From positions 64,001 through 128,000 of the forward strand of contig JAYKHS010000011.1 of NCBI GenBank assembly GCA_035285865.1: 64,000 nt of DNA. Reading direction: 5' to 3'. Each line of letters starts with the position of its first letter. The stretch's first letter is position 1. This document shows positions 1 to 64,000 of the stretch, in pieces. The DNA is from Candidatus Sericytochromatia bacterium. Lineage in GTDB: Bacteria; Cyanobacteriota; Sericytochromatia; S15B-MN24; VGJW01. The notes beneath the pieces are model-generated. The model had not been told where the DNA came from and made no database searches. It saw only the letters and a program-made list of their open reading frames with translations. Both the position numbers and the translations under genes were made by a program.

Positions 1-311
1 ACGGCCATCCGGAGCGAACGCCCGATGAGCCGCTGGATTTCCTGAGTCCTTCCGGAGACCTTGCCATCACGCTCACGTCCGGAACGATCGTGAGTCGCCC
101 GCGGCAACATGGCATACTCGGCCGTTATCCAGCCCTCGCCGGGGCGCTGCTCTCGGCTCCATGCCGGAACCTTGTCCTGAACCGACGCGTTGCAGAGGAC
201 ACGAGTGTCCCCGAACTCGGCCAGTACCGAACCTTCGGCGTGGCGAATGAAGCCGCGGGTAAACCGGACGTCACGAAGCTGGTCGGGTTGTCTGCCATCG
301 ATTCGGATCAC
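1..311 (-). CDS. rph: Ribonuclease PH, 5' part (runs off the window start; absent from the ORF track)
   Basis: Manual translation from GTG at 311 (GAGGA SD at 316-320): [44 protein letters not shown]...[16 protein letters not shown]...[16 protein letters not shown], the RNase PH signatures. Confidence 0.95.
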
Positions 312-438
312 GGTATCCTCCGGCGCACAAGGATAAGCGATACGCCATGGCCGTGCAAACGGCTTGACGATGCGCGAGATGGCGTGGGATACCAAGCGCG
401 CGGTCCCGATGGCGGGCCCGCACGACGAGGAGGTCGTC

Positions 439-2457
439 ATGGATCCCATCCACCCTTCCCTTGCAGATCTGAAGACAGTGGGAGTCGTCGGTGGCGGGGC
501 CATGGGCTCCGGCATCGCCCATGTCTGCGCGGCTGCCGGATTCGAGGTCCTGATCGCGGATGCCTCGGCCGAGATGCGCGAGAAGGGTGTCCAGCATGCA
601 CGTGACCTCTTCGCCCGCAAGGTCAAGAAGGGGCAGATGGATGCCACGGAGGCAGCGCAGGCTGCAAGCCGCATCCGTCCTGCCGAGGGTCTGGAGGCGC
701 TCGCCGGTGCCCAGTTGGTCATCGAGGCCGTCACGGAGCGGCTCGAGGTCAAGCTTGAAGTCTTCCGCACACTGGATGCCCTGTTGCCTCCCGAGGCACT
801 CATCGCTTCCAATACGAGTGCTCTGCCCATACGCAGCCTCGCTGGCGCCACGGGCCGTCCGGGTCAGGTCCTAGGCCTGCACTTCTTCAACCCCGCCCCG
901 GTCATGGCTCTGGTCGAGGTGATCGCCCATCCTGACGTCTCGGATGACACGATGACCAAGGGCATGGCTTTCTGCAAGGCCATCGGCAAGCAAGCCGTGC
1001 GCATCGGGACCGATTCGGCAGGTTTCCTCGTCAACCGCCTCCTGCTCAGCTTCATGAACGAAGCGGTCCACATGCTCGAGGAGCATGGGCCTGACGCGCT
1101 GGAAGCCATCGAAGTCATGACGGCGACGCGCGGATTCCCGATGGGCCCGTTCACGCTGGCCGACCTCGTCGGCATCGAAGTCTGCGTGCACGTCCTCGAT
1201 ACGCTTCAGGAGGCCTTCGGCGATGCCTATCCCCGGAACCGCCTGCTGGACCTGATGGTTGCCTCAGGCCGTTACGGGCAGAAGCGCGGCAAGGGCTTCA
1301 GAGCCTATGACGGCCAGGCGGACGACTGGCTTGCTGACACGCTTGCGGCCCTTCCTGCTCCGGCGCACGCCGGCCCGCTGTCCTTCTCGCGCCTCATGCT
1401 GGCGATGACGGCAGAGGCCGGGCGCATGCTGGACGAGGGCATCGTGGAGGTGGCCGACATCGACCTTGCCATGAAGCTGGGTACTGGCCTCGAGACCGGG
1501 CCCATGGCGTGGATCGACGGGCAGGGCGTGGATGCCGTGATCAAGGAGCTCGAGACGCTTGCCCCACTCGGTCCGCGATTCCGGACTCCGGACTCCCTGA
1601 CACGGGCACTTCGCGAGGGGAGGACGGGCAGAGGGGCCGCGGGCATGCTGCCGCCACCGGTGGTCAAGCCTCCTCGGGAGCTGGTCAAGGTTCGGGTCGA
1701 GGACGGCGTGGCCGTGCTGGGGCTTTGCAACCCTCCGGCGAACGTCCTTTCAACGGCGATGCTGGAAGCCATCGACCGCTCCATCAAGGCTGCAGCAGGC
1801 AACCCTGCCGTGAAGGCGATCGTCCTCGTCGGCCAAGGCAAGCCGGGCTTCTTCGTGGCCGGTGCCGACATCAAGGAGATCGGCCGCCTCGAGGGTACGG
1901 TGGATACCGAGCGCCTGCTTCAGCAGGCCCACGCCATCTTCCAAGGGATCTGGAATGCCCCCGTGCCGGTCATCGCGGCCATCAACGGATGGTGTCTGGG
2001 TGGAGGTCTCGAGCTGGCGCTTTCTTGCCATCTGCGCGTGGCCTCGGCCTCGGCCATGATCGGCCTGCCCGAAGTCACGCTGGGCATCATCCCGGGCTTC
2101 GGGGGAACCCAGCGCCTCGCTCGGCTGGTCGGGGCATCGCGCGCCCTCGAGCTCACGCTCGCCGGCACGCACATCACCGCTGAGGAGGCTGGGCGAATCG
2201 GGCTCGTGAACCGGGTTGTCCCGGAAGAGGAAATCGAGGCAAGTGCCCTGGCGCTGGGCAAGGGCCTTGCTGCACGCGGGCGAGTGGCCCTCGGAGCCAT
2301 CCTCAAGGCCGTCCGCACGGGGCTCGAGCAGCCGTTGGAGGACGGCCTGAGTACGGAGGTGGGACAGTTCGTTCGCGTGATGGACACCCACGACCGCATG
2401 GTCGGAGTCTCGGCGTTCCTGCGCGGTGACAAGAACCCGCGCTTCACGGATCGCTGA
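439..2457 (+). CDS. Bifunctional 3-hydroxyacyl-CoA dehydrogenase (N-terminal) / enoyl-CoA hydratase (C-terminal)
   Basis: [13 protein letters not shown]ossmann motif, [20 protein letters not shown]; crotonase motifs [36 protein letters not shown]. Start at ATG 439 after GAGGAGG. Confidence 0.92.
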
Positions 2458-2464
2458 CCCGTGT

Positions 2465-2509
2465 CTTAACCTCATGTTGACGCAAGCTTGAGGCCATCAA
2501 AGCCGACAA
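2465..2509 (+). promoter_or_regulatory. Three 11-bp-period repeats (CTTAACCT/GTTGACGC/CTTGAGGC) followed by GCCGACAA (sigma28-like -10)
   Basis: Read directly in the intergenic region upstream of the phosphatase; similar elements at 23352-23406, 31360-31403 and 61990-62033. Confidence 0.55.
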
Positions 2510-2537
2510 GATCAGCGTGAACGAGAGGGAGTCGACC

Positions 2538-3248
2538 ATGAAGCCGTTTCGCGAGGCCCTGATGGTAACCTTGGCCACCACCCTGCTGGGGTGCGGTCAG
2601 GCACAGATGCCGTCGCTGGCGGCGCGGTCGGCCGCACAGCCCCAGGGCATGGCCACCATGTCCGCTGCGCGCCAGCAGGAACTGGCGCGACTCGACTCCG
2701 AAGAACTCACGGACAGCCCCCTAGGTGAAGTCCACGCCGACAGCCTGTGGCCCTCGCCACCGCCCGACGACCTCGGCAACGTCGGTGAAGTCGACGCTCA
2801 CCTGCTTCGCGGAGCCCGACCGACCGCCAGGGGCGTCCAGATGCTCAAGGAGCGTGGCGTGACCCACGTCATCTCCCTCGAAAATGCCAAGAAGGTCGTG
2901 GCTGCGGAAAAAGCCATGGTCGAGGGCGCCGGCATGCGCTTCACCAGCCTGCCGATGGGCCTGTTCATCCCGCCCGGCGAGGCCAAGGTGGACCGTTTCC
3001 TCGGCATGGTCCGACACGCCGACGGCGGCAAGACTTACTTCCATTGCATGCAGGGTCGGGACCGGACCGGCACGATGGCGTTGGCCTATCGGGTCCGCAT
3101 GCAGGGCTGGAGCTTCGACAAGGCGTACGCCGAGATGAAGCAGTTCGGCTTCCACACGTACTTGCTGGGCCTGAACGGCTTCGTGCGCTGGTACGGCAAC
3201 AAGTACGACCACTCGGACGTCGACGGGGCGATGCTTCCCGCCCTCTAG
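2538..3248 (+). CDS. Lipoprotein with a protein-tyrosine / dual-specificity phosphatase (CX5R) domain
   Basis: Lipobox LLGC after a short signal; catalytic loop HCMQGRDRTG; LLRGARP and VISLE motifs of small DSP-type phosphatases. Confidence 0.88.
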   Translation: MKPFREALMVTLATTLLGCGQAQMPSLAARSAAQPQGMATMSAARQQELARLDSEELTDSPLGEVHADSLWPSPPPDDLGNVGEVDAHLLRGARPTARGVQMLKERGVTHVISLENAKKVVAAEKAMVEGAGMRFTSLPMGLFIPPGEAKVDRFLGMVRHADGGKTYFHCMQGRDRTGTMALAYRVRMQGWSFDKAYAEMKQFGFHTYLLGLNGFVRWYGNKYDHSDVDGAMLPAL

Positions 3249-3258
3249 TCCACCGGGC

Positions 3259-3639
3259 TCAGGCGTACATGTCGATCTGACGGCCCAGGGGAGACTGCTG
3301 TTCTTCCTTGGGCAGTCTCGCGCGCAACAGTTCCGTGGCGGGTGCGGAGAGCGACACCAGGTAAGCCGGACCGGGGTCCGGGAGCCGACGACTGCGCGCT
3401 TCGCGTTCCTCATCGGCGACGATGCGGGCTTCCTCTGCCCTGCGCACCGCCTCGACCTCGCGCCGCTCGCGCAGACGAACCACGAGGCGCTCCCGGTCCT
3501 CGGCCTCAAGCCTGTCACGAACCTCCAGCTTGCGGGCTTCATCGCGCCGGGCCTGTGGCGTGCCGTAGCGCGGCTGGCTCTGTGCCTGCCACTGTGGCGG
3601 CACGACGGGCTCTTGCGAGCGCTCCACCCTTGCTTGCAT
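3259..3639 (-). CDS. Hypothetical charged coiled-coil protein ending in GRQIDMYA
   Basis: GGGGAG SD before ATG 3639; Arg/Glu-rich helix; C-terminal G-x-x-I-D-x-Y-A motif. The longer track start overlaps alaS. Confidence 0.6.
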   Translation of the reverse strand: MQARVERSQEPVVPPQWQAQSQPRYGTPQARRDEARKLEVRDRLEAEDRERLVVRLRERREVEAVRRAEEARIVADEEREARSRRLPDPGPAYLVSLSAPATELLRARLPKEEQQSPLGRQIDMYA

Positions 3640-3733
3640 CCGCGATGCTCCCCAGGTCATGGTACCCCGAAACCTGATCGGTTGGTCATCCCTGCTCTGG
3701 TACCATGCTAGGCCAGTACGGGAGGACAGCCCC

Positions 3734-6322
3734 ATGGCCCTGGCAGCAGCCGAGATCCGCAAGCGGTTCATCGCCTACTTCGAGGCACGTACGCATCGCA
3801 CGATGCCCAGTTCCTCCCTGGTGCCCCACAAGGATCCGACAGTCCTGCTGACGACTGCCGGCATGATGCCCTTCAAACCCTACTTCATGGGCCTCGAGAC
3901 GCCTCCGGCCACGCGCCTGACCTCCATCCAGAAGTGTTTCCGGACCACGGATCTCGACCAAGTGGGACGCACCGCCCGGCATCACACGTTCTTCGAGATG
4001 CTGGGCAACTTCAGTTTCGGCGATTACTTCAAGGCGGAGGTCATCCCGTGGGCCTGGGCCTTCCTGACCGAGGAGCTTGGCCTGCCCCGGGAACGCCTGT
4101 GGGTCACGGTCTACAAGGACGATGACGAGGCCGAATCCATATGGCACAAGACGTGTGGCATCCCGATGGAGCGGATTGTCAGGCTGGGAGACGACACGAA
4201 CTTCTGGGCTGCAGGCCCGACCGGACCGTGCGGACCGTGCTCGGAAATCTACTACGACCACGAGCCGGACCAACCGGCCTCGGCCGAGCGGTTCGAGGAG
4301 GATAGCGATCGAGGGCGCTTCCTCGAGGTCTGGAATCTTGTCTTCATGCAGTACGAGCGCCTGGCGGACGGCACCATGCGCGATCTGCCCGCGCGCAACA
4401 TCGACACCGGCATGGGCCTCGAGCGCATCGCCAGTGTCCTGCAGGGCGTGTCGAGCAACTACGAGACCGACCTGCTCATGCCGCTGATGCAAGCCGTCGC
4501 CGAGCGTGCCGGCAGGCCCGTCGACCTCACCGGCGAAACGGGAGTCGCTTTCCGCCGCATTGCCGACCACGCGCGCGCCAGCACCTTCCTGGTGGCCGAT
4601 GGCGTCGTTCCGGGCAACGAGGGCCGAGGCTACGTCCTGCGGCGCATCCTGCGCAGGGCCATCCGGCACGGACGCCAGTTGGGCATCACGGGCGCCTTCG
4701 TGCGGGACCTCGCCATCCGGGTGATTTCTGCCTATGGCCATCACTACGGCGAGCTGGTCGAAAAGCAGGCGACCATCCTGGAAGTTCTCGAGGCCGAGGA
4801 GGCGCGGTTCGGTACAACCCTCGACCGCGGGCTGCTGCTGTTCGAAAAGGCCATCGGACGGCTTGAGGGTTCGACTCTGTCCGGCGCAACGGCCTTCGAG
4901 CTTTTCGACACCTATGGATTCCCTGTCGAGCTCACGGCGGAGCTCGCTGCGGAGCGTGGCCTCGAAGTCGATCGTGCAGGTTTCGATGCCGCCATGGACG
5001 AGCAGCGCCAGCGTGCGCGTGATGCCCACGCCAAGGCCGGCATCACCTATGGTGGCTTGGCCATCGGCCAGCATCCTCCTACGCAGTTCGTCGGGTACGA
5101 CGCCACCGAGACCCGCGCACGTGTCCTCGAGATCGTGGAAGGCGACAGCGGCGCCATCATCGTGCTCGACCGCAGCCCGTTCTATGCCGAGGGCGGCGGG
5201 CAGGTCGGCGACCAGGGCACCCTGGCCGGCTTGCGCGTCGTCGACACCCAGAAACAGGGCGACGTCCACGTGCACCATGTCGCGGCAACCGAAGGGCTGC
5301 CCGGAGTCGGCGACGTCGTTGACGCGGTGGTGGATGACGCACGGCGCAAGGCCACCATGCGCCACCATACGGCCACCCACCTGCTGCATGCGGGTCTGCA
5401 CGCCGTTCTGGGGCCCACGGCGACCCAGGCAGGCTCCTACGTCGGTCCGGACGAGCTCCGTTTCGACTTCCAGTGGAGCCGCGCGATGACGGCAGAGGAA
5501 GTCATGGCAGTCGAAGACTGGGTCAATCAGGCCATCCTGACGGCAAGTCGGGTCAACCGTGCGGAGATGTCGATGGCGGAGGCCCGCGCCAAGGGAGCCG
5601 TGGCGATGTTCGGCGAGAAGTACGGTGAACAGGTCCGAGTGATCGAGGTACCTGGCCTCTCCACGGAGCTCTGCGGCGGAACGCACGCCACCTCGACCGG
5701 GGAAATCGGCTACCTCAAGATCACCGAGGAAAAGGGAATTGCTGCGGGAGTTCGTCGCATCCGAGCCGTGGCAGGCATGGCAGCCGTCCATTGGGTGCGC
5801 CAGCAGGCAGAGGTCGTCGACATCCTGCGCGACGGCTTCAAGGTATCCGTCGAGGCCCTGCCGGAGCGTGTCCAGAAGCTGCGCGATCAGGTCCGTGCCG
5901 CCGAAGATGCGGCGCAGGATCTGCGCGCCCAACTTGCCGTGAGTCGAGCATCCAGCCTCGCCTCGGACTTTGTCGAGGTCGCGGGCCTGCAGGTACTGGC
6001 TGCGAGGCTGGACGGTTGTGACGGAGCCGCACTCAGGACCTCGGCCATTGACCTTGGCAAGGGCGGACAGCCGCGGGTCGTGCTACTGGCCGGCGTATCC
6101 GCGGACCGGATACAGGCCGTGCTCGTGGCCAACTCCGAAGCCGTGGCACGGGGTGTGCACGCCGGGCAGTTGCTTGGTCAGGTTCTCACGCCCATCGGGG
6201 GCAAGGGCGGAGGCAAGCCCGATGCGGCACAGGGAGGCGGCGGAGACGCCGGTCTGCTGGAAGAGGCTCTGGCGAACTTCGGGACGCTGCTCGCCGGTCG
6301 TCTGGCACCGGCAGGAGCCTGA
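3734..6322 (+). CDS. alaS: Alanine--tRNA ligase
   Basis: AGMMPFKPYF, RHHTFFEMLGNFSFGDYFK, IDTGMGLER, editing motifs HTATHLLH and ELCGGTH, C-Ala GGKGGG; GGAGG SD at 3721. Confidence 0.99.
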   Translation: MALAAAEIRKRFIAYFEARTHRTMPSSSLVPHKDPTVLLTTAGMMPFKPYFMGLETPPATRLTSIQKCFRTTDLDQVGRTARHHTFFEMLGNFSFGDYFKAEVIPWAWAFLTEELGLPRERLWVTVYKDDDEAESIWHKTCGIPMERIVRLGDDTNFWAAGPTGPCGPCSEIYYDHEPDQPASAERFEEDSDRGRFLEVWNLVFMQYERLADGTMRDLPARNIDTGMGLERIASVLQGVSSNYETDLLMPLMQAVAERAGRPVDLTGETGVAFRRIADHARASTFLVADGVVPGNEGRGYVLRRILRRAIRHGRQLGITGAFVRDLAIRVISAYGHHYGELVEKQATILEVLEAEEARFGTTLDRGLLLFEKAIGRLEGSTLSGATAFELFDTYGFPVELTAELAAERGLEVDRAGFDAAMDEQRQRARDAHAKAGITYGGLAIGQHPPTQFVGYDATETRARVLEIVEGDSGAIIVLDRSPFYAEGGGQVGDQGTLAGLRVVDTQKQGDVHVHHVAATEGLPGVGDVVDAVVDDARRKATMRHHTATHLLHAGLHAVLGPTATQAGSYVGPDELRFDFQWSRAMTAEEVMAVEDWVNQAILTASRVNRAEMSMAEARAKGAVAMFGEKYGEQVRVIEVPGLSTELCGGTHATSTGEIGYLKITEEKGIAAGVRRIRAVAGMAAVHWVRQQAEVVDILRDGFKVSVEALPERVQKLRDQVRAAEDAAQDLRAQLAVSRASSLASDFVEVAGLQVLAARLDGCDGAALRTSAIDLGKGGQPRVVLLAGVSADRIQAVLVANSEAVARGVHAGQLLGQVLTPIGGKGGGKPDAAQGGGGDAGLLEEALANFGTLLAGRLAPAGA

Positions 6323-6328
6323 ACCGGG

Positions 6329-6372
6329 GAGCGGGGGGCCGACCTTGCGCGCGCAAGGTCGGCCCCCCGCTC
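6329..6372. terminator. Perfect 44-bp palindrome between convergent alaS and hppD (probable bidirectional terminator)
   Basis: GAGCGGGGGGCCGACCTTGCGC (6329-6350) is followed immediately by its exact reverse complement (6351-6372). Confidence 0.75.
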
Positions 6373-6376
6373 GTCG

Positions 6377-7504
6377 TCAGAGATTGCCGCGAGCTGCCTG
6401 ATCCCGCTCGATCGATTCGAACAGTGCCTTGAAATTTCCCTTGCCAAAGGAAGTGGATCCGCGGCGTTGGATGATTTCGAAGAACAGGGTCGGGCGGTCC
6501 TCGACAGGCTTCGTGAAGAGTTGCAGCATGTAGCCCTTGTCGTCGCGATCCACCAGGATGCCCAACGCCTTGAGCGCTTCGATGTCCTCTACGACCCCGG
6601 GCAGGCGATCGGCGATGGTGTCGTAGTAGCTGTCGGGCGTGTACTGGAAGGCCACGCCATTGGCGCGCAACGTCCTGACCGTGTGGACGATGTCATCCGT
6701 GGCCAACGCGATGTGCTGGACCCCCGGACCACCGTAGTAGTCCAGGTATTCCTGAATCTGGGAACGGCGCCGCCCTTCGGCAGGCTCGTTGATGGGCATC
6801 TTGATGCGTTCGTTGTGGTTGGCCACCACGACGGAACGCAAGGCCGAGAATTCGGTCGAGATATCCTTGTCGTCGAAATTGGCAAAGAAGCGGAAGCCGA
6901 AGACCCGCTCATAGTGCTGCTGCCACTCCACCATCCGACCATCCTCGACGTTGGTCACAACATGATCGACGTACTTCAGTCCGGCATCGGACAGGCCAAG
7001 CCCCTCGGCCGCCTGGAAACCGGGCAGGAAGGGCCCGGAGTAGGCAGAGCGCTCGACGAAGGTATGCAAGGTATCTCCCGCTGCTGCAATCGTCGCCACG
7101 ACGACCTCGCCGTTGCCGTCCGACAACACCTCAGGGTCGCGAACCGCGACGGCCCCCCTGCCGACGGCGGCAGCGAAGGATTGGCGAGCATCCGTCACCC
7201 AGAGCGCGACATCACGCACCCCATCGCCATGGAGCGCCTGATGCCGCACGACCGGATGATCGGGTGCAAGTCCGGTCGTCAGGACAAAGCGAATCTTGCC
7301 CTGCTGCAGGACATAGGAGGCCCGATCCCGCAAGCCGGTTTCCGGACCAGCATAAGCCACCAGCGAGAATCCGAAGGCTCGCTGATAGTAGTAGGCTGCC
7401 TGGCGGGCGTTGCCTACCCAGAACTCGATGTGGTCGGTACCGAGGATCTCGATGTCCGGCACGCGGTGGATGTCCACAGGCGCCACGTTTGCAGTCATGT
7501 CCAT
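6377..7504 (-). CDS. hppD: 4-hydroxyphenylpyruvate dioxygenase
   Basis: DHIEFWVGNA, HGDGVRDVAL, DHVVTNV, SQIQEYLDYYGGPGVQHIAL, FFEIIQRRGSTSFGKGNFKALFESIE. Confidence 0.97.
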   Translation of the reverse strand: MDMTANVAPVDIHRVPDIEILGTDHIEFWVGNARQAAYYYQRAFGFSLVAYAGPETGLRDRASYVLQQGKIRFVLTTGLAPDHPVVRHQALHGDGVRDVALWVTDARQSFAAAVGRGAVAVRDPEVLSDGNGEVVVATIAAAGDTLHTFVERSAYSGPFLPGFQAAEGLGLSDAGLKYVDHVVTNVEDGRMVEWQQHYERVFGFRFFANFDDKDISTEFSALRSVVVANHNERIKMPINEPAEGRRRSQIQEYLDYYGGPGVQHIALATDDIVHTVRTLRANGVAFQYTPDSYYDTIADRLPGVVEDIEALKALGILVDRDDKGYMLQLFTKPVEDRPTLFFEIIQRRGSTSFGKGNFKALFESIERDQAARGNL

Positions 7505-7594
7505 GGCCAGATCGTGGCATGCTCCGCAGGTCGAGGCAAGGCGAGAGCCAGCCCGAGCGGGTATGGATGCCAACATGTGGAGGTTTCTGGAAGC

Positions 7595-9472
7595 ATGACC
7601 CGACCCAAGCTTCGTCGCATCGCCGGCACCATGCTGGCAGTCAGTCTGATGGCCGCTGGCTGGGCCCGACCAGCCGATGCTTGCGGGGGATTCTTCTGTC
7701 GGACGCAACCGGTGGATCAGGCGGGCGAGAAGATTCTCTTCGTGACGGATGGAGAGCATGTGGATGCCACCATCCAGATCCAGTTCACGGGCCAGGCCAA
7801 GGACTTTTCATGGGTCGTGCCGCTGGCCCGCAGGCCACTGGCCTACGGCGTGAGTTCGGATGAGGTCTTCAGCCTGCTGGGGCGCAACACGATGCCGCGT
7901 TACCAACTTGATTGGCAGAAGCCTGAGGGCAACTGCCCCATCATGATGAATGACGCCGTGCGCGCCGAGGCGGGCGCCGTGCCCTTCGCGTCATCCCCCG
8001 GCGGCTCGGCCGTCACGGTCGTCGAAAAGGGCATCGTGGGGAACTACGACTTCACGCTGCTCGCCTCGAGCGACGCCGCCGAACTGGAGACGTGGCTCAA
8101 GGACAATGGCTACAACGTCCCGGCCGACTTTGACGAGAAAGCCCGGACCTACATCGATGGGAAGTTCGTGTTCCTTGCCCTCAAATTGCTCGAGGGCAAG
8201 ACCACCGGAGACCTGCAGCCCATCCGCCTGAAGCTCGACGAGCAGAACCCCTGCGTGCCGATTCGCCTGACGGCCATTGCCGCGCGCCCGGACATGCCGA
8301 TCATCCTGTATGCCTTCGGCTCTGGTCGGGCCATTCCACGAAACTATCGGCACGTCCGCCTGAACGAGAGCCTGCTGGATTGGGTCGGGGCCTCTCCCCA
8401 ATTCGGCGGATTCTTCCCCGGCGGTTCCCCGAGCCTGCCGACACCCAACTACAACGAGGTCGTCAACAAGTCCATGAACGAGTCCGGCGGCCGAGGCTTC
8501 GTCACCGAGCTCGCCACGGGAAGCGCTGACCTCGTGGGCATCCTTGCGAACAGAGCGACAGCCTATCGGCCCGCAGACATCGCGGCGGCCAAGACGGCTC
8601 GAGCAGCCATCGAGGCCGTGCAGGCCCAAGGCTACCCTGTCGGAATCGCGCTGCAGGCCATCGTCGACAGGCACCTGCCGCCCCAGGCTGCCAGCGAGGC
8701 CTGGACCCTGCTCAATGGCCGGTCGTTCATCGGACCGGTGCCGACTGAGCCGGACGGCCTCAATCCGGGGCTGGACGCCGCCACCCTCGATGTCGCTTCC
8801 TTCTCTGCGGACATCGACGCCATGTTCGCCAAGCCCATGCGGGAGGCTGCCGAGCTGGCCGGTCGAGCACCGTGGGTCACCCGGCTGTACACGACCATGT
8901 CTGCGGACGAGATGACCGAGGACCCGATCTTCGGTTTCAATCCCCGCCTGCCACAAGTCAGCAATGTCCACCAAGCAGAGGCCACCCCGATCTGCACGGA
9001 TGGTCTGTACACCGTTCGGATCAAGCTCGAGGACGGGACGGTCTTCACGGCCCGTCAGGGCAGCCTGCCGCCGATCGCGGAAATCCCGGCGGCAGCAGTC
9101 ATCGAGATGCTCGATGAGGATGCTGCGACCCCGACGCTGGTCTCCGACCGCGGGCCCGTCATCCGGGCAGCCTTGGCTGATTGGCAAGCTGGCAAGCCCA
9201 TCGGTACCACCGTGGCCGAGCCCATCACTTCGGCCACGATGCCGGCAGGTTCCGGTGCGGGAGGTTCGGCCCCGGCATCTGCAACATCCGGCGCTTCGTC
9301 GGACACGGCGAAGCCCGCTGTCGCAGCCGTACCGGGCTGCGCCTGCACCAACCCTGTCCGGACGGCGGTGGACACGACGCAAGCTGACCGGGAGGGTGCC
9401 TTCTGGGGCTTGTCCTTCGGAATCGTGGCCGCCGTGCGCCTTCGGCGTGCGCGCCGCCGGCGTCGGGACTGA
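7595..9472 (+). CDS. DUF2330-like secreted protein with a C-terminal Cys + TM + poly-Arg tail
   Basis: Signal peptide then ACGGFFC...VDQAGEKILF, FSWVVPL, WLKDNGY, FLALKL, PIRLTAIAA, TRLYTTMSADEMTEDP. The first 376 aa of track ORF 6467 are the antisense shadow of hppD. Confidence 0.85.
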   Translation: MTRPKLRRIAGTMLAVSLMAAGWARPADACGGFFCRTQPVDQAGEKILFVTDGEHVDATIQIQFTGQAKDFSWVVPLARRPLAYGVSSDEVFSLLGRNTMPRYQLDWQKPEGNCPIMMNDAVRAEAGAVPFASSPGGSAVTVVEKGIVGNYDFTLLASSDAAELETWLKDNGYNVPADFDEKARTYIDGKFVFLALKLLEGKTTGDLQPIRLKLDEQNPCVPIRLTAIAARPDMPIILYAFGSGRAIPRNYRHVRLNESLLDWVGASPQFGGFFPGGSPSLPTPNYNEVVNKSMNESGGRGFVTELATGSADLVGILANRATAYRPADIAAAKTARAAIEAVQAQGYPVGIALQAIVDRHLPPQAASEAWTLLNGRSFIGPVPTEPDGLNPGLDAATLDVASFSADIDAMFAKPMREAAELAGRAPWVTRLYTTMSADEMTEDPIFGFNPRLPQVSNVHQAEATPICTDGLYTVRIKLEDGTVFTARQGSLPPIAEIPAAAVIEMLDEDAATPTLVSDRGPVIRAALADWQAGKPIGTTVAEPITSATMPAGSGAGGSAPASATSGASSDTAKPAVAAVPGCACTNPVRTAVDTTQADREGAFWGLSFGIVAAVRLRRARRRRRD

Positions 9473-9478
9473 CGCCAG

Positions 9479-10360
9479 TCAGGCGTTTCCGGCCTCCGTC
9501 AGCGCTCCGCTGGCGGAGGCCATCCCGTTTCGGGCACCTGCCAGAACCCAACTCCGGATGCGCGCCGGCTCTGCATGCGGATGCAGCGTGCGCAACAAGG
9601 ACACGATTCCGGTCACGAACGGGGCGGCTGCGGACGTTCCGCCGAAGGGAGCCACCCGAGCATCCGTGGACAAGCTCACCACACCCTCGGCAGGAGCCAG
9701 CAGCAGGTGTCGAGGACTGCCCTGACTGACTGGGGCGACGCGCCCCCAGCGGTCCGCTGCACCGACGGTAATGAGTCCGGCAAAAGCCGGATCGTGCGCC
9801 CAGGCACCGGGCCAGACGGTCGCCCCGCGGGAGGGTCCGGCTGCACAGACGACCGGCACGCCAGCGGCCAGCGCTTCCCGGACCGCACGGCCCAGGTCGG
9901 CAACACTCGCCGCAGTGAGAAACTCCTCGCCCGCGACCACGCCAACCGAGAGATTGATGACCGAGGCACCCTCCCGCAACGCCGCCCGGATTCCCGCAGC
10001 GATGTGTTCGGCACGGACATGCCCCGTACCGTGGTGATTGACCTTGATGGCCAACAACGAGACCAGAGGAGCGACTCCGGCCGTTTCCGGCGAGCGCCAT
10101 CCCCGACTGGCGATCAGGCCGGCGACGGCAGTCCCGTGGCCGAGGTCATCCAGATGACGACCGCCGGCTGCCACCACGTCGCAACCGCCGACGACCTTGC
10201 CCCTGAGATCGGGATGAGCATCGTCTATGCCGGTGTCCACCACCGCCACCCGAACCCACGGTGCCCCACGAGAGAGGGTCCACGCCTTGCGTACCTCCAG
10301 CCATCGATGGGGCCACGGCGTCCTGCCCGGCAGCCAGGCCAGCAAGGACGCCCCGTTCAT
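9479..10360 (-). CDS. S8 (subtilisin-like) serine peptidase, catalytic domain only
   Basis: Triad motifs VAVVDTG, HGTAVAG, GTSAAAP; ATG 10360 overlaps the upstream permease stop (ATGA). Confidence 0.88.
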   Translation of the reverse strand: MNGASLLAWLPGRTPWPHRWLEVRKAWTLSRGAPWVRVAVVDTGIDDAHPDLRGKVVGGCDVVAAGGRHLDDLGHGTAVAGLIASRGWRSPETAGVAPLVSLLAIKVNHHGTGHVRAEHIAAGIRAALREGASVINLSVGVVAGEEFLTAASVADLGRAVREALAAGVPVVCAAGPSRGATVWPGAWAHDPAFAGLITVGAADRWGRVAPVSQGSPRHLLLAPAEGVVSLSTDARVAPFGGTSAAAPFVTGIVSLLRTLHPHAEPARIRSWVLAGARNGMASASGALTEAGNA

Positions 10361-11172
10361 CCCTTGACTGCCCCGTCCATCAGACCCTTCATGAACTGCT
10401 TCTGCAGGAACAGGAACACAACGATGGCTGGCACGATGGCAACAGTCGTGGCTGCCATCAGCAACGGCCAGTCCGTGGTTTCGCGCATGCTGGCCCTGAA
10501 GGCCGCGAGGCCGACAGGCAGAGTCCGCAGGTGATCGGCATGGGTCGCCACCAACGGCCACATGAACGTGTTCCAGGAGGCGAGGAACTGGAAGATCGCA
10601 AGGGTCGCCACGGCTGGCCTCGCCGTAGGCAGGGCGACGGTCCAGAAGAATCGCCACGGCGAACAGCCGTCGAGGCGCGCGGCATCCTCGAGCTCCTTGG
10701 GCAAGCCGAGAAACCACTGACGGAACAGGAAGATGCCGAAAGCACCTGCAAGATCGGGCACGATGAGGGCCTGGTACGTGTCGACCCAGCCGAGGCGGGC
10801 CACCAAGGCGAAGAGCGGCACCAGATTCACCTGCACCGGCACCATCATCGTCATGAGCACGATGAAGAACAGCAAGTCGCGTCCTCGGAAGGACATGCGG
10901 GCAAAGGCATAGCCTGCCATGGCTCCGGTCAGGATCTGCCCGACGACGGTGACGACGGCAACCATCACACTGTTGGCGAACCATCGCCACAGCGCACCCT
11001 CACCCAGAGCCTTGCTAAAGTTGTCCAGCGTGGCCGGACTGGGCCAGAATGCCGGGGGGTAGGTCATCGCCTGCTCGTAGCTCATCAGCGACGTGGCGAT
11101 GAGCAGCAGGAAAGGTGCGGCGCAGAGAAACGCCCCTACCCACAGGACGACGAGACCGACGATCCTGTTCAC
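10357..11172 (-). CDS. Carbohydrate ABC transporter permease (MalG type)
   Basis: EAA loop LPKELEDAARLDG, AGYAFAR, WNTFMWPL; GTG start overlapping the upstream stop. Confidence 0.95.
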   Translation of the reverse strand: MNRIVGLVVLWVGAFLCAAPFLLLIATSLMSYEQAMTYPPAFWPSPATLDNFSKALGEGALWRWFANSVMVAVVTVVGQILTGAMAGYAFARMSFRGRDLLFFIVLMTMMVPVQVNLVPLFALVARLGWVDTYQALIVPDLAGAFGIFLFRQWFLGLPKELEDAARLDGCSPWRFFWTVALPTARPAVATLAIFQFLASWNTFMWPLVATHADHLRTLPVGLAAFRASMRETTDWPLLMAATTVAIVPAIVVFLFLQKQFMKGLMDGAVKG

Positions 11173-12074
11173 GCGTCCTGCTCCTGATGGACCCAGCGCT
11201 TCCGCAACGTCCACTGCACCCATGTCAGGCCGGCCAGGACACCGAACAGCATGTACGCCAGTGCCGAGGCCTTGCCCAGCTTGAAGTAGGTAAAGGCGTT
11301 CTGGAAGAGCCAGTAGACGATGACTGTGGTCGACCGCCGCGGCCCACCATGGGTCATGATGTAGACGGAGTCGAACGTCTGGAAGGCCCGGATGCAAGCG
11401 AGGATGCCCACGAGCAGAACGGTCGGACCGAGCAGAGGCAGGGTGATATGCCAGAAACGTTTCCAACCCGTTGCCCCGTCGACCTCGGCCGATTCGAGCA
11501 CTTCGCCCGGCAGCGCCTGAAGTCCGGCCAGAAACAGTACCACATTGGTACCGAGGCTTTTCCAGACGCTCATCACCACCAGCGCAGGCAGGGCCGTCCC
11601 GGGGTCCGACAGCCAATGGATCGGCTCGGCCCCGAACCAGCGCAGGACCTCATTCAGGGCTCCGCCCCGGGGATCGAAAATCCACTCCCAGACGATGCTG
11701 ACAGCCACCATCGACGTGACGACCGGCAGGAAGTAGGCCGTGCGGAAGAAGCCAAGCCCTCGCAACTTCTGGTTCAGAGCCAAGGCAAGCGCAAGCGCCA
11801 CGACAAGATCCAGTACGAGGTAGAGCACCACGAAGAGCAGTGTGTTCGCCACGACTTTGGGGAACACCGGATCAGCCAGCAAGGACGAATAATTGTCGAG
11901 GCCCACCCAGCGTGGCGCTCCGAGAAGGTCCCAGTCCGTGAACCCGATCAGGAAGGATGCCAAGGTCGGCAGCATACTGAAGATGCCGATGATGAGCAGG
12001 GCCGGCGAGGCCAGCAGCAAGCCCCAGATACGTTCGGACCGCAAGGGATGGCGGAGGGCAGGCACGGGGCTCAT
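11169..12074 (-). CDS. Carbohydrate ABC transporter permease (MalF type)
   Basis: WVGLDNY, FRTAYFLP, FLAGLQALP...ESAEVDGA, FWHITLPLL, MTHGGP. Confidence 0.95.
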   Translation of the reverse strand: MSPVPALRHPLRSERIWGLLLASPALLIIGIFSMLPTLASFLIGFTDWDLLGAPRWVGLDNYSSLLADPVFPKVVANTLLFVVLYLVLDLVVALALALALNQKLRGLGFFRTAYFLPVVTSMVAVSIVWEWIFDPRGGALNEVLRWFGAEPIHWLSDPGTALPALVVMSVWKSLGTNVVLFLAGLQALPGEVLESAEVDGATGWKRFWHITLPLLGPTVLLVGILACIRAFQTFDSVYIMTHGGPRRSTTVIVYWLFQNAFTYFKLGKASALAYMLFGVLAGLTWVQWTLRKRWVHQEQDA

Positions 12075-13318
12075 CGAACCTCCGCCAACAGGGCATCGAT
12101 ACGGCGGATGACGGGCGGCAAAGCCTGATCGAGGGACTCTTCCCCGGTCCACATGGGGCCCAGGCCATCGATGAGCTCCCACGTGATCTCGTCGTAGGCA
12201 GGGGGGACTCGCGTGGGGCGACCACTGGCAATGACGTCGAGAAAGACCCTGTTGCCCTCGGGTGTTCCCTGTAGGAACGCGGGGGATTGGGCCACATCTG
12301 GCCGAGACGGGACAATCAGACCGGAGCGGGTAAAGGTCTCGATGCTCTCGCGGCTGGCAAGATGCCGAATCAGCTTCCAAGCGGCATCCGGTTGGCTCGT
12401 CCGCGCCGACATCACCCAGCCGGAGGCATCGGTATCCACCACACTGCCCGCAGGACCGGCAGGGAAGGTCGTCACGTCCCAATGAAACTTGATCTTCCGC
12501 CGGTAGCCGGGCACAGCCCAGCGCCCGTAGACGAACATCGCGAGTTTGCCCGTCGCGAACAACTGGGTCATGCGCGCATTCCCGGTGTCCTTGTCGGAGG
12601 GCGCCACATGGTGACGGTGCCGCAGATCGAGATAGAACTGCAGCCCCTTCCTCGCCTCGGGCTCACCCAATGTGCAGCGGCTCATGTCCGCACTGATGAC
12701 ATCTCCGCCGAAGGACCAGACCCAAGGCGTCCAGATGAGCGGATTGGGCTGGAAGCCAATGGCCCACTGCTTGCCCGGAATGGTGAGCCGGGGTGCGATG
12801 CGCGCCAGATCTTCCACGGTCCAGCCAGGCCGAGGATATGGGACACCTGCGGCGTCGAAGAGGTCCTTGTTGTAGAAGACGACGAGATTCGACAAATCGC
12901 GCGGGAGCCCGAGGAGCTTGCCTTTCCAGCGCATGGCATCCAGTACCTGGGGGAAAAAGTCGCGTTGATGGAGGCGACCATCGGCGGCAAGCCTTGGTGC
13001 GAGATCGGCAAGAACACCCTTTCTTGCAAAGCCCGGCAAGGCCTCGTTCGACATGAACATCACGTCCGGGACCGTGCCACCGACCACCATCAGCCGCAAC
13101 TTGTGGGCATACTCATCGGGGATGTGGATGAGTTCGACCGGGATGCCTTCCTTGCGGGTGAAGTCTTCGAGGATGGGCTTGAGCGTGGCGATCTCGTCCA
13201 TGGACCCCCAGGTGCTGAACCGGAGGCCGCTCCTGCCGGAGGGTGCACAAGCCGCAAGTTGTGTCAGCAGGCTGCCCATGAGGACGGCCAGGACGAACAG
13301 GCGGACGGGACGGGGCAT
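12071..13318 (-). CDS. Sugar ABC transporter substrate-binding lipoprotein
   Basis: Lipobox LAAC; family-1 SBP motifs PDVMF, VFYNKDLFDAAGVPYP, FATGKLAM, AAWKLIRHL. Confidence 0.93.
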   Translation of the reverse strand: MPRPVRLFVLAVLMGSLLTQLAACAPSGRSGLRFSTWGSMDEIATLKPILEDFTRKEGIPVELIHIPDEYAHKLRLMVVGGTVPDVMFMSNEALPGFARKGVLADLAPRLAADGRLHQRDFFPQVLDAMRWKGKLLGLPRDLSNLVVFYNKDLFDAAGVPYPRPGWTVEDLARIAPRLTIPGKQWAIGFQPNPLIWTPWVWSFGGDVISADMSRCTLGEPEARKGLQFYLDLRHRHHVAPSDKDTGNARMTQLFATGKLAMFVYGRWAVPGYRRKIKFHWDVTTFPAGPAGSVVDTDASGWVMSARTSQPDAAWKLIRHLASRESIETFTRSGLIVPSRPDVAQSPAFLQGTPEGNRVFLDVIASGRPTRVPPAYDEITWELIDGLGPMWTGEESLDQALPPVIRRIDALLAEVR

Positions 13319-13327
13319 CGCGCGACC

Positions 13328-14281
13328 ATGGTAGCACCCGGCCCGGTGGACTGGTCCGAGGGGCCGCCGACCATGGAACACTGGCAGATGGCCATCCGGA
13401 CGTGGGCCGATGCGTGGGCGCTGCCCGGACTGCCGATGCCCGAGGCCTACCGCCGTGCACCCTCTCCGGCTCATGGGCGCCATCTTGTGACAAGCCGGTC
13501 CAGCAAGGGGACTCTGCTGGCGTGGCTGGAAATCGAGACCTTGCCGGGACAGTCTGCTGCCCTTCGGGGAGTGGCGAAAGCATCGGCAGAGGCGATGGCC
13601 GATGCAGCACTCGATCGCGCTTGGGCGGAGGTTCTTGGCTGGCTCAGGAACCGTGACGTCCGGCGCGTCTGGTCGGGCGGGGGCATGGCCCATCTGTGGC
13701 CAGGCTTTCCAGCAAGGTCTCGAGGCGAGGATGCCTGGCTGCAGGAGAGGGGCTTCACCGAGGCAGGCCGAACGTGGGACATGGTCGCACGGGACCTGCA
13801 GGCAACTGCGTGGCAGATTCCCGCGAGCCGTGATGGAGTGACCTTCAGCCTTGCGGAAGCGCACGACGCAAGTGCAGCCCTGGATTGGCTGACGCATGCC
13901 TTCCCGGGCCGCTGGGCCGTCGAGGCGCGGGATGTCCTGCAAGGGCAGTGGCCGGGCAGCCATCTGCTGCTGGGGCGGGACGGCGAGGAGGTCGTGGCCT
14001 TCGCACTGCTGCATCAACCAGGCTCGGCGTGGACCTGGCGCTGGCAGGGTGAATGCGCGCGTCCTGCGGCCATGGGACCGCTCGGCGTGGCGCAGTACCG
14101 GCGTGGGCAGGGTCTGGGCCTCCGCCTGATGGACGCCGGTCTCTCCCGGCTGCGGGAGTGGGGGGCCGAGACAACCGTCATTGACTGGACGACGCTGGAC
14201 GCTTTCTACGGACACTTCGGGTTCGAGGCGACCTGGCCTTGGACGCGACGGGTGCTCGACATGAAAGGCGCATTTTCTTGA
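13328..14281 (+). CDS. GNAT family N-acetyltransferase (tandem GNAT fold)
   Basis: C-terminal GPLGVAQYRRGQGLG acetyl-CoA motif, IDWTTLDAFYGHFGF; alternative start 13373. Confidence 0.85.
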   Translation: MVAPGPVDWSEGPPTMEHWQMAIRTWADAWALPGLPMPEAYRRAPSPAHGRHLVTSRSSKGTLLAWLEIETLPGQSAALRGVAKASAEAMADAALDRAWAEVLGWLRNRDVRRVWSGGGMAHLWPGFPARSRGEDAWLQERGFTEAGRTWDMVARDLQATAWQIPASRDGVTFSLAEAHDASAALDWLTHAFPGRWAVEARDVLQGQWPGSHLLLGRDGEEVVAFALLHQPGSAWTWRWQGECARPAAMGPLGVAQYRRGQGLGLRLMDAGLSRLREWGAETTVIDWTTLDAFYGHFGFEATWPWTRRVLDMKGAFS

Positions 14282-15303
14282 TGCGTGGGCTGATGGCGCG
14301 GGATCCCGCCGGCTTTGTCCGGTCGTGTTTCCCGGACCTCGAGGGCGCGGAACCCGCAGGCTGGCCACGACGGCTGACGAACAGCCACATCTGGTGGTGG
14401 CACGCGAAAGGTGGGCAAAGATTCCTCGTGAAATGGCGCCCCGGAGGCGTGGTTGGCCCTGTGGGGCTGAAGACGAGCCACCAGGCTGCCGACCACCTGC
14501 GCCGTACCGGATTGCCCGTGCCCCTGGCTCTTGCAGGTCGTGACGGGAAACCGTGGGTTTTGCAGCAGCAACTGCTCGTCGAGGCTTGGCTGGCCGGAGA
14601 GGGCACGGATACCTACGCCGACCGAGACCCCTTCGACCCGCTCGTGCATCCTCACCACGCACACGCCATCGGGGCCTTCCTCGGCCGGGCAAGGCATCAC
14701 GCTCCCGCATGCACCGGCCATCGCCCGACTGCCGAGCCCGGAGTCTGGGCGGACACAGCCTGGCTCGATGGCGCGGCACCGGAGGCAGGTCCGCTCGTTG
14801 CCCCACGCCCCTTCCAGCGCGCGGCGTGGACGGCATCCCTGCCGATCCTGCAACGTCTCCTCAACGAACATCCGTGGCCGAAAGGCCCTCCCGAATGGCA
14901 TCACGGCGACCCGCTGCCCCGAAACATGCTCTTCCGGAACCTGAAGGTCAGCGGCCTGTTCGACTTCGAAGGATGGACCACGGCTCCTCGCGCCTTCGAC
15001 CTCGCCCTCGCGACAGCCGCCCTGGCCTTTCCGTGGCCGCGGTTGGCAGCGGGTGCTCCTGCCCGACCCGAGGTGGCTCGCCTCCTTCGGGGGGGATGGG
15101 CATCGTCCGTTGATCTGCCGGAGTGGTCGGAACAACTGCCCTTGATCATCTTCGGGAGGGTGGGCAGCGCCTTCCGCAGGGCCGGGGCGCTCGCGGACGT
15201 GGGCTTGATGGCAGAAGCGCACCGATTCCTCGAGGGCATGCTGACCGTGCTCCGTTGGTGGGAAGGCCCCGAAGGCCGAAGCTGGCGAGGTCGCGAGCCG
15301 TGA
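14281..15303 (+). CDS. APH / homoserine kinase type II-like phosphotransferase
   Basis: HGDPLPRNMLF catalytic loop and LFDFE metal-binding motif; TGATG coupling to the GNAT gene. Confidence 0.8.
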   Translation: MRGLMARDPAGFVRSCFPDLEGAEPAGWPRRLTNSHIWWWHAKGGQRFLVKWRPGGVVGPVGLKTSHQAADHLRRTGLPVPLALAGRDGKPWVLQQQLLVEAWLAGEGTDTYADRDPFDPLVHPHHAHAIGAFLGRARHHAPACTGHRPTAEPGVWADTAWLDGAAPEAGPLVAPRPFQRAAWTASLPILQRLLNEHPWPKGPPEWHHGDPLPRNMLFRNLKVSGLFDFEGWTTAPRAFDLALATAALAFPWPRLAAGAPARPEVARLLRGGWASSVDLPEWSEQLPLIIFGRVGSAFRRAGALADVGLMAEAHRFLEGMLTVLRWWEGPEGRSWRGREP

Positions 15304-15875
15304 TCGTCCTGCTCCACAAGCCCTACGGTACCTTGTGTCAGTTCTCCGGCGGGGAGGGGCGTCCCACGCTTGCGGACCATGTGCCCGTGCCGGGCATCTA
15401 TCCTGCCGGCCGCCTCGACCACGACTCCGAAGGCCTACTGGTGCTCACGGACGAAGCGTGGTTCGCCCATCGCCTCACCCATCCGATGCATGGTCACCTC
15501 AAGCGCTACCACGCCCAGGTCGAGGGATTCGCCCATGCCGAGGCTACCAGAACCTTCGAGACCGGTATCCTGCTGGATGGCAGGCTCACACGACCTGCGG
15601 AACTCAGGACACCGACCCCACAGCCGGTCTGGCACCAGCGTGCCAAGCCCGTTCGATTCCGCCTGAGCGTTCCCACATCCTGGGTCGAGGTAGGCCTTCG
15701 GGAGGGGCGAAATCGTCAGGTCCGCCGCATGCTCGCAGCCGTCGGGCTGCCCTGCCTTCGCCTGATCCGGGTGGAGGTTGCCGGCCTGGGCCTTGAAGGC
15801 CTGGAACCGGGCGAGTATCGGCGCCTTTCAGGAGTCGAAGTGCGCAGCCTGCGCAAGCGCCTGCAGGCTGATTGA
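15300..15875 (+). CDS. rRNA pseudouridine synthase (RsuA/RluE family)
   Basis: HKPYG, AGRLDHDSEGLLVLT, EGRNRQVRRM, LRLIR; no S4 domain, as in RluE. Confidence 0.93.
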   Translation: MIVLLHKPYGTLCQFSGGEGRPTLADHVPVPGIYPAGRLDHDSEGLLVLTDEAWFAHRLTHPMHGHLKRYHAQVEGFAHAEATRTFETGILLDGRLTRPAELRTPTPQPVWHQRAKPVRFRLSVPTSWVEVGLREGRNRQVRRMLAAVGLPCLRLIRVEVAGLGLEGLEPGEYRRLSGVEVRSLRKRLQAD

Positions 15876-15934
15876 CCCTTGTCGGAACGCGTGCTAGCGT
15901 TCGCTTTGGTACCACGAGGACGTGGAGGGGACCC

Positions 15935-17125
15935 GTGACCAGGTCGGATGCCGTGTCGGGATTCAGGGCCTCGGACTGGAGCTCCTTGGGGGCCATGGTC
16001 TCGGGAGGTTCGGCAATCGATTTGCCGAGGCTCGACTTGCCCGATGAGGCAGCGGCCAAGGCGTTTCTTGTAGGCTATGGTCTCGATCCGGACAATGATG
16101 ACGACCGAGCCGATCTCGCGCGCATCTTGCCCCTGTCCCGGCAGTTCATGGAGGACGTTCTGCTGCCGTGGCAACGTCTCGAGGCGTTGCCTGCCGAGCT
16201 GCCCGATCGGCCCGTGGCTCTGCTGCTCTCTGCAAGCCGCCTGACGGATCCGATGCGATTCTGGTCCTGTTCGGTGCTGCGCGTTGCCCACGCCGTAGCC
16301 CATGCCCTTTTCCTGCCCGGACGGGACAAGGTCACGGAGGCCCTCGCTCAGGTCGAAGGACGATTCCGCCGCCATCTGACCGAAAGCGATGGCCAGACAT
16401 GGCTCGGCCCGATCCCCTTGCATGCGATCCGCTTCAAGTCCGGCAAACCGTGGAACAGCCTTCTGCTCAAACTGCTCTGCAAGAAGGACAACGTCGCCGA
16501 GGAGATCTACGACCAGCTTGGCGTTCGCATCGTGACGCGTACTCGGGTCGAGGCGTTGGAGGTCGTCCGCTATCTGCGTGACCACCATGTCGTGCCCTTC
16601 CCGAACGTGAAGCCGAGCCGAAGCCACAATTCCCTCCTGGACCTCGAAGCGCTCGAGCGCCATCAGGCCGCCCTGTGGCAGGAGGTCGAGGACGGCAGCA
16701 TCGATCTCGAGACGTTCGAGACGCGCCTGCGCGCCTTTGCGGAAGGTCCTGACTTGCCGCCCGCGCGACGCAGGAATCCTTTCTCGGATGCGGACCGCCG
16801 GGCCATTCAGTTCACGGCGCGCATGCTCGTGCGCCGCGAAGCCGAAGGCAGAATCGAGCGGTTCTTCTTCCCGTTCGAGGTACAGATCCAAGACGCCCTG
16901 TCCTGGGAGGAAAGCCAGCGCGGACGTGCCAGCCACGAGGAATACCGCGAGCGCCAGCGCGAGGATGCTCGGCGCCGGGTCTTTCCCTGGGCGAGTTCCC
17001 TAGGCCCGCACGACGTCCCGCGTGATGGTGCCGCCACCGAGGACCAGGTCCCCGTCGTGAAAGACCGCATACTGTCCGGGGGCCACTCCCGGGACGGCAG
17101 CATCGAGACCAACGCGCCAGCCTGA
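15935..17125 (+). CDS. TIGR04552-like protein with a RelA/SpoT-type nucleotidyltransferase fold
   Basis: GGSAIDL, FLVGYGLDP, KPWNSLLLKLLCKKDNVAEEIYDQLGVRIVT, VKPSRSHNSL, FFFPFEVQI, ASHEEYRERQ; GGAGGGG SD before GTG 15935. Confidence 0.8.
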   Translation: MTRSDAVSGFRASDWSSLGAMVSGGSAIDLPRLDLPDEAAAKAFLVGYGLDPDNDDDRADLARILPLSRQFMEDVLLPWQRLEALPAELPDRPVALLLSASRLTDPMRFWSCSVLRVAHAVAHALFLPGRDKVTEALAQVEGRFRRHLTESDGQTWLGPIPLHAIRFKSGKPWNSLLLKLLCKKDNVAEEIYDQLGVRIVTRTRVEALEVVRYLRDHHVVPFPNVKPSRSHNSLLDLEALERHQAALWQEVEDGSIDLETFETRLRAFAEGPDLPPARRRNPFSDADRRAIQFTARMLVRREAEGRIERFFFPFEVQIQDALSWEESQRGRASHEEYRERQREDARRRVFPWASSLGPHDVPRDGAATEDQVPVVKDRILSGGHSRDGSIETNAPA

Positions 17126-18058
17126 CGCACCCCGGCTCAGCTCGGCGGGAATCAACTGGCCACCGTGACGCACGCGCACCTCGACCCGCCGGCCTGCGGC
17201 CGGCTCAGCAACGGAGACCCAGCGGACGTCCTCGACCCCGAAGCCTTGCACCATGGTCTGCTCCCTGGTGCCCACGACCACCTGGCGCTCTTCGGGGAGG
17301 ACATCCAGCACGTAAAGGGGTTGCGGAGCCGCAACCCCCAGCCCGCGACGCTGGCCCACCGTGTAGTGCGTGGTGCCACGATGCGCCCCGAGAACCTGAC
17401 CGGAGAGATCCACGATGGGCCCCGGACGTTCGTGCTCGGGCAGATGACGCGCCAGAAAGCCCGATAGATCCTGCGACGTGAAACAGAGGTCCTGGCTGTC
17501 CGGCTTGTCCGCGACGTAAAGCCCCAGGGCCCGGGCCTCGCGGCGTGTCTCGTCCTTGGTCATCGAACCCAGCGGAGTCAGCAGACGGGACAGCTGCTCC
17601 TGGGTCAGGCGCCAGAGCATGTAGGCCTGGTCCTTGCGTGGATCGAGTCCCGACCGCAGCTGCCACCTTCCGGTCTCATCATCCCGGGAAACGCGGGCGT
17701 AATGACCGGTCGCGAGGTACTCGGCACCGGTCTGCGCACGGGCCGCCTGCCACATGTGGTCGAACTTCAGTTTCTCGTTGCACGTCGGGCAAGGGTTGGG
17801 AGTACGGCCATCGGCATAGGTCTTCAGGAACGGATCGACGACCTCGGCCTTGAACTGCTCCATCAGGTCCAGTTTCAGATGGGGAATGCCCAGACGATCG
17901 GCCAGTGCAGAGGCGTCGGCAATGGCCTCGGCCCCGCAGCAGGACGAATCGGGCCAGATGACCATCGTGACACCCACGACGTCATGACCCTCGGCAACGA
18001 GCCGTGCTGCGGCGAGCGAACTGTCCACGCCGCCGCTGAGACCTACCGCAATGCGCAT
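17000..18058 (-). CDS. mnmA: tRNA 2-thiouridine(34) synthase
   Basis: SGGVDSS PP-loop, TPNPCPTCNEKLKF, ATGHYA, KDQAY, KPDSQDLCF, YTVGQRRG, PGQ. Confidence 0.97.
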   Translation of the reverse strand: MRIAVGLSGGVDSSLAAARLVAEGHDVVGVTMVIWPDSSCCGAEAIADASALADRLGIPHLKLDLMEQFKAEVVDPFLKTYADGRTPNPCPTCNEKLKFDHMWQAARAQTGAEYLATGHYARVSRDDETGRWQLRSGLDPRKDQAYMLWRLTQEQLSRLLTPLGSMTKDETRREARALGLYVADKPDSQDLCFTSQDLSGFLARHLPEHERPGPIVDLSGQVLGAHRGTTHYTVGQRRGLGVAAPQPLYVLDVLPEERQVVVGTREQTMVQGFGVEDVRWVSVAEPAAGRRVEVRVRHGGQLIPAELSRGASGWRVGLDAAVPGVAPGQYAVFHDGDLVLGGGTITRDVVRA

Positions 18059-18148
18059 CTGGTGAACCATGGCACGGGGCAAGTGTCCGACGCCCCGCTA
18101 GAATGGCATGTTACCAGAGCACAAGGCCTTTCCGGCCGGGAGGCGGGC

Positions 18149-19264
18149 GTGAACGCGGAACACGCGGAAGAACCCTCGGGACAGGACCCGCCCAAGCGGG
18201 ATGTCGACGCGTTTCCGGCCCTGCGCCGGGCTGTCTTCGACTTGGAGTGGAAGGTTCGCCGCGAGGCCAGCCAGACTGCCGACCGCATGGCCGAGTTGCT
18301 TCAGGAGGTCTTGCTGACCACGGCATGGGGAGCCGCGTCCATGGCCGACGGCCTGAGCCCCGTTTTGGTCGATCTGCGAGACCGCCTCGCAGCGCTGGAG
18401 GAGCTGGCCCACGGCCCCGAGGGCCTTGCCCACGAAACGGTCCAGAGGCTCGGCGCGCGTATCGACCAGGCGGAGAGTCTGGCGGCGGAAGCCATCGGCA
18501 TGCGCCCGGAGATCGAGCAGGGGATGGCTGATGCGCTGGTGCCGTTGCTGCAGGCGGCCGAGGCCACCGCCGTGGATCGGGAGACCCTCGGGCGTGTCGT
18601 GGCCGTGCTCGGTTCCATCGAGGACGAGGAGACAGGCTTGCCTGCCCTGATGCGGGCCGTGGCGGCGGTGGAGGCGGAGAACGCCCGACGCGAGGAGGCA
18701 CTGAGAACTCTGGCAAACGAAACGGGAGCCAGCGTCCTCAGGATGGAGGACAAGCTAGCGCGTTGGGAGACGACGCTGCAGGGTGCCAAAGATGTCCTGG
18801 TCACGTTGCCCGAGAAGCTGGAGCAGCTGGCTGCCGTCCATGCGCGACTCGAGGCGCTGGAAGTTGCGGATCGCCATCGCGGCGAGGTTATTGCGCGGCT
18901 CGATGCCCGCCTCCAGGACTGGAGTACCTCAATGGACCAACGTGTGACCGGTTTGCTGGACTTGGTCACGGACCTCCGCGATGACGTGGATGACAGCGTG
19001 CGTTCGGCCCAACTCGCCGCGCTCACGGCAGGCCTTGGCCAACAGCAGGTCGGCCTGAAGGAACTTCGCGACACCTTCCAGACGTGGCGCCTCGCACAGG
19101 ATGCCCTGCAGTCAGCAGCAGCCGCGCCACTCGGGCAGGATGAGGCAATCGCCAAAGTCCAGACGGAGGCCCGCCAGCAGATCACCCGACTTGCCAAGCG
19201 TCTCGAAGCCATCGAGCGCCACCTCGCATCGGGTTCGGGCGGCCGGGCGGCACCCAAGCCGTGA
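18149..19264 (+). CDS. Coiled-coil hypothetical protein
   Basis: Heptad-rich helical ORF with GGGAGG SD before GTG 18149; stop overlaps the next GTG. Confidence 0.7.
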   Translation: MNAEHAEEPSGQDPPKRDVDAFPALRRAVFDLEWKVRREASQTADRMAELLQEVLLTTAWGAASMADGLSPVLVDLRDRLAALEELAHGPEGLAHETVQRLGARIDQAESLAAEAIGMRPEIEQGMADALVPLLQAAEATAVDRETLGRVVAVLGSIEDEETGLPALMRAVAAVEAENARREEALRTLANETGASVLRMEDKLARWETTLQGAKDVLVTLPEKLEQLAAVHARLEALEVADRHRGEVIARLDARLQDWSTSMDQRVTGLLDLVTDLRDDVDDSVRSAQLAALTAGLGQQQVGLKELRDTFQTWRLAQDALQSAAAAPLGQDEAIAKVQTEARQQITRLAKRLEAIERHLASGSGGRAAPKP

Positions 19265-20406
19265 AGCCGGTCGTCTTTTCTGGCCCGGTATTCGGGGGAC
19301 ATCGGACCGGCCTCGAGCACCCCGAGTCGCCGGACCGCTGGACCCGATTGTCCGAGGCATTGGCTGGTCGCGAGGGTCTGATTCTCGAACCGCCCATATC
19401 GACAGGTCCCGAGATGATGCTCCTCGCGCACGATGCCGATTATCTGGAGAGGCTGATGGCCCTGTGCAGGGGGGGTGGGGGTTTCCTCGACGCAGACACC
19501 GTCCTCTCGGCGGACAGCTTCGACGTGGCGTCGGCTGCGGCCGGATCGACCCTGGCAGGCCTCGCTCACGCCATGGCGGGAACACCGGTCTTCGTGGCCG
19601 CCAGACCTCCGGGTCACCATGCCAGCCGCGCTCGCGGCATGGGGTTCTGCCTCGTCAACCACGTGGCGCTTGCCGCGAGGCAGGCCTGCAGCCTCGGCGC
19701 CGGTCGTGTCGCGATCCTCGACTGGGATGTCCACCACGGCAACGGAACCCAGGAACTGGTTACCGAGTGGCCGGATGTCGCCTTCCTCTCGCTGCATCAG
19801 GACGGCCATTGGCCAGGCACCGGTGCCACCGGAGATTCCTCAGGGGGGCGGATCCGCAACATCGGACTCCCGATGCGCACGGGGCATGAAGCCTACCTCG
19901 CTGTCTTCGAGCGTCTGGTTCTGCCTTGGCTCGACCGACAGGCCCCAGACCTCGTGATCATTTCCGCAGGCTTCGACGCCCATCATGCCGATCCACTCGG
20001 GCGGCTTTCGCTCGAAGCGAGGACCTTCCACACGCTGGCTCGCCTGGTGGCGGACTGGTGCAGGAACCGCCTCGGTGGAACCCATGTGCTTGCCGTTCTG
20101 GAAGGAGGCTACGAGCCGGTCTCTCTGGCGCGGTCCGTGATCGCCATGCTTCACGGGCTTGGTCCGGGACTGGACGGCATCGACATCAGCCCCGAAGAGC
20201 CGAGGTTCTTCCTGCCCCCCGACCGCTTTGCCTCCAGCACGCGGAACTGGCATGCGCTGTTCCCCGAACCGTGGATCAGCCCCTGCCCGACAGATAGCGC
20301 CGAGCCATCTGTTGCCGATGCTGCCGGTCCTGCGGCAGTTCACCCCGTCGCTCATCCCCAAGCAACATCATCAGGTTCGTCATCAGGACCGGATGGTCCG
20401 GACTGA
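19261..20406 (+). CDS. Histone deacetylase superfamily Zn-dependent deacylase
   Basis: HPESPDR, RPPGHHA, GFC, DWDVHHGNGTQ, SLHQ, GFDAH..DPLG, LEGGY all intact. Confidence 0.95.
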   Translation: MKPVVFSGPVFGGHRTGLEHPESPDRWTRLSEALAGREGLILEPPISTGPEMMLLAHDADYLERLMALCRGGGGFLDADTVLSADSFDVASAAAGSTLAGLAHAMAGTPVFVAARPPGHHASRARGMGFCLVNHVALAARQACSLGAGRVAILDWDVHHGNGTQELVTEWPDVAFLSLHQDGHWPGTGATGDSSGGRIRNIGLPMRTGHEAYLAVFERLVLPWLDRQAPDLVIISAGFDAHHADPLGRLSLEARTFHTLARLVADWCRNRLGGTHVLAVLEGGYEPVSLARSVIAMLHGLGPGLDGIDISPEEPRFFLPPDRFASSTRNWHALFPEPWISPCPTDSAEPSVADAAGPAAVHPVAHPQATSSGSSSGPDGPD

Positions 20407-20815
20407 GCAGCAAGGCACGACGCAGCGCAGCTTCGGCCCAATCCGGGCGTCCGCCCCTGTGATGGCTTGCCGCCAGATTGTTGTGGGGCCTGATGTCTCG
20501 CCCGGCGAGGTCCACCAGCACGGAAAAGGCGGCGACGGCCTGATCGCTATCCCCGAGTTCGAGATTCAGACATCCCAGCAGGTTCCAGGCCGGTTGAAGT
20601 TCGCGATCCTCCTGCAGCAGCTCCAGCGTCAGGTCGCGGGCGGCCAATGCCGTACCGGCTGCAGCGATGTCCCACGCCTCGGCAAACCGGGCATGAACGG
20701 GAGATTCGTGAACGGCCACCTTCTTCCACGGCGTGCGCCAGGGGCGTACCGCTGACACCGGCCACGGCCAAGGCAGCAGGGCCAGACCGACCGACGCAGC
20801 GTCAGCCTTGTCCAT
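20276..20815 (-). CDS. TPR-containing protein
   Basis: AWNLLGCLNLELG, HNNLAAS, AALRRALLLSPDHP are TPR-like; start overlaps the sdaAA end. Confidence 0.65.
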   Translation of the reverse strand: MDKADAASVGLALLPWPWPVSAVRPWRTPWKKVAVHESPVHARFAEAWDIAAAGTALAARDLTLELLQEDRELQPAWNLLGCLNLELGDSDQAVAAFSVLVDLAGRDIRPHNNLAASHHRGGRPDWAEAALRRALLLSPDHPVLMTNLMMLLGDERRGELPQDRQHRQQMARRYLSGRG

Positions 20816-21695
20816 GGTCCACGCGCGGTCGCTTCGCCATGACCTCAAGGCCAATCAGGGTCGTGGCAAGACCACCCTGTGAGGTTTCCTTGAGCTTCTT
20901 GGGCATGGCTTCGCCAATCTCCTTCATGGCCGAGATGACCTGGTCTGCCGGCACGAAACTGCGAATTCCTGCCAGGGCCATCTCGGCAGCGGTTGTCGCA
21001 TGGATGGCGAAGATGGCATTGCGCTTGATGCAGGGCACCTCGACGTATCCCCCGATCGGGTCGCAGACCAACCCGAGCGTGTTCTTCAAGGCAAGGGCCA
21101 TGGCTTGGATCGCCGCATCGGGAGAGGCTCCGGCCATCTCAGCCATGGCCCCCGCGGCCATGGCGGCCGAAACACCGACCTCCGCCATGCAACCTGCCTG
21201 AGCGCCCGAGATGGTGGCCCGATTCGCAATCACCATGCCTAGGGCTGCAGCAGTGAAAAGAGCCATCACGACCGCCTCGTCGTCGCAGCCAAGGCGCTGC
21301 TGAGCGCCCCACAACGCAGCTGGAAGGATGCCGCTGGAACCGGCCGTAGGGGCCGCCACGATGCGCCGCATGGCCGCCGAGCACTCGTTGACGGCAAGTG
21401 CCCGGGCCATGACACCGGCAGCCGTCTGGTCGACGAGCACGGGACGATGTCCGGACATCACCTGACCTGCTCCATGGGACAGGCCGCCCATCGTCCGCTG
21501 CGGAGCCTCGAGGCCCATCTCCATCGAACGCCGCATCGTGGCCCAGCGCTCACGCATGGCCACGAGAATCACTTCACGGTCGTGATGGCCTAGCGCCACC
21601 TCGTGCCTGAGCGCGACCTCGGCCAGCGTGATGCCATTGCCTTCGGCGAGCGCAACGAGATCCGCCATCGTGTCGAAGCGATAGGTCGGCTGCAT
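20802..21695 (-). CDS. sdaAA: L-serine dehydratase, Fe-S dependent, alpha subunit
   Basis: IVAAPTAGSSGILP, ISGAQAGCMAEVG, LGLVCDPIGGYVEVPCIKRN, KETSQGGLA. Confidence 0.96.
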   Translation of the reverse strand: MQPTYRFDTMADLVALAEGNGITLAEVALRHEVALGHHDREVILVAMRERWATMRRSMEMGLEAPQRTMGGLSHGAGQVMSGHRPVLVDQTAAGVMARALAVNECSAAMRRIVAAPTAGSSGILPAALWGAQQRLGCDDEAVVMALFTAAALGMVIANRATISGAQAGCMAEVGVSAAMAAGAMAEMAGASPDAAIQAMALALKNTLGLVCDPIGGYVEVPCIKRNAIFAIHATTAAEMALAGIRSFVPADQVISAMKEIGEAMPKKLKETSQGGLATTLIGLEVMAKRPRVDHGQG

Positions 21696-21707
21696 GGCGA
21701 GGCCTCC

Positions 21708-22385
21708 TCAAGCCAGACGGGGCAGGGCACGGGCCGAGACCATGCCGGGGATGGCCCGCGCAGCCCGGACCAGTTCGGCCGGCAACTCGTGATCGGCCTC
21801 GAGCGTCATGAAGGCGTGTGCCCCGCGATGGTGGCGGGCTACCCGCATGAATGCGATATTGACCGCATGGTCCGTCAACAAGGAACTTACCTCCTGCACG
21901 AGGCCGGGCCGATCCTCGTGGACCGTCACGAGCGTCGGAAAATCACCGGAAATATCCACGTCATAACCTTGGATGGACGTGATCCGCACGGCTCCTCCAC
22001 CCAGCGAACTGCCGATCATCTCGAGCGTCTCGCCCGCAGCGGAGCGAAGAACGAACCGCACGGAACAGGGGTGTACATCCGGACCGAGGTTGACGGTCCC
22101 GAAGGACCAGACCAGGCCAGCATCACGTGCGTGCTCGAAGGCGTCCTTAAGGCGATCGTCTCCAGAGGAGAAACCCAGGAGGCCAGCAACCAGAGCCCTG
22201 TCCGTACCGTGTCCGGCACCGGTCTCGGCAAACGACCCGTGCAGTTGCAACCGTGCCTCGACCGGCGTCTCACCGAGTAAGGCACGCGCCAGAGAACCCA
22301 GACGGGCAGCACCGGCCGTATGGGAGCTGCTGGGCCCAATCATGATGGGCCCGATGATAGAGAAAACGCTGTCGTAGGCGGCCAT
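21708..22385 (-). CDS. sdaAB: L-serine dehydratase, Fe-S dependent, beta subunit with ACT domain
   Basis: IIGPIMIGPSSSHTAGA, GSFAETGAGHGTDRAL, HEDRPG, NIAFM; start 22385 or 22394. Confidence 0.96.
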   Translation of the reverse strand: MAAYDSVFSIIGPIMIGPSSSHTAGAARLGSLARALLGETPVEARLQLHGSFAETGAGHGTDRALVAGLLGFSSGDDRLKDAFEHARDAGLVWSFGTVNLGPDVHPCSVRFVLRSAAGETLEMIGSSLGGGAVRITSIQGYDVDISGDFPTLVTVHEDRPGLVQEVSSLLTDHAVNIAFMRVARHHRGAHAFMTLEADHELPAELVRAARAIPGMVSARALPRLA

Positions 22386-22422
22386 GGGAGTCATGATACG
22401 ACCAACAGGCCGGATAAAGCAG

Positions 22423-22461
22423 TGCGGCGGGGCAGTCGGGCTACCCGACCATCCCGCCGCA
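22423..22461 (-). terminator. GC-rich hairpin downstream of the 22469-23311 gene
   Basis: TGCGGCGGG..GTCGGG-CTA-CCCGAC..CCCGCCGCA inverted repeat. Confidence 0.5.
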
Positions 22462-22468
22462 ACACCAG

Positions 22469-23311
22469 CTAGAACTGTGCCGGTACCGGCTGCTGCGCCA
22501 CGCTTTCAGGCGTGAGGGCGAGCAGGACCTGCGCCGTGTCCCTGCGACGGATGGTCACCTTGTCCCGCAAACCCAGGCGATAATCGGCGCTCCGCGCCGT
22601 AACCTCGTAGGCACCGGCCTCGAGGCGTCCGATACGGAACAGCCCCTGTCGGTCGGCGCGGGCCCGCCAGATTCGGCCATTACCGAACGACCGCACCGTG
22701 ACCTCGGCAAGGGGCAGGACGACCAAGGAGCGCGCGTCATAGACCTTGCCCGCCATGCGCCCCTTGGACAGCAGGTCCCAGACGGCCCCGAAGTCAGGCA
22801 GACGTACAATGCAAGCCGTGACCAGCGTCTCTCCCTGCAGCCTGCCGCGAACCACGACCTTGCTGTTGAGACGTTGCGCAAGCAGGAGGCGTCCTTGCTC
22901 GTCACGACCCGCGAGGGGAATCGCCGCTTCTTTCTTCCACCAGAGCGAACCCTTGCGAATCTGCAGGAAGAACCGACCGTCTTCGTTGGACCGGATGAAG
23001 CCCACTCGGGTCATGCGCTTGCCCTGCGGCTCGGACGCCGTGGCCTCTGGCGACATGATATCGCCCTGCTCGGCGGCGAGGTCCGCGAGATCGGCCTCGT
23101 CGATCTCGTCCATGTCAGTCTGGAGGTTCAGGACCTCCATGTTTGCCTCGGGACCAACCTCGGCATCCCGCGCCCCGAACACGGGCTGGGAGGCGGTCGG
23201 CACCTGGGAGCGTGCCGCGAGGCTTGCCTGCGGGGCAACCTGACCGCAGCCCACGACGGCCAGCACCACCGCCATCGCCGCCAGTCGCGGGAATGCAACG
23301 CGAACAAACAT
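22469..23311 (-). CDS. Lipoprotein with a C-terminal carboxypeptidase-regulatory-like beta-sandwich
   Basis: Lipobox VVGC; acidic linker; GRMAGKVYDA...ADRQGLFRIGRLEAGAYEVTAR. Confidence 0.8.
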   Translation of the reverse strand: MFVRVAFPRLAAMAVVLAVVGCGQVAPQASLAARSQVPTASQPVFGARDAEVGPEANMEVLNLQTDMDEIDEADLADLAAEQGDIMSPEATASEPQGKRMTRVGFIRSNEDGRFFLQIRKGSLWWKKEAAIPLAGRDEQGRLLLAQRLNSKVVVRGRLQGETLVTACIVRLPDFGAVWDLLSKGRMAGKVYDARSLVVLPLAEVTVRSFGNGRIWRARADRQGLFRIGRLEAGAYEVTARSADYRLGLRDKVTIRRRDTAQVLLALTPESVAQQPVPAQF

Positions 23312-23351
23312 GAAGAACCCCCCGGGCCCAAGGAAGCCTGTAACTGCTTTC

Positions 23352-23406
23352 CTATCGCCGCGGGGGGTGCCGGACGGGGTAAATCCCTTGATAAGCCTTC
23401 GTTAAG
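23352..23406 (-). promoter_or_regulatory. Three 11-bp-period repeats (CTTAACGA/CTTATCAA/ATTTACCC) plus GGCGATAG
   Basis: Minus-strand reading upstream of the 23311 start; the last repeat starts 25 nt before GGCGATAG. Confidence 0.55.
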
Positions 23407-23415
23407 AAAAGGCGA

Positions 23416-23688
23416 TCAACGCGCGTTCTGGTTGACGAGCTTCATCAAGCGCGACTTGCGCCGAGCCGCCGTGTTGGGGTGCATCACGCCCTTGCGCACC
23501 GCGACGTCGATGGTGCTGATCGCCTCACGGATGAGCTGATCGGGCACAGGACCGGAGGAGGTGTCCAGAGCCTGCTCACGAACCTTGCGGAAGCGGGTCT
23601 TCACCTCGGACTTCACGGCGACGTTGCGCTTGCGGTTGCGATCGGCGATCTCGGCCCGCTTGATGGCCGACTTGGTCCGCTTGGCCAA
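23416..23688 (-). CDS. rpsT: 30S ribosomal protein S20
   Basis: KSAIKRAEIADRNRKRN...IDVAVRKGVMHPNTAARRKSRL; TTG start with GAGGAG SD. Confidence 0.97.
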   Translation of the reverse strand: MAKRTKSAIKRAEIADRNRKRNVAVKSEVKTRFRKVREQALDTSSGPVPDQLIREAISTIDVAVRKGVMHPNTAARRKSRLMKLVNQNAR

Positions 23689-23785
23689 GGGTAACTCCTC
23701 AATCAATCAAAAAAGACAGAACTGAAGCTGAAGTCTAGCAAAGGACCAGGCGTTCCGCAAGTCCCCACGGCCCTCGTCCGTAGGT

Positions 23786-25861
23786 TCACCGATGGCGCTG
23801 CAGACGCTGGCGCGCCATGGCCGCCTCATCTCCCTGAGGAGCCAATCGGAGGTACTCCGCCCAGTGTCGGCGGGCCTCAGGCACATCCCCACGCTCCAGT
23901 GCCAGTTCCCCGAGATGCCAATGGGCCGAGGCGAGTGCCGGATCATCGCGAAGAGCCTCCTCGAAGGCCTGACGTGCCGTTGCCCGATCCCCTTCGGCAA
24001 GGGCGGACAGCGCCAGTCTGGCGCGAAATCTGGCCTGAGCCGCCTGCACCCCGTCCCCGCCAGAGCCCTCGAGACCCCGCTTCGCCGTCGCACCTTCCCG
24101 TAGCGCCTCCGTCGGAGCCTGAAGCCGATGATCCCCGAGCGGTTCGGAAACCCAGGAGCCTGTCCGCTGTGTGGCGCCCGACGTGACCATGTCTTCTCGC
24201 CTGTCCCGCTCCAAGGGGCGTCCGACGGCCCTCGCCCGGTCTCCGCGCTCGGCTTCGCGTGCCACGACAGTCGGACGTTCCGCCTGTTCCGAGGACACCG
24301 TGGGCAGCAGAGTCCCAGTCGGTGACTGACGGGATTCGGCCACGCGCCCCAGCATCGTCGGGGCCTCATCCCCCGCCGACCGCGACGGCGGCGCCCCCTC
24401 GGACATGCTGGCCATCGGCAGGGGCTCGGGGGCCACCGTAGCCACCGGCAAGCCGTCCCTGCCTATGGCCTCCTGAATCCGCGCCGAACCGTCGAAGGTG
24501 CCGACGGCCTGCCCCTCGAACCGCGCCGACGTGCCGGTGGGCCCGAGGGATCGGGCACGCATCAGCGCATCCAGTCGGTCCGGACGCCCTGAAGGCATCG
24601 GCAGGGAACCAGTTGCCCCGGACAACCAGTCCGCGCCCCCCGGATTGCGTCCTAATCGCGCCGCGGACCGGGGGGCAGCACCCTCCCGTAGCACCAACCA
24701 GGTCGCCCAGCCCGCAAGCAACGCCGCCGCGACCACCGCCGGCCACCAGCGCCGGCGAGAAGCCGCTGAGGCACCCGGCGTGTCGGCCGGGGACCTCGCC
24801 TCACCCGGAGAATCGGAGGCAGCGGACGAACGACGAAGCGGCGGTGGGGGTGGCGGCACACGGTCCCAGGCCGCCATCCGCCGCTCCATCCGCTGTTCCG
24901 CGAGGACACCGACAAGTTCTGACACGGAAACATGGCCGGAGGCCACGAGCAGGTGGCCAAGCGGCCTGGCCTGATCAATCTGGCGCGCCAGCGCATCAGA
25001 CAGAATCCGGACCTCGACGCCACGCGCCGCCAACAAGGCAGCCATTCGGGGGCCCTCCCCTGCGTGCTCCCCCAGCCAGTGCACGTGTGCCTCGGCCCGC
25101 GCCCGCAGAGGCGCCGCCAGCGGCAGGCGCATCCAGCCTGCGTCCAGCCCGTCCCAGCCCGCCCCGTGCCAGGCAGCTGCGGCTTCAGCCCACGAAGCCA
25201 TGCCCCACAGGGCGGTGACCAACCATGGATGGCAGAGGGGATCACGCCACGCGGGTCGCGCCCCGAGTCGGGCAGCCCAGTGGGCTCCCTCCTCGGGAGC
25301 AAGGCCGAGCAGGACACCCAGCGGGCGGTCCTCGATCATCTGCCGCGCCATCGCGTCCTTGAGCTCCAGCTGGCCGAAGCGACCGGCGGCGAGCAAACGC
25401 GCACCCATCCGATCCGCATGCACCCGAACAGGACGAATTGCGGCTGGCGGCACCCCCCAGCCCCCTAGCCACGCCTCCAGGTCCAGTTCCCCGCGGCGAA
25501 CGGCCCTGGCTGCATCCCCGGGCCAGGTCCCGGGGCCACCCGGATGGCCCAGCAACTCGTGACAGCGTTCGAGGGACAAAGCCACGGTCCCCGGCTCGTC
25601 CGGAAGCGGACCATCCGGTGCCAGCACCAGCCAAGGTCGGCCGCCGATAGGCCCCGCCGACCATCCTGGTTCGGGACCCTCCGTCCCCGAGCGCCCGACC
25701 CATGTCAACGGGACGCGCAACCAGGCGCCGTCTCGCCCGAGCACCTCCAGCCCTCCGTGACCGGCGCGCCAGCGATCCCGTGGTGTCCGCAGCGCAACCC
25801 AGCCCTCCGTCCGGCTTGCCATGTCAAGCCATCGGACCAGGGGAAGAGCCTCCGCGGACAT
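23786..25861 (-). CDS. Membrane protein with MshEN-like motifs, one TM helix and a C-terminal TPR
   Basis: RMGARLLAAG..ELKDAMARQ and RPLGHLLVASGHVSVSELVGVLAEQ; TM RRWWPAVVAAALLAGWATWLV; TPR AHWHLG..EARRHWAEYLRLAP. The upstream part of the 1177-aa track ORF is antisense to the 25925 gene. Confidence 0.7.
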   Translation of the reverse strand: MSAEALPLVRWLDMASRTEGWVALRTPRDRWRAGHGGLEVLGRDGAWLRVPLTWVGRSGTEGPEPGWSAGPIGGRPWLVLAPDGPLPDEPGTVALSLERCHELLGHPGGPGTWPGDAARAVRRGELDLEAWLGGWGVPPAAIRPVRVHADRMGARLLAAGRFGQLELKDAMARQMIEDRPLGVLLGLAPEEGAHWAARLGARPAWRDPLCHPWLVTALWGMASWAEAAAAWHGAGWDGLDAGWMRLPLAAPLRARAEAHVHWLGEHAGEGPRMAALLAARGVEVRILSDALARQIDQARPLGHLLVASGHVSVSELVGVLAEQRMERRMAAWDRVPPPPPPLRRSSAASDSPGEARSPADTPGASAASRRRWWPAVVAAALLAGWATWLVLREGAAPRSAARLGRNPGGADWLSGATGSLPMPSGRPDRLDALMRARSLGPTGTSARFEGQAVGTFDGSARIQEAIGRDGLPVATVAPEPLPMASMSEGAPPSRSAGDEAPTMLGRVAESRQSPTGTLLPTVSSEQAERPTVVAREAERGDRARAVGRPLERDRREDMVTSGATQRTGSWVSEPLGDHRLQAPTEALREGATAKRGLEGSGGDGVQAAQARFRARLALSALAEGDRATARQAFEEALRDDPALASAHWHLGELALERGDVPEARRHWAEYLRLAPQGDEAAMARQRLQRHR

Positions 25862-25924
25862 CGGCTGTGCAGACCTGCGAGGTACAAGGGATGGGAGAGA
25901 GCCATCCGTGTATAACACGGAGAG

Positions 25925-27283
25925 ATGGACACGAGTCAGGAGGCCTTCCAGGAGGGCGTCAACGAGTTCCAGGCCGGGAACCTCGATGCCGCACTGGCTG
26001 CCTTTGCACAGGTTGGCAAGGAGCACCGCAAGCTCCAGGCCCAGGCCCTGACCTACATCGGCCGCATCCAGAGTGCGCGGGGCGCCTATGCGGACGCGGA
26101 GGCGTCCCTGCGTCGCTCCTTGTCCCTGCAGACGCGGATCGACCCCCAGAGTCTCTTTCATCTCGGCGAAGTCTACTTCCACGCGCGACGGTGGCCCGAA
26201 GCGGAGAAGTACCTTCAGGAGACGATTGCTCTCGAACCCAAGTACACGGATGCCTACATCCGCCTCGGCATGGTCTTCCGCGAGACCAAGCGCCCCGAGG
26301 ATGCCCGCAAGTCCTTCGAACTGGCCATTGTCAACGACTCCAAGGCTGTCGTGGCTCGCTACCAATTGGCCCTGATCTGCGCCGAAAAAGAGGATTACAA
26401 GCGCGCGCTCAGCCAGTTGCACTTCGTCAAGAACCTCGCTGAGACTTATGCACCCGCCTTCGTGCTGCAGGGGGATATCTACCAACGCCTCGGCGACCAT
26501 CTTCAGGCCATCGTCGAGTATGTCCGAGTGGTCGAGATGGGGCGAGCGGACGCCAGCCTGTACTGGCGCCTTGGGCGCTCTTTCATTGCGGTCAAGGACC
26601 GCCAGCAAGCCGTAAAAGCGTTTGAGGAGGCCGTTCGCAACGATCGCCAGCTCTGGCCGGCGTGGTTCTATGCTGCACAGCTGCGCGAGGACTTGCAGGA
26701 CCACGCAAGGGCCCTGTCGCACTACAGAAACCTTCTGGGCGTCGAGGAGTACAAGGCCGTCGCGCGTGAGGCCATCGACCGCCTGTCCCGACTGGTCCCG
26801 GGCGGAGCAAGCGTCCTGCCGCCGATGGAACAGGATGCCCCGGCCGTGTTCGAGGCCCCGGCGGAGACGACCCGAGTTTCGGCGACCCACACGCTCGAGG
26901 CGGTCCAGAAGCAGCTTACGGGTTCGATCGGGGCGCGCCGGACAGCCCCCCTCAGGACCACGGGCAATCTGGCCAAGGAGCGATGGGTCGAAGAGGAAGC
27001 CGAGGATGAGGTCGCTCCTGCCGCCCCTGCAGCCAACGCTCCTCAAGATGCTCGTGAAGCCTACGGCGGACCGGACATCATCGATCTGGTCGCTGCGGCC
27101 GTGCGGTCGGGCAGCGTGGACGAGGTATTCAGCGTCCTGCGCCACAGTTCCCTCGACGAGATCACGGGCACCCTGCGTTCCCGGGTGGATCCGGTGCTCA
27201 AGGCCGTCGATCCCGCCCGTCTGGGGCAGCTCCTGTCCGAGCAGATGGCCAAGCGCAAGGCCTCGAGCAAGAAGAAGAAGTAG
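25925..27283 (+). CDS. Multi-TPR protein
   Basis: About eight consecutive TPR-like units (SLFHLGEVY, AYIRLGMVF, ARYQLALI, LYWRLGRSF) then a low-complexity linker. Confidence 0.88.
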   Translation: MDTSQEAFQEGVNEFQAGNLDAALAAFAQVGKEHRKLQAQALTYIGRIQSARGAYADAEASLRRSLSLQTRIDPQSLFHLGEVYFHARRWPEAEKYLQETIALEPKYTDAYIRLGMVFRETKRPEDARKSFELAIVNDSKAVVARYQLALICAEKEDYKRALSQLHFVKNLAETYAPAFVLQGDIYQRLGDHLQAIVEYVRVVEMGRADASLYWRLGRSFIAVKDRQQAVKAFEEAVRNDRQLWPAWFYAAQLREDLQDHARALSHYRNLLGVEEYKAVAREAIDRLSRLVPGGASVLPPMEQDAPAVFEAPAETTRVSATHTLEAVQKQLTGSIGARRTAPLRTTGNLAKERWVEEEAEDEVAPAAPAANAPQDAREAYGGPDIIDLVAAAVRSGSVDEVFSVLRHSSLDEITGTLRSRVDPVLKAVDPARLGQLLSEQMAKRKASSKKKK

Positions 27284-27318
27284 GGCTGATAGCATGGGCC
27301 CAACGGGAGGGCCTTGCA

Positions 27319-30300
27319 TTGGCCAGCATGCACGGATTTGTCCATTGCCACGTCCATAGCCAGTACTCGCTGTTGGACGGTGCGAGCCGGATCAAGGACC
27401 TCGTGGCACGAGCGGTGGAGACGGAGATGGGGGCGCTTGCCGTCACGGACCACGGGGTCATGTACGGGGCCGTCGAGTTCTACAAGGAGGCCAAGGAGAA
27501 GGGCATCAAGCCGCTGATCGGCATGGAAGCCTACGTAGCCAACGGCGACAGGCGGGTCCGTGCCGTCCAGGGGAACGGCAAGGCCTATGGCCATCTGGTA
27601 CTGATCGCCAAGAACGAAGTCGGTTACCAGAATCTGGTCAAGCTCAACACCATCGGGCACCTCGAGGGGTACTACCACAAGCCGCGCATCGACGCGGAGG
27701 TGCTCGAGGAGTTCCACGAAGGCCTGATTGCCCTGTCCGCCTGCATCGGTGGCCAGGTACCCGCCTTGGTGCTGCAGGGGCGGCACCAGGAGGCGCTCGA
27801 CAAGGCCCTCTGGTACAAGAGCGTCTTCGGTGACGACTTCTACCTCGAGGTACAGGACCACGGCCTCGCCGAGCAGCGTACGGTCAACCAGGCGTTCCGG
27901 GAGCTGTCGGAGCGCACGGGCATCCAGCTCGCGGCAACCAACGACTCGCACTACACCCAGCCCGGGGATACCCGAGCGCACGACGCCCTCATCTGCATCG
28001 GGACAGGCCGCAACCTGAACGACACGTCCCGCAAGATGGCTTACGGACCGGACTTCTATGTCAAGAGTCCGCGCGAGATGGCCGAGGTCTTCCATGACCT
28101 GCCCGAGGCACTGCAGAACACGCTGCGGATTGCCGAAAAGGTCGACCTCAAGCTCGACATGGGGCGCAATCGCTTGCCCGTCTTCGAGGTCCCTGAAGGC
28201 ATGACGGCCGAGACCTATCTCGTGGAGCTGGCGTGGCAGGGACTCAGGGATCGATATGACCGAGTCACCCCGGAGTTGGAGTTCCGGCTGAAGTTCGAGC
28301 TGGATACCGTCATCAAGATGGGTTTTCCGGCCTACTTCCTTATCGTCTGGGACTTCATCGCCTGGGCAAAGCGCAGTGGAATCCCGGTAGGACCGGGTCG
28401 CGGCAGCGCGGCAGGGTCCCTCGTGGCCTATTGCCTCGGCATTACCGAGCTTGACCCCGTCAAGTACAACCTGCTGTTCGAGCGATTCCTGAATCCCGAA
28501 CGCGTATCCATGCCTGATATCGACGTCGACTTCTGCATCGATCGGCGCGGCGAGGTCATCCGATACGTCCGTGACAAGTACGGAGATTCACGGGTGGCCC
28601 AGATCGTCACGTTCAACACCCTGAAAGCCAAGGCCGCCATCAAGGACGTGGGACGCGTGATGGGGCTGTCGTTTTCGGAGACCAACGACCTCTGCAAGAA
28701 GGTCGGTGACGACCTCGGCGTCACGCTGGACGACGCTAGCCGCGAGGGCACCGAGCTGGCCAGCGTCATGGACCGGGACGAGCGTGTGGCCGAGCTGGTG
28801 GGGCTGGCCAAGCGCCTCGAGGGCCTGAGCCGCAACACCAGTGTCCACGCAGCGGGAGTCATCATTGCCGAAGACCCTCTGGAACAGCTCGTGCCACTGA
28901 CCCGCCTGGACCGGGACAAGGGAGACGAGGGGGGCCTCGTCACGCAGTACGAGCAGAAGTATCTCGAGATGCTGGGTCTGCTCAAGATGGACTTCCTCGG
29001 CCTGCGCAACCTGACGATGATCGGTCGGGCTCTCGAACTGGTGAAGCGCAACCACCCGGATCGGGTTCCGGACTTCAGCAACCAGGACTTCACGGATCCG
29101 GCCGTCTACGAGCTGCTTCGCCGGGGAGACACCATCGGTGTCTTCCAGGTCGAGTCTGAAGGCATGACCAAGCTGATCCGGCAGTTGCAGCCGACAAACT
29201 TCGAGGACATCTCGGCCATTCTCGCGCTCTACCGGCCGGGACCGCTGCAGAGCGGATACGTCGACGAATACGTGGACCGAAAGCATGGTCGCAAGGCCAT
29301 CGACTATCCTCATCCGGCGCTTGAGCCCATCCTGAAGGACACCTACGGGACCATGGTCTACCAAGAGCAGATCATGCAGATTGCCCAGGTGCTTGGGAAC
29401 TACTCGCTGGGCGGCGCGGACATGCTGCGCCGCGCCATGGGCAAGAAGAAGGCCGAAGAAATGGCCAAGCAGCGTGCCACCTTCTTGGACGGCTGCCTAG
29501 CCAACCAGGTCGACGAGACCGTCGCCAACGACATCTTCGACAAGATGACGAAGTTCTCGGAGTACTGCTTCAACCGCGCTCACACGGCTGCCTACGCGGT
29601 CCTCACGTATCAGACGGCCTACATGAAGGCGCACTTTCCCCGGGAATACATGGCGGCCCTACTGTCCAGCTACGCAGGCAACACGGACAAGATCATGGTA
29701 ACGGTGCACAACTGTCGGCAGATGGGCATCCCCGTGCTGCCGCCAGACGTTTCCTCGAGCGACGCGGACTTCTCTGTCGTGCCGGAGGGCATTCGGTTCG
29801 GGCTGGCCTCGGTCAAGAACGTCGGACTTCCCGCCGTCGAGGCCATCCAGAGGGCACGGGCAGAACGCCCCGGAGGCCGCTTCACGGACCTGTTCGATTT
29901 CCTCGAGGACCTTGACCTCAAGATCGTGAACCGGCGCTGCCTCGAGTCCCTGATCGAAGCGGGGGCCTGCGATGGATTCGGGGAACCAAGAGCGCACATG
30001 CTCGCGCACCTCGAAACCGTCATGAGCTGGGCACAGGCGCAGGCGCGAGAGGGTCACGCCAATCAGGCTTCGCTGTTCGGCGATCTGTCCGCGGTCACGG
30101 CCCTGCCGCGTCCCATTCTGGAGCGCGTGCCTCCCGGTGATCCTCAAGAGACCCTGCGGGCGGAAAAAGAATTGGTCGGCCTCTACTTGAGCGCCCACCC
30201 ACTGGACCATCTGCCATGCCGGCTGGACTGGCATGTGACGGCCACGGTGGCCGATCTCGCCGCCGTGGCCAGCGAGCGGCCCGTGGTGCTCGGCGGTATT

Positions 30301-30783
30301 CTGCAGGGCTGTCGGCGAATCATCACCAAGAAGGGCGATGCGATGATGGCCGGCAAGCTCGAGGACTTCACCGGCACCCTCGATTTCGTCGTCTTCCCCA
30401 AGGCCTATGCCCGGATGGAGAGCCTGCTGCAGGAGGATGCCCGCCTGCTCATCAAGGGTCGCTACTCCGGCAGCGAAGATGAACGGCCACAGGTCGAGGT
30501 CGAGGAGGCAACGGAACTCGCTGCGCTTCGCAGCCTGCACCTCACCATTCCGGCGGGCACTCCGGGCAACCGGATGGTCGTGCTCAAGGACACCCTGCGC
30601 CAGCACAAGGGCAGCGATCCCGTCGTCCTGCACATCGTCGGCACGGACCGTCAGGTCGTCGCGGGAGATGGCTTCTGGGTCCAGCAATCGGACTCCCTGG
30701 ATCGAGCCCTTGCCCAGCTGGGAGCCGGCAACGCCCATCCGATCACCCACCGCTGGGTGGACCCGAGGCCGCTCCTGGCCTGA
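27319..30783 (+). CDS. dnaE: DNA polymerase III alpha subunit (contiguous, no intein)
   Basis: PHP motifs HVHSQYSLLDG and TDHG; GPGRGSAAGS; PDIDVDF; KMDFLGLRNLT; OB fold. Start TTG 27319 or ATG 27328. Confidence 0.99.
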   Translation: MASMHGFVHCHVHSQYSLLDGASRIKDLVARAVETEMGALAVTDHGVMYGAVEFYKEAKEKGIKPLIGMEAYVANGDRRVRAVQGNGKAYGHLVLIAKNEVGYQNLVKLNTIGHLEGYYHKPRIDAEVLEEFHEGLIALSACIGGQVPALVLQGRHQEALDKALWYKSVFGDDFYLEVQDHGLAEQRTVNQAFRELSERTGIQLAATNDSHYTQPGDTRAHDALICIGTGRNLNDTSRKMAYGPDFYVKSPREMAEVFHDLPEALQNTLRIAEKVDLKLDMGRNRLPVFEVPEGMTAETYLVELAWQGLRDRYDRVTPELEFRLKFELDTVIKMGFPAYFLIVWDFIAWAKRSGIPVGPGRGSAAGSLVAYCLGITELDPVKYNLLFERFLNPERVSMPDIDVDFCIDRRGEVIRYVRDKYGDSRVAQIVTFNTLKAKAAIKDVGRVMGLSFSETNDLCKKVGDDLGVTLDDASREGTELASVMDRDERVAELVGLAKRLEGLSRNTSVHAAGVIIAEDPLEQLVPLTRLDRDKGDEGGLVTQYEQKYLEMLGLLKMDFLGLRNLTMIGRALELVKRNHPDRVPDFSNQDFTDPAVYELLRRGDTIGVFQVESEGMTKLIRQLQPTNFEDISAILALYRPGPLQSGYVDEYVDRKHGRKAIDYPHPALEPILKDTYGTMVYQEQIMQIAQVLGNYSLGGADMLRRAMGKKKAEEMAKQRATFLDGCLANQVDETVANDIFDKMTKFSEYCFNRAHTAAYAVLTYQTAYMKAHFPREYMAALLSSYAGNTDKIMVTVHNCRQMGIPVLPPDVSSSDADFSVVPEGIRFGLASVKNVGLPAVEAIQRARAERPGGRFTDLFDFLEDLDLKIVNRRCLESLIEAGACDGFGEPRAHMLAHLETVMSWAQAQAREGHANQASLFGDLSAVTALPRPILERVPPGDPQETLRAEKELVGLYLSAHPLDHLPCRLDWHVTATVADLAAVASERPVVLGGILQGCRRIITKKGDAMMAGKLEDFTGTLDFVVFPKAYARMESLLQEDARLLIKGRYSGSEDERPQVEVEEATELAALRSLHLTIPAGTPGNRMVVLKDTLRQHKGSDPVVLHIVGTDRQVVAGDGFWVQQSDSLDRALAQLGAGNAHPITHRWVDPRPLLA

Positions 30784-30792
30784 AGCCCTCCC

Positions 30793-31326
30793 TCAACGAA
30801 CCGGCTTGCCAACCTCGTCGTCGAACAGGTCACCCAGGGCCGTCACCAGCGTGCCCGCAGTAACGGCCACCATCCCGGGCACGAGGCCTACGGCCGGCAC
30901 GAACGCGACGACCCCGCCACCCACCTGGATGGCATCGCCGGCGACCCGCAGGGCATCATCCCACTTGCGCACGTTCGCCGGGCCATCGAAGCCCTTGCGG
31001 AAACGCTCGTACAAGGAGTAACCGGCAAATCCGCTCGACAGGGCAGGGGTCAGCTTGCCCAGAAGAAAACCCGCCGGCTTCCCGGTGGCGACGACCTTGG
31101 CCGCCTGTCTGAGGGTAATGCCATTGAACAGAGTGGACAGACCGGCGCCGATGCCGACGCCGATGCGGTGGCCGCGCCGAATGACTGCCTGCTCCTCACG
31201 CGAGGGGGCGCTGAGGCTGACCCGATCCCGGGACGGTTCGACGGTTCGAGGCGGTTGCGACGCGTCGGGGACAACCTGCGCGCTTGGCGCGACAGGCACC
31301 TTGCGCGCTGCCTGGACTGACGGCAT
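30793..31326 (-). CDS. Hypothetical protein: disordered N-terminus, DRVSLS motif, Gly-rich hydrophobic segments
   Basis: ORF fills the gap between dnaE and trkA; GAGGGGG SD before ATG 31326. Confidence 0.7.
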   Translation of the reverse strand: MPSVQAARKVPVAPSAQVVPDASQPPRTVEPSRDRVSLSAPSREEQAVIRRGHRIGVGIGAGLSTLFNGITLRQAAKVVATGKPAGFLLGKLTPALSSGFAGYSLYERFRKGFDGPANVRKWDDALRVAGDAIQVGGGVVAFVPAVGLVPGMVAVTAGTLVTALGDLFDDEVGKPVR

Positions 31327-31359
31327 GACCACCCCCTCGCCCCCCCAGGGCATGGTGGT

Positions 31360-31403
31360 TCATCGTGCAGGCGCAATGGCGAGGTTCTTGTCTCGGGGTT
31401 AAG
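31360..31403 (-). promoter_or_regulatory. CTTAACCC/GACAAGAA 11-bp-period repeats plus CACGATGA
   Basis: Same 25-nt spacing as at 23352 and 61990; the second repeat is a weak match. Confidence 0.4.
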
Positions 31404-31475
31404 TTTTCTTGATTCTTGATCGACAAGCGTCGGAACCCTCGACGGCCCGCGGGGCCGGGTGTAACGTAAGGCCGC

Positions 31476-31910
31476 ATGATTCTGATCATCGGCTGCGGTC
31501 GGCTCGGGGCGAGTTTCGCCCAGCGCCGGGTGGCACGGGGCGACAAAGTCACGATTCTGGACTTCGACGCCCAGAACTTCCAGGCGTTGCGTGACCTGCC
31601 GGTCCGGACAATGGTCGGCATGGAAATCGACACGGAGGTGCTGAGTCGGGCCGGCATCGGTCAGGCCACCTGCGTCATCATCGTGTCGCGGGATGAGAAC
31701 ACGAACATCATGATCGCCGACCTGGCCCGCCAGCACTTCCACATCGACCAGATCATCGTGCGGATCGACAATCCCGAGCTGCGCGCCATTTACGAGGCAG
31801 ACGGCTTCGAGGTGATCAGCCCGATTCTGGAAGCCACCTTGTCGCTCGAGGCCAAGCTCGAAGCCATGAAGGGAGGCGGGCGTGCAGATCCTGATCGCGG
31901 GGGGCGGTAA
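31476..31910 (+). CDS. trkA: TrkA-N (RCK_N) only protein
   Basis: IIGCGRLG, LSRAGIGQA, DENTNIMIA, IIVRIDNP. Confidence 0.85.
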   Translation: MILIIGCGRLGASFAQRRVARGDKVTILDFDAQNFQALRDLPVRTMVGMEIDTEVLSRAGIGQATCVIIVSRDENTNIMIADLARQHFHIDQIIVRIDNPELRAIYEADGFEVISPILEATLSLEAKLEAMKGGGRADPDRGGR

Positions 31911-32541
31911 GGTCGGCCTCCATCTGATCCGGACCCTGCGCCAACGGGGTCATGTCATCGGTCTGGTCGAACGCGATCCCCGTGTCTGCAAGCAGATCGT
32001 GGCCGAGTTCAACGAGATCGTCGTTCGCGTCGGCGACGCCACGAATCCGGCCCTGCTCGCCGAGGCCAACAGGATTCAGGCCGACGTGGTCATCGCTGCG
32101 TGCGGCCGGGATCAGGACAACTACGCCATCTGCAAGATGGCACGCAAGCTCTTCGACATTCCCAAGTGCGTGGCGCGTGTGAACGACCCGCGCAACGAGA
32201 CGCTCTTCAAGCTGGCAGGTGTCGACCACACCATCTCCGTCACCACGATGGTCACCAACGCCATCGAAACTCAGATTATCCCGGCGGAGCTGACCAATCT
32301 CTTCACGTGGCACGAGCGCATGGCCATGGTCGAGATCGAGTTGTCCGAGCACAGTCCGGTCGTCGGGACCCGGATCCGCAAGCTCGACTTCCCGCCGGGC
32401 TCAATTCTTGCCGCCATCTGGCGGAACAACGGCCCGCTCATCCCGGATGGCGAAACGGAACTTCGGGCGGGTGACGAGATCTTTGCCGTGACGATGAAGG
32501 CACAGCAGGACGAACTGCGCCGCATGCTCCTGGGGCACTAG
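31882..32541 (+). CDS. trkA: TrkA family K+ uptake regulator (RCK_N + RCK_C)
   Basis: IAGGGKVG, GDAT, DQDN, VARVNDP; RCK_C SPVVG...IPDGETELRAGDEI. Confidence 0.92.
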   Translation: MQILIAGGGKVGLHLIRTLRQRGHVIGLVERDPRVCKQIVAEFNEIVVRVGDATNPALLAEANRIQADVVIAACGRDQDNYAICKMARKLFDIPKCVARVNDPRNETLFKLAGVDHTISVTTMVTNAIETQIIPAELTNLFTWHERMAMVEIELSEHSPVVGTRIRKLDFPPGSILAAIWRNNGPLIPDGETELRAGDEIFAVTMKAQQDELRRMLLGH

Positions 32542-32543
32542 AC

Positions 32544-34544
32544 ATGGCTTCGGTCACGGTAGCCGCCAGATCCGCACATTCGGGCGGTCACCTGAAGTGG
32601 TGGTTGGCAGCCGGTCTCGTCGGTGCCGACATCGGCACTTCCGTCTTCTACTCGACGGGCATTCTCCTGCCCCACGTCGGCTTCGCTGCCCCGCTTTTCA
32701 TCCTGCTGGTCGTCATCAGCATGTGGCTGTTCAAAGCCACTTACCAGGAGGGCTGCAGCGTCAATCCGGTCAATGGCGGCGCCTACGCCATGGTCCTCGG
32801 CTCGATCGGGAGAAGGGCTGCACTGGGGATCGGTTCGCTCACCCTGCTGTCCTACCTTGCCACGGCCGTGGTCAGTGCACTTTCCGGGGCCTACTACCTC
32901 GGCTCACTTTGGGGCCATCACCCCTCCAAGCTCTTCGTGGTGCTGGTGGCCGCCTTGCCCGTAATCTTCTTCGGCCTGCTCAATCTGGTGGGCCTGAGGG
33001 AATCCACCCGGGTCGTGCTGGTCATCTCGGCCTTTCATTTCCTGATGTTGCTGGCCATGGACGCGTGGGGCATCGGCATGCTCGTGACGCAAGGCCTCGA
33101 CTGGCAGCGTTTCATCGACGGTGCAGCAGGCTTCCCGGGCCTCTCCGACCTGGCGCCGATGGGCATCATGCTGGGATTTGCCGGAGCGTTCCTCGGCATC
33201 ACGGGTTTCGAGTCGGCCGCCCAGATCGTCGAGGAGCTCGAGCGGCCCATCCACGAGGCCGTACGCAAGGTCTACGTGACCATCGTGGCCCTCGTCAGCA
33301 TCACCTCGCCCCTATCGGCCTTCCTCGCCCTCGCACTGGTGCCCACGGATCGGGTGGCCGGTGGCAAGGAGTTCCTGATGTCCGAGTTAGCGCGGGTCCA
33401 GGGCGGACAAACCCTGGTCCTGCTGCTGGTCATCAATGCCATGCTGACGCTGTTCGCTGCGGTCAACACCGCCTATGCAGGGGCAACCGGACTGATGACG
33501 ACCATGGCACAGCAGGGCAACCTGCCCGACATCGTCGGGCGACGCTGGACGGATCGCCACCCGGCACTGAAGGGTTATCCCTATGTGGCCTTGCCGTTCA
33601 TGGCCATCAGCCTCCTGATGCTGCTGGCCTTCCCCGGCCAGGTGGAGACCTTGGGCGACATCTACGGACTGGCCTTCCTGGGCGTGATGATCTCCTACTG
33701 CGCCGGCGTGGTGCTCACGCGCCTGAACTACCCCAACAAAATCGCCAAGTCTCCGTACCTGAATCGCTGGACTGTCGTCATCGGCGGCCGCACGCTGCCT
33801 TTGGCTCCTATCGTCGGCGGGGCCCTGCTGCTGGTGGCCGAGGTCGTCCTGATCGTGACGAAGAGCGAGGCAAGAAATCTGGGCAGTCAAATCCTGCTTG
33901 GCACCATGCTGATCATGGCCTTGTATCGTCTCGGCAAGGTCGAGGTCCGCATGGTCCAGCTGCCGGACCTGCGGCTGGGCATGGGGCAGCTGCATCAGGC
34001 GAAGGATCTCCCTGCGGATTTGCCACGCATCGCCATCTGCATCTCGGATACCGAACCGATGAGGCTGGTCAACCTGCTCACCTACCTGCTGCATCGTCAC
34101 GCCGAAGACCGAGCGATCGAACTCGTCATGTTCCACGCCCAGACGGCCGACGAGCCCGCAACCGTCTATGAGGCGCTCGAGCGCTTCATCTCGCAACATC
34201 TCGAGGAGTTCGATCTTTTCAACAACTTCGTGTTCGTCCTGACGGCCAAAGTTCTGCCAGGGAATCTGATCGAGGTGTTGCCCGAGTACCTGAAGAGTCA
34301 GCCCGAGGGGTCCTTTGAGGTCGTTTACATCGGCACCGGCAAGGACGCAACTTCCAGCGAGACGCTTCGTGAACACCTCTCCGGCGAAGTCGCCATCGTC
34401 GTCGAACGCATCGACGAGGCCAAGGTCCCGACGGGACCGGGCATCTGGTTCACGCAATGGTCCAAGGACCGAGCAAACTGGGGGCGGTTTCGCGGCACGG
34501 GTGACCTCGGTGCCCAGGGCTTCGACCCGGACAGGAGTTCCTGA
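32544..34544 (+). CDS. APC superfamily permease with a cytoplasmic C-terminal domain
   Basis: About 12 TM segments; GADIGTSVFY, NGGAY, GITGFESAAQ; starts 2 nt after the trkA stop. Confidence 0.88.
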   Translation: MASVTVAARSAHSGGHLKWWLAAGLVGADIGTSVFYSTGILLPHVGFAAPLFILLVVISMWLFKATYQEGCSVNPVNGGAYAMVLGSIGRRAALGIGSLTLLSYLATAVVSALSGAYYLGSLWGHHPSKLFVVLVAALPVIFFGLLNLVGLRESTRVVLVISAFHFLMLLAMDAWGIGMLVTQGLDWQRFIDGAAGFPGLSDLAPMGIMLGFAGAFLGITGFESAAQIVEELERPIHEAVRKVYVTIVALVSITSPLSAFLALALVPTDRVAGGKEFLMSELARVQGGQTLVLLLVINAMLTLFAAVNTAYAGATGLMTTMAQQGNLPDIVGRRWTDRHPALKGYPYVALPFMAISLLMLLAFPGQVETLGDIYGLAFLGVMISYCAGVVLTRLNYPNKIAKSPYLNRWTVVIGGRTLPLAPIVGGALLLVAEVVLIVTKSEARNLGSQILLGTMLIMALYRLGKVEVRMVQLPDLRLGMGQLHQAKDLPADLPRIAICISDTEPMRLVNLLTYLLHRHAEDRAIELVMFHAQTADEPATVYEALERFISQHLEEFDLFNNFVFVLTAKVLPGNLIEVLPEYLKSQPEGSFEVVYIGTGKDATSSETLREHLSGEVAIVVERIDEAKVPTGPGIWFTQWSKDRANWGRFRGTGDLGAQGFDPDRSS

Positions 34545-34574
34545 CAGCTGTCCGGGTGCCAGCAAACAGACGAG

Positions 34575-34603
34575 GAAGCCCCCGCAAGACTTGCGGGGGC
34601 TTC
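34575..34603. terminator. 14-bp inverted repeat between convergent genes
   Basis: GAAGCCCCCGCAAG-A-CTTGCGGGGGCTTC. Confidence 0.7.
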
Positions 34604-34627
34604 AAGTGCACGCGGGCGCAACGAGGC

Positions 34628-35125
34628 CTAGTGGTGGCCGCCGTGTCCCTCGTGCTTGGCGCCGTCGCCGTGATGCTCGGCATGGCCCTCGTGATGATCG
34701 TGATGGGTGGCCTTCACGATAGCTTCGAACGCCCCATGAACGTGGTCAAGCGCTGCGATCATCTCTTTGTCACCCTTCTTGGAGGCCGCCTCGAGATCCT
34801 TCACGGACTTCACCAGATCTCCGCAGGCCTTGACACACTGCTCCTCGGTCATCTTGCATGCTGCCACCTCGGCAGCATGCTTCTGGAGGGCCGGGATGGC
34901 CGCACGGATGGCCTTGAGGTCCTTCTTCGGCAGGGCGTCATGGAACACGGGGTGAAGCACGTCATGGAAGGCCTCGAGTGCCTTGGCCATCGGCTCAGCG
35001 TGTCCGGCATCATGTGCCGCGTGGGCAGCATCCTTGGTGGCGTGCTCGTGGCCGTTGGCCCAGGCAGCGGGACTGGTCACCAGTCCGAGAACCGTCGCAG
35101 CGAACAACATGCGGCTGAGCTTCAT
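34628..35125 (-). CDS. Secreted His-rich helical protein (putative metal binder)
   Basis: Sec signal ending AWA; HAAHDAGH, FHDVLHPVFHD, LDHVH, tail HHDHHEGHAEHHGDGAKHEGHGGHH; AGGAG SD. Confidence 0.8.
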   Translation of the reverse strand: MKLSRMLFAATVLGLVTSPAAWANGHEHATKDAAHAAHDAGHAEPMAKALEAFHDVLHPVFHDALPKKDLKAIRAAIPALQKHAAEVAACKMTEEQCVKACGDLVKSVKDLEAASKKGDKEMIAALDHVHGAFEAIVKATHHDHHEGHAEHHGDGAKHEGHGGHH

Positions 35126-35254
35126 GGATCGTCTCCTGCAGGATGGAAGCGTGTGCGGGCTCCGCAGCTGTATCGCGACGGACCCGAGGTCATGGTACAC
35201 CCGTCCGCCGCCGCGTGGCCGTGTTAGGATGACGCCAGTGGAGGTGCCATCCGC

Positions 35255-35506
35255 ATGCAAGCCCGTCGCTCGTCCTCTCCTTCCGTCGTACCGGACGTCG
35301 GTGCAGGCTCAGCCCGTCGCCAGCAACCGGTCGAATACAAGGTTCTCGCAGAGCTGCCCGAGCCCCTGGAAGCCGGCCTCAATTCGCTTGGTGATGAAGG
35401 TTGGCAACTGGTGGCCACGGTACCTGCCTTCATCTTCCGGCGTCCGAAGATCGAAGATGGCGACGGCCTGCGGGCTCGGGTCGGTTTCGCAGCCCCAAGG
35501 GACTGA
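35255..35506 (+). CDS. Small DUF4177-like protein
   Basis: EYKV...LNSLGDEGWQLV...FRRP pattern; GGAGG SD. Confidence 0.7.
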   Translation: MQARRSSSPSVVPDVGAGSARRQQPVEYKVLAELPEPLEAGLNSLGDEGWQLVATVPAFIFRRPKIEDGDGLRARVGFAAPRD

Positions 35507-35517
35507 GCCTCCCCGCC

Positions 35518-36120
35518 ATGGCTGAAGGGCCCCGCGAGACTCGGCCTCTGGGTACTTCCGGTCCGGCCGGCGGCGATGCTTGGGTATCGTCCCGCGGCGG
35601 GCGTTCCACCGAGCGTCGTTTGTCGTCGACAGGTGGCGAACGGCTGCGGAATGAGCTGGTGGCTGCGCTTGAAGAGGCCGTTGACGAGGCCTCGGAGGTC
35701 ATTGCGCGCTACGACCGCGGCGTCGGGATTCTGGGATCGCTGGAGCTGGAGGGAGCCAGCGCACGGGAACGCAGCATCGCGCTGCATCAGTTCGAGGAAG
35801 CCATTCGCCTCCGTGACGAAGCGCGGTCCCTGTTGACGAGGATGGACAGCCTTTCACCTGTCGAAGCACTCGATGCCCTTGATCGCTGCCCTCCCGCTCG
35901 CCTGCTGGGTGCCCTGCATCCCTTGCACGGTTTCCACGACCACTTCTTCACCATCGCCGGATGCGCAGGCCTGTTCCCTCCACCTCGACCCGGGGAAGGG
36001 GGAGGCATCGGCACGCGACGCCTGCGGGCGGCGCTACAGCCCGCAGGCTCTGCCGAGCCTGCCGATTCACACCCCCCTCCGGGCATCTGGGCCCGCCTTC
36101 GTCGCTGGCTCGGGGGTTGA
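35518..36120 (+). CDS. Hypothetical protein
   Basis: Helical ORF starting 11 nt after the DUF4177-like gene; no motif recognised. Confidence 0.55.
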   Translation: MAEGPRETRPLGTSGPAGGDAWVSSRGGRSTERRLSSTGGERLRNELVAALEEAVDEASEVIARYDRGVGILGSLELEGASARERSIALHQFEEAIRLRDEARSLLTRMDSLSPVEALDALDRCPPARLLGALHPLHGFHDHFFTIAGCAGLFPPPRPGEGGGIGTRRLRAALQPAGSAEPADSHPPPGIWARLRRWLGG

Positions 36121-36146
36121 ATGGGCTGCGACACGATCCGCTGACG

Positions 36147-37193
36147 TCAGGCGATGACGATGCGACCGCTTCCGGACACCACTTCCCCAATCGGCCAGCC
36201 GATAGCCCCACGATGGGCAAGTGCGGACAAGAACGAACCGGCGGCATCCTTGGGGAGTGCCACAAGCAAACCTCCGGAGGTCTGGGGATCGGATAGCACG
36301 GCAAGCACGCGGTCGGCTTCGGCAACCGCTACCTCGAGACGGTCGCCCAACGCTGCGAGGTTGCGCCGACCGCCTCCGGTACCGGACCAGCGGTCCATTA
36401 CCGCCGGGACCAACGTCATGACCGGCACTCCCTCCCAGTCCAGCCGAACGTCACAGGCCGAATCGGGAAACATCTCGCGCAGGTGCCCCAACAAGCCGTA
36501 ACCCGTCACGTCGGTCACCGCGTGGACCTGGAGATCTGCAAGGGCCTCGGCAGCCGTCCTGTTCGCCGTCTTCATCCAACGCAGCGGTTCCTCGAGGTCG
36601 GAATCTTCAATCAGATCTCTCATCCTTGCGCCTGTCAGCAGGCCGCTGCCAAGAGGCTTGGTCAGAATCAGCACGTCGCCGGGCACGGCTCCCACATTGC
36701 GCCAGACATGGGCCGGGTCCACCACACCTGTGACGGAGAGTCCGAAACGCGGCACATCCTCGTCCGTGGTGTGCCCCCCCAGAACGGCGACGCCGTGGGC
36801 TGCACAGACTTCCATGCTTCCGGCGAGGATCGCTCCCGCCAAACTGACATCCAAGTCATCGAATGGGAATCCCAGCAAGTTCAGGGCCGTCCGCGGCACC
36901 CCACCCATGGCCCAGACATCCGACAGCGCGTTGGTCGCCGCGATCCGCCCGAAGTCCCCCGGGTCATCAACCATCGGCGGAAAAAAGTCGACTGTCTGAA
37001 CCAAGGCGAGGTCGTCGCGCAGCAGGTAGACCCCGCCGTCGTCTGAGGTGGTGTAATCCACCAGCACACGCGGATCCCGGGGTACCGAAAGCTGTCCCAG
37101 AACCTGGGACAGGGCCGAAGGGCCAGCCTTGGCCGCTCAGCCACCGCTCGTCGCGAGCCGCGTCAGCCGAATGCGGTCTGCATCGCTAGCCAT
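36147..37193 (-). CDS. selD: Selenophosphate synthetase with selenocysteine at codon 19 (in-frame TGA)
   Basis: Manual translation MASDADRIRLTRLATSGG-TGA-AAKAGPSALSQVL continues in frame into DDGGVY, QTVDFF, NALSDVWAMGG, GGHT, LTKPLG, TDVTGYGLLGH, DPQTSGGLL. Confidence 0.95.
37092..37112 (-). other. Putative bacterial SECIS hairpin in selD mRNA
   Basis: CUGUCCCAG-GUU-CUGGGACAG; the G-initial loop begins 33 nt after the UGA. Confidence 0.7.
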
Positions 37194-37201
37194 GCCGCAG
37201 T

Positions 37202-37522
37202 CTAGCACGCACGACCAGCGAGGACGCGATCAAGCGCGGATCGCGCACAGGCCTCGAGGCCGGCCTCCCGGGCCGCGGCGAAAAGCTCGCCGCGAACGTG
37301 CGGACCGTAGGCGAGTACGCGCCACCCGGCATCACGGGCTGCGCAGGCGAGTTCGAGCGCGTTCGGTTCGAGCAGATCGACGATGAACCAAGAATTCTCC
37401 GATGAAGGGAGGCCGGCCGGTACCTCGTGCCAGTGCCTGGCATCCAGCCCCAGGCCAGCAGCCATGGCCTCGATGCGACCCAACTCGAAGTAGTCCCTAC
37501 AGAGATGTGCCAACAAGGGCAT
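37202..37522 (-). CDS. Small degenerate receiver-like (CheY-fold) protein
   Basis: FIVDL...VLAYGPHV...AAREAG pattern; ends 8 nt before the selD start. Confidence 0.6.
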   Translation of the reverse strand: MPLLAHLCRDYFELGRIEAMAAGLGLDARHWHEVPAGLPSSENSWFIVDLLEPNALELACAARDAGWRVLAYGPHVRGELFAAAREAGLEACARSALDRVLAGRAC

Positions 37523-39815
37523 GCGTGCTCTCCTCGGCCGGCAGATCCAGCCACTGCTCTTCCGTTCGCGCCAGATGACGCGGCCGGATCGGATCGGGAC
37601 ACCACTGGATTGGCGGCAACAGCACGTGCCCACCCGAGCCCGCAGAGGCGTCCCAAACCAGACGATGGCGGCCTGCGGTAACGTAAGGCAGGCGCACCTC
37701 GAAGCTGCCCGATGCCAACTGGCGCACAACCAGATGCCGCTGGCCGAGTCTGACCCGAGGTGCCCCGCCCCCGGTCCAGGAGGTCCAGAGCAGCCGACCA
37801 GCCGGCAATTTTCGCGTGACTTGCCACATCAGCTCCCCGGTGACGCGTCGGCCAGAATACCGAGGCGCATCGGCGTGGCGCAGGGAACCTTCAGGCAGTG
37901 GGGTCGCCGGTCGCGAGTCCCCCCGGACATCTGCCTGCCAGACTACCGTGAGGCTGCCCGAATCCCATCCAGGGGCGCTGCCGACCTCCAACACATGTCG
38001 CGCTGGCTTGAGGCGACTGCCGACCAACTGCCAATGACGAGCCCCTCGAGATGGTCGCCCCGGGCCAAGCGCAACGCCGTCGAGCCAGAGGCCAGGTGGG
38101 GCGGCACTCGCGGCCATTGCCGGCACTCGGGCCTGCAGGGCCGCGAGGGCGTTCAGCACGGCAGCCGTCTGGACCGGTGTTTCCCAAGCCGGGCCAAGGC
38201 GCTGCTGGTCCAGCCAGCGGTAACCCGCAAGCAGGGCACCTGGCTCGACCCCGACGTCCAGCAGACCCTCCAGGGCCTCGGCCGTCACGGTCACCCCGCC
38301 ATCCCAGTACAGGAGGCCCGAAGCATTACCCTTTCGACGCGTCCAGAGATGGCGCGCCGCCTGCGTCGCTCTCGGGTGGCCCCAGGCTTGGGCCGCGCGC
38401 AGCACATGCAGCAGGTCCTGTTCACGAGTCCCCTGCGGTGGCGGCCACGATGCGGCGAACCACCCGGGCATAGGCACGCCTGAGACCGCAAGCACTTCGG
38501 CTTGCAAGGCTCGTCCGGCAAAGTCCCGAGGAGGTGAGGGGAACCGCGGAAGGACCGGCAACAGTGGCCCGACGAGCGGCTGCATCTGCCCACGGGCAAC
38601 GGCCTCGAGCTCCCCGGGCTTCCAGCCTGGCGGCACCGTGCCGGGCCAACCTCGAGGCAAGTCGACCCATGGGAGACGGCGCTTCAATCGAGCAAGCTGC
38701 ACCACCGTGGCTGCCCGAAGTTCCGGTGTCACCTCGTCAGCGCGAGCAAGCGCCCCGAGGGCTGGAAGGAAACCACCCCACGGATTCGCCGTAGCCAGTA
38801 CCTCAAGGCGCAAGGAACCCGGAACGACATCCCCCGGAAAGGCCACCTCGACCCTGGACGAACGTCCCGGCGGCAGAACCGCGCGACGTCCGAATCTGCG
38901 CCGCTGCCCCTCAACGCGCATCGAACGCTCGGATCGCCAGGACGGCAGCACCCCGTCAAGGCACCAGGCAAGTCGGTGCTCACCGGCCGCAAGCGCTGGA
39001 ATCTCCAGGCTACCCGTCAGTCGGGCGAAAGGTGGAATCGTACAGAAGCTCGTGTCAGCAAGCGGATTAGACCGCAATTCGGCCCCGGCCATGCGAACCG
39101 ACAGACGAAAGCGCGCGGGATCGGGCCCGGGATTGAGGACGGCCCAGGGCACCAGCGGGCGTTCCCCGTAACGCACGGCACGCGGTGCCCTGACCGTCAC
39201 GGAGCAGGTCGCCGCATCCGGTGCTACGGACTTCACGTCTCGGACATCTCCGGCACCGGCAAACCAGCCCGGTCGAGACCAAGGCCAGCGAAGGACCTGT
39301 TCCACCTGACCGGCATCGGCAGAAGGGGGGACAGTGATGCGATCCTCAAGCTGCCCGGCCCTGAGGCGAAGGTCCCGCGCTCGGCTTGCAGGCGGCCAGG
39401 CGATTCGGCCGTCGCGAATCAGGACAACGCCACTTTCTCGCCCCGGAGGCTCGGTCCACCACGCAAGCCCTGAGCCGACCGGGGTTCCGTCCACGCGACG
39501 CACCCACAAGCCTCCGACAGCAGGATGAACGCGCAAGGTTGCTGTCCGGCGCGCGTCGGCGCCGATTGGCCAGATTCCCGGGACTCCGGTACCCACCCAG
39601 TGCGAGCCGCCCTGCGATCGCAGCAGCTCCGTTCCGGTCGGCAAGCCCCTTAGCACCTGCCCGGAAAGGACACTCCGCGCGCGCGACTCCCACGACAAGG
39701 TGACCGTCTCGCGGGCGGACCATTCGGGAGCGGACGCGAACGCCCAAGTACCCGCCACCGTCAGGACCAGAGGGATCACGGCGGCGGCTGGGCGATTGAG
39801 GGCTGACTTTGACAC
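37497..39815 (-). CDS. Divergent, shortened alpha-2-macroglobulin-like secreted protein
   Basis: Signal peptide; VRAPRAVRYGE..VLN, YWDG..TAEALEGL, RWLDQQRLG.AWETPVQTAAVLNAL resemble the bacterial A2M C-terminal half; start uncertain. Confidence 0.55.
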   Translation of the reverse strand: MSKSALNRPAAAVIPLVLTVAGTWAFASAPEWSARETVTLSWESRARSVLSGQVLRGLPTGTELLRSQGGSHWVGTGVPGIWPIGADARRTATLRVHPAVGGLWVRRVDGTPVGSGLAWWTEPPGRESGVVLIRDGRIAWPPASRARDLRLRAGQLEDRITVPPSADAGQVEQVLRWPWSRPGWFAGAGDVRDVKSVAPDAATCSVTVRAPRAVRYGERPLVPWAVLNPGPDPARFRLSVRMAGAELRSNPLADTSFCTIPPFARLTGSLEIPALAAGEHRLAWCLDGVLPSWRSERSMRVEGQRRRFGRRAVLPPGRSSRVEVAFPGDVVPGSLRLEVLATANPWGGFLPALGALARADEVTPELRAATVVQLARLKRRLPWVDLPRGWPGTVPPGWKPGELEAVARGQMQPLVGPLLPVLPRFPSPPRDFAGRALQAEVLAVSGVPMPGWFAASWPPPQGTREQDLLHVLRAAQAWGHPRATQAARHLWTRRKGNASGLLYWDGGVTVTAEALEGLLDVGVEPGALLAGYRWLDQQRLGPAWETPVQTAAVLNALAALQARVPAMAASAAPPGLWLDGVALGPGRPSRGARHWQLVGSRLKPARHVLEVGSAPGWDSGSLTVVWQADVRGDSRPATPLPEGSLRHADAPRYSGRRVTGELMWQVTRKLPAGRLLWTSWTGGGAPRVRLGQRHLVVRQLASGSFEVRLPYVTAGRHRLVWDASAGSGGHVLLPPIQWCPDPIRPRHLARTEEQWLDLPAEESTHALVGTSL

Positions 39816-40294
39816 GGCAGTGGCCAGGGACGCACCACCACCATCGTACGGGAAAGCGGAGACGATTGGCCCTGCGACCCGGATGCGTGATATCTGGCCT
39901 CGAACATCGTGAGTGGCCCGATGCGCCACTCCGTTCCCTCGGTCCAATGCAGCAACCGATCGCCCTCGACCCACGCGTCACTCAGACCCGCTTCGGCGGG
40001 AGAATGCGACGTGCGACGAACAGCCCCATCCCAACAACCGAGCGCCTCGCCCAGCATGCCGACGGCACCAGTCGCATCCCCTTCGCCGACCAGCCAGAGT
40101 CGGTCGGCCCAACCGTCCACGGGACGACCGCGGGCGTCTCTGCCCGGGACGAAGAGTCGCCAACCGACAAGGCCCGGTAGCCGGAACTCCAGCACCGGCC
40201 ACGGGTAGCCCGCAGGTGGGGGAGCCGCACCGACGCGCTCCTCCAGCACCTGGACAGGGGGGCCGGACACGACGACATGCGGTTCCGCTTGCAT
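39776..40294 (-). CDS. Hypothetical protein
   Basis: ORF overlapping the start of the A2M-like gene in the same direction; no motif recognised. Confidence 0.45.
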   Translation of the reverse strand: MQAEPHVVVSGPPVQVLEERVGAAPPPAGYPWPVLEFRLPGLVGWRLFVPGRDARGRPVDGWADRLWLVGEGDATGAVGMLGEALGCWDGAVRRTSHSPAEAGLSDAWVEGDRLLHWTEGTEWRIGPLTMFEARYHASGSQGQSSPLSRTMVVVRPWPLPCQSQPSIAQPPP

Positions 40295-40443
40295 GCCGCA
40301 ATCGTGTTGCAAGTCCCGCAACCCGTGGACGGCCGTTCGGAACGAGGGGCCCTGTTCCCCTCCAACGTGGTTGAACCTTTGCCGCTCCGGGTAGGCCGTG
40401 CTAGGATGCCCACTGTTGGCCTTGTGCCATCCTCCACCCGTAG

Positions 40444-43400
40444 ATGATCGAGCCACTGCCCCACCGTTACCGGGTGATATCCACGCTCGGCCAAGGCGGC
40501 ATGGGTGTGGTCTACCGGGCCGAAGACACCCAGGATGGCCGCGAGGTTGCGGTCAAGGTGCTGTCCGCGCCCGAAGACGACGGCGAGGCGCTGTTCGGTT
40601 TCCGGCAGGAGTTCCGTACGATGGCGCGCCTGCGTCATCCGCACGCCGTCGAGGTCTACGACTTCGGCGAGACTCCCGGCGGCCAATCCTACTATTCGAT
40701 GGAAGTCGTCGAAGGCAGGGGACTCGACGAGGTCCTGCCGATGCCGGCCGAGACCGTTCGAGACGTCCTGATTCAGGTGCTCAGGGTCCTGGGCTTCGTC
40801 CACGGCCAAGGCCAGGTCCATTGCGACATCAAGCCCGAGAACCTCAGGCTCCGCCATGACGGTTCACTGAAGCTGATGGACTTCGGCCTGATGGTCGACG
40901 TGGGGTCCTCCGGCTCGACCATTCGCGGAACACTCGCCTACATGGCCCCGGAAGTCGCGCGTCGCGGCAAGCTTGATGGACGGGCCGACCTCTACTCGCT
41001 CGGGGCCGTGGCCTATCACCTGCTCACGGGGCAGGTGCCCTTCCCCGGCGACGACCCCGTGCTGGTCCTCAAGGCCCATCAGGATGAAGCGCCGCCCGCG
41101 CTGCCGGATGACGGAAGCGTCCCCGATGATCTCGTCCAGTTGGTTGATCGCCTCCTGCAGAAAGATCCACGCCATCGGCCGGCATCGGCTGCCGAAGCGC
41201 TCGCCGAGCTGGGCATCCAGACGGATGAGGAGCGCCGCACGCAACTGCTTGGCAGTCCGCTCGTCGGTCGCGCCACGGAGACTGCCGCCCTCCACGACGC
41301 CCTGGCGGGGCTGTCCGAAGGGCGGCCGGGTATCGTGACCATCACGGGCGAGCAGGGCATGGGCAAGTCCCGCCTGATCGACGAATTCCGCTTCCACGTC
41401 CAGTTGGAAGGCATCACGTACGTGGCCGGCAGTGCCCAGGGCACTGCCGTCCCCTACGGTCCATTCGCCCAGGTTCTGCGGGCCCTCGTGCCCGTCGTCC
41501 CGGCCGGGCTGCTCGATGCCCATCGTGGGGTACTGGCGCGGCTCATGCCCAGCCTTGCGCTGGAGCGGACGGTGGAGCTCGATCCGGATGAAGAGCAGGT
41601 ACGGCTGCGTGCGGCGTTCGCGGACCTTCTGGGTCACGCGGCCGAGCGCGGTGTGGTGCTTGTGCTTGATGACTGGCACGACGCGGACGAGCTGAGCCGC
41701 AAGATGCTGGACCACGTCCTGCGCAAGCTGGAGGACGGCCGATCGCTGGTGGTTCTGGGCGGTCAGCGGCTAGCGGTTCGCGGCAGCCTGCTGGAGCTCA
41801 AGGCACTGGATGCCGATGCAACGGGCGAGATGGTCCGGGCCATGCTCGGCACGAACCAGGTCGACGACGGGTTCGTCTCGGCGTTCCACCAGCTGACGGA
41901 CGGTCATCCCCTCTTCGCCGAGGCTTCGCTCCATCTGCTTCTCGAGCAGGACCTCCTGGTCCGGCGCGACGGGGCGTGGACGACTCGGGAACCGCTCGCG
42001 GCCCGACACCTGCCCAGCAGCGTGCAGGACCTGCTCAAGGGACAACTGGCGAGCCTCGGGGCCGATGCCCGCGATCTGGTCCTCGTCATGGCCCTGCTGG
42101 GCGAACCGGTTTCGCTCGGCTTGCTGGCCAGGATCCTGAATCTTGACGGCGAATCTCTGCTCGAGCGCGTGGAGCCACTCCGCGGGCAAGGTATCGTGGG
42201 CCAGGATGGCGATACGCTGCGGTTCGTGCAAAGCCAGTACATCCCGCTGCTGCGCGATGAGCATCGCGAAGGGGTGGCCGATTGGCACCAGCGCATCGCC
42301 GAAGCCTTGCTGCACCAGGCCGGTGGCGATCCCGAGGCCGTGCGGGAAGCCCGGATGGCAGGCCAGATGGCGCGACACTTCCTTGCCGCCGGTACGGATG
42401 CGCGCCGTGTGGTGATCGCCCTGGTAGCCGGCGAGGAGAATCTCAAGCTGTTCGCCCTGAGCGTGGCTCAGGAGTTTCTGATGGCAGGCCACGCCCTGCT
42501 GGGACCGGACAACGACGCCTTGTCGTTGCGTTACCTCTCGGCACTGGCCAATGTCGAGCGCTATCAGAACCTCACGGTAGAGGCCCTCGATCACGCCCGG
42601 CAGGCCTGCGTGCTGGCCGACCGACTCGAACGGCCGGCCGAGGCGGCCAATCTCTCCACGTCCATGGCCGTCCTGCACCAGATTCGTGCGGAGTTCGACG
42701 AGGCCCTGGCGTGCGTGACACGGGCAGAAGAACTCGCCCAGAAGCACGGTCTCGTCAAGGAGTGGCTGCGGGCGCTCAAGACGGCCTCTCGTATCCATTA
42801 CAAGCGGACCGACATCGTGCAGGCCATCGAGACCTGTCGCCGGGCGCTGCCTCTCGAGCACCTCGAGGGGGGGCCCCACGATGTCTCCGCGCACCAGGCC
42901 TTCCTGGGTTTCCTGCACGTGACGAACGAGGTGCCCGGTCTCACGACGCGGGAACGCATCGATCTCGGGGTGCGGTACCTCGAGCAGGCAGCCACCTTCC
43001 GCCGGACCTCGGGCGACAGGGTCGGACTGGCTGACAGCTTGAACCTGCTGGGCAACGCCCTCTGGCAGTTAGGTCGATTTGCAGAAGCCACGACGGCCTT
43101 CCGCGAGAACCTCGAAGTCACCACCGAACTTGGGGTCACGAACGACGAGGTCTGCGCGCTGATCAACCTCGCCATTCAGGCTGAGGAACGGGGGCAAGCC
43201 GACCAACTTGTCTCTTGGGGACGCGACGCCCTGCGTCGGTCCGAAGAAATTCGCAGCGACGACTATGCGTTCATTGCCGGCCACCTGCTGTCCCTGGGAC
43301 TGGCCCTCGAGGGTCGTGTAGACGAGGCCTTGATCGTCCGTTCCCAGGCGGATGCCATCCTTGATCGGGTCCCCGAAGGCGGGCGGATTTTCCTCGAACT

Positions 43401-45828
43401 GAACGTCCTGCCGTACGCGGCACAAGCCGACCTGGTCCTCGGTCGGACTTATGGGGCCCTCCAGGCGGCGAATCGGGCGTGGGAGCATACCGAGGCCACT
43501 GGCGTCCGCGAGTTCGAACAGCGAATTCTCGTGCTGCAGGGCGAGGCCTTGGTGCAGTTGGGAGAGGCAGCCGACGCCCTTGCTCTTTCGCGCCGCGCCA
43601 AGGCCATCGGCGAGGAGGTCGGCAGCCCCTCCACGGTGGCCCGTGCAGGCAGAGTCGAGGCCCAGGCGCTTTGGTCTCTCGGCGGGACCGACGAGGCGGT
43701 TGCCCTTCTGGAACCGGCGTGGACTGCTGCGGAAGCGTGCGGAGCAACGGGTGTTGCTCGGGATGTTGCCGAATTGGGCATCTCCCAGATGGTCGCACTT
43801 GGGGACCGCAAGGCCGCGAAACCGTGGCTGGACCGTTTGGAATCACTGGCCGATCTGCTGCCTGAGGCCGACGCGCAGGCGCGCCTGCAGATGGGCCGGG
43901 CAAGGGTTGCAGGGCGAAGCGAGGCCGGTGGCAAAGCTCTGGTTGCTGCTGCCCGATTGCTCGACGAACTGCTGGCCGGTCAGGATGCTGACCACGTCGA
44001 GGACTACATGTCCTTGGAGGTCCGCTGGGCCATCCGCCGGGGGGATCCGACCATCCCGGTCGTGCTGCGTGCCGACGAGGGGGTATCCGGGGCCGGTGGT
44101 GCCGATCTCCAGCGCCGTTACCTTCTGGCGCTCCAGGAAAATCGGACCCTGCAGACCGAACTCGAGAACGTGACACAGACCCGTGACCAGCTCGAGACGA
44201 TCGTCGACTTCTCGCGAAAGACCAGTCTCGAGAACAATCTGAACGAGCTCCTGCACCAGATCATGGACCAGATCGGGAATCTGATCGGGGCCGACAGGGG
44301 CTTTCTGCTGTTGGCAGACAGGGATGCCGACGGCAACGTCTACCTGAGGCCCAAGGCCACCTACAACATCTCCACTCAGGATCGTCGGCCCCAGACTTGG
44401 AAACGACCCGAGACCCTGGCCCGGACGGTCTTCGAGTCCGGACAAACCCTCTACATCGCCGATGTGCGCGACGGGACGGCCTCCGAAAGCACCCGGAGCG
44501 TGCTCGATCTCAATGTGCGGACCGTCCTATGCGTGCCCCTGCCCAGCCTTGATCTGTCGAACGGTTCATCGGGGCCCGCGATCGGTGTCATCTACTTGGA
44601 CAGGCAGGCCATAAACAATGCTTTCCAGGAGCGGGACCTGAAGCTGGTGGAGACACTCGCCTTGCAGGCTTCGCAGGCCATAGACAAGGCTCGCCTCTAC
44701 AGTTCCGTGACGGACAAGGCCCAGAAACTGGAGCACCTCAACGATCTCGCCAAGGTCGCCTCGACGACACTGGAGCTGCAGCGCGTTCTGGACGTCGTGG
44801 TGCGCAAGACCCTGCAGCATACCAATGCGGAACGCGCCTTCATCTTCCTCAAGGGCCCGGACGGGGGGCTGGTCTGCGAGCGAGCGATGAACAAGCAGGA
44901 GTTCGACATCCAGGACCAGCACGATCAGGTGTCCATGTCGGTCACGACCTCCGTCCTGCAGTCGGGAGAACCCGCCTGTCTCAGAGACACCCGAAACAAT
45001 TCGGTCTTCCAGGCCCAGAAGTCGATTCTTGACCTCGACCTCAGGACCGTGATGTGCGTGCCTTTGCGCCGACCCCAGCCCCCCCAGCAAACCGTTCGCA
45101 AGCACGACCAGGACAAGCGGAACCGCATGGCTCCCATGGAGACGCGTGCACCGCGGGAAGAGTACGTCGGCGTGCTCTATGTAGACTCCAAGGTCGTTGT
45201 CGAGGAGTTCTCGGACAAGGATCTTGCCCTGCTGGAATCGATCGCCAGCCTGGCGTCTTCGGCCATCTACAACGCACAGATGTACAAGCGGGCGACGGAG
45301 GACGCGCTCACCGGCCTGTATTTCCGTTCGTACCTCGAGACCCGCATGGAGGAGGAAGCCCACAGGGCACAACGAACGGGTGGCGAGCTGTCCATTCTCC
45401 TTAGTGACATCGACCACTTCAAGCGCTTCAACGACACCTACGGCCACGCCGTAGGCGACGACGTCCTGCGTCACGTGGCTCAGACCATCCGCAAGACCAT
45501 CCGCGAGGACGACGTTGCCTCGCGATTCGGGGGAGAGGAGATGGTCGTGCTCATGCCGGATACGGGGCCTGCGGGTGCAGCCGTGCTGGCCGAGCGCCTT
45601 CGAGCCTCCATCGAGTCGAACCCGCTGCCCGGCTCGGACGGCGAACCGCTCAAGGTCACGGTAAGCATTGGCCACGCCTCGCTCCAGCCCGGAGAAGAGC
45701 CCAAGCACATGCTGGAGCGGGCAGACCTCGCGATGTACCGTTCCAAGCATGGCGGCAGGAATCGCGTTTCGGCCGCTGAGGAGCAGAGCAGCGTCAGCGG
45801 CGACCCTGCCCCTCAGGGCCATGGCTGA
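40444..45828 (+). CDS. Ser/Thr kinase - AAA/STAND ATPase - TPR - GAF - GAF - GGDEF diguanylate cyclase
   Basis: GQGGMG, VAVK, HCDIKPEN, DFG, APE; Walker A GEQGMGKS and Walker B VLVLDD; two GAF domains (TVLCVPL, TVMCVPL); DIDHFKRFNDTYGH, REDD I-site, GGEEM. Confidence 0.95.
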   Translation: MIEPLPHRYRVISTLGQGGMGVVYRAEDTQDGREVAVKVLSAPEDDGEALFGFRQEFRTMARLRHPHAVEVYDFGETPGGQSYYSMEVVEGRGLDEVLPMPAETVRDVLIQVLRVLGFVHGQGQVHCDIKPENLRLRHDGSLKLMDFGLMVDVGSSGSTIRGTLAYMAPEVARRGKLDGRADLYSLGAVAYHLLTGQVPFPGDDPVLVLKAHQDEAPPALPDDGSVPDDLVQLVDRLLQKDPRHRPASAAEALAELGIQTDEERRTQLLGSPLVGRATETAALHDALAGLSEGRPGIVTITGEQGMGKSRLIDEFRFHVQLEGITYVAGSAQGTAVPYGPFAQVLRALVPVVPAGLLDAHRGVLARLMPSLALERTVELDPDEEQVRLRAAFADLLGHAAERGVVLVLDDWHDADELSRKMLDHVLRKLEDGRSLVVLGGQRLAVRGSLLELKALDADATGEMVRAMLGTNQVDDGFVSAFHQLTDGHPLFAEASLHLLLEQDLLVRRDGAWTTREPLAARHLPSSVQDLLKGQLASLGADARDLVLVMALLGEPVSLGLLARILNLDGESLLERVEPLRGQGIVGQDGDTLRFVQSQYIPLLRDEHREGVADWHQRIAEALLHQAGGDPEAVREARMAGQMARHFLAAGTDARRVVIALVAGEENLKLFALSVAQEFLMAGHALLGPDNDALSLRYLSALANVERYQNLTVEALDHARQACVLADRLERPAEAANLSTSMAVLHQIRAEFDEALACVTRAEELAQKHGLVKEWLRALKTASRIHYKRTDIVQAIETCRRALPLEHLEGGPHDVSAHQAFLGFLHVTNEVPGLTTRERIDLGVRYLEQAATFRRTSGDRVGLADSLNLLGNALWQLGRFAEATTAFRENLEVTTELGVTNDEVCALINLAIQAEERGQADQLVSWGRDALRRSEEIRSDDYAFIAGHLLSLGLALEGRVDEALIVRSQADAILDRVPEGGRIFLELNVLPYAAQADLVLGRTYGALQAANRAWEHTEATGVREFEQRILVLQGEALVQLGEAADALALSRRAKAIGEEVGSPSTVARAGRVEAQALWSLGGTDEAVALLEPAWTAAEACGATGVARDVAELGISQMVALGDRKAAKPWLDRLESLADLLPEADAQARLQMGRARVAGRSEAGGKALVAAARLLDELLAGQDADHVEDYMSLEVRWAIRRGDPTIPVVLRADEGVSGAGGADLQRRYLLALQENRTLQTELENVTQTRDQLETIVDFSRKTSLENNLNELLHQIMDQIGNLIGADRGFLLLADRDADGNVYLRPKATYNISTQDRRPQTWKRPETLARTVFESGQTLYIADVRDGTASESTRSVLDLNVRTVLCVPLPSLDLSNGSSGPAIGVIYLDRQAINNAFQERDLKLVETLALQASQAIDKARLYSSVTDKAQKLEHLNDLAKVASTTLELQRVLDVVVRKTLQHTNAERAFIFLKGPDGGLVCERAMNKQEFDIQDQHDQVSMSVTTSVLQSGEPACLRDTRNNSVFQAQKSILDLDLRTVMCVPLRRPQPPQQTVRKHDQDKRNRMAPMETRAPREEYVGVLYVDSKVVVEEFSDKDLALLESIASLASSAIYNAQMYKRATEDALTGLYFRSYLETRMEEEAHRAQRTGGELSILLSDIDHFKRFNDTYGHAVGDDVLRHVAQTIRKTIREDDVASRFGGEEMVVLMPDTGPAGAAVLAERLRASIESNPLPGSDGEPLKVTVSIGHASLQPGEEPKHMLERADLAMYRSKHGGRNRVSAAEEQSSVSGDPAPQGHG

Positions 45829-45927
45829 CGCATAGTCCTATCGGCCGGTCTGTTCCCTGCCCTGTGGTTTTGACTTGTACCTCGCGGGGCAATTTTCCGT
45901 TGGGTCCATCTCTGTCGAGGTCATCGC

Positions 45928-48147
45928 ATGCGTCATCGCCGTCTCGGCTTCCGGGTGCTGGGTGCCACGGTCCTCGCCGGCTGCGTGCAGAACTCGACGC
46001 TCCTTTCCCAGACGGTGATCGTGGACCCGCCGGCAAAGCCCACCGACGTCGCGACCACGCCGGCGCCCGCCAACCCGGCGAACCAGCCTGTCTACGCGCT
46101 TTCGGACAAGGAGGCGCAGACCCTCGGATACATCAAGGTGGCACCTGGCCTCAATCTGACCGGTAGCGTGCTGGGACCGGAGCGACTCGTGGCCAACGGT
46201 GCGGCTGGGCTCATCGCCAACGGTGCGGCTGGGCTCATCGCCAACGGTGCGGCCGGGCTCATCGCCAACGGGGCAGCGGGTCTCATCGCCAACGGGGCAG
46301 CGGGTCTGATTGCCAATGGTGCCGCTGGGCGTCAGACAAGCAACAACCAGGTCACTCTTGACTATCCCGTCGCAGATGGCTGGGTAGCCCTTTCCTCTCC
46401 TCAGGGAGCCTTGCTGGCAAGGCCCGATGGCCAGCCTTACGGGGGCCTCACGGATGCTTCCGGCTCATTCACGCTTGAGGCACCGGCAGGGCAGATGGTC
46501 GTCACCGTCCTGCTCGAAGGCAACCGCAGACTTTCTGCACTCGTGGTCAACGACAGGGCGGACGGCAAGATCGCCGTGGATCTCGGGACCACCCTCGTCA
46601 CCGAGTACCTGCGCAGCCGAACCCGGAGGATCGGCAAGGATCTGGAGCGTGTCTTCGCCGCAGATGTCGGTCTCGTGCAGTACAAGGAGCTTGTGGCGCA
46701 GACCAACGCCATGTTGCGGAACAATGACCTTGCAGGCCTGACGGCTGCGGACCTCGGACTCGATGCCACCGAGTCCATGCTGCATCGGTATGCCCTTGCG
46801 GTCGGGCGCGACAACAGCGGTCTCCTGGGTAAGGCGTGGGTCGCGATGATGAAGCGCATCCTCGGCGAGCAGGCTCCGGTCGAAGAACTGATGCTGCAGC
46901 CGCTGGCACTCGACACCTCCGCGCTCGAGGCTCCCGTCAGCGAGACCTCCCGCGTGCTGGCCTTCGACCGCGACGCGGGTCGTATGTATCTGAACAGCTA
47001 CGGTTTCACGACGGAGTCCCTCATCGCCCTTGATGCCCAGGCAACGGCATCGCGGGTCGTGGCGAGACGGTACAAGTTCGCCGCCAATGGCATGTATGAC
47101 GTCCAGGCCATCCTCCCGGATGGGCAAAAGGACAGCGTCCTGATATCGGGTGTCTTCGGGGACCTCTTGGACAGCAGCTACTACCCGATCTTCGGCCTCG
47201 CGCGCCTGGATGGCAGCAGGACATTTGCGCCAGAGGGCCCGGAGCTCGCCCCGTTCCTCCGCGGAGAGTGGCAGAACGCCAGCCTGCTCCGGCCAGCCTT
47301 CGATGCCAGCGATTCCGTGATTCCGGAGACCGGCCTCGGGTACTTCATTCAGGACCTGGCACTTGCCACACCTGAATCGTCCGGTGCATCCCGATCCTTG
47401 TTCGCTGCCGATCCCGGACTGGGATGCGTGCGGGTCTTCGAGATGGCGGCGGACGGCCAGATAGCCGGGGAGGTCGGCCTGATCGGCAATGGCACCGACC
47501 TCCCACCGGAAGAGCGGGAGGCCAGGGCTGCAGCCCTTCCGAGTGCAGGTACGCAGACGGAACTCTACTTCATGGCTCCTACCAACCTTTGCTTTCACGA
47601 GGCAGGCGGGAAACGTCTGCTCTTCGTTACGGACACCGAGAGCGGCGTCATCATCGAGGTCGATCTGTCCGACAATTCGTGGCGCCGCGTTGCGGGCAAG
47701 CCCGCGCCTGCGGACAGGTCCCAGAGGGAGCAGGCTCGCAAACTGGGCATCGACCCGACCAGCATGCTCCCCGTGGACGACGGCAAGCCTGCAGCCGTCG
47801 TTGCTCTGAACTATCCCCACAAAGTGGTCATCGATACACGCAGGCGGATGTTCATCGCCGACTCGGATCACCAGATCATCCGGATGATTCGGCTGGACGA
47901 TCCGACCCGTCGCATCTGGACCGTGGCTGGCAGCCTGCTGGAAACGGTCATCAAGGAAAACCCCGGATCCCGAGCCATGGTGGAGCGCTACATGACTCAA
48001 CGCTCCGTCAATGTACGAGACGGTGAATCCAGTGTCGTCACGCTGGGAGAGGTCAACTCCATCGCTCTCGACGGGAATGGTGACCTGCACCTGACGGATG
48101 ACCGCACCCGTCGCGTCCGCGTACTCCGCATCGGCAACAGGCCCTGA
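45928..48147 (+). CDS. Lipoprotein with (LIANGAAG)x6 repeat and a C-terminal NHL beta-propeller
   Basis: Lipobox LAGC; TDASGSF beta-sandwich; NHL-like LFVTDTESG, LNYPHKVVID..MFIADSDHQIIR, IALDGNGDLHLTD. Confidence 0.85.
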   Translation: MRHRRLGFRVLGATVLAGCVQNSTLLSQTVIVDPPAKPTDVATTPAPANPANQPVYALSDKEAQTLGYIKVAPGLNLTGSVLGPERLVANGAAGLIANGAAGLIANGAAGLIANGAAGLIANGAAGLIANGAAGRQTSNNQVTLDYPVADGWVALSSPQGALLARPDGQPYGGLTDASGSFTLEAPAGQMVVTVLLEGNRRLSALVVNDRADGKIAVDLGTTLVTEYLRSRTRRIGKDLERVFAADVGLVQYKELVAQTNAMLRNNDLAGLTAADLGLDATESMLHRYALAVGRDNSGLLGKAWVAMMKRILGEQAPVEELMLQPLALDTSALEAPVSETSRVLAFDRDAGRMYLNSYGFTTESLIALDAQATASRVVARRYKFAANGMYDVQAILPDGQKDSVLISGVFGDLLDSSYYPIFGLARLDGSRTFAPEGPELAPFLRGEWQNASLLRPAFDASDSVIPETGLGYFIQDLALATPESSGASRSLFAADPGLGCVRVFEMAADGQIAGEVGLIGNGTDLPPEEREARAAALPSAGTQTELYFMAPTNLCFHEAGGKRLLFVTDTESGVIIEVDLSDNSWRRVAGKPAPADRSQREQARKLGIDPTSMLPVDDGKPAAVVALNYPHKVVIDTRRRMFIADSDHQIIRMIRLDDPTRRIWTVAGSLLETVIKENPGSRAMVERYMTQRSVNVRDGESSVVTLGEVNSIALDGNGDLHLTDDRTRRVRVLRIGNRP
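46186..46329 (+). repeat. Six tandem 24-bp coding repeats (L-I/V-A-N-G-A-A-G)
   Basis: CTCATCGCCAACGGTGCGGCTGGG-type units that differ almost only at synonymous positions. Confidence 0.97.
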
Positions 48148-48154
48148 GGTGACC

Positions 48155-50386
48155 ATGTCTTACTTCCGCCTTGCTCCAGCGTTTCGCGTGGCAGTGACCG
48201 TTCTTGCGGCCACAACATCGGCTTGTGCCATGCCCCCCTATCCTGCAACCAAAACACCGGGTAGGGTGCCGACGGATTCCAGCCAGCCGATGGCGGAGGG
48301 AATTGAGGTTGCAGCGAACCGGGTGGACGGTGCGGGCTTCGTTGCCGGGCCGGGCGTGCGTTATCGCGTCCTTGAGGGCACCATCAACGGGGGATCCACG
48401 AAGGTTTCCGGTACCGCGATTTCCGCAGGCGGCGTGCTTGCCGGTGCCCTCGTGACCTTCATGGATGATGACGGCCGCTTCCTGGTCCTTCGGGATCCCG
48501 AAAAGACAGACAGGTTCGCCTTGCTCTCCAGCCGGTGTGATGCCGAGGGACGATTCGAGACCCCAGCAGTCTTCCCTGTCGACCAACCTGTCGTGGCGCA
48601 GGTCCTGTTCGGCCAGCAACGACGCCTCATGTCCCTGGGCAAGGCGGGCGCGCCTCTCGCGATCGATGAAGCCTCGACCATCGTCCTCGAGTTCCTGCGT
48701 GGAACCCAAGTGGCGCGTCATCCCGGACAGGCCTATCTCACGGCGGGCACCAAGGCAAGCGCCAAGGTCGTGCTGTCGGTCTTCACCGGAGAGGCCGAGA
48801 GGCTGCGTCTCGCGGTCAAGGACGGCGTGTTCAGCTTGCCTGCGAGGGTAGGCAACGAGGCCATATCCGATGCGTTCACGATTGGCCGAGGCAACGAGCT
48901 GGCCAGGGATTACCTGTTGGGCATCGTGACCGGCAATGTCGATAGCCACAAGGCCTGGGGAACCGTTCTCGAACACGTGCCACTGGCCGTGCTCACGGAC
49001 GCGGGGAATACCCTGCTCAACAACCAGACCCTTACGCGTCCTGCTACCGCCACGCAGGAAGCATTCGGCGAACCCATCAACATCGAAGCCTCCGGCAGCA
49101 GCTACTTGCTGGTCGGGGGGCGTGCGGGACTCATCGACCGGGTTTCGGGCGGTCAGCGCATCACGTACCTCGGCAATTTGCCAAGCGGTGAAGATCCATC
49201 CGTCTGGCGAGACCCCGTGTCTGCGGATGGCTCGGAGACCGGGAACCTGTTTGCTGGCAGCTTGCTGGCGAATGGCGACATCGCAGTGACGCCTGCTCTG
49301 ACGCTCCGCACCCTGATCGAGGCCCGGCAGGACAGCATGGGCAACGTCGCCATGTGTTTCGACGAGTCAGAAACGCTCGGATTCGCATGCAGGGTCTCTG
49401 GCACCTACTTCGGCAGGGCCATGGAAGCTGGCCGCTTCTATGCTCTGGGCAACGATAGCCTGCCCTTCCGGGGCGAGCGCGAGACGGAACTCGCCAACAC
49501 CAGATGGGGAAGGCCTTTCGGCCTGGCTTTCGATGACGCCGACAACCTCTTCGTCGCGGATCGCGGGGCGAACCGCATCCGGATGGTCAACCGAAAGACG
49601 GGAGTGGTCCAGACGGTGCTCGGAGATGGATGGCCCTATACCGAATCCGTGCTTGGTGGCCTCGAAGGAGGCCTGGGAGACCTCGCCTACGCCCCTGTGA
49701 CCGAGGTGGAGACGCCTCTGCAGGGCGGCGGTACGGCATCGGTCGCCGTGCCGGACTTCGGCCGGATGAAGGACAGCTCGGACGGACTCCAGCCCGGCCT
49801 GACGGCGTCATTCCATCGTCCGACCCGAGTGGCGTGGCAGCGGCGCAAGGATGGGCATGCCGAGCTGTACATCCTCGATCTCTACAACCAGGCCGTACGT
49901 CGGGCTGTGGCTCCACTTGGCGATGATTTCCGGGATGCCAGCGTGACCACGCTGGTTGGCGCGGCTGCTGACGAGATACGTCCGCTGGATGCGTCGACAT
50001 CCTACGTCGTGCCTGTGGGCAGGCCGGGCAAGACGCCAACCACGCTCCGGCCACTCTCCGAAGTGGGGCTGGACCTTGTCGAGGTCGTTTCGGCTTATCG
50101 GTGGGTTCAGGCCGCAGACGCGGGCATCGCCCTGGATCGGGCGCGCCAGCGCCTCTACGTGACTGCGCCGAATGCCCGGCAGGTCGTGATGGTCGACCTG
50201 ACGACGAATCAGGGGCGCGCCATCGCGACGGATGGGGGCGGGCTCTTCGAGGGACCGGCCATGGGCACGGTCATGCCGACCAAGCTCGGTGGGCTCGGGG
50301 TGTTGGCAAACGGCGACGTCATTTTCGCCGACACGGCCAACAATGTGGCGCGCCGTCTGCGCACGGGAATCTGGATTCCGGAGTGA
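48155..50386 (+). CDS. NHL-repeat lipoprotein, paralogue of the upstream gene
   Basis: Lipobox TSAC; CDAEGRF; LAIDEASTIVLEFLR; PFGLAFDDADNLFVADRGANRIR; GDVIFADTANNVAR. Confidence 0.85.
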   Translation: MSYFRLAPAFRVAVTVLAATTSACAMPPYPATKTPGRVPTDSSQPMAEGIEVAANRVDGAGFVAGPGVRYRVLEGTINGGSTKVSGTAISAGGVLAGALVTFMDDDGRFLVLRDPEKTDRFALLSSRCDAEGRFETPAVFPVDQPVVAQVLFGQQRRLMSLGKAGAPLAIDEASTIVLEFLRGTQVARHPGQAYLTAGTKASAKVVLSVFTGEAERLRLAVKDGVFSLPARVGNEAISDAFTIGRGNELARDYLLGIVTGNVDSHKAWGTVLEHVPLAVLTDAGNTLLNNQTLTRPATATQEAFGEPINIEASGSSYLLVGGRAGLIDRVSGGQRITYLGNLPSGEDPSVWRDPVSADGSETGNLFAGSLLANGDIAVTPALTLRTLIEARQDSMGNVAMCFDESETLGFACRVSGTYFGRAMEAGRFYALGNDSLPFRGERETELANTRWGRPFGLAFDDADNLFVADRGANRIRMVNRKTGVVQTVLGDGWPYTESVLGGLEGGLGDLAYAPVTEVETPLQGGGTASVAVPDFGRMKDSSDGLQPGLTASFHRPTRVAWQRRKDGHAELYILDLYNQAVRRAVAPLGDDFRDASVTTLVGAAADEIRPLDASTSYVVPVGRPGKTPTTLRPLSEVGLDLVEVVSAYRWVQAADAGIALDRARQRLYVTAPNARQVVMVDLTTNQGRAIATDGGGLFEGPAMGTVMPTKLGGLGVLANGDVIFADTANNVARRLRTGIWIPE

Positions 50387-50387
50387 A

Positions 50388-52739
50388 TCAGCGCCGCGCC
50401 CCGGAGGGCACGAGCCTGAGCAGGGTGCCGGAAATCCTGTCCAGCATGACGAGTTCCCCATCCGGGCCGACTGCCAGCGGACCTGGCCTGAGCCACTTCT
50501 GATCCAGCAAGGGGAGGTAGGTGCCTTCAGGCTTCCTCTCGCCTTCCCCACCTGCGAGCACGGTACGCCCTGAGGGCTCGAGCACGATCAACCGACCATG
50601 GTTGCCATCCGCTATCCAGAGGTCACCGCCCACCAGAGCCAACCCACTGACCACGCGCAGGCTGACGGCCATGGGATCGACCGCAACAGGGCCCCCGTCG
50701 AGCCCTCCGTGCCCGACAAGCGCCGTGAATCGGCCTGCGGGACACATGCGTCCCCAGAGGCGAACATCCTGACGCGGCCATGCCCAGACGCGCGCGGTGC
50801 TTCCGACCAACAAGGATCCGTCTTCGGTCCACGCGAGGGCTGATGCCCGCACAAGCGCCTCCTCGGGTGCAACCACAGGAAGGTCGGGCTCTGGAAAGGT
50901 CTGCCCATGGGCAAGAAGCAGGGTCGACCATTGTCCATCGGGCGAAAGGCGCATCAGTTCAAAGCGTCCAACGGACTGGATGGCGACGGCGAGGCCCCAG
51001 TCACGATGCCAGGCCACCGGCCCCGGCACGCCATCGTGGCTGGCAAGCCCCGGCACGGCGGGCAAGCGAGTCCAGGAAGCTGGCTGCACGTCCACGCCGC
51101 AGACGCGCGTCGCTTCGGGTTGCCATACTTCGAGCGCGCGGTCGCTTTCGCTCACGAGCACGACACCGAGCCCGAGGCGCGCAGCCTGACTCCACCTGAC
51201 TCCGGCGCCATCAGGAGCCGATCGAACGACTCGGACCTCGCCATCCGGGGCAAGGCGGCGAATCTCCGGTAGTTCTGGCAAACGGACCGAGCTCACGGAG
51301 CGCCTGTCACAGAACCACCATCCCCCATCCGGCCCGGCCAGCAACCATGCTGGATGAAAGAGGCGGACGCCTGTCCGGCCTTCGGTCTGGCCCGTCCCTG
51401 CACCAGGAGCCTCAAGCAGGATTCCGGCAAGATGGGAAGAGACCCTGACATCAGCCGTGGCCATCAAGCTACCCAGCCTCCAAGTGCCAAGATGGCGCCC
51501 TCGGACAGTCGCCCTCCAGCCGCCATCCTCAAGCACCGCCCAATCCGCCGATCCACTCCAGGACCAGGCCCCGGCATCGGGCAGCGGCCTTCCTCCGACA
51601 TCGAGCACCCGCAGGCCGGGATTCCAGACCTCGCCCAGGGCGATGGAAGCAGTGGGAACGTCCACGGACCAACTGGCCGCCACCGAGAACGTGGCAATCT
51701 CGGACCGTGAACCGTCCACCGCAACGGTAATCGGCCCCGTTGCCAGCAGGTTCGGCCAGACGAACCGGATATGGCGATCATCAAGGCGACGCGCCTGAGA
51801 GAGTTGAACATCCCCCACGTAAAGGCCCCAGGGACGCCCGCTCCACGAACCGAAATTGTCTCCCTCCACCGTCACCTCGGTGCCGGGAGCCACCACATCG
51901 GGCAGAACACGTCGGATACGCGGAGGAGGCTCTGCGAGGATCACCTCGCCGAGCGAGACCTCCGGCCCCTCGAACGCCTCGAGGCTGCGAACCTGCGCAG
52001 GTAGACCATCGGCGATGAAGGCCACCGCCGACGTACCGGGCGGGACACCCGCAAGGGCGAAGAATCCGTCGGAACCAGGCCTGACCCAACGATCCCCACC
52101 GGGCAGGAAAACCACGACTTCCTCGGGACGACGCCCGGGTGGGACGGCCACTTGGCCTCGGATCGTCCACGTGCGGGCGAGGACGACTGGCCCGAGATCC
52201 AGCGTTGCCGTGGCACCCTGCAGGACGATCTGGCGCGAGGCCATCTGCCCGTCCTCCGAGCCCACGACCTTGAGGGTGAAGTGACCGGTTCTCGGAGCGT
52301 CCAGAACGAAATGCCCCTGAGCATCCGACCGGGTAGCCGACAGGATGCGGACGGGCACGAGCGGACCGACCGGATATCGCAGTGCCAATGGTGATGTCTG
52401 CAGGACGCCATCAAGGGGCGTGGACTGGAGGCTGCCATCCATGGGTGTCGACTGCAACGCACCATCCAGTCCGGAAGTATCGGCGGCATCGACGAAACCG
52501 CCAAGACTCTCCGACGTCGGCGCCCCCTCGGGGACGTTGAAGCCCTGGATCAGATAGACCTTGGCCAAGTTCACGGCAGAGCCGCGCAAATCCCGCACAC
52601 GCCCCTGTATCCGCGTCTGGAGAGCCGATCCGCGCACGTCTGTCGCTTGGGGGGCACGAGGCACAGGCAACTGCAAACAGGCCGCCAACAGGGCGCACAG
52701 CAAGCATGTCCACCAGGCCGAGCTTCTCACGGCAGCCAT
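50388..52739 (-). CDS. Lipoprotein: 9-aa repeats, carboxypeptidase-regulatory-like domains, IPT/TIG, NHL propeller
   Basis: Lipobox LAAC; SDAQGHF; PGTEVTVEGDNFG; LWIADGNHGRL; LAVGPDGELVMLD. Confidence 0.8.
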   Translation of the reverse strand: MAAVRSSAWWTCLLCALLAACLQLPVPRAPQATDVRGSALQTRIQGRVRDLRGSAVNLAKVYLIQGFNVPEGAPTSESLGGFVDAADTSGLDGALQSTPMDGSLQSTPLDGVLQTSPLALRYPVGPLVPVRILSATRSDAQGHFVLDAPRTGHFTLKVVGSEDGQMASRQIVLQGATATLDLGPVVLARTWTIRGQVAVPPGRRPEEVVVFLPGGDRWVRPGSDGFFALAGVPPGTSAVAFIADGLPAQVRSLEAFEGPEVSLGEVILAEPPPRIRRVLPDVVAPGTEVTVEGDNFGSWSGRPWGLYVGDVQLSQARRLDDRHIRFVWPNLLATGPITVAVDGSRSEIATFSVAASWSVDVPTASIALGEVWNPGLRVLDVGGRPLPDAGAWSWSGSADWAVLEDGGWRATVRGRHLGTWRLGSLMATADVRVSSHLAGILLEAPGAGTGQTEGRTGVRLFHPAWLLAGPDGGWWFCDRRSVSSVRLPELPEIRRLAPDGEVRVVRSAPDGAGVRWSQAARLGLGVVLVSESDRALEVWQPEATRVCGVDVQPASWTRLPAVPGLASHDGVPGPVAWHRDWGLAVAIQSVGRFELMRLSPDGQWSTLLLAHGQTFPEPDLPVVAPEEALVRASALAWTEDGSLLVGSTARVWAWPRQDVRLWGRMCPAGRFTALVGHGGLDGGPVAVDPMAVSLRVVSGLALVGGDLWIADGNHGRLIVLEPSGRTVLAGGEGERKPEGTYLPLLDQKWLRPGPLAVGPDGELVMLDRISGTLLRLVPSGARR
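52389..52469 (-). repeat. Three tandem 27-bp coding repeats (LDGALQSTP/MDGSLQSTP/LDGVLQTSP)
   Basis: Read directly in the 50388-52739 ORF. Confidence 0.85.
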
Positions 52740-54592
52740 TCCAGGAGGTGGCCAGACAGCGGGTCGGCCTGAAGCAGGCGACCATCCCCAAGCGGCATCA
52801 AGGACGTAGGCCTGCCCAGGCGCACCGCCAAGGCCGGAAGGGGAATCTCCCCCGGCGTCAGGGGAATTCCGGTCACCAGCCCTTCGCCTGCCAACTGCCT
52901 GAAGCCGGCATCGGGGCTCCAGCGCCACAGCCGCGCTCGCGCCACCTCCGCCAGCAGCAGGGAATCGCCGAGCCACGCCATGGCCCGCACTTCACCGGAA
53001 GGAGCTGCAAGGGCGCGCCGATCCACGACTTGCCAATCCGAACTGCCTTCCGACCTGAGCCAGATGGCGCCCGGACCTGCAACAGCAACCTGGCCCAACC
53101 GCCCCACGGCCACGGACTCCGCACGGCTACCCGGGGGCAGGGATAGCAAGGTACGCCCACCTTCGTCGCGCAAGTGGCCTGCCTCTGACATGATCAGCAG
53201 CCCATCGGGCCGGACGGCAAATGCATCGATGCTCCCTCGGGCAACTTCCCGGGAAGTGCCATCGGACCACTGGAAGCGGCGCAGGACATCAGCACCCGGG
53301 CCGGTGCGCCCGAGAACAAGGACCTGCCCTCTGGAATCGACGGCAATGGAGCGCGGTCGATCGACGTGCCAGGGCAGAGTCTGCCATAGGCCCTCGGGAG
53401 AGCGATGCAGGCAGCGAGCACCGAGATGATCCCCCACGAGCCAACCACCATCGGGAGCGAGGGAAAGGGCATAGGGCGTCACGCCCGCCGGCAGGACAGG
53501 CAAGCGACGAAGCCGGGCATCGTCAATCAGAACGGACGCCGTAGCCACGAGCGACCCCCCGGTGACCACGAAATCCAGACGATCGAAACCTGCTTCGGTG
53601 CGACGCGTACGTACGATGGCCGCATCCTCGAGCATCGCTCGATAGCCGTCATCGGCCTCACCTTCCACTTGAGCCTGGGGAATGGACCCGTGGGGGACCA
53701 CGGAAGGCAAGCCGACAAGGCGGAGTGCCCGCATGCGATGCCAGAAAATGCCGAGACCCTCGACACCGTCGCGGATGACACGCACAGGACCGGACACGGC
53801 CTCCTCAGGGACACGTACCTCCCAGAGACCGTCCGCCACCTGGCGTGGGGCCACGGCCTCGGCGCCGGTGAATCGAATCGTGAAACCGCCCTGAATCCGG
53901 GGATCGACCGCGACGGACAGGATATCCCCGGGACTGCTGAAAGCCGGGGAAAGGGCAAGCAGGGGAACTTCCTCCGGACGCACAGGGATCTGGAGATTGG
54001 ATGCGTCCGTGGCACTCGGATTCCAGAGGGCGACTCCCGTGAAACCGGTCCCGCGTACCCGGATACGCCTTACACCTGCAGGCATGCCATCGATCCTGAA
54101 CCCACCTTCAGAATCAGCCCACCCGATGCGCGGGAGACCCTCGACTTCAATCCGGGAGCCAATCGCTCGCGGCAATTCCGGAGGAACCTGAAGGCGACCG
54201 GACAGTGTCAGGGCAGCCTCCCACATCGGGGTTGCCATCCTCGTGACACCGGCACTCCAATGGAATCCCGTGCTTCCCGTGACCCAGTCACGGCCCTCGA
54301 GCTGCACCAGCAGCAAATCCGCCCTGCCGAAGGGCAACGCCCTGCCCGGAAGTGCAGGAAGGGATTCAGGCATCCCGAGCGTGCGGCCCGAGGAATCCAG
54401 CGCCACCCAATGGAGCGTGATCCGGTCCTCGGGCAGTCCGGGATAGCCAAGGTCCTCGGGGAGAATGACGGAAGCAATTGCGGACTCCACGTCACGGCCC
54501 CGGTCCTGAACACCGGCCACGCCGAGCTCCTGTTGGAAGCACCCGGCGAGCAGGGCCCCGGACAGAAGAACGTATCTCTCGAGGGCTGACAC
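52727..54592 (-). CDS. Lipoprotein with beta-sandwich, IPT/TIG-like and NHL-like domains
   Basis: Lipobox LAGC; ADSEGGFRIDGMPAG; VRVPEEAVSGPV; PYALSLAPDG, PRSIAVDSRG. Confidence 0.75.
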   Translation of the reverse strand: MSALERYVLLSGALLAGCFQQELGVAGVQDRGRDVESAIASVILPEDLGYPGLPEDRITLHWVALDSSGRTLGMPESLPALPGRALPFGRADLLLVQLEGRDWVTGSTGFHWSAGVTRMATPMWEAALTLSGRLQVPPELPRAIGSRIEVEGLPRIGWADSEGGFRIDGMPAGVRRIRVRGTGFTGVALWNPSATDASNLQIPVRPEEVPLLALSPAFSSPGDILSVAVDPRIQGGFTIRFTGAEAVAPRQVADGLWEVRVPEEAVSGPVRVIRDGVEGLGIFWHRMRALRLVGLPSVVPHGSIPQAQVEGEADDGYRAMLEDAAIVRTRRTEAGFDRLDFVVTGGSLVATASVLIDDARLRRLPVLPAGVTPYALSLAPDGGWLVGDHLGARCLHRSPEGLWQTLPWHVDRPRSIAVDSRGQVLVLGRTGPGADVLRRFQWSDGTSREVARGSIDAFAVRPDGLLIMSEAGHLRDEGGRTLLSLPPGSRAESVAVGRLGQVAVAGPGAIWLRSEGSSDWQVVDRRALAAPSGEVRAMAWLGDSLLLAEVARARLWRWSPDAGFRQLAGEGLVTGIPLTPGEIPLPALAVRLGRPTSLMPLGDGRLLQADPLSGHLLEWLP

Positions 54593-54593
54593 G

Positions 54594-56093
54594 TCAGGGG
54601 GCGGTCTTGACCCGCCTGACCCGATTGGCAGAGAAATCCGTAATCAGGATATCGCCCGTCGCATCCACGGCGAGGTAGGTCGGAAGAGCGAGTCGCCCTG
54701 CAGCAAGGGGCACGGGTCCATCAGGCTCGGTGGCAGGTCCCGGTCCGGCAAGGCGGTGAACGAGGCCCGTGTTCCTGTCGAACAGACGAAGGCGGGCGAG
54801 TGTGGGCTCGAGGAAGACAAGATGACCCTCCGGAGTCACGGCCATGGAGCTGGCCTTGAACACGCTGGCTTGAAGGCCCGGCAGGCCATCGCCCTGATCC
54901 ACCTGGCTCTTGACGTCGGTGCTGGCGCTATAAGGGGTACGAGGCCCCTCGCCAATCATCGGATACACCCGACCGGCTGTCCGCCGACCACCAAAGCCCT
55001 CGATGTCCTGAAGGCAAACCAGCATGATCCTCGCGACACTCAAGGACTGGGTGGTGCTGTCCTGTTGCGTCAGCAGCTGGGTGGACACCTCACTGAACCA
55101 GACATTGCCGTCGGGATCCACGTGTGGCGCTGACGGCCCGGCAATCGGTGCCTCCGCCAGCAGCGCACCCTCCTCACCAATCAGTCCGGTTGCCGAACCG
55201 CTCCCTGCAAGGACGACCACGGCCCCATCGAGATTCAGGCGATAGAGGTACCGATGGGCGGTAATGCTCGCCTTGTTCTGATTGACGACCGTGAAGACAA
55301 GCGTCCCATCCGGGGCGGCTGAAAGGCCATTGGGCTTGCCCAACTCGGCAGGCAGGGGGACCACATGCGCCTTGCCCGCCTCGAGGTCCAGACCATAGGC
55401 ACGACCCGATGCAACGGGCATCAGCAGAAGCTGGCCGGACCCGTCGACAACCCACACGGAACCATCGGGGGAAACGGCCACCTCGGCAGGAACCGCGGAA
55501 GCCGTCGTGCCCAGAAGGCGGACTTCAGCCTGATTGACCGGCACTCCTGGTGCCGCAGGCGTTCCGGGCACCTGACCCGCCCAAGTCGCTGCCACTCCGT
55601 GATCGTCGACACGGATGACACCGTGGCCACGGTCAAGAACCAGCCCTCGACCATCCGGCAGAAAGGCCACATTCGTCGGTTTGCTCAGGTAGGCAGAAGC
55701 CACTGGCAGACCATCGCCCAGCATCCCGCCCGGGGCATCCGCCGCCCCGTTCTCGATACCGCTGCCGAAGCCGGCCGCCACGGTCCAGAATGCAGCCGGC
55801 GCCCACGCCTGCTGCCTGGCCGGGGCGACCGCCGGAGTGGGGCCAGGTGTAGGCTCAGGCGTTGCTGCCGGGGTAGGTTCGGGAGTCGGCACCGGGCTAG
55901 GGGTAGACTCAGGCGTTGGTGCCGAGGAAGGCTCGGGAGACATGGACGCAGACGCCACGCCCGATGCCGACGGCACCGACGTTGCCTGAGCAAGGGTGGT
56001 GATCCGCTGCAGCAGCGCCCCGTCCGAGCACGCGACCAGCACGGCAAGCGCCAAGGGCGCAGCGATGAAAGTTACCGAACCAAATTTACGCAT
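54594..56093 (-). CDS. NHL-repeat lipoprotein with a Pro/Thr/Glu linker
   Basis: Lipobox LVAC; PTPE repeats; GDGLP...LSKPTNVAF, PTYLAVDATGDILITDFSANRVR. Confidence 0.85.
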   Translation of the reverse strand: MRKFGSVTFIAAPLALAVLVACSDGALLQRITTLAQATSVPSASGVASASMSPEPSSAPTPESTPSPVPTPEPTPAATPEPTPGPTPAVAPARQQAWAPAAFWTVAAGFGSGIENGAADAPGGMLGDGLPVASAYLSKPTNVAFLPDGRGLVLDRGHGVIRVDDHGVAATWAGQVPGTPAAPGVPVNQAEVRLLGTTASAVPAEVAVSPDGSVWVVDGSGQLLLMPVASGRAYGLDLEAGKAHVVPLPAELGKPNGLSAAPDGTLVFTVVNQNKASITAHRYLYRLNLDGAVVVLAGSGSATGLIGEEGALLAEAPIAGPSAPHVDPDGNVWFSEVSTQLLTQQDSTTQSLSVARIMLVCLQDIEGFGGRRTAGRVYPMIGEGPRTPYSASTDVKSQVDQGDGLPGLQASVFKASSMAVTPEGHLVFLEPTLARLRLFDRNTGLVHRLAGPGPATEPDGPVPLAAGRLALPTYLAVDATGDILITDFSANRVRRVKTAP

Positions 56094-56154
56094 TATAAAA
56101 AAGTGTAACAGATGGCAACACACCGGACGGGCGACATGACACGCATCCGCCAGC

Positions 56155-56183
56155 TTGATCTACAGGTCAAATAATGTCATACT
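56155..56183 (+). promoter_or_regulatory. sigma70-type promoter TTGATC-N17-CATACT overlapped by the dyad TTGATC-TACA-GGTCAA
   Basis: AT-rich divergent intergenic region; TG at 56175-56176 gives an extended -10. Confidence 0.55.
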
Positions 56184-56186
56184 GAT

Positions 56187-57848
56187 ATGAGATACCATGC
56201 TGAGCTGGACTTGAGCAGTACCGCCACGGGGATTCATTTGTCTCCGATTGACATCATCCCGCTGGGGCCCTTGCTGGCTGTCGGCTCCTTGGGTTTGGCA
56301 ATTCTTGTTGCCGTGGACGAGTTGCCTGCATCCCCGGTCAATCTCGGGACCCTTCGGCATCTTGCAGAGCAAGCGCTCCGGCGTCACTTCTCTGCTGGCA
56401 TCAGAGTTCACGGACCCAACCTGCATTCGGCATCCGAGTGGTCCTGGCTCGGGACCACGATTGCCGAGCTTGCCGCGGAAACCGTGCAAGTTGCGAGCGA
56501 CGGCCGCGAGGCAGGCTCGACCGCTGACTTCTCCATCGTGAAGATTGCCGATTCGAAGGCCACGCTCTGGCCTGATCATCCGCTGGCGCAACCGCAAGAC
56601 GACCAAGGATGGCAGCAGTTCAGCGACACCGCCGTGCGGCTCACACGACTCGGAGCGTGGGCGGAATCGCTCGGCGATACGCGATGCCTTGATGAAGTCA
56701 TTGCAATCTGGCGCTTGCATCCGCCAGCGGCGACCAACAACGAGCTCATGCCGCTGATTGCAGCAAGGCGGGAACTCGCGTGCGGCAATCCTGCCGAAGC
56801 GTGGGAAATGCTGGACCGGTGGCAGCCCAGCGCACGGGCAGTACGTCGCAGCCGCTGGCTGGCCATGGTCAAAATCCTGGAGTTCCTTGGTGACTATCAG
56901 GCTGCGAGTGGCCTCCTCGACCTCGCCGAACGCCTGTCGGACCCCAAGGACTGGGAGGTCCGGGCACACAGGGCAGTCCTGCAACTCAGGCTCGGCCACC
57001 TGGATGATCTGGCTGCATCCCCGTTGCCCGACGACAACGCCGAGCGTATCCCCGACACCGTTGAATCGGCGATGTGGGCGTCGACTGTCGGCATCGCATG
57101 TTTCCGCCTCGGACGCTACCGGAACGCCATCGCGTGGCATCAATTGGCTCTGTCGGTCAGGAATCGGCTCGGGGACCTTGTTGCCGTGGCGAGAAGCTGG
57201 AACAACATCGGCAATGTCCACATCGAGTCCGGTGCCTTTGATGAAGCGCGCGAGGCCTTTGAAATGGCCGAGTCCCTGCTCGCGCAAGCGGGAGAAGTCG
57301 TGCTCAGAGCGACGGTAGCCAACAATCTTGGCAGCCTGCTGCTCCTCACTGAACGATTCGACGAAGCCAGAACAACCGTTTCACGCGCTTTCGATCTCAA
57401 GGAGGCCTCTGGCGAAGCACCAGGGCGCGCAATCGCCCAAGCGACTTTGGCGGCCATCGAGCTCGGTGCAGGCAATCTTGAGGAAGCGAGGAGGTATCTC
57501 TGGGACGCTCGCATCACGATTGAATCCTGTGGGCTTGAAGAGAACTTGCCGGATGTCGGGATTCTGGATGCAGAGCTCGCGCTGGCAGAAGGCGCCCATG
57601 AAAGGGCTGGCAAACTGCTTCTGGATCTACTTGCATGCGTCGAGGCGAGTCGACCGACGTTGTTGCCTCGCATCCATCGGGGGCTGGCCCGGGTCGCACA
57701 CGAGATGAGCCAGCACTCAAGGACCGACCACCATCTGTTTCAGGCCCTGCGCGCATCAGGGAACAGCGAGCGCCGCCACGAGCACTCGCGAACGCTTGCG
57801 CTTGCCGCGAAGCTCGGACGTCCCCTCGAGGACGCAGATGGCGCATGA
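56187..57848 (+). CDS. TPR protein with MalT/STAND-type TPR repeats
   Basis: ARSWNNIGNVH, ATVANNLGSL, AIAQATLAAI; N-terminal region unrecognised; start uncertain. Confidence 0.75.
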   Translation: MRYHAELDLSSTATGIHLSPIDIIPLGPLLAVGSLGLAILVAVDELPASPVNLGTLRHLAEQALRRHFSAGIRVHGPNLHSASEWSWLGTTIAELAAETVQVASDGREAGSTADFSIVKIADSKATLWPDHPLAQPQDDQGWQQFSDTAVRLTRLGAWAESLGDTRCLDEVIAIWRLHPPAATNNELMPLIAARRELACGNPAEAWEMLDRWQPSARAVRRSRWLAMVKILEFLGDYQAASGLLDLAERLSDPKDWEVRAHRAVLQLRLGHLDDLAASPLPDDNAERIPDTVESAMWASTVGIACFRLGRYRNAIAWHQLALSVRNRLGDLVAVARSWNNIGNVHIESGAFDEAREAFEMAESLLAQAGEVVLRATVANNLGSLLLLTERFDEARTTVSRAFDLKEASGEAPGRAIAQATLAAIELGAGNLEEARRYLWDARITIESCGLEENLPDVGILDAELALAEGAHERAGKLLLDLLACVEASRPTLLPRIHRGLARVAHEMSQHSRTDHHLFQALRASGNSERRHEHSRTLALAAKLGRPLEDADGA

Positions 57849-59392
57849 TGAACGGCTTTGACCTCCGGGACGGAGTCTTCCTTGCCTCCCTCTTGCGGCA
57901 TCTGGAAAGCGATAGCTGGCAAGAGGCCGCGTGGTTCCAAGACGTCGCGGAGATCACGCAGGCCGAAGCGGCGCACTACGATGCGTCCGGGGACCTCCGG
58001 CTCGTTTCCGTCCCCCGAGGCGACGGGGCCAACACGAGTCAGCTCCCCATCCCAGCCTCACTTCCGGTCGGGTCCGATGCCTGGTGCATCTTGCCGTTGG
58101 ATCAGGGTGAGTACCTTGCGGTGGCGACACGAAGCCCAATGGGAGAGGGCATGCACGCTGCCATCAGAGTCATGGTGGCCCTCCGTCGGCAGGCCTTGGC
58201 GGGACGGCCGGAACCGCAGTTGCCTGATGCCCCTTGGGCTCAGGCAGGTCGGCTGCTGTCGCGGGGACGGTTCGACTCACTCGGCCTGACGCCTCTGCTG
58301 GTCTTGGCATGCAGAACGCTTGGTGCGGTGGATGTCCTGGTCCTGTCTTCGACGGAGGAAAATCGTCTTGATGTCGTTGCCCGCGCCGGTGGTGCGGAGG
58401 CAACGTTAGCGGAGGCACCGACCACCACCACCGGACGCACGGCCTGGGTGGACAGCCTGCTGGACTCGGCGCGTGTGCGCTTCACGCGGGGGGCCAGTGC
58501 CATCGAAAGAGAGTTGCCAGGCCTTGAATGCCTCGGCCAGGTCGGTCTCACCCTCTGGCATCCCCTGAGGCGCCGCGGAAGCCATGTTGGCATGGTGCTC
58601 GTCATCTGGGATGACGAGGCCGAACTGGACAGTATCCGCAGTCGATGGCTGGGGAGCCTCGCAGACCTGCTACAACTGCTATTCGAGCACTCGGCCATAT
58701 CTCGGGAACTGCAACATACCCGCCTGACCGTCAGGCAGCATGAGTCGAGAACCGGCGAGGATCAGGCCTTCGTCAAGCAGTTGCTTCACGACTTGCGCAA
58801 CGAAGTGCACGCGCTGGCGCTCCTCGCGGACGATATGCATCAACTGGCAACCCAGCAAGCCGAAGTCGAGACGACGGAGAGCCTGGTGCGGCAGGTTCGA
58901 TGCATGTCAGGTTACCTTGGCCAGGTCGGTCGCAATTGGCAGGATGGTCGGGCGTGGAACGAATCCGCCGGCTTGCAGGTGGCCGACATCTTGAGCAGAG
59001 CCCTCCAGATGGAACCCGCGCTTCAAATGGTCACGACGGATGATGCCCAGTCAGTCGAGCTCCTTTGTCCGCGTACTGTTGCGAACGATCTCGTCGCGGT
59101 CCTCCTGCAAGCGATGGAATCCATCGCACCGGGACACAAGCCGCGCCTCTCGACCCTGCTTACGGCAGGGTGGCTGACACTTGCCGTCGACACACCGGAT
59201 CTGCAACTCGCCGCTCATCCGTCGGGAATCGTGCGCTTGTCTCCACGGCATTTCGGGATGGCCGCAGCAGAGGCCATCTCCATGGTCGAAGACCTCTGCG
59301 TTGCGCACGGCTTCCAGTTCGGTGTCCGCTTGCATCCAGGACATCCACCCCGCCTGCATGCCTCGGTACGCACGGAGTCGTGGGGCCAGTAA
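57845..59392 (+). CDS. GAF domain plus degenerate histidine-kinase-like protein
   Basis: PLRRRGSHVGMVLV GAF strand; H-box-like LLHDLRNEV; no recognisable N/G1/G2 boxes; ATGA coupling to the TPR gene. Confidence 0.6.
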   Translation: MMNGFDLRDGVFLASLLRHLESDSWQEAAWFQDVAEITQAEAAHYDASGDLRLVSVPRGDGANTSQLPIPASLPVGSDAWCILPLDQGEYLAVATRSPMGEGMHAAIRVMVALRRQALAGRPEPQLPDAPWAQAGRLLSRGRFDSLGLTPLLVLACRTLGAVDVLVLSSTEENRLDVVARAGGAEATLAEAPTTTTGRTAWVDSLLDSARVRFTRGASAIERELPGLECLGQVGLTLWHPLRRRGSHVGMVLVIWDDEAELDSIRSRWLGSLADLLQLLFEHSAISRELQHTRLTVRQHESRTGEDQAFVKQLLHDLRNEVHALALLADDMHQLATQQAEVETTESLVRQVRCMSGYLGQVGRNWQDGRAWNESAGLQVADILSRALQMEPALQMVTTDDAQSVELLCPRTVANDLVAVLLQAMESIAPGHKPRLSTLLTAGWLTLAVDTPDLQLAAHPSGIVRLSPRHFGMAAAEAISMVEDLCVAHGFQFGVRLHPGHPPRLHASVRTESWGQ

Positions 59393-59446
59393 TCACATCG
59401 GATGCCGGCTTGTCCGCCGGGCTTGCTGCGGGGTAGGATGCCCGCC

Positions 59447-60691
59447 ATGACTCCAAAGGAAGCCGCCGAAGCCCGGATCGGCCGTGCGGAGGAACGCCTC
59501 GAGGACACCTTCAGGGCCATTCGCGCCACGGAATGGGCCAACACCCGAAGAGTCCTGGAGGCCTTTCAGGCCGCACGTGTCGGTGAAGAACACTTTGCCG
59601 GGACAACGGGCTATGGCCATGACGACCTCGGCAGGGAGTGTCTGGACACCGTCATGGCCACGGTCCTGGGTTCTGAGGCTTCCCTTGTACGAGGCAGCAT
59701 CGCCTCCGGTACTCATGCCATTGCCTTGGCGCTCTACGGTGCGCTTGCACCGGGCCGAGAGTTGCTATACATCACGGGACACCCCTACGACACGCTGGAG
59801 GAAGTCATCGGCCTTCGGGGAGGCGGGCAAGGCTCCTTGATGGAGTGGGGTGTCGGCTATCGGGAGATCGATCTGCTGCCGGACGGCCAGATAGACCTCG
59901 CTGGCTGCCTCGCGGCCATTTCGGACAAGACTGCTGTCGTGGCGATCCAGCGTAGCCGGGGTTATGCATGGAGGCCGTCCCAGTCCATTTCGCGGATTGA
60001 AGAAGCCATCAGCACGCTACGGAAAGCCCACCCGCATCTGGTCTTCTTCGTCGACAACTGCTACGGCGAATTCGTCGAAGACCGCGAGCCAACCCACGTC
60101 GGAGCCGATCTCATCGCGGGTTCGCTCATCAAGAACCCGGGGGCCGGCATCGTGCCAGCGGGTGGTTATGTGGCGGGCAGGGCCGATCTGGTGCACCGAG
60201 CGGCCTGCCGACTTACCGCCCCGGGAATAGGTGCAGCCGGCGGAGCGACGCTGGATTCGCTCCGGCTCATGTTCCAGGGACTCTTTCTGGCTCCCCACGT
60301 GGTTGCCGAAGCCGTCATGGGTGGAGTTCTCGCTGCTGCGGTCCTCGAGGAGATGGGGCATTCCGTCGATCCGGCTCCCACGGATCTGCGCACCGACATC
60401 ATCCAGGCGGTACGGCTCGGCTCGGCGGAACGCCTCGTGACCTTCTGCCAGACCGTGCAGCGTACCTCGCCCATCCACGCGCACGTCACCCCGGAGCCCG
60501 CAGTTGTTCCGGGCTACGCCGATCATGTGGTGATGGCCGCGGGAACGTTCATCGAAGGCTCCACCATCGAGCTCTCGTGTGACGGCCCCTTGCGTCCACC
60601 CTACGTCGCGTACTGGCAGGGAGGGCTCAGCTACGGCCATGCACGAGAAGCCTTGGTTCGCGTGTGCAAAGCTCTGGACCAGTTGGCATGA
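59447..60691 (+). CDS. PLP-dependent methionine gamma-lyase family protein (YnbB / aluminium-resistance type)
   Basis: GTTGYGHDDLGR, SGTHAI, PYDTLEEVIG, IQRSRGY, VDNCYGEF, GSLIKNPG, AGTFIEGSTIELSCDGP. Confidence 0.93.
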   Translation: MTPKEAAEARIGRAEERLEDTFRAIRATEWANTRRVLEAFQAARVGEEHFAGTTGYGHDDLGRECLDTVMATVLGSEASLVRGSIASGTHAIALALYGALAPGRELLYITGHPYDTLEEVIGLRGGGQGSLMEWGVGYREIDLLPDGQIDLAGCLAAISDKTAVVAIQRSRGYAWRPSQSISRIEEAISTLRKAHPHLVFFVDNCYGEFVEDREPTHVGADLIAGSLIKNPGAGIVPAGGYVAGRADLVHRAACRLTAPGIGAAGGATLDSLRLMFQGLFLAPHVVAEAVMGGVLAAAVLEEMGHSVDPAPTDLRTDIIQAVRLGSAERLVTFCQTVQRTSPIHAHVTPEPAVVPGYADHVVMAAGTFIEGSTIELSCDGPLRPPYVAYWQGGLSYGHAREALVRVCKALDQLA

Positions 60692-61134
60692 CTGGCCCCA
60701 GGATTCGACTTGGCGCAGTCCTGATTGAAAGTGGGCGACTCCTGCTGGTCCGCCATCGCAAAGAGGCGCGTACCTATTGGTTACTGCCAGGTGGCGGCCT
60801 GGAGTGCGGTGAGAGCATCGCCGAAGGACTCAAGCGCGAAGTCCGGGAAGAGACCGGATATGAAGCGGAATTTTCTCGGATTCTGGCGCTTGTCGAGACT
60901 CGGGCACCAGACGCCACGCGCCACATCATCCATGTGGTCGCCCTGATGATCCTCGGAACCAAGGGGGAGCGGAGCGATACCGATCCGAGACTGGATGGCC
61001 ACGAATGGTTCCGCGCAGCAGACCTCGAAGGACTCGATCTGCGTCCTGCGGTCAACGGCTGGCTTGCATCAGGTCTGTGCGAGGGCTGGTCGGACAGCGC
61101 GACCCACCTCATACCCGACTGGATTAACGACTAG
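60688..61134 (+). CDS. Nudix hydrolase
   Basis: Nudix box GGGLECGESIAEGLKREVREETG; ATGA overlap. Confidence 0.92.
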   Translation: MTGPRIRLGAVLIESGRLLLVRHRKEARTYWLLPGGGLECGESIAEGLKREVREETGYEAEFSRILALVETRAPDATRHIIHVVALMILGTKGERSDTDPRLDGHEWFRAADLEGLDLRPAVNGWLASGLCEGWSDSATHLIPDWIND

Positions 61135-61232
61135 AATAGTTATCCAAGTAAATCATAAACCCAGCACGACAGTGATCTTGCGAATTATTTTGACCAGCTC
61201 AGGCACTCAGCAAGGATAAAGATTAACCTCAC

Positions 61233-61982
61233 TCAAGATTTCAGTGAGACACCAATATTCCACTGCCGGAAGCTCATGAAGCGAGCCAGTTGGTCTGCAG
61301 TCACCGCAAGGGGTCCCTGCATCGAGTAGGGATCATTGATGATGAAACGATCGCCCTGAAGACCACTGACGAGAATGAAGTGGCCTCCGTCGAAAGGAAC
61401 GTACTGCTGGGGACTCAGGCCAGCATTGTACGCAGCAGGATTACCTGCCAGAACGATCAGTTCACCCTGTCTGACGGCCTGCTCCACGGCTGCCGGAGAC
61501 TCGACGTAACGAGTCTTGAGACCAACCGCCTCGGCACCACGCCGCACATCGACTTCACTGGTGAGTTCGAAGGGATCCTGCCGCCCCGTCATGGCCTGGC
61601 GCACCTGCATGACAAGCGCCTGACGATTGACCTGTGCGGGGACACGATGCAGGGCAAGCAGGGCCATCGCGAGAGAAGCCGGACCACAATTGGCCGTCGA
61701 GGAAGGCGCGTCCGGGTTGTAGCGCGGGTGGCGGACCTGGGCCACGAAGAACCGCTCGGGATCCCCAGCAGGCAGAACAACACCCGCAGACTGCGAACCG
61801 GGAACCCCTTGACCAACTGCCTTGTGACGCGCCGCGAGGCGCTCCAGAAGGTCCAGTCCCTCCTGCCGGTCTCCGGGCATCGAAGGCATCGCGGGAGTCG
61901 AAGGAACAGCACCACCCAAGGGCGTAGCCAAGCGCCCGAGGATACTTGAGGCGGAACCCTGTTGAATATATGGAGGCGTCAC
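61233..61982 (-). CDS. C39-like cysteine peptidase with a disordered N-terminus
   Basis: Q...NCGPASLAM, GHFILVSG, INDP (Cys-His-Asp). Confidence 0.85.
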   Translation of the reverse strand: MTPPYIQQGSASSILGRLATPLGGAVPSTPAMPSMPGDRQEGLDLLERLAARHKAVGQGVPGSQSAGVVLPAGDPERFFVAQVRHPRYNPDAPSSTANCGPASLAMALLALHRVPAQVNRQALVMQVRQAMTGRQDPFELTSEVDVRRGAEAVGLKTRYVESPAAVEQAVRQGELIVLAGNPAAYNAGLSPQQYVPFDGGHFILVSGLQGDRFIINDPYSMQGPLAVTADQLARFMSFRQWNIGVSLKS

Positions 61983-61989
61983 CAGATTA

Positions 61990-62033
61990 TTGTCGCCCGG
62001 AGAAGGCTCGCTCGTGGTTAACGGGTGGTCAAG
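61990..62033 (-). promoter_or_regulatory. CTTGACCA/GTTAACCA 11-bp-period repeats plus GGCGACAA
   Basis: The second repeat starts 25 nt before GGCGACAA, upstream of the C39-like gene. Confidence 0.55.
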
Positions 62034-62418
62034 TTTGCATCAGAAATGGTCCGCGATTGCTCCTGTGGCAACAACAAGCCTCAAACCCAGTGGTGGCAGC
62101 CATTTCCATGGGCCGAGCCCTGGCCCCAGAAGAAGCGCTTGAGTCGCTTCAAAACGTCGCATAAGATTAGTTATGTCAATAAGACCGCCCCGCTCCACCT
62201 CTTCGGAGAACAGGCCGACCCTCGCTGTCGAGTTCGAGTTCGGGCGGCGTCCTTCGATGCTAATGCATTATGTCATCTCCGGGCGCATCGCCCTCGACCT
62301 ATGACTCGGCTTGCCATCAGAATTTGGTAGCCCCAGGCGCCATTCTGGAGAGCTGATGTCCGAAACCTAAGTGACGCAAGCGCTTTAGCCCATCCAGCCC
62401 TGATTCGGGTCGGCCGGA

Positions 62419-62600
62419 GCCTGCGGCAAGCGCGAATCCTGTCATCAGCCGGCCCCTTCCAGAGGGTCAATGGCCGCCCCTATCTGGAGCCGCACCATGC
62501 CACCAGGGTCTCGTCGGCCGGTCTTGACCACCCCCGTTTCGTCGGTGCGATCTGCCCGACGTGGCATCGCGAGATTCATCACGGCCAAATGGCAAGCAAC
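62419..62600 (+). pseudogene. Frameshifted HNH endonuclease remnant (McrA-like)
   Basis: ACGKRESCHQPAP, a frame change near 62455, then FQRVNGRPYLEPHH...DHPRFVGAICPTWHREIHHG; one Cys of each CxxC is replaced and stops lie upstream. Confidence 0.75.
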
Positions 62601-62895
62601 GAAATGCTGAATTGGTCAGTTGCCCGGCCGGAATCGAGCCGCACGACCGAAGCAGACATCAGGGTCCAGCGAGATGCGCCCCATGGACCTGAATCTCAAG
62701 AGTCGGGCAACCTCTCCGTGGGCACGAGCCCGAATCGCCACGGTCGAAAAACTAACCACAACATTAGTTAACCAATGCAGCCATTCACCAAGAACATTAT
62801 CGGCAGCCCAACCCATGCTCTCCATCTTGAGTAATCATAAATCCACCTAATCATGAACCTGAGAAACTATTCAGTCATATCACCCAACAATGAAA

Positions 62896-62925
62896 GCCCC
62901 CGACTCCTTCTCGGGAGTCGGGGGC
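62896..62925 (-). terminator. Intrinsic terminator of the 62950-63240 gene
   Basis: GCCCCCGACTCC-N6-GGAGTCGGGGGC stem, followed on the minus strand by TTTCATTGTT. Confidence 0.75.
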
Positions 62926-62949
62926 GTGATGCCATCGCGGGCGGACTGG

Positions 62950-63240
62950 CTACAGGCCGGGGGGATTCTTCCGCTCAGCCACGGGAGAGGACGTCGCCAC
63001 CTTCGGACCGGCCATCTCCTCGAACGCGCTGATTCGGTTACGGAGATAGTAGAGGGTCTTCAGGCCACGGGTGAAGACATCCTTCAGGTTGCCGGAAGAG
63101 TGCTCGAACTTCGCCAGATCATTACGCTGGTTGGCCTCCTCCACAAGGTCGATCTCGACCAGGCCTCGGATGAAGTCCTTCTCGAGAGCGTTGATCTGCC
63201 GATGGATGACCTCGACGTTCTCGGCGTGATTGGCTGCCAT
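62950..63240 (-). CDS. Small helical hypothetical protein
   Basis: GGAAGGAAGG SD, GC3-biased codons, own terminator. Confidence 0.75.
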   Translation of the reverse strand: MAANHAENVEVIHRQINALEKDFIRGLVEIDLVEEANQRNDLAKFEHSSGNLKDVFTRGLKTLYYLRNRISAFEEMAGPKVATSSPVAERKNPPGL

Positions 63241-63432
63241 GTCTGCCTTCCTTCCGAAGCGGAATGTGCGTTTCATCTTGCTGGAGTATAGGGATTGACG
63301 GCAGGCGAACGGCCGGGATTATGTCAATCGTGACCGCCGCCACGACGAACAGCCAGCCTTGGCCGCGACGACGGTGGCCCCGAAACGGAGGGGATGCAGG
63401 ATCAAGTGGTACCCCGCTGTCAGGAAGGGCCC

Positions 63433-64000
63433 ATGATGCGATACACCAGACCCGACCGAATGCTGCCGGTCCTGCTCGGCCTCTCAGGCTGCCTTGGCGG
63501 CGCCGAGCCCCCCCCGGTGGCGAGTGTCGCTGTGCCCGAGACGACCTCGCGCTCGCGCACGGCCATTGGCTGCGGGGACTGGACGCTGGAGAGCGGGCCC
63601 GGCACCTCGCTGTCACTCTACCGCGGAGCCCGCAGCCTCTCCGTCGACCTCTTCCCCGATGAGATCTCCGGGGGTGCCAGCCTGCGCCCCGGAACGCCGG
63701 TTGCCGACATGAGTCTCGTCTCCAGCGTGGTGCTGGCGTCGGAGTTGCCGGAGGGAGCACGCATAGAGTGGGGCCTGCACGATGGATCCGACCGCCTGCC
63801 CAAGGCTGCGATCAGGTTGGAGCGCGAGGGCATTCCATCCGTAAGGCTGCTGCGACAGGCCAGACCCGGTGAGGCGGCCACGATTGATGGCCTCGTCGTC
63901 GAGGCACAACGCCTCGAGGCGACCCGCGGCACCGTGGTCCTACAGCGCCGAGGCCCATCGGTCCTGCTCAAGGCCCTGTGGGGCCGGGCCACCATGGTCC
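63433..64000 (+). CDS. Putative lipoprotein, 5' part (runs off the window end; absent from the ORF track)
   Basis: Manual translation MMRYTRPDRMLPVLLGLSGCLGGAEPPP..., open to 64000; AGGAAGG SD; lipobox LSGC. Confidence 0.65.
   Translation, partial: MMRYTRPDRMLPVLLGLSGCLGGAEPPPVASVAVPETTSRSRTAIGCGDWTLESGPGTSLSLYRGARSLSVDLFPDEISGGASLRPGTPVADMSLVSSVVLASELPEGARIEWGLHDGSDRLPKAAIRLEREGIPSVRLLRQARPGEAATIDGLVVEAQRLEATRGTVVLQRRGPSVLLKALWGRATMV

Follow-up and report, generated by a model that had tools for sequence, protein, structure and literature searches.

A class of promoters in "Candidatus Sericytochromatia" that pairs PhoB-type direct repeats with a sigma28-like -10 element

In a "Candidatus Sericytochromatia" metagenome-assembled genome (G000), about 50 promoters share a composite architecture: three CTTnAC repeats with an 11-bp period, the last of which begins 24 to 25 nt before a sigma28-like octamer, SSCGAYAA. 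Probably, an SphR/PhoB-like regulator bound to the repeats over the -35 position recruits FliA polymerase to them, forming an AND gate whose output is most likely a contact-lysis programme. The architecture was first noticed in four intergenic regions of the window (a 64,000-nt stretch of contig JAYKHS010000011.1), where all motifs described by a first-pass annotation are present. A genome-wide search with a two-part spaced model placed these four sites within the larger class. The repeat-to-octamer distance of 25 to 26 nt given in that annotation is correct for the window (26 nt at site 1 and 25 nt at each of the others), whereas the usual distance in the genome is 24 or 25 nt. The sites and their genes are as follows.

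2465..2494, + strand: site 1 repeats, three with an 11-bp period (starts 2465, 2476, and 2487); kept in G001 to G003
2502..2509, + strand: site 1 sigma28-type -10 octamer GCCGACAA; predicted +1 at 2517 (C/G step)
2538..3248, + strand: dual-specificity/PTP-type (DSP-type) phosphatase lipoprotein (Pfam PF22741/PF00782); the ORF opens at GTG 2517
23377..23406, - strand: site 2 repeats, three (starts 23406, 23395, and 23384)
23352..23359, - strand: site 2 -10 octamer GGCGATAG; predicted +1 at 23344; kept in G003 (L141)
22469..23311, - strand: lipoprotein with a CarboxypepD_reg beta-sandwich domain (Pfam PF13620), downstream of site 2
31385..31403, - strand: site 3 repeats (starts 31403 and 31392; weak third at 31414); kept in G001 to G003
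31360..31367, - strand: site 3 -10 octamer CACGATGA; predicted +1 at 31352-31353; ATG begins at 31353
30793..31353, - strand: site 3 hypothetical protein (start 31353 or 31326); Pro/Ala-rich N-terminus, then a hydrophobic part
62015..62033, - strand: site 4 repeats (starts 62033 and 62022)
61990..61997, - strand: site 4 -10 octamer GGCGACAA; predicted +1 at 61982, the first base of the ORF's GTG
61233..61982, - strand: C39-like peptidase without a recognisable signal peptide (Pfam PF13529; start 61982 or 61889), downstream of site 4

The Pfam scan agreed with the earlier labels of all four genes; "secreted" is presumptive for the site 3 and site 4 proteins because neither has a recognisable signal peptide. 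The site 1 phosphatase has orthologues in 27 of the 28 genomes searched. The site 3 protein matches no Pfam family, its ESM Atlas matches all fall below 0.9, and it is present in three of five relatives searched, each of the same genus. Under a composite model trained without them, the window sites are middling members of the class (log-odds 9.2, 13.5, 9.5, and 15.1), the best sites reaching 20 to 27; three promoters of homologues of the site 4 peptidase score 15 to 23, and one scores 17.6.

Genome-wide, TTAAC has one-mismatch partners preferentially at -11 and +11 nt (25 and 27 cases, versus 0 to 9 at other offsets), with 14 and 11 cases at -22 and +22 nt. When the window's sites are excluded, 12 of 103 arrays have CGAYR at +24 to +26 from the last repeat and 9 have it at +35 to +37, whereas other offset triplets average 1.7. 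Around 1,325 intergenic CGAYR words, CTTNA[CG] peaks at -24 (12), -35/-36 (7 and 7), and -46 (12), with about 2 elsewhere, and two control anchors were flat. Held-out matches numbered 34 and 19, against 1 to 14 at wrong spacings. The pattern thus exceeds chance expectation; its usual unit is three repeats and its usual spacing 24 or 25 nt. Composite sites point towards the downstream gene in 30 of 31 tandem gene arrangements. About 50 further genes carry repeats without the octamer (the box-only class), and no fixed downstream element was found among them; there, the same regulator would act through another polymerase. Genes were called with a custom hexamer caller, and because it misplaces some starts and misses some genes, the target lists are approximate. 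No SSU rRNA gene was found in the assembly, and its taxonomic placement therefore relies on relatives of its proteins.

The octamer (G 28, S 39, C 35, G 39, A 39, Y 41, A 34, and A 27 among 41 sites) resembles the sigma28 element GCCGATAA. In the numbering (-15)GCCGATAA(-8), from which our predicted start sites derive, +1 falls 15 nt after the octamer's first base (PMC12784957). A purine occupies this position, where a sigma28 transcript would begin, in 36 of 41 sites (P = 8e-7; 52% at control anchors, n = 1,300) and in 23 of 27 sites of relatives. These columns lie outside the scoring model and constitute a sequence signature; in 9 of 41 sites an ATG or GTG begins exactly there. Architecture, conservation, and the +1 signature define a class of about 50 promoters that includes the four window sites.

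It is scarcely credible that AT-rich promoter DNA, ordinary sigma70 -35/-10 elements, or a LexA box produces this pattern as a side effect. TTGAC does resemble a sigma70 -35 element, one strong box precedes lexA, and two unconstrained EM motif searches drifted, one to AT-rich DNA and one to start codons (they were replaced by a tied half-site matrix with a local AT background). However, under the local-composition background the signal is period and spacer specific, and these controls refute the by-product reading unless the counts in relatives are an artefact. The sigma70 version was rejected since a T at -7, as in a TAnnnT -10 element, occurs in only 7 of 41 sites. The LexA version was likewise rejected: the box is absent from recA, and both recA and lexA carry separate GAAC-N4-GTTC-like sites.

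Composite sites lack a sigma28 -35 element (TAAAG/TCAAG), in that T[CA]AA[GC] shows no peak at their -19/-20 position; a looser -35-like word occurs in 14 of 41 proximal repeats versus 2 and 9 in the other two. In flagellar FliA promoters, CT(A/C)AAG stands 20 to 21 nt before GCCGA-type octamers, and the sigma28 -35 element is present at seven flagellar-type promoters.

In 28 genomes, the composite pattern gives 433 matches versus 22 with a wrong spacer and 30 with the pattern reversed; a stricter pattern gives 110 versus 14 (summed by hand). Orthologous promoters keep the boxes, the octamer, and their spacing, while the spacer sequence varies. All three same-genus genomes keep site 1 at 26 nt and site 3 at 25 nt, and site 2 is kept in the sole orthologue seen. 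In 16 more distant orthologues of site 1 the register of 24 to 26 nt is mostly absent, several having the octamer 28 to 29 nt from a repeat; site 4 is degenerate (GGCCACAA) in the two close orthologues found. Farther afield, the other orders also show an excess of the bare box at period 11 (23 of 53, where one in five was expected). In 19 genomes of the families f6 and f7, the composite pattern gave 12 matches versus 29 for the reversed one, with no length peak by eye; f6 encodes FliA and the regulator, yet the composite was not seen there. In cyanobacteria the pattern was not above control.

The first-pass annotation had proposed that an OmpR-family activator works with a sigma28-type factor. 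Spacing and period across both genome and order, orientation, the purine at +1, and the scarcity of T at -7 support this, and candidates for both proteins, which it had suggested looking for, are encoded in the genome.

C22:38558-39247: SphR/PhoB-like regulator; recognition helix KTVDVHIRWLREK, identical to the cyanobacterial PhoB/SphR type
C26:51320-52036: paralogous OmpR-family regulator; helix RTVDVHIHWLREK; adjoins a PAS histidine kinase
C22:93464-94261: FliA; passes TIGR02479
C26:115412-116134: second FliA-like sigma factor, within a second flagellar-type export cluster

The half-site consensus, CTTAACC(T/G), equals the cyanobacterial SphR Pho box. SphR is an activator that binds at least three tandem 8-bp CTTAACCT boxes with an 11-bp period, according to the accessible part of PMC1906773. 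As a positive control, our half-site matrix gave a score of 10.3 to the box upstream of pstS at a Cyanobium locus. The C22 regulator is sister to the cyanobacterial PhoB/SphR clade (SH-aLRT 88, in a quick tree with many long branches) and is present in 42 of 47 genomes of the class at 76 to 99% identity. Its best NCBIfam match is PhoB (TIGR02154), at 273.9 bits, under the cut-off of 296.2, and no kinase gene adjoins it.

The C26 paralogue or an RpaB orthologue, which is also encoded, could read a similar box. That one of them is the activator within the same architecture seems unlikely, if worth keeping in mind. The paralogue, at 57% identity, is kept throughout the class and has a near-identical helix and a cognate kinase. 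Its best NCBIfam match is YycF/WalR-like, below cut-off, and WalR controls wall hydrolases through 11-bp repeats. Against this, its helix shows two differences from the cyanobacterial PhoB/SphR type, which the C22 protein matches at both positions; it falls outside the cyanobacterial clade in the quick tree; and the box consensus is that of SphR.

A similar question concerns the sigma factor. FliA keeps DELR..DW.PR in nearly all of the 19 FliA sequences listed. The -10 of flagellar FliA promoters is GCCGAWG-type and that of composite sites SSCGAYAA, a difference that would allow for the second FliA-like sigma. We regard it as rather unlikely that this factor reads the composite -10 and that the signal-less targets are its late secreted substrates. 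Its gene lies inside a flagellar-type export cluster, beside flgF-G-A-H-I and flgB-C-fliE-fliF-flhA, and the two kinds of -10 differ at position 6. The non-lipoprotein targets have N-termini richer in Pro/Ala/Ser/Gln/Thr/Asn (0.405 versus 0.352; P = 0.001), and a D-x-hydrophobic-x-hydrophobic-S motif occurs in 5 of 36 of them versus 41 of 1,320. However, the second sigma is missing most of region 3 as well as the arginines that FliA has in region 2.4-3.0, it is also encoded, with unchanged DNA-reading regions, in f6/f7, where the composite was not seen, and it was not recovered from G004 or G023, two genomes that have the composite; the last point is weak because in both of these assemblies that cluster is fragmented. 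Outside this genus, the second system's hook operon has no composite site. Separately, a GGTTAAG..GGGTA motif before the regulator gene and this hook operon was considered as a SigB/SigF promoter linking the two and was dropped: GGGTA-type sites precede 73 mixed genes without a -35 partner and are more simply housekeeping -10 elements.

The set of four exported-protein genes first proposed proved too narrow, in that the regulon is far larger and many of its proteins have no signal peptide. Composite targets comprise a Tad pilus operon, a second Flp pilin, lipoprotein proteases and lipases, and proteins of unknown function; those without a signal include an amidase, a glucosaminidase, and C39-like and peptidoglycan-binding proteins. 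The Tad operon behind its composite site is complete (Flp, A24 peptidase, TadE, RcpC, secretin, ATPase, and two TadB/C) and would be co-transcribed from that site. No Pfam family was assigned to 23 of the 39 composite targets scanned, and the ESM Atlas gave no match of at least 0.9 for two unknown targets. The composite precedes 9 of the 15 ORFs found with wall-lytic domains versus 12 of 500 random genes, a comparison in which the domain seeds were drawn from the targets and at least one further peptidoglycan-binding protein was missed. The box precedes only a minority of several enzyme families, namely 8 of 33 subtilases, 3 of 8 PLDs, and 2 of 5 M14 peptidases (background, 102 of 2,443).

Given the box, the regulon might still be a Pho regulon, in which phosphate limitation would lead the SphR orthologue to switch on phosphatases, nucleases, phospholipases, and lytic enzymes that free phosphate from organic matter. 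Both box and regulator match SphR, and some targets have a link to phosphate (the DSP phosphatase, endonuclease I, three PLDs, and a NAGPA-family protein). Nevertheless, we judge this improbable. PstB and PhoU each exceeded the cut-off in none of the 47 class genomes, which are MAGs of 64 to 100% completeness, versus 13 and 12 of 14 controls; a pstSCAB-phoU set preceded by boxes was not seen. PF12849 matches occur in 7 of 41, and the three strong ones, which we take to be tungstate-binding from an MILATTTST-type motif or their neighbours, have no adjoining box. Moreover, the phosphate enzymes are outnumbered by proteases, wall-lytic proteins, and pili.

The mechanism that we favour would run as follows. 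The C22 regulator would bind head to tail at about -61, -50, and -39, so that the proximal repeat would lie over the -35 position, where the element itself is absent or degenerate; FliA would therefore need an activator there, much as sigma70 needs PhoB at Pho boxes. Flagellar genes would use activator-free FliA promoters. The gate would open when FliA is free of FlgM and the regulator is phosphorylated, and its output would most likely be contact-lysis (predation or scavenging) by a motile cell rather than a phosphate starvation response. We infer which regulator acts, which of the two sigma28-type factors is used, and the predatory role.

It is possible, though we do not favour it, that the same mechanism serves the cell itself, in envelope remodelling, attachment, or a developmental stage, under a WalR- or CtrA-like master regulator. 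Boxes precede genes that we take from their sequences to be lexA and dnaA, and a weak composite precedes a dnaX-like gene. Lipoproteins are enriched among both composite (11 of 47) and box-only targets (23 of 53) relative to other genes (95 of 1,385), and Tad pili often serve adhesion. On the other hand, many wall-lytic targets lack a Sec signal, the composite is concentrated at ORFs with wall-lytic domains, and the combination of Tad pilus, export apparatus, and FliA matches two known predators. Going further, a Pho regulator may have been uncoupled from phosphate transport and joined instead to the flagellar sigma factor as a two-input predation switch in one Sericytochromatia order, with the Tad pilus and about two dozen signal-less wall-lytic or membrane-active proteins exported via the second flagellum-derived apparatus. 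If so, the promoter motif would be a genome-readable list of an uncultured predator's weapons.

CtrA of Caulobacter is an OmpR-family master regulator that works with sigma70 and controls an Flp pilin through a TTAA-N7-TTAAC box of 11-bp period. CtrA is not the nearest family here; among the matches listed, NCBIfam CtrA was reached (154 bits) by the RpaB-like protein only. The cyanobacterial SphS-SphR (PhoR-PhoB) regulon shares with our system the 11-bp tandem boxes, the same helix, and, in the quick tree, a sister clade (PMC1906773, accessible part). It differs in that here no PstB or PhoU was found among the 47 genomes of the class, no kinase adjoins, and the roughly 100 targets are mainly pili, proteases, wall-lytic proteins, and unknowns, half of them coupled to a sigma28-type -10. 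A textbook nutrient regulator that has stayed highly conserved in sequence, in genomes where the search did not turn up its core targets, would represent a clear instance of regulon rewiring beside the cyanobacteria, to which this uncultured lineage is a non-photosynthetic sister.

Activator-dependent sigma28 promoters are rare in print. The accessible part of PMC2859248 calls such cases few and names two, Escherichia coli aer and trg, where CRP, bound to a palindromic site at -49.5, acts on sigma28 polymerase directly and from a fixed distance, and a TAAAG -35 is needed. In contrast, some 50 promoters here have direct repeats overlapping the -35 position and no consensus -35. In Bdellovibrio bacteriovorus, sigma28 likewise extends to non-flagellar genes, and the FliA attack-phase regulon includes surface proteins, proteases, and a Tad/flp operon needed for predation (PMC3627812, PMC5430801). 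Those promoters, from a different phylum, have a -35 (TTAAG-N16-CCGATA), and in E. coli they respond to FliA by itself; the accessible parts of these papers describe no upstream repeat activator. Myxococcus xanthus combines a Kil (Tad) pilus with an atypical, needleless type III apparatus (T3SS*) in contact killing and lysis (PMC12075869, accessible part); here, the second apparatus is flagellum derived, with rod, hook, and L/P rings, and its coupling to the Tad pilus and the targets is putative. A literature search, mostly of openly accessible papers, listed nothing on Sericytochromatia promoters, their type III export, or PhoB/OmpR activation of sigma28 promoters. The present class would be one of about 50 promoters per genome, conserved in 28 genomes, in which a PhoB-type direct-repeat activator replaces the -35. 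Its motif picks out co-regulated, mostly unannotated proteins and predicts the lifestyle of an uncultured group, and the mechanism is accessible to tests in vitro or in E. coli, with no need to grow the organism.

The first-pass annotation had proposed that an OmpR-family activator works with a sigma28-type factor at four dispersed genes for exported proteins. All four of its motif sets lie exactly where it placed them, with a repeat 26, 25, 25 and 25 nt before the octamer at sites 1 to 4 when these are aligned on the octamer (25 to 26 had been claimed). The sites and the genes 3' of them are as follows:

2465 (+), site 1: DSP-type phosphatase lipoprotein
23406 (-), site 2: CarboxypepD_reg lipoprotein
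31403 (-), site 3: protein with no Pfam family
62033 (-), site 4: C39-like peptidase

At sites 1 and 3, boxes, octamer and distance are all kept in the orthologous promoters of 3/3 same-genus genomes. Both close orthologues of site 4 have a degenerate version, and most distant orthologues of site 1 do not show the 24-26 register. Analysis of the whole genome confirms the original observation, supports its OmpR-family and sigma28-type interpretation and extends it considerably.

The 11-bp repeat is real within this genome (an assembly of 2.82 Mb, 67% GC and 82.7% complete, with no 16S gene assembled). One-mismatch partners of TTAAC peak 11 and 22 nt away, and a CTTAACC half-site matrix finds period 11 in 47/1485 upstream regions versus 1 to 6 at periods 7 to 10 and 12 to 16 (first iteration, threshold 8, local AT content as background, 32 seed pairs counted in; all scores are natural-log odds). 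A whole-genome scan with the matrix gave 131 pair matches, 13 of them in called coding sequence, and merging yielded 106 intergenic arrays.

The coupling of repeats to octamer is likewise real. With the window's own sites left out, CGAYR lies at +24..26 in 12/103 arrays and at +35..37 in 9/103, the mean over 48 other triplets being 1.7. Around 1325 intergenic CGAYR anchors, CTTNA[CG] has its maxima at -24, -35/-36 and -46, and control anchors give a flat profile. The spaced two-part model suggested by the first-pass annotation, here three CTTnAC repeats plus octamer (“composite”), is commoner than its wrong-spacer and wrong-period settings: in an in-sample comparison, 43 intergenic matches score above 14, versus 0 to 4 with four wrong spacers, 8 with a one-repeat shift and 0 with periods 10 and 12. 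Training on half of the contigs and testing on the remainder recovered 34 and 19 sites, versus 1 to 14 and 1 to 4 under six wrong settings. Fifty distinct composite sites score above 11.2, and composite sites point at the downstream gene in 30/31 tandem gene arrangements.

The octamer appears to behave as a sigma28 -10 element. The cited part of a Pseudomonas aeruginosa structure paper gives the -10 element as (-15)GCCGATAA(-8) and the -35 element as (-36)TCTAAAG(-30) (PMC12784957); by this numbering, +1 is expected 15 nt after the first base of the octamer, which for the four window sites predicts starts at 2517, 23344, 31352-31353 and 61982. The model had no access to that column, where 36/41 sites have a purine (52% in 1300 control anchors), as do 23 of 27 relatives represented by one site each. 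A pyrimidine-purine step falls there in 27/41 sites, and ATG or GTG in 9/41, which suggests leaderless messages. The T at -7 typical of sigma70 is absent (T in 7/41 composite sites), and the proximal repeat would begin at -39/-40, overlapping the -35 position. The flagellin, flgM-like and flgF promoters instead carry CT(A/C)AAG 20 to 21 nt before a GCCGA-type octamer and have composite scores near zero. The genome thus holds two sigma28-type promoter classes: a flagellar one with a -35 and no repeats, and one for the remaining genes with repeats and no clear -35.

The composite pattern is also conserved, as counted in genomes that are kin and not independent samples. A loose pattern fitted to the present genome (TT-N9-TT-N9-TT-N23/24-CGAYAR) has 433 matches in 28 genomes (the composite-bearing order plus one further genome, G027), 13 of these in the present one, versus 22 when the spacer is set to 18/19 and 30 when the pattern is reversed; a stricter pattern has 110 versus 14 reversed. 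In families f6 and f7 of the same class, outside that order, the loose pattern gives no signal (155 versus 148 in 13 genomes), nor does the stricter one (12 versus 29 reversed in 19 genomes), and 80 genomes from elsewhere in the phylum have 0 to 2 matches in most cases (maximum 4), much as their controls do. For the repeat pair alone, f6/f7 still show an excess at period 11 (23/53 in four genomes; 6/6 in genome G016).

Both partners sought, a FliA and an OmpR-family protein, are encoded in the genome (C denotes its contigs), together with a second sigma factor:

C22:38558-39247, orphan SphR/PhoB-like regulator, helix KTVDVHIRWLREK
C22:93464-94261, FliA, over the FliA/WhiG cut-off, DELR..DW.PR segment kept
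C26:115412-116134 (L007:1438-2157), second FliA-derived sigma factor, inside the second flagellar-type cluster

The cited part of PMC1906773 describes SphR as an activator acting from three or more tandem CTTAACCT boxes, and the repeat found here has the same consensus and period as the SphR box. The regulator shares its helix with cyanobacterial PhoB/SphR-type proteins, forms their sister group in a quick tree (53 rows, a chosen subset of loci; SH-aLRT 88) and occurs in 42/47 class genomes at 76-99% identity. Its closest named relatives are from Ca. Sericytochromatia bacterium (77%), Cyanobacteria bacterium UBA7694 (75%) and then Cyanobium (54%), and on this ground we assign the genome to Sericytochromatia; one Cyanobium locus of the PhoB/SphR set has pstS nearby and a box scoring 10.3 with our matrix. 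A further locus (L041), titled as a Bordetella parapertussis MAG, groups with Cyanobium by its regulator and is probably a mislabelled bin. Other candidate binders of the repeats are a paralogue beside a PAS kinase (C26:51320-52036) and the RpaB orthologue. The latter (L013:1057-1785; C32:11118-11849) scores 330.8 against a cut-off of 330 bits for cyanobacterial RpaB, in a non-photosynthetic organism. LexA is excluded as the reader of the box because recA has none.

The regulon is apparently not an ordinary Pho regulon. PF12849 and PhoU have no match in this genome, and PstB and full-length PhoU exceed the cut-off in 0/47 class genomes (controls, 13/14 and 12/14), an absence that applies to the genomes searched, since these are MAGs. 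PhoU-domain matches in 6/47 class genomes are all in frames of at least 534 aa; PF12849 matches occur in 7/41, the three strong ones, presumably tungstate-binding proteins, having no adjacent box.

FliA probably reads the composite -10. The extended -10 GC is assigned to a conserved arginine, R97, in the cited part of PMC12784957, and we infer R97 to be the last arginine of the DELR..DW.PR segment. The second sigma factor lacks the arginines that FliA keeps in the region 2.4-3.0 segment and most of region 3, in whose place stands a linker rich in Pro/Lys and acidic residues, its regions 2.4 and 4.2 being nearly invariant. It is present in 44/47 class genomes, those without the composite included, and in the six f7 genomes it is the sole one of the two seen. 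We take the DELR..DW.PR residues to be D81, R84 and R91 by Escherichia coli numbering. As a separate observation, a GGG-TAYRAT-type element, probably a housekeeping -10, marks 73 upstream regions of mixed genes; where it stands ahead of the SphR-like gene or of the second hook operon, GGTTAAG (a reversed half-box) often lies about 21 nt upstream of it (L218-L240; L384-L413).

The genome carries two flagellar-type export systems:

C22:98528-121868 and C5:60022-68521, system 1: motor, hook, flagellins, FliA
C26:110934-121515 (L187), C22:4145-10739, C5:42817-45548 and C28:60040-61317, system 2: L/P rings, short hook, own sigma

No L/P-ring genes were found with system 1 in this genome. The system 2 FlhA is present in 5/5 genomes tested, in one of which (G030) a second FlhA was not seen, and the octamer before the system 2 hook operon is confined to this genus (2/27 upstream regions).

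Of the 50 composite targets, 39 were scanned; 23 of these lack a Pfam family, and the other 16 are as follows:

wall-related: an amidase with LysM, a putative amidase, a glucosaminidase, three PG-binding proteins
proteases: two C39-like peptidases (one with LysM), two subtilases, a papain-like protease
other: PLD, NAGPA, CarboxypepD, BNR, DUF4332

A full Tad operon stands behind one composite site and a second Flp pilin behind another. Open reading frames with wall-related domains have a composite in 9/15 cases versus 12/500 random genes, a ratio that overstates the enrichment, since the seeds were themselves drawn from targets and at least one member escaped the search. Targets with repeats but no octamer (39 scanned of 53) include six subtilases, two M14 peptidases, two PLDs, an endonuclease I, an amidase and a PG-binding protein; several others are housekeeping enzymes, and some are probably false positives. 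Lipoproteins are enriched in both sets, and genes downstream of the composite in relatives again encode lipoproteins or proteins with low-complexity N-termini. Most hydrolase-family members have no box (present in 8/33 subtilases, 3/8 PLDs and 2/5 M14 peptidases). The 2.8-Mb genome holds 33 subtilase-like and 8 PLD-like genes.

Most likely, the phosphorylated SphR orthologue would bind the three repeats, stand in for the -35 element and recruit FliA polymerase; production of pili and lytic proteins would then require both free FliA and the regulator's signal. We infer activation over repression; the proteins lacking a signal may be exported, and the programme may serve predation. A near precedent is CRP at the sigma28 promoters of aer and trg, such cases being few according to the cited part of PMC2859248. 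The cited passages on Bdellovibrio describe FliA as an attack-phase regulator, the Tad operon included (PMC3627812, PMC5430801), and those on Myxococcus place Tad together with T3SS* (PMC12075869). Our literature search, which was not exhaustive, found no PhoB/OmpR-family activator at sigma28 promoters and no such regulon. Boxes also precede genes that we take to be lexA (C25:21045 (-)) and dnaA (C20:29420 (-)), and a weak composite precedes a presumed dnaX-like gene (C14:46005 (+)), which may suggest a connection with replication control.
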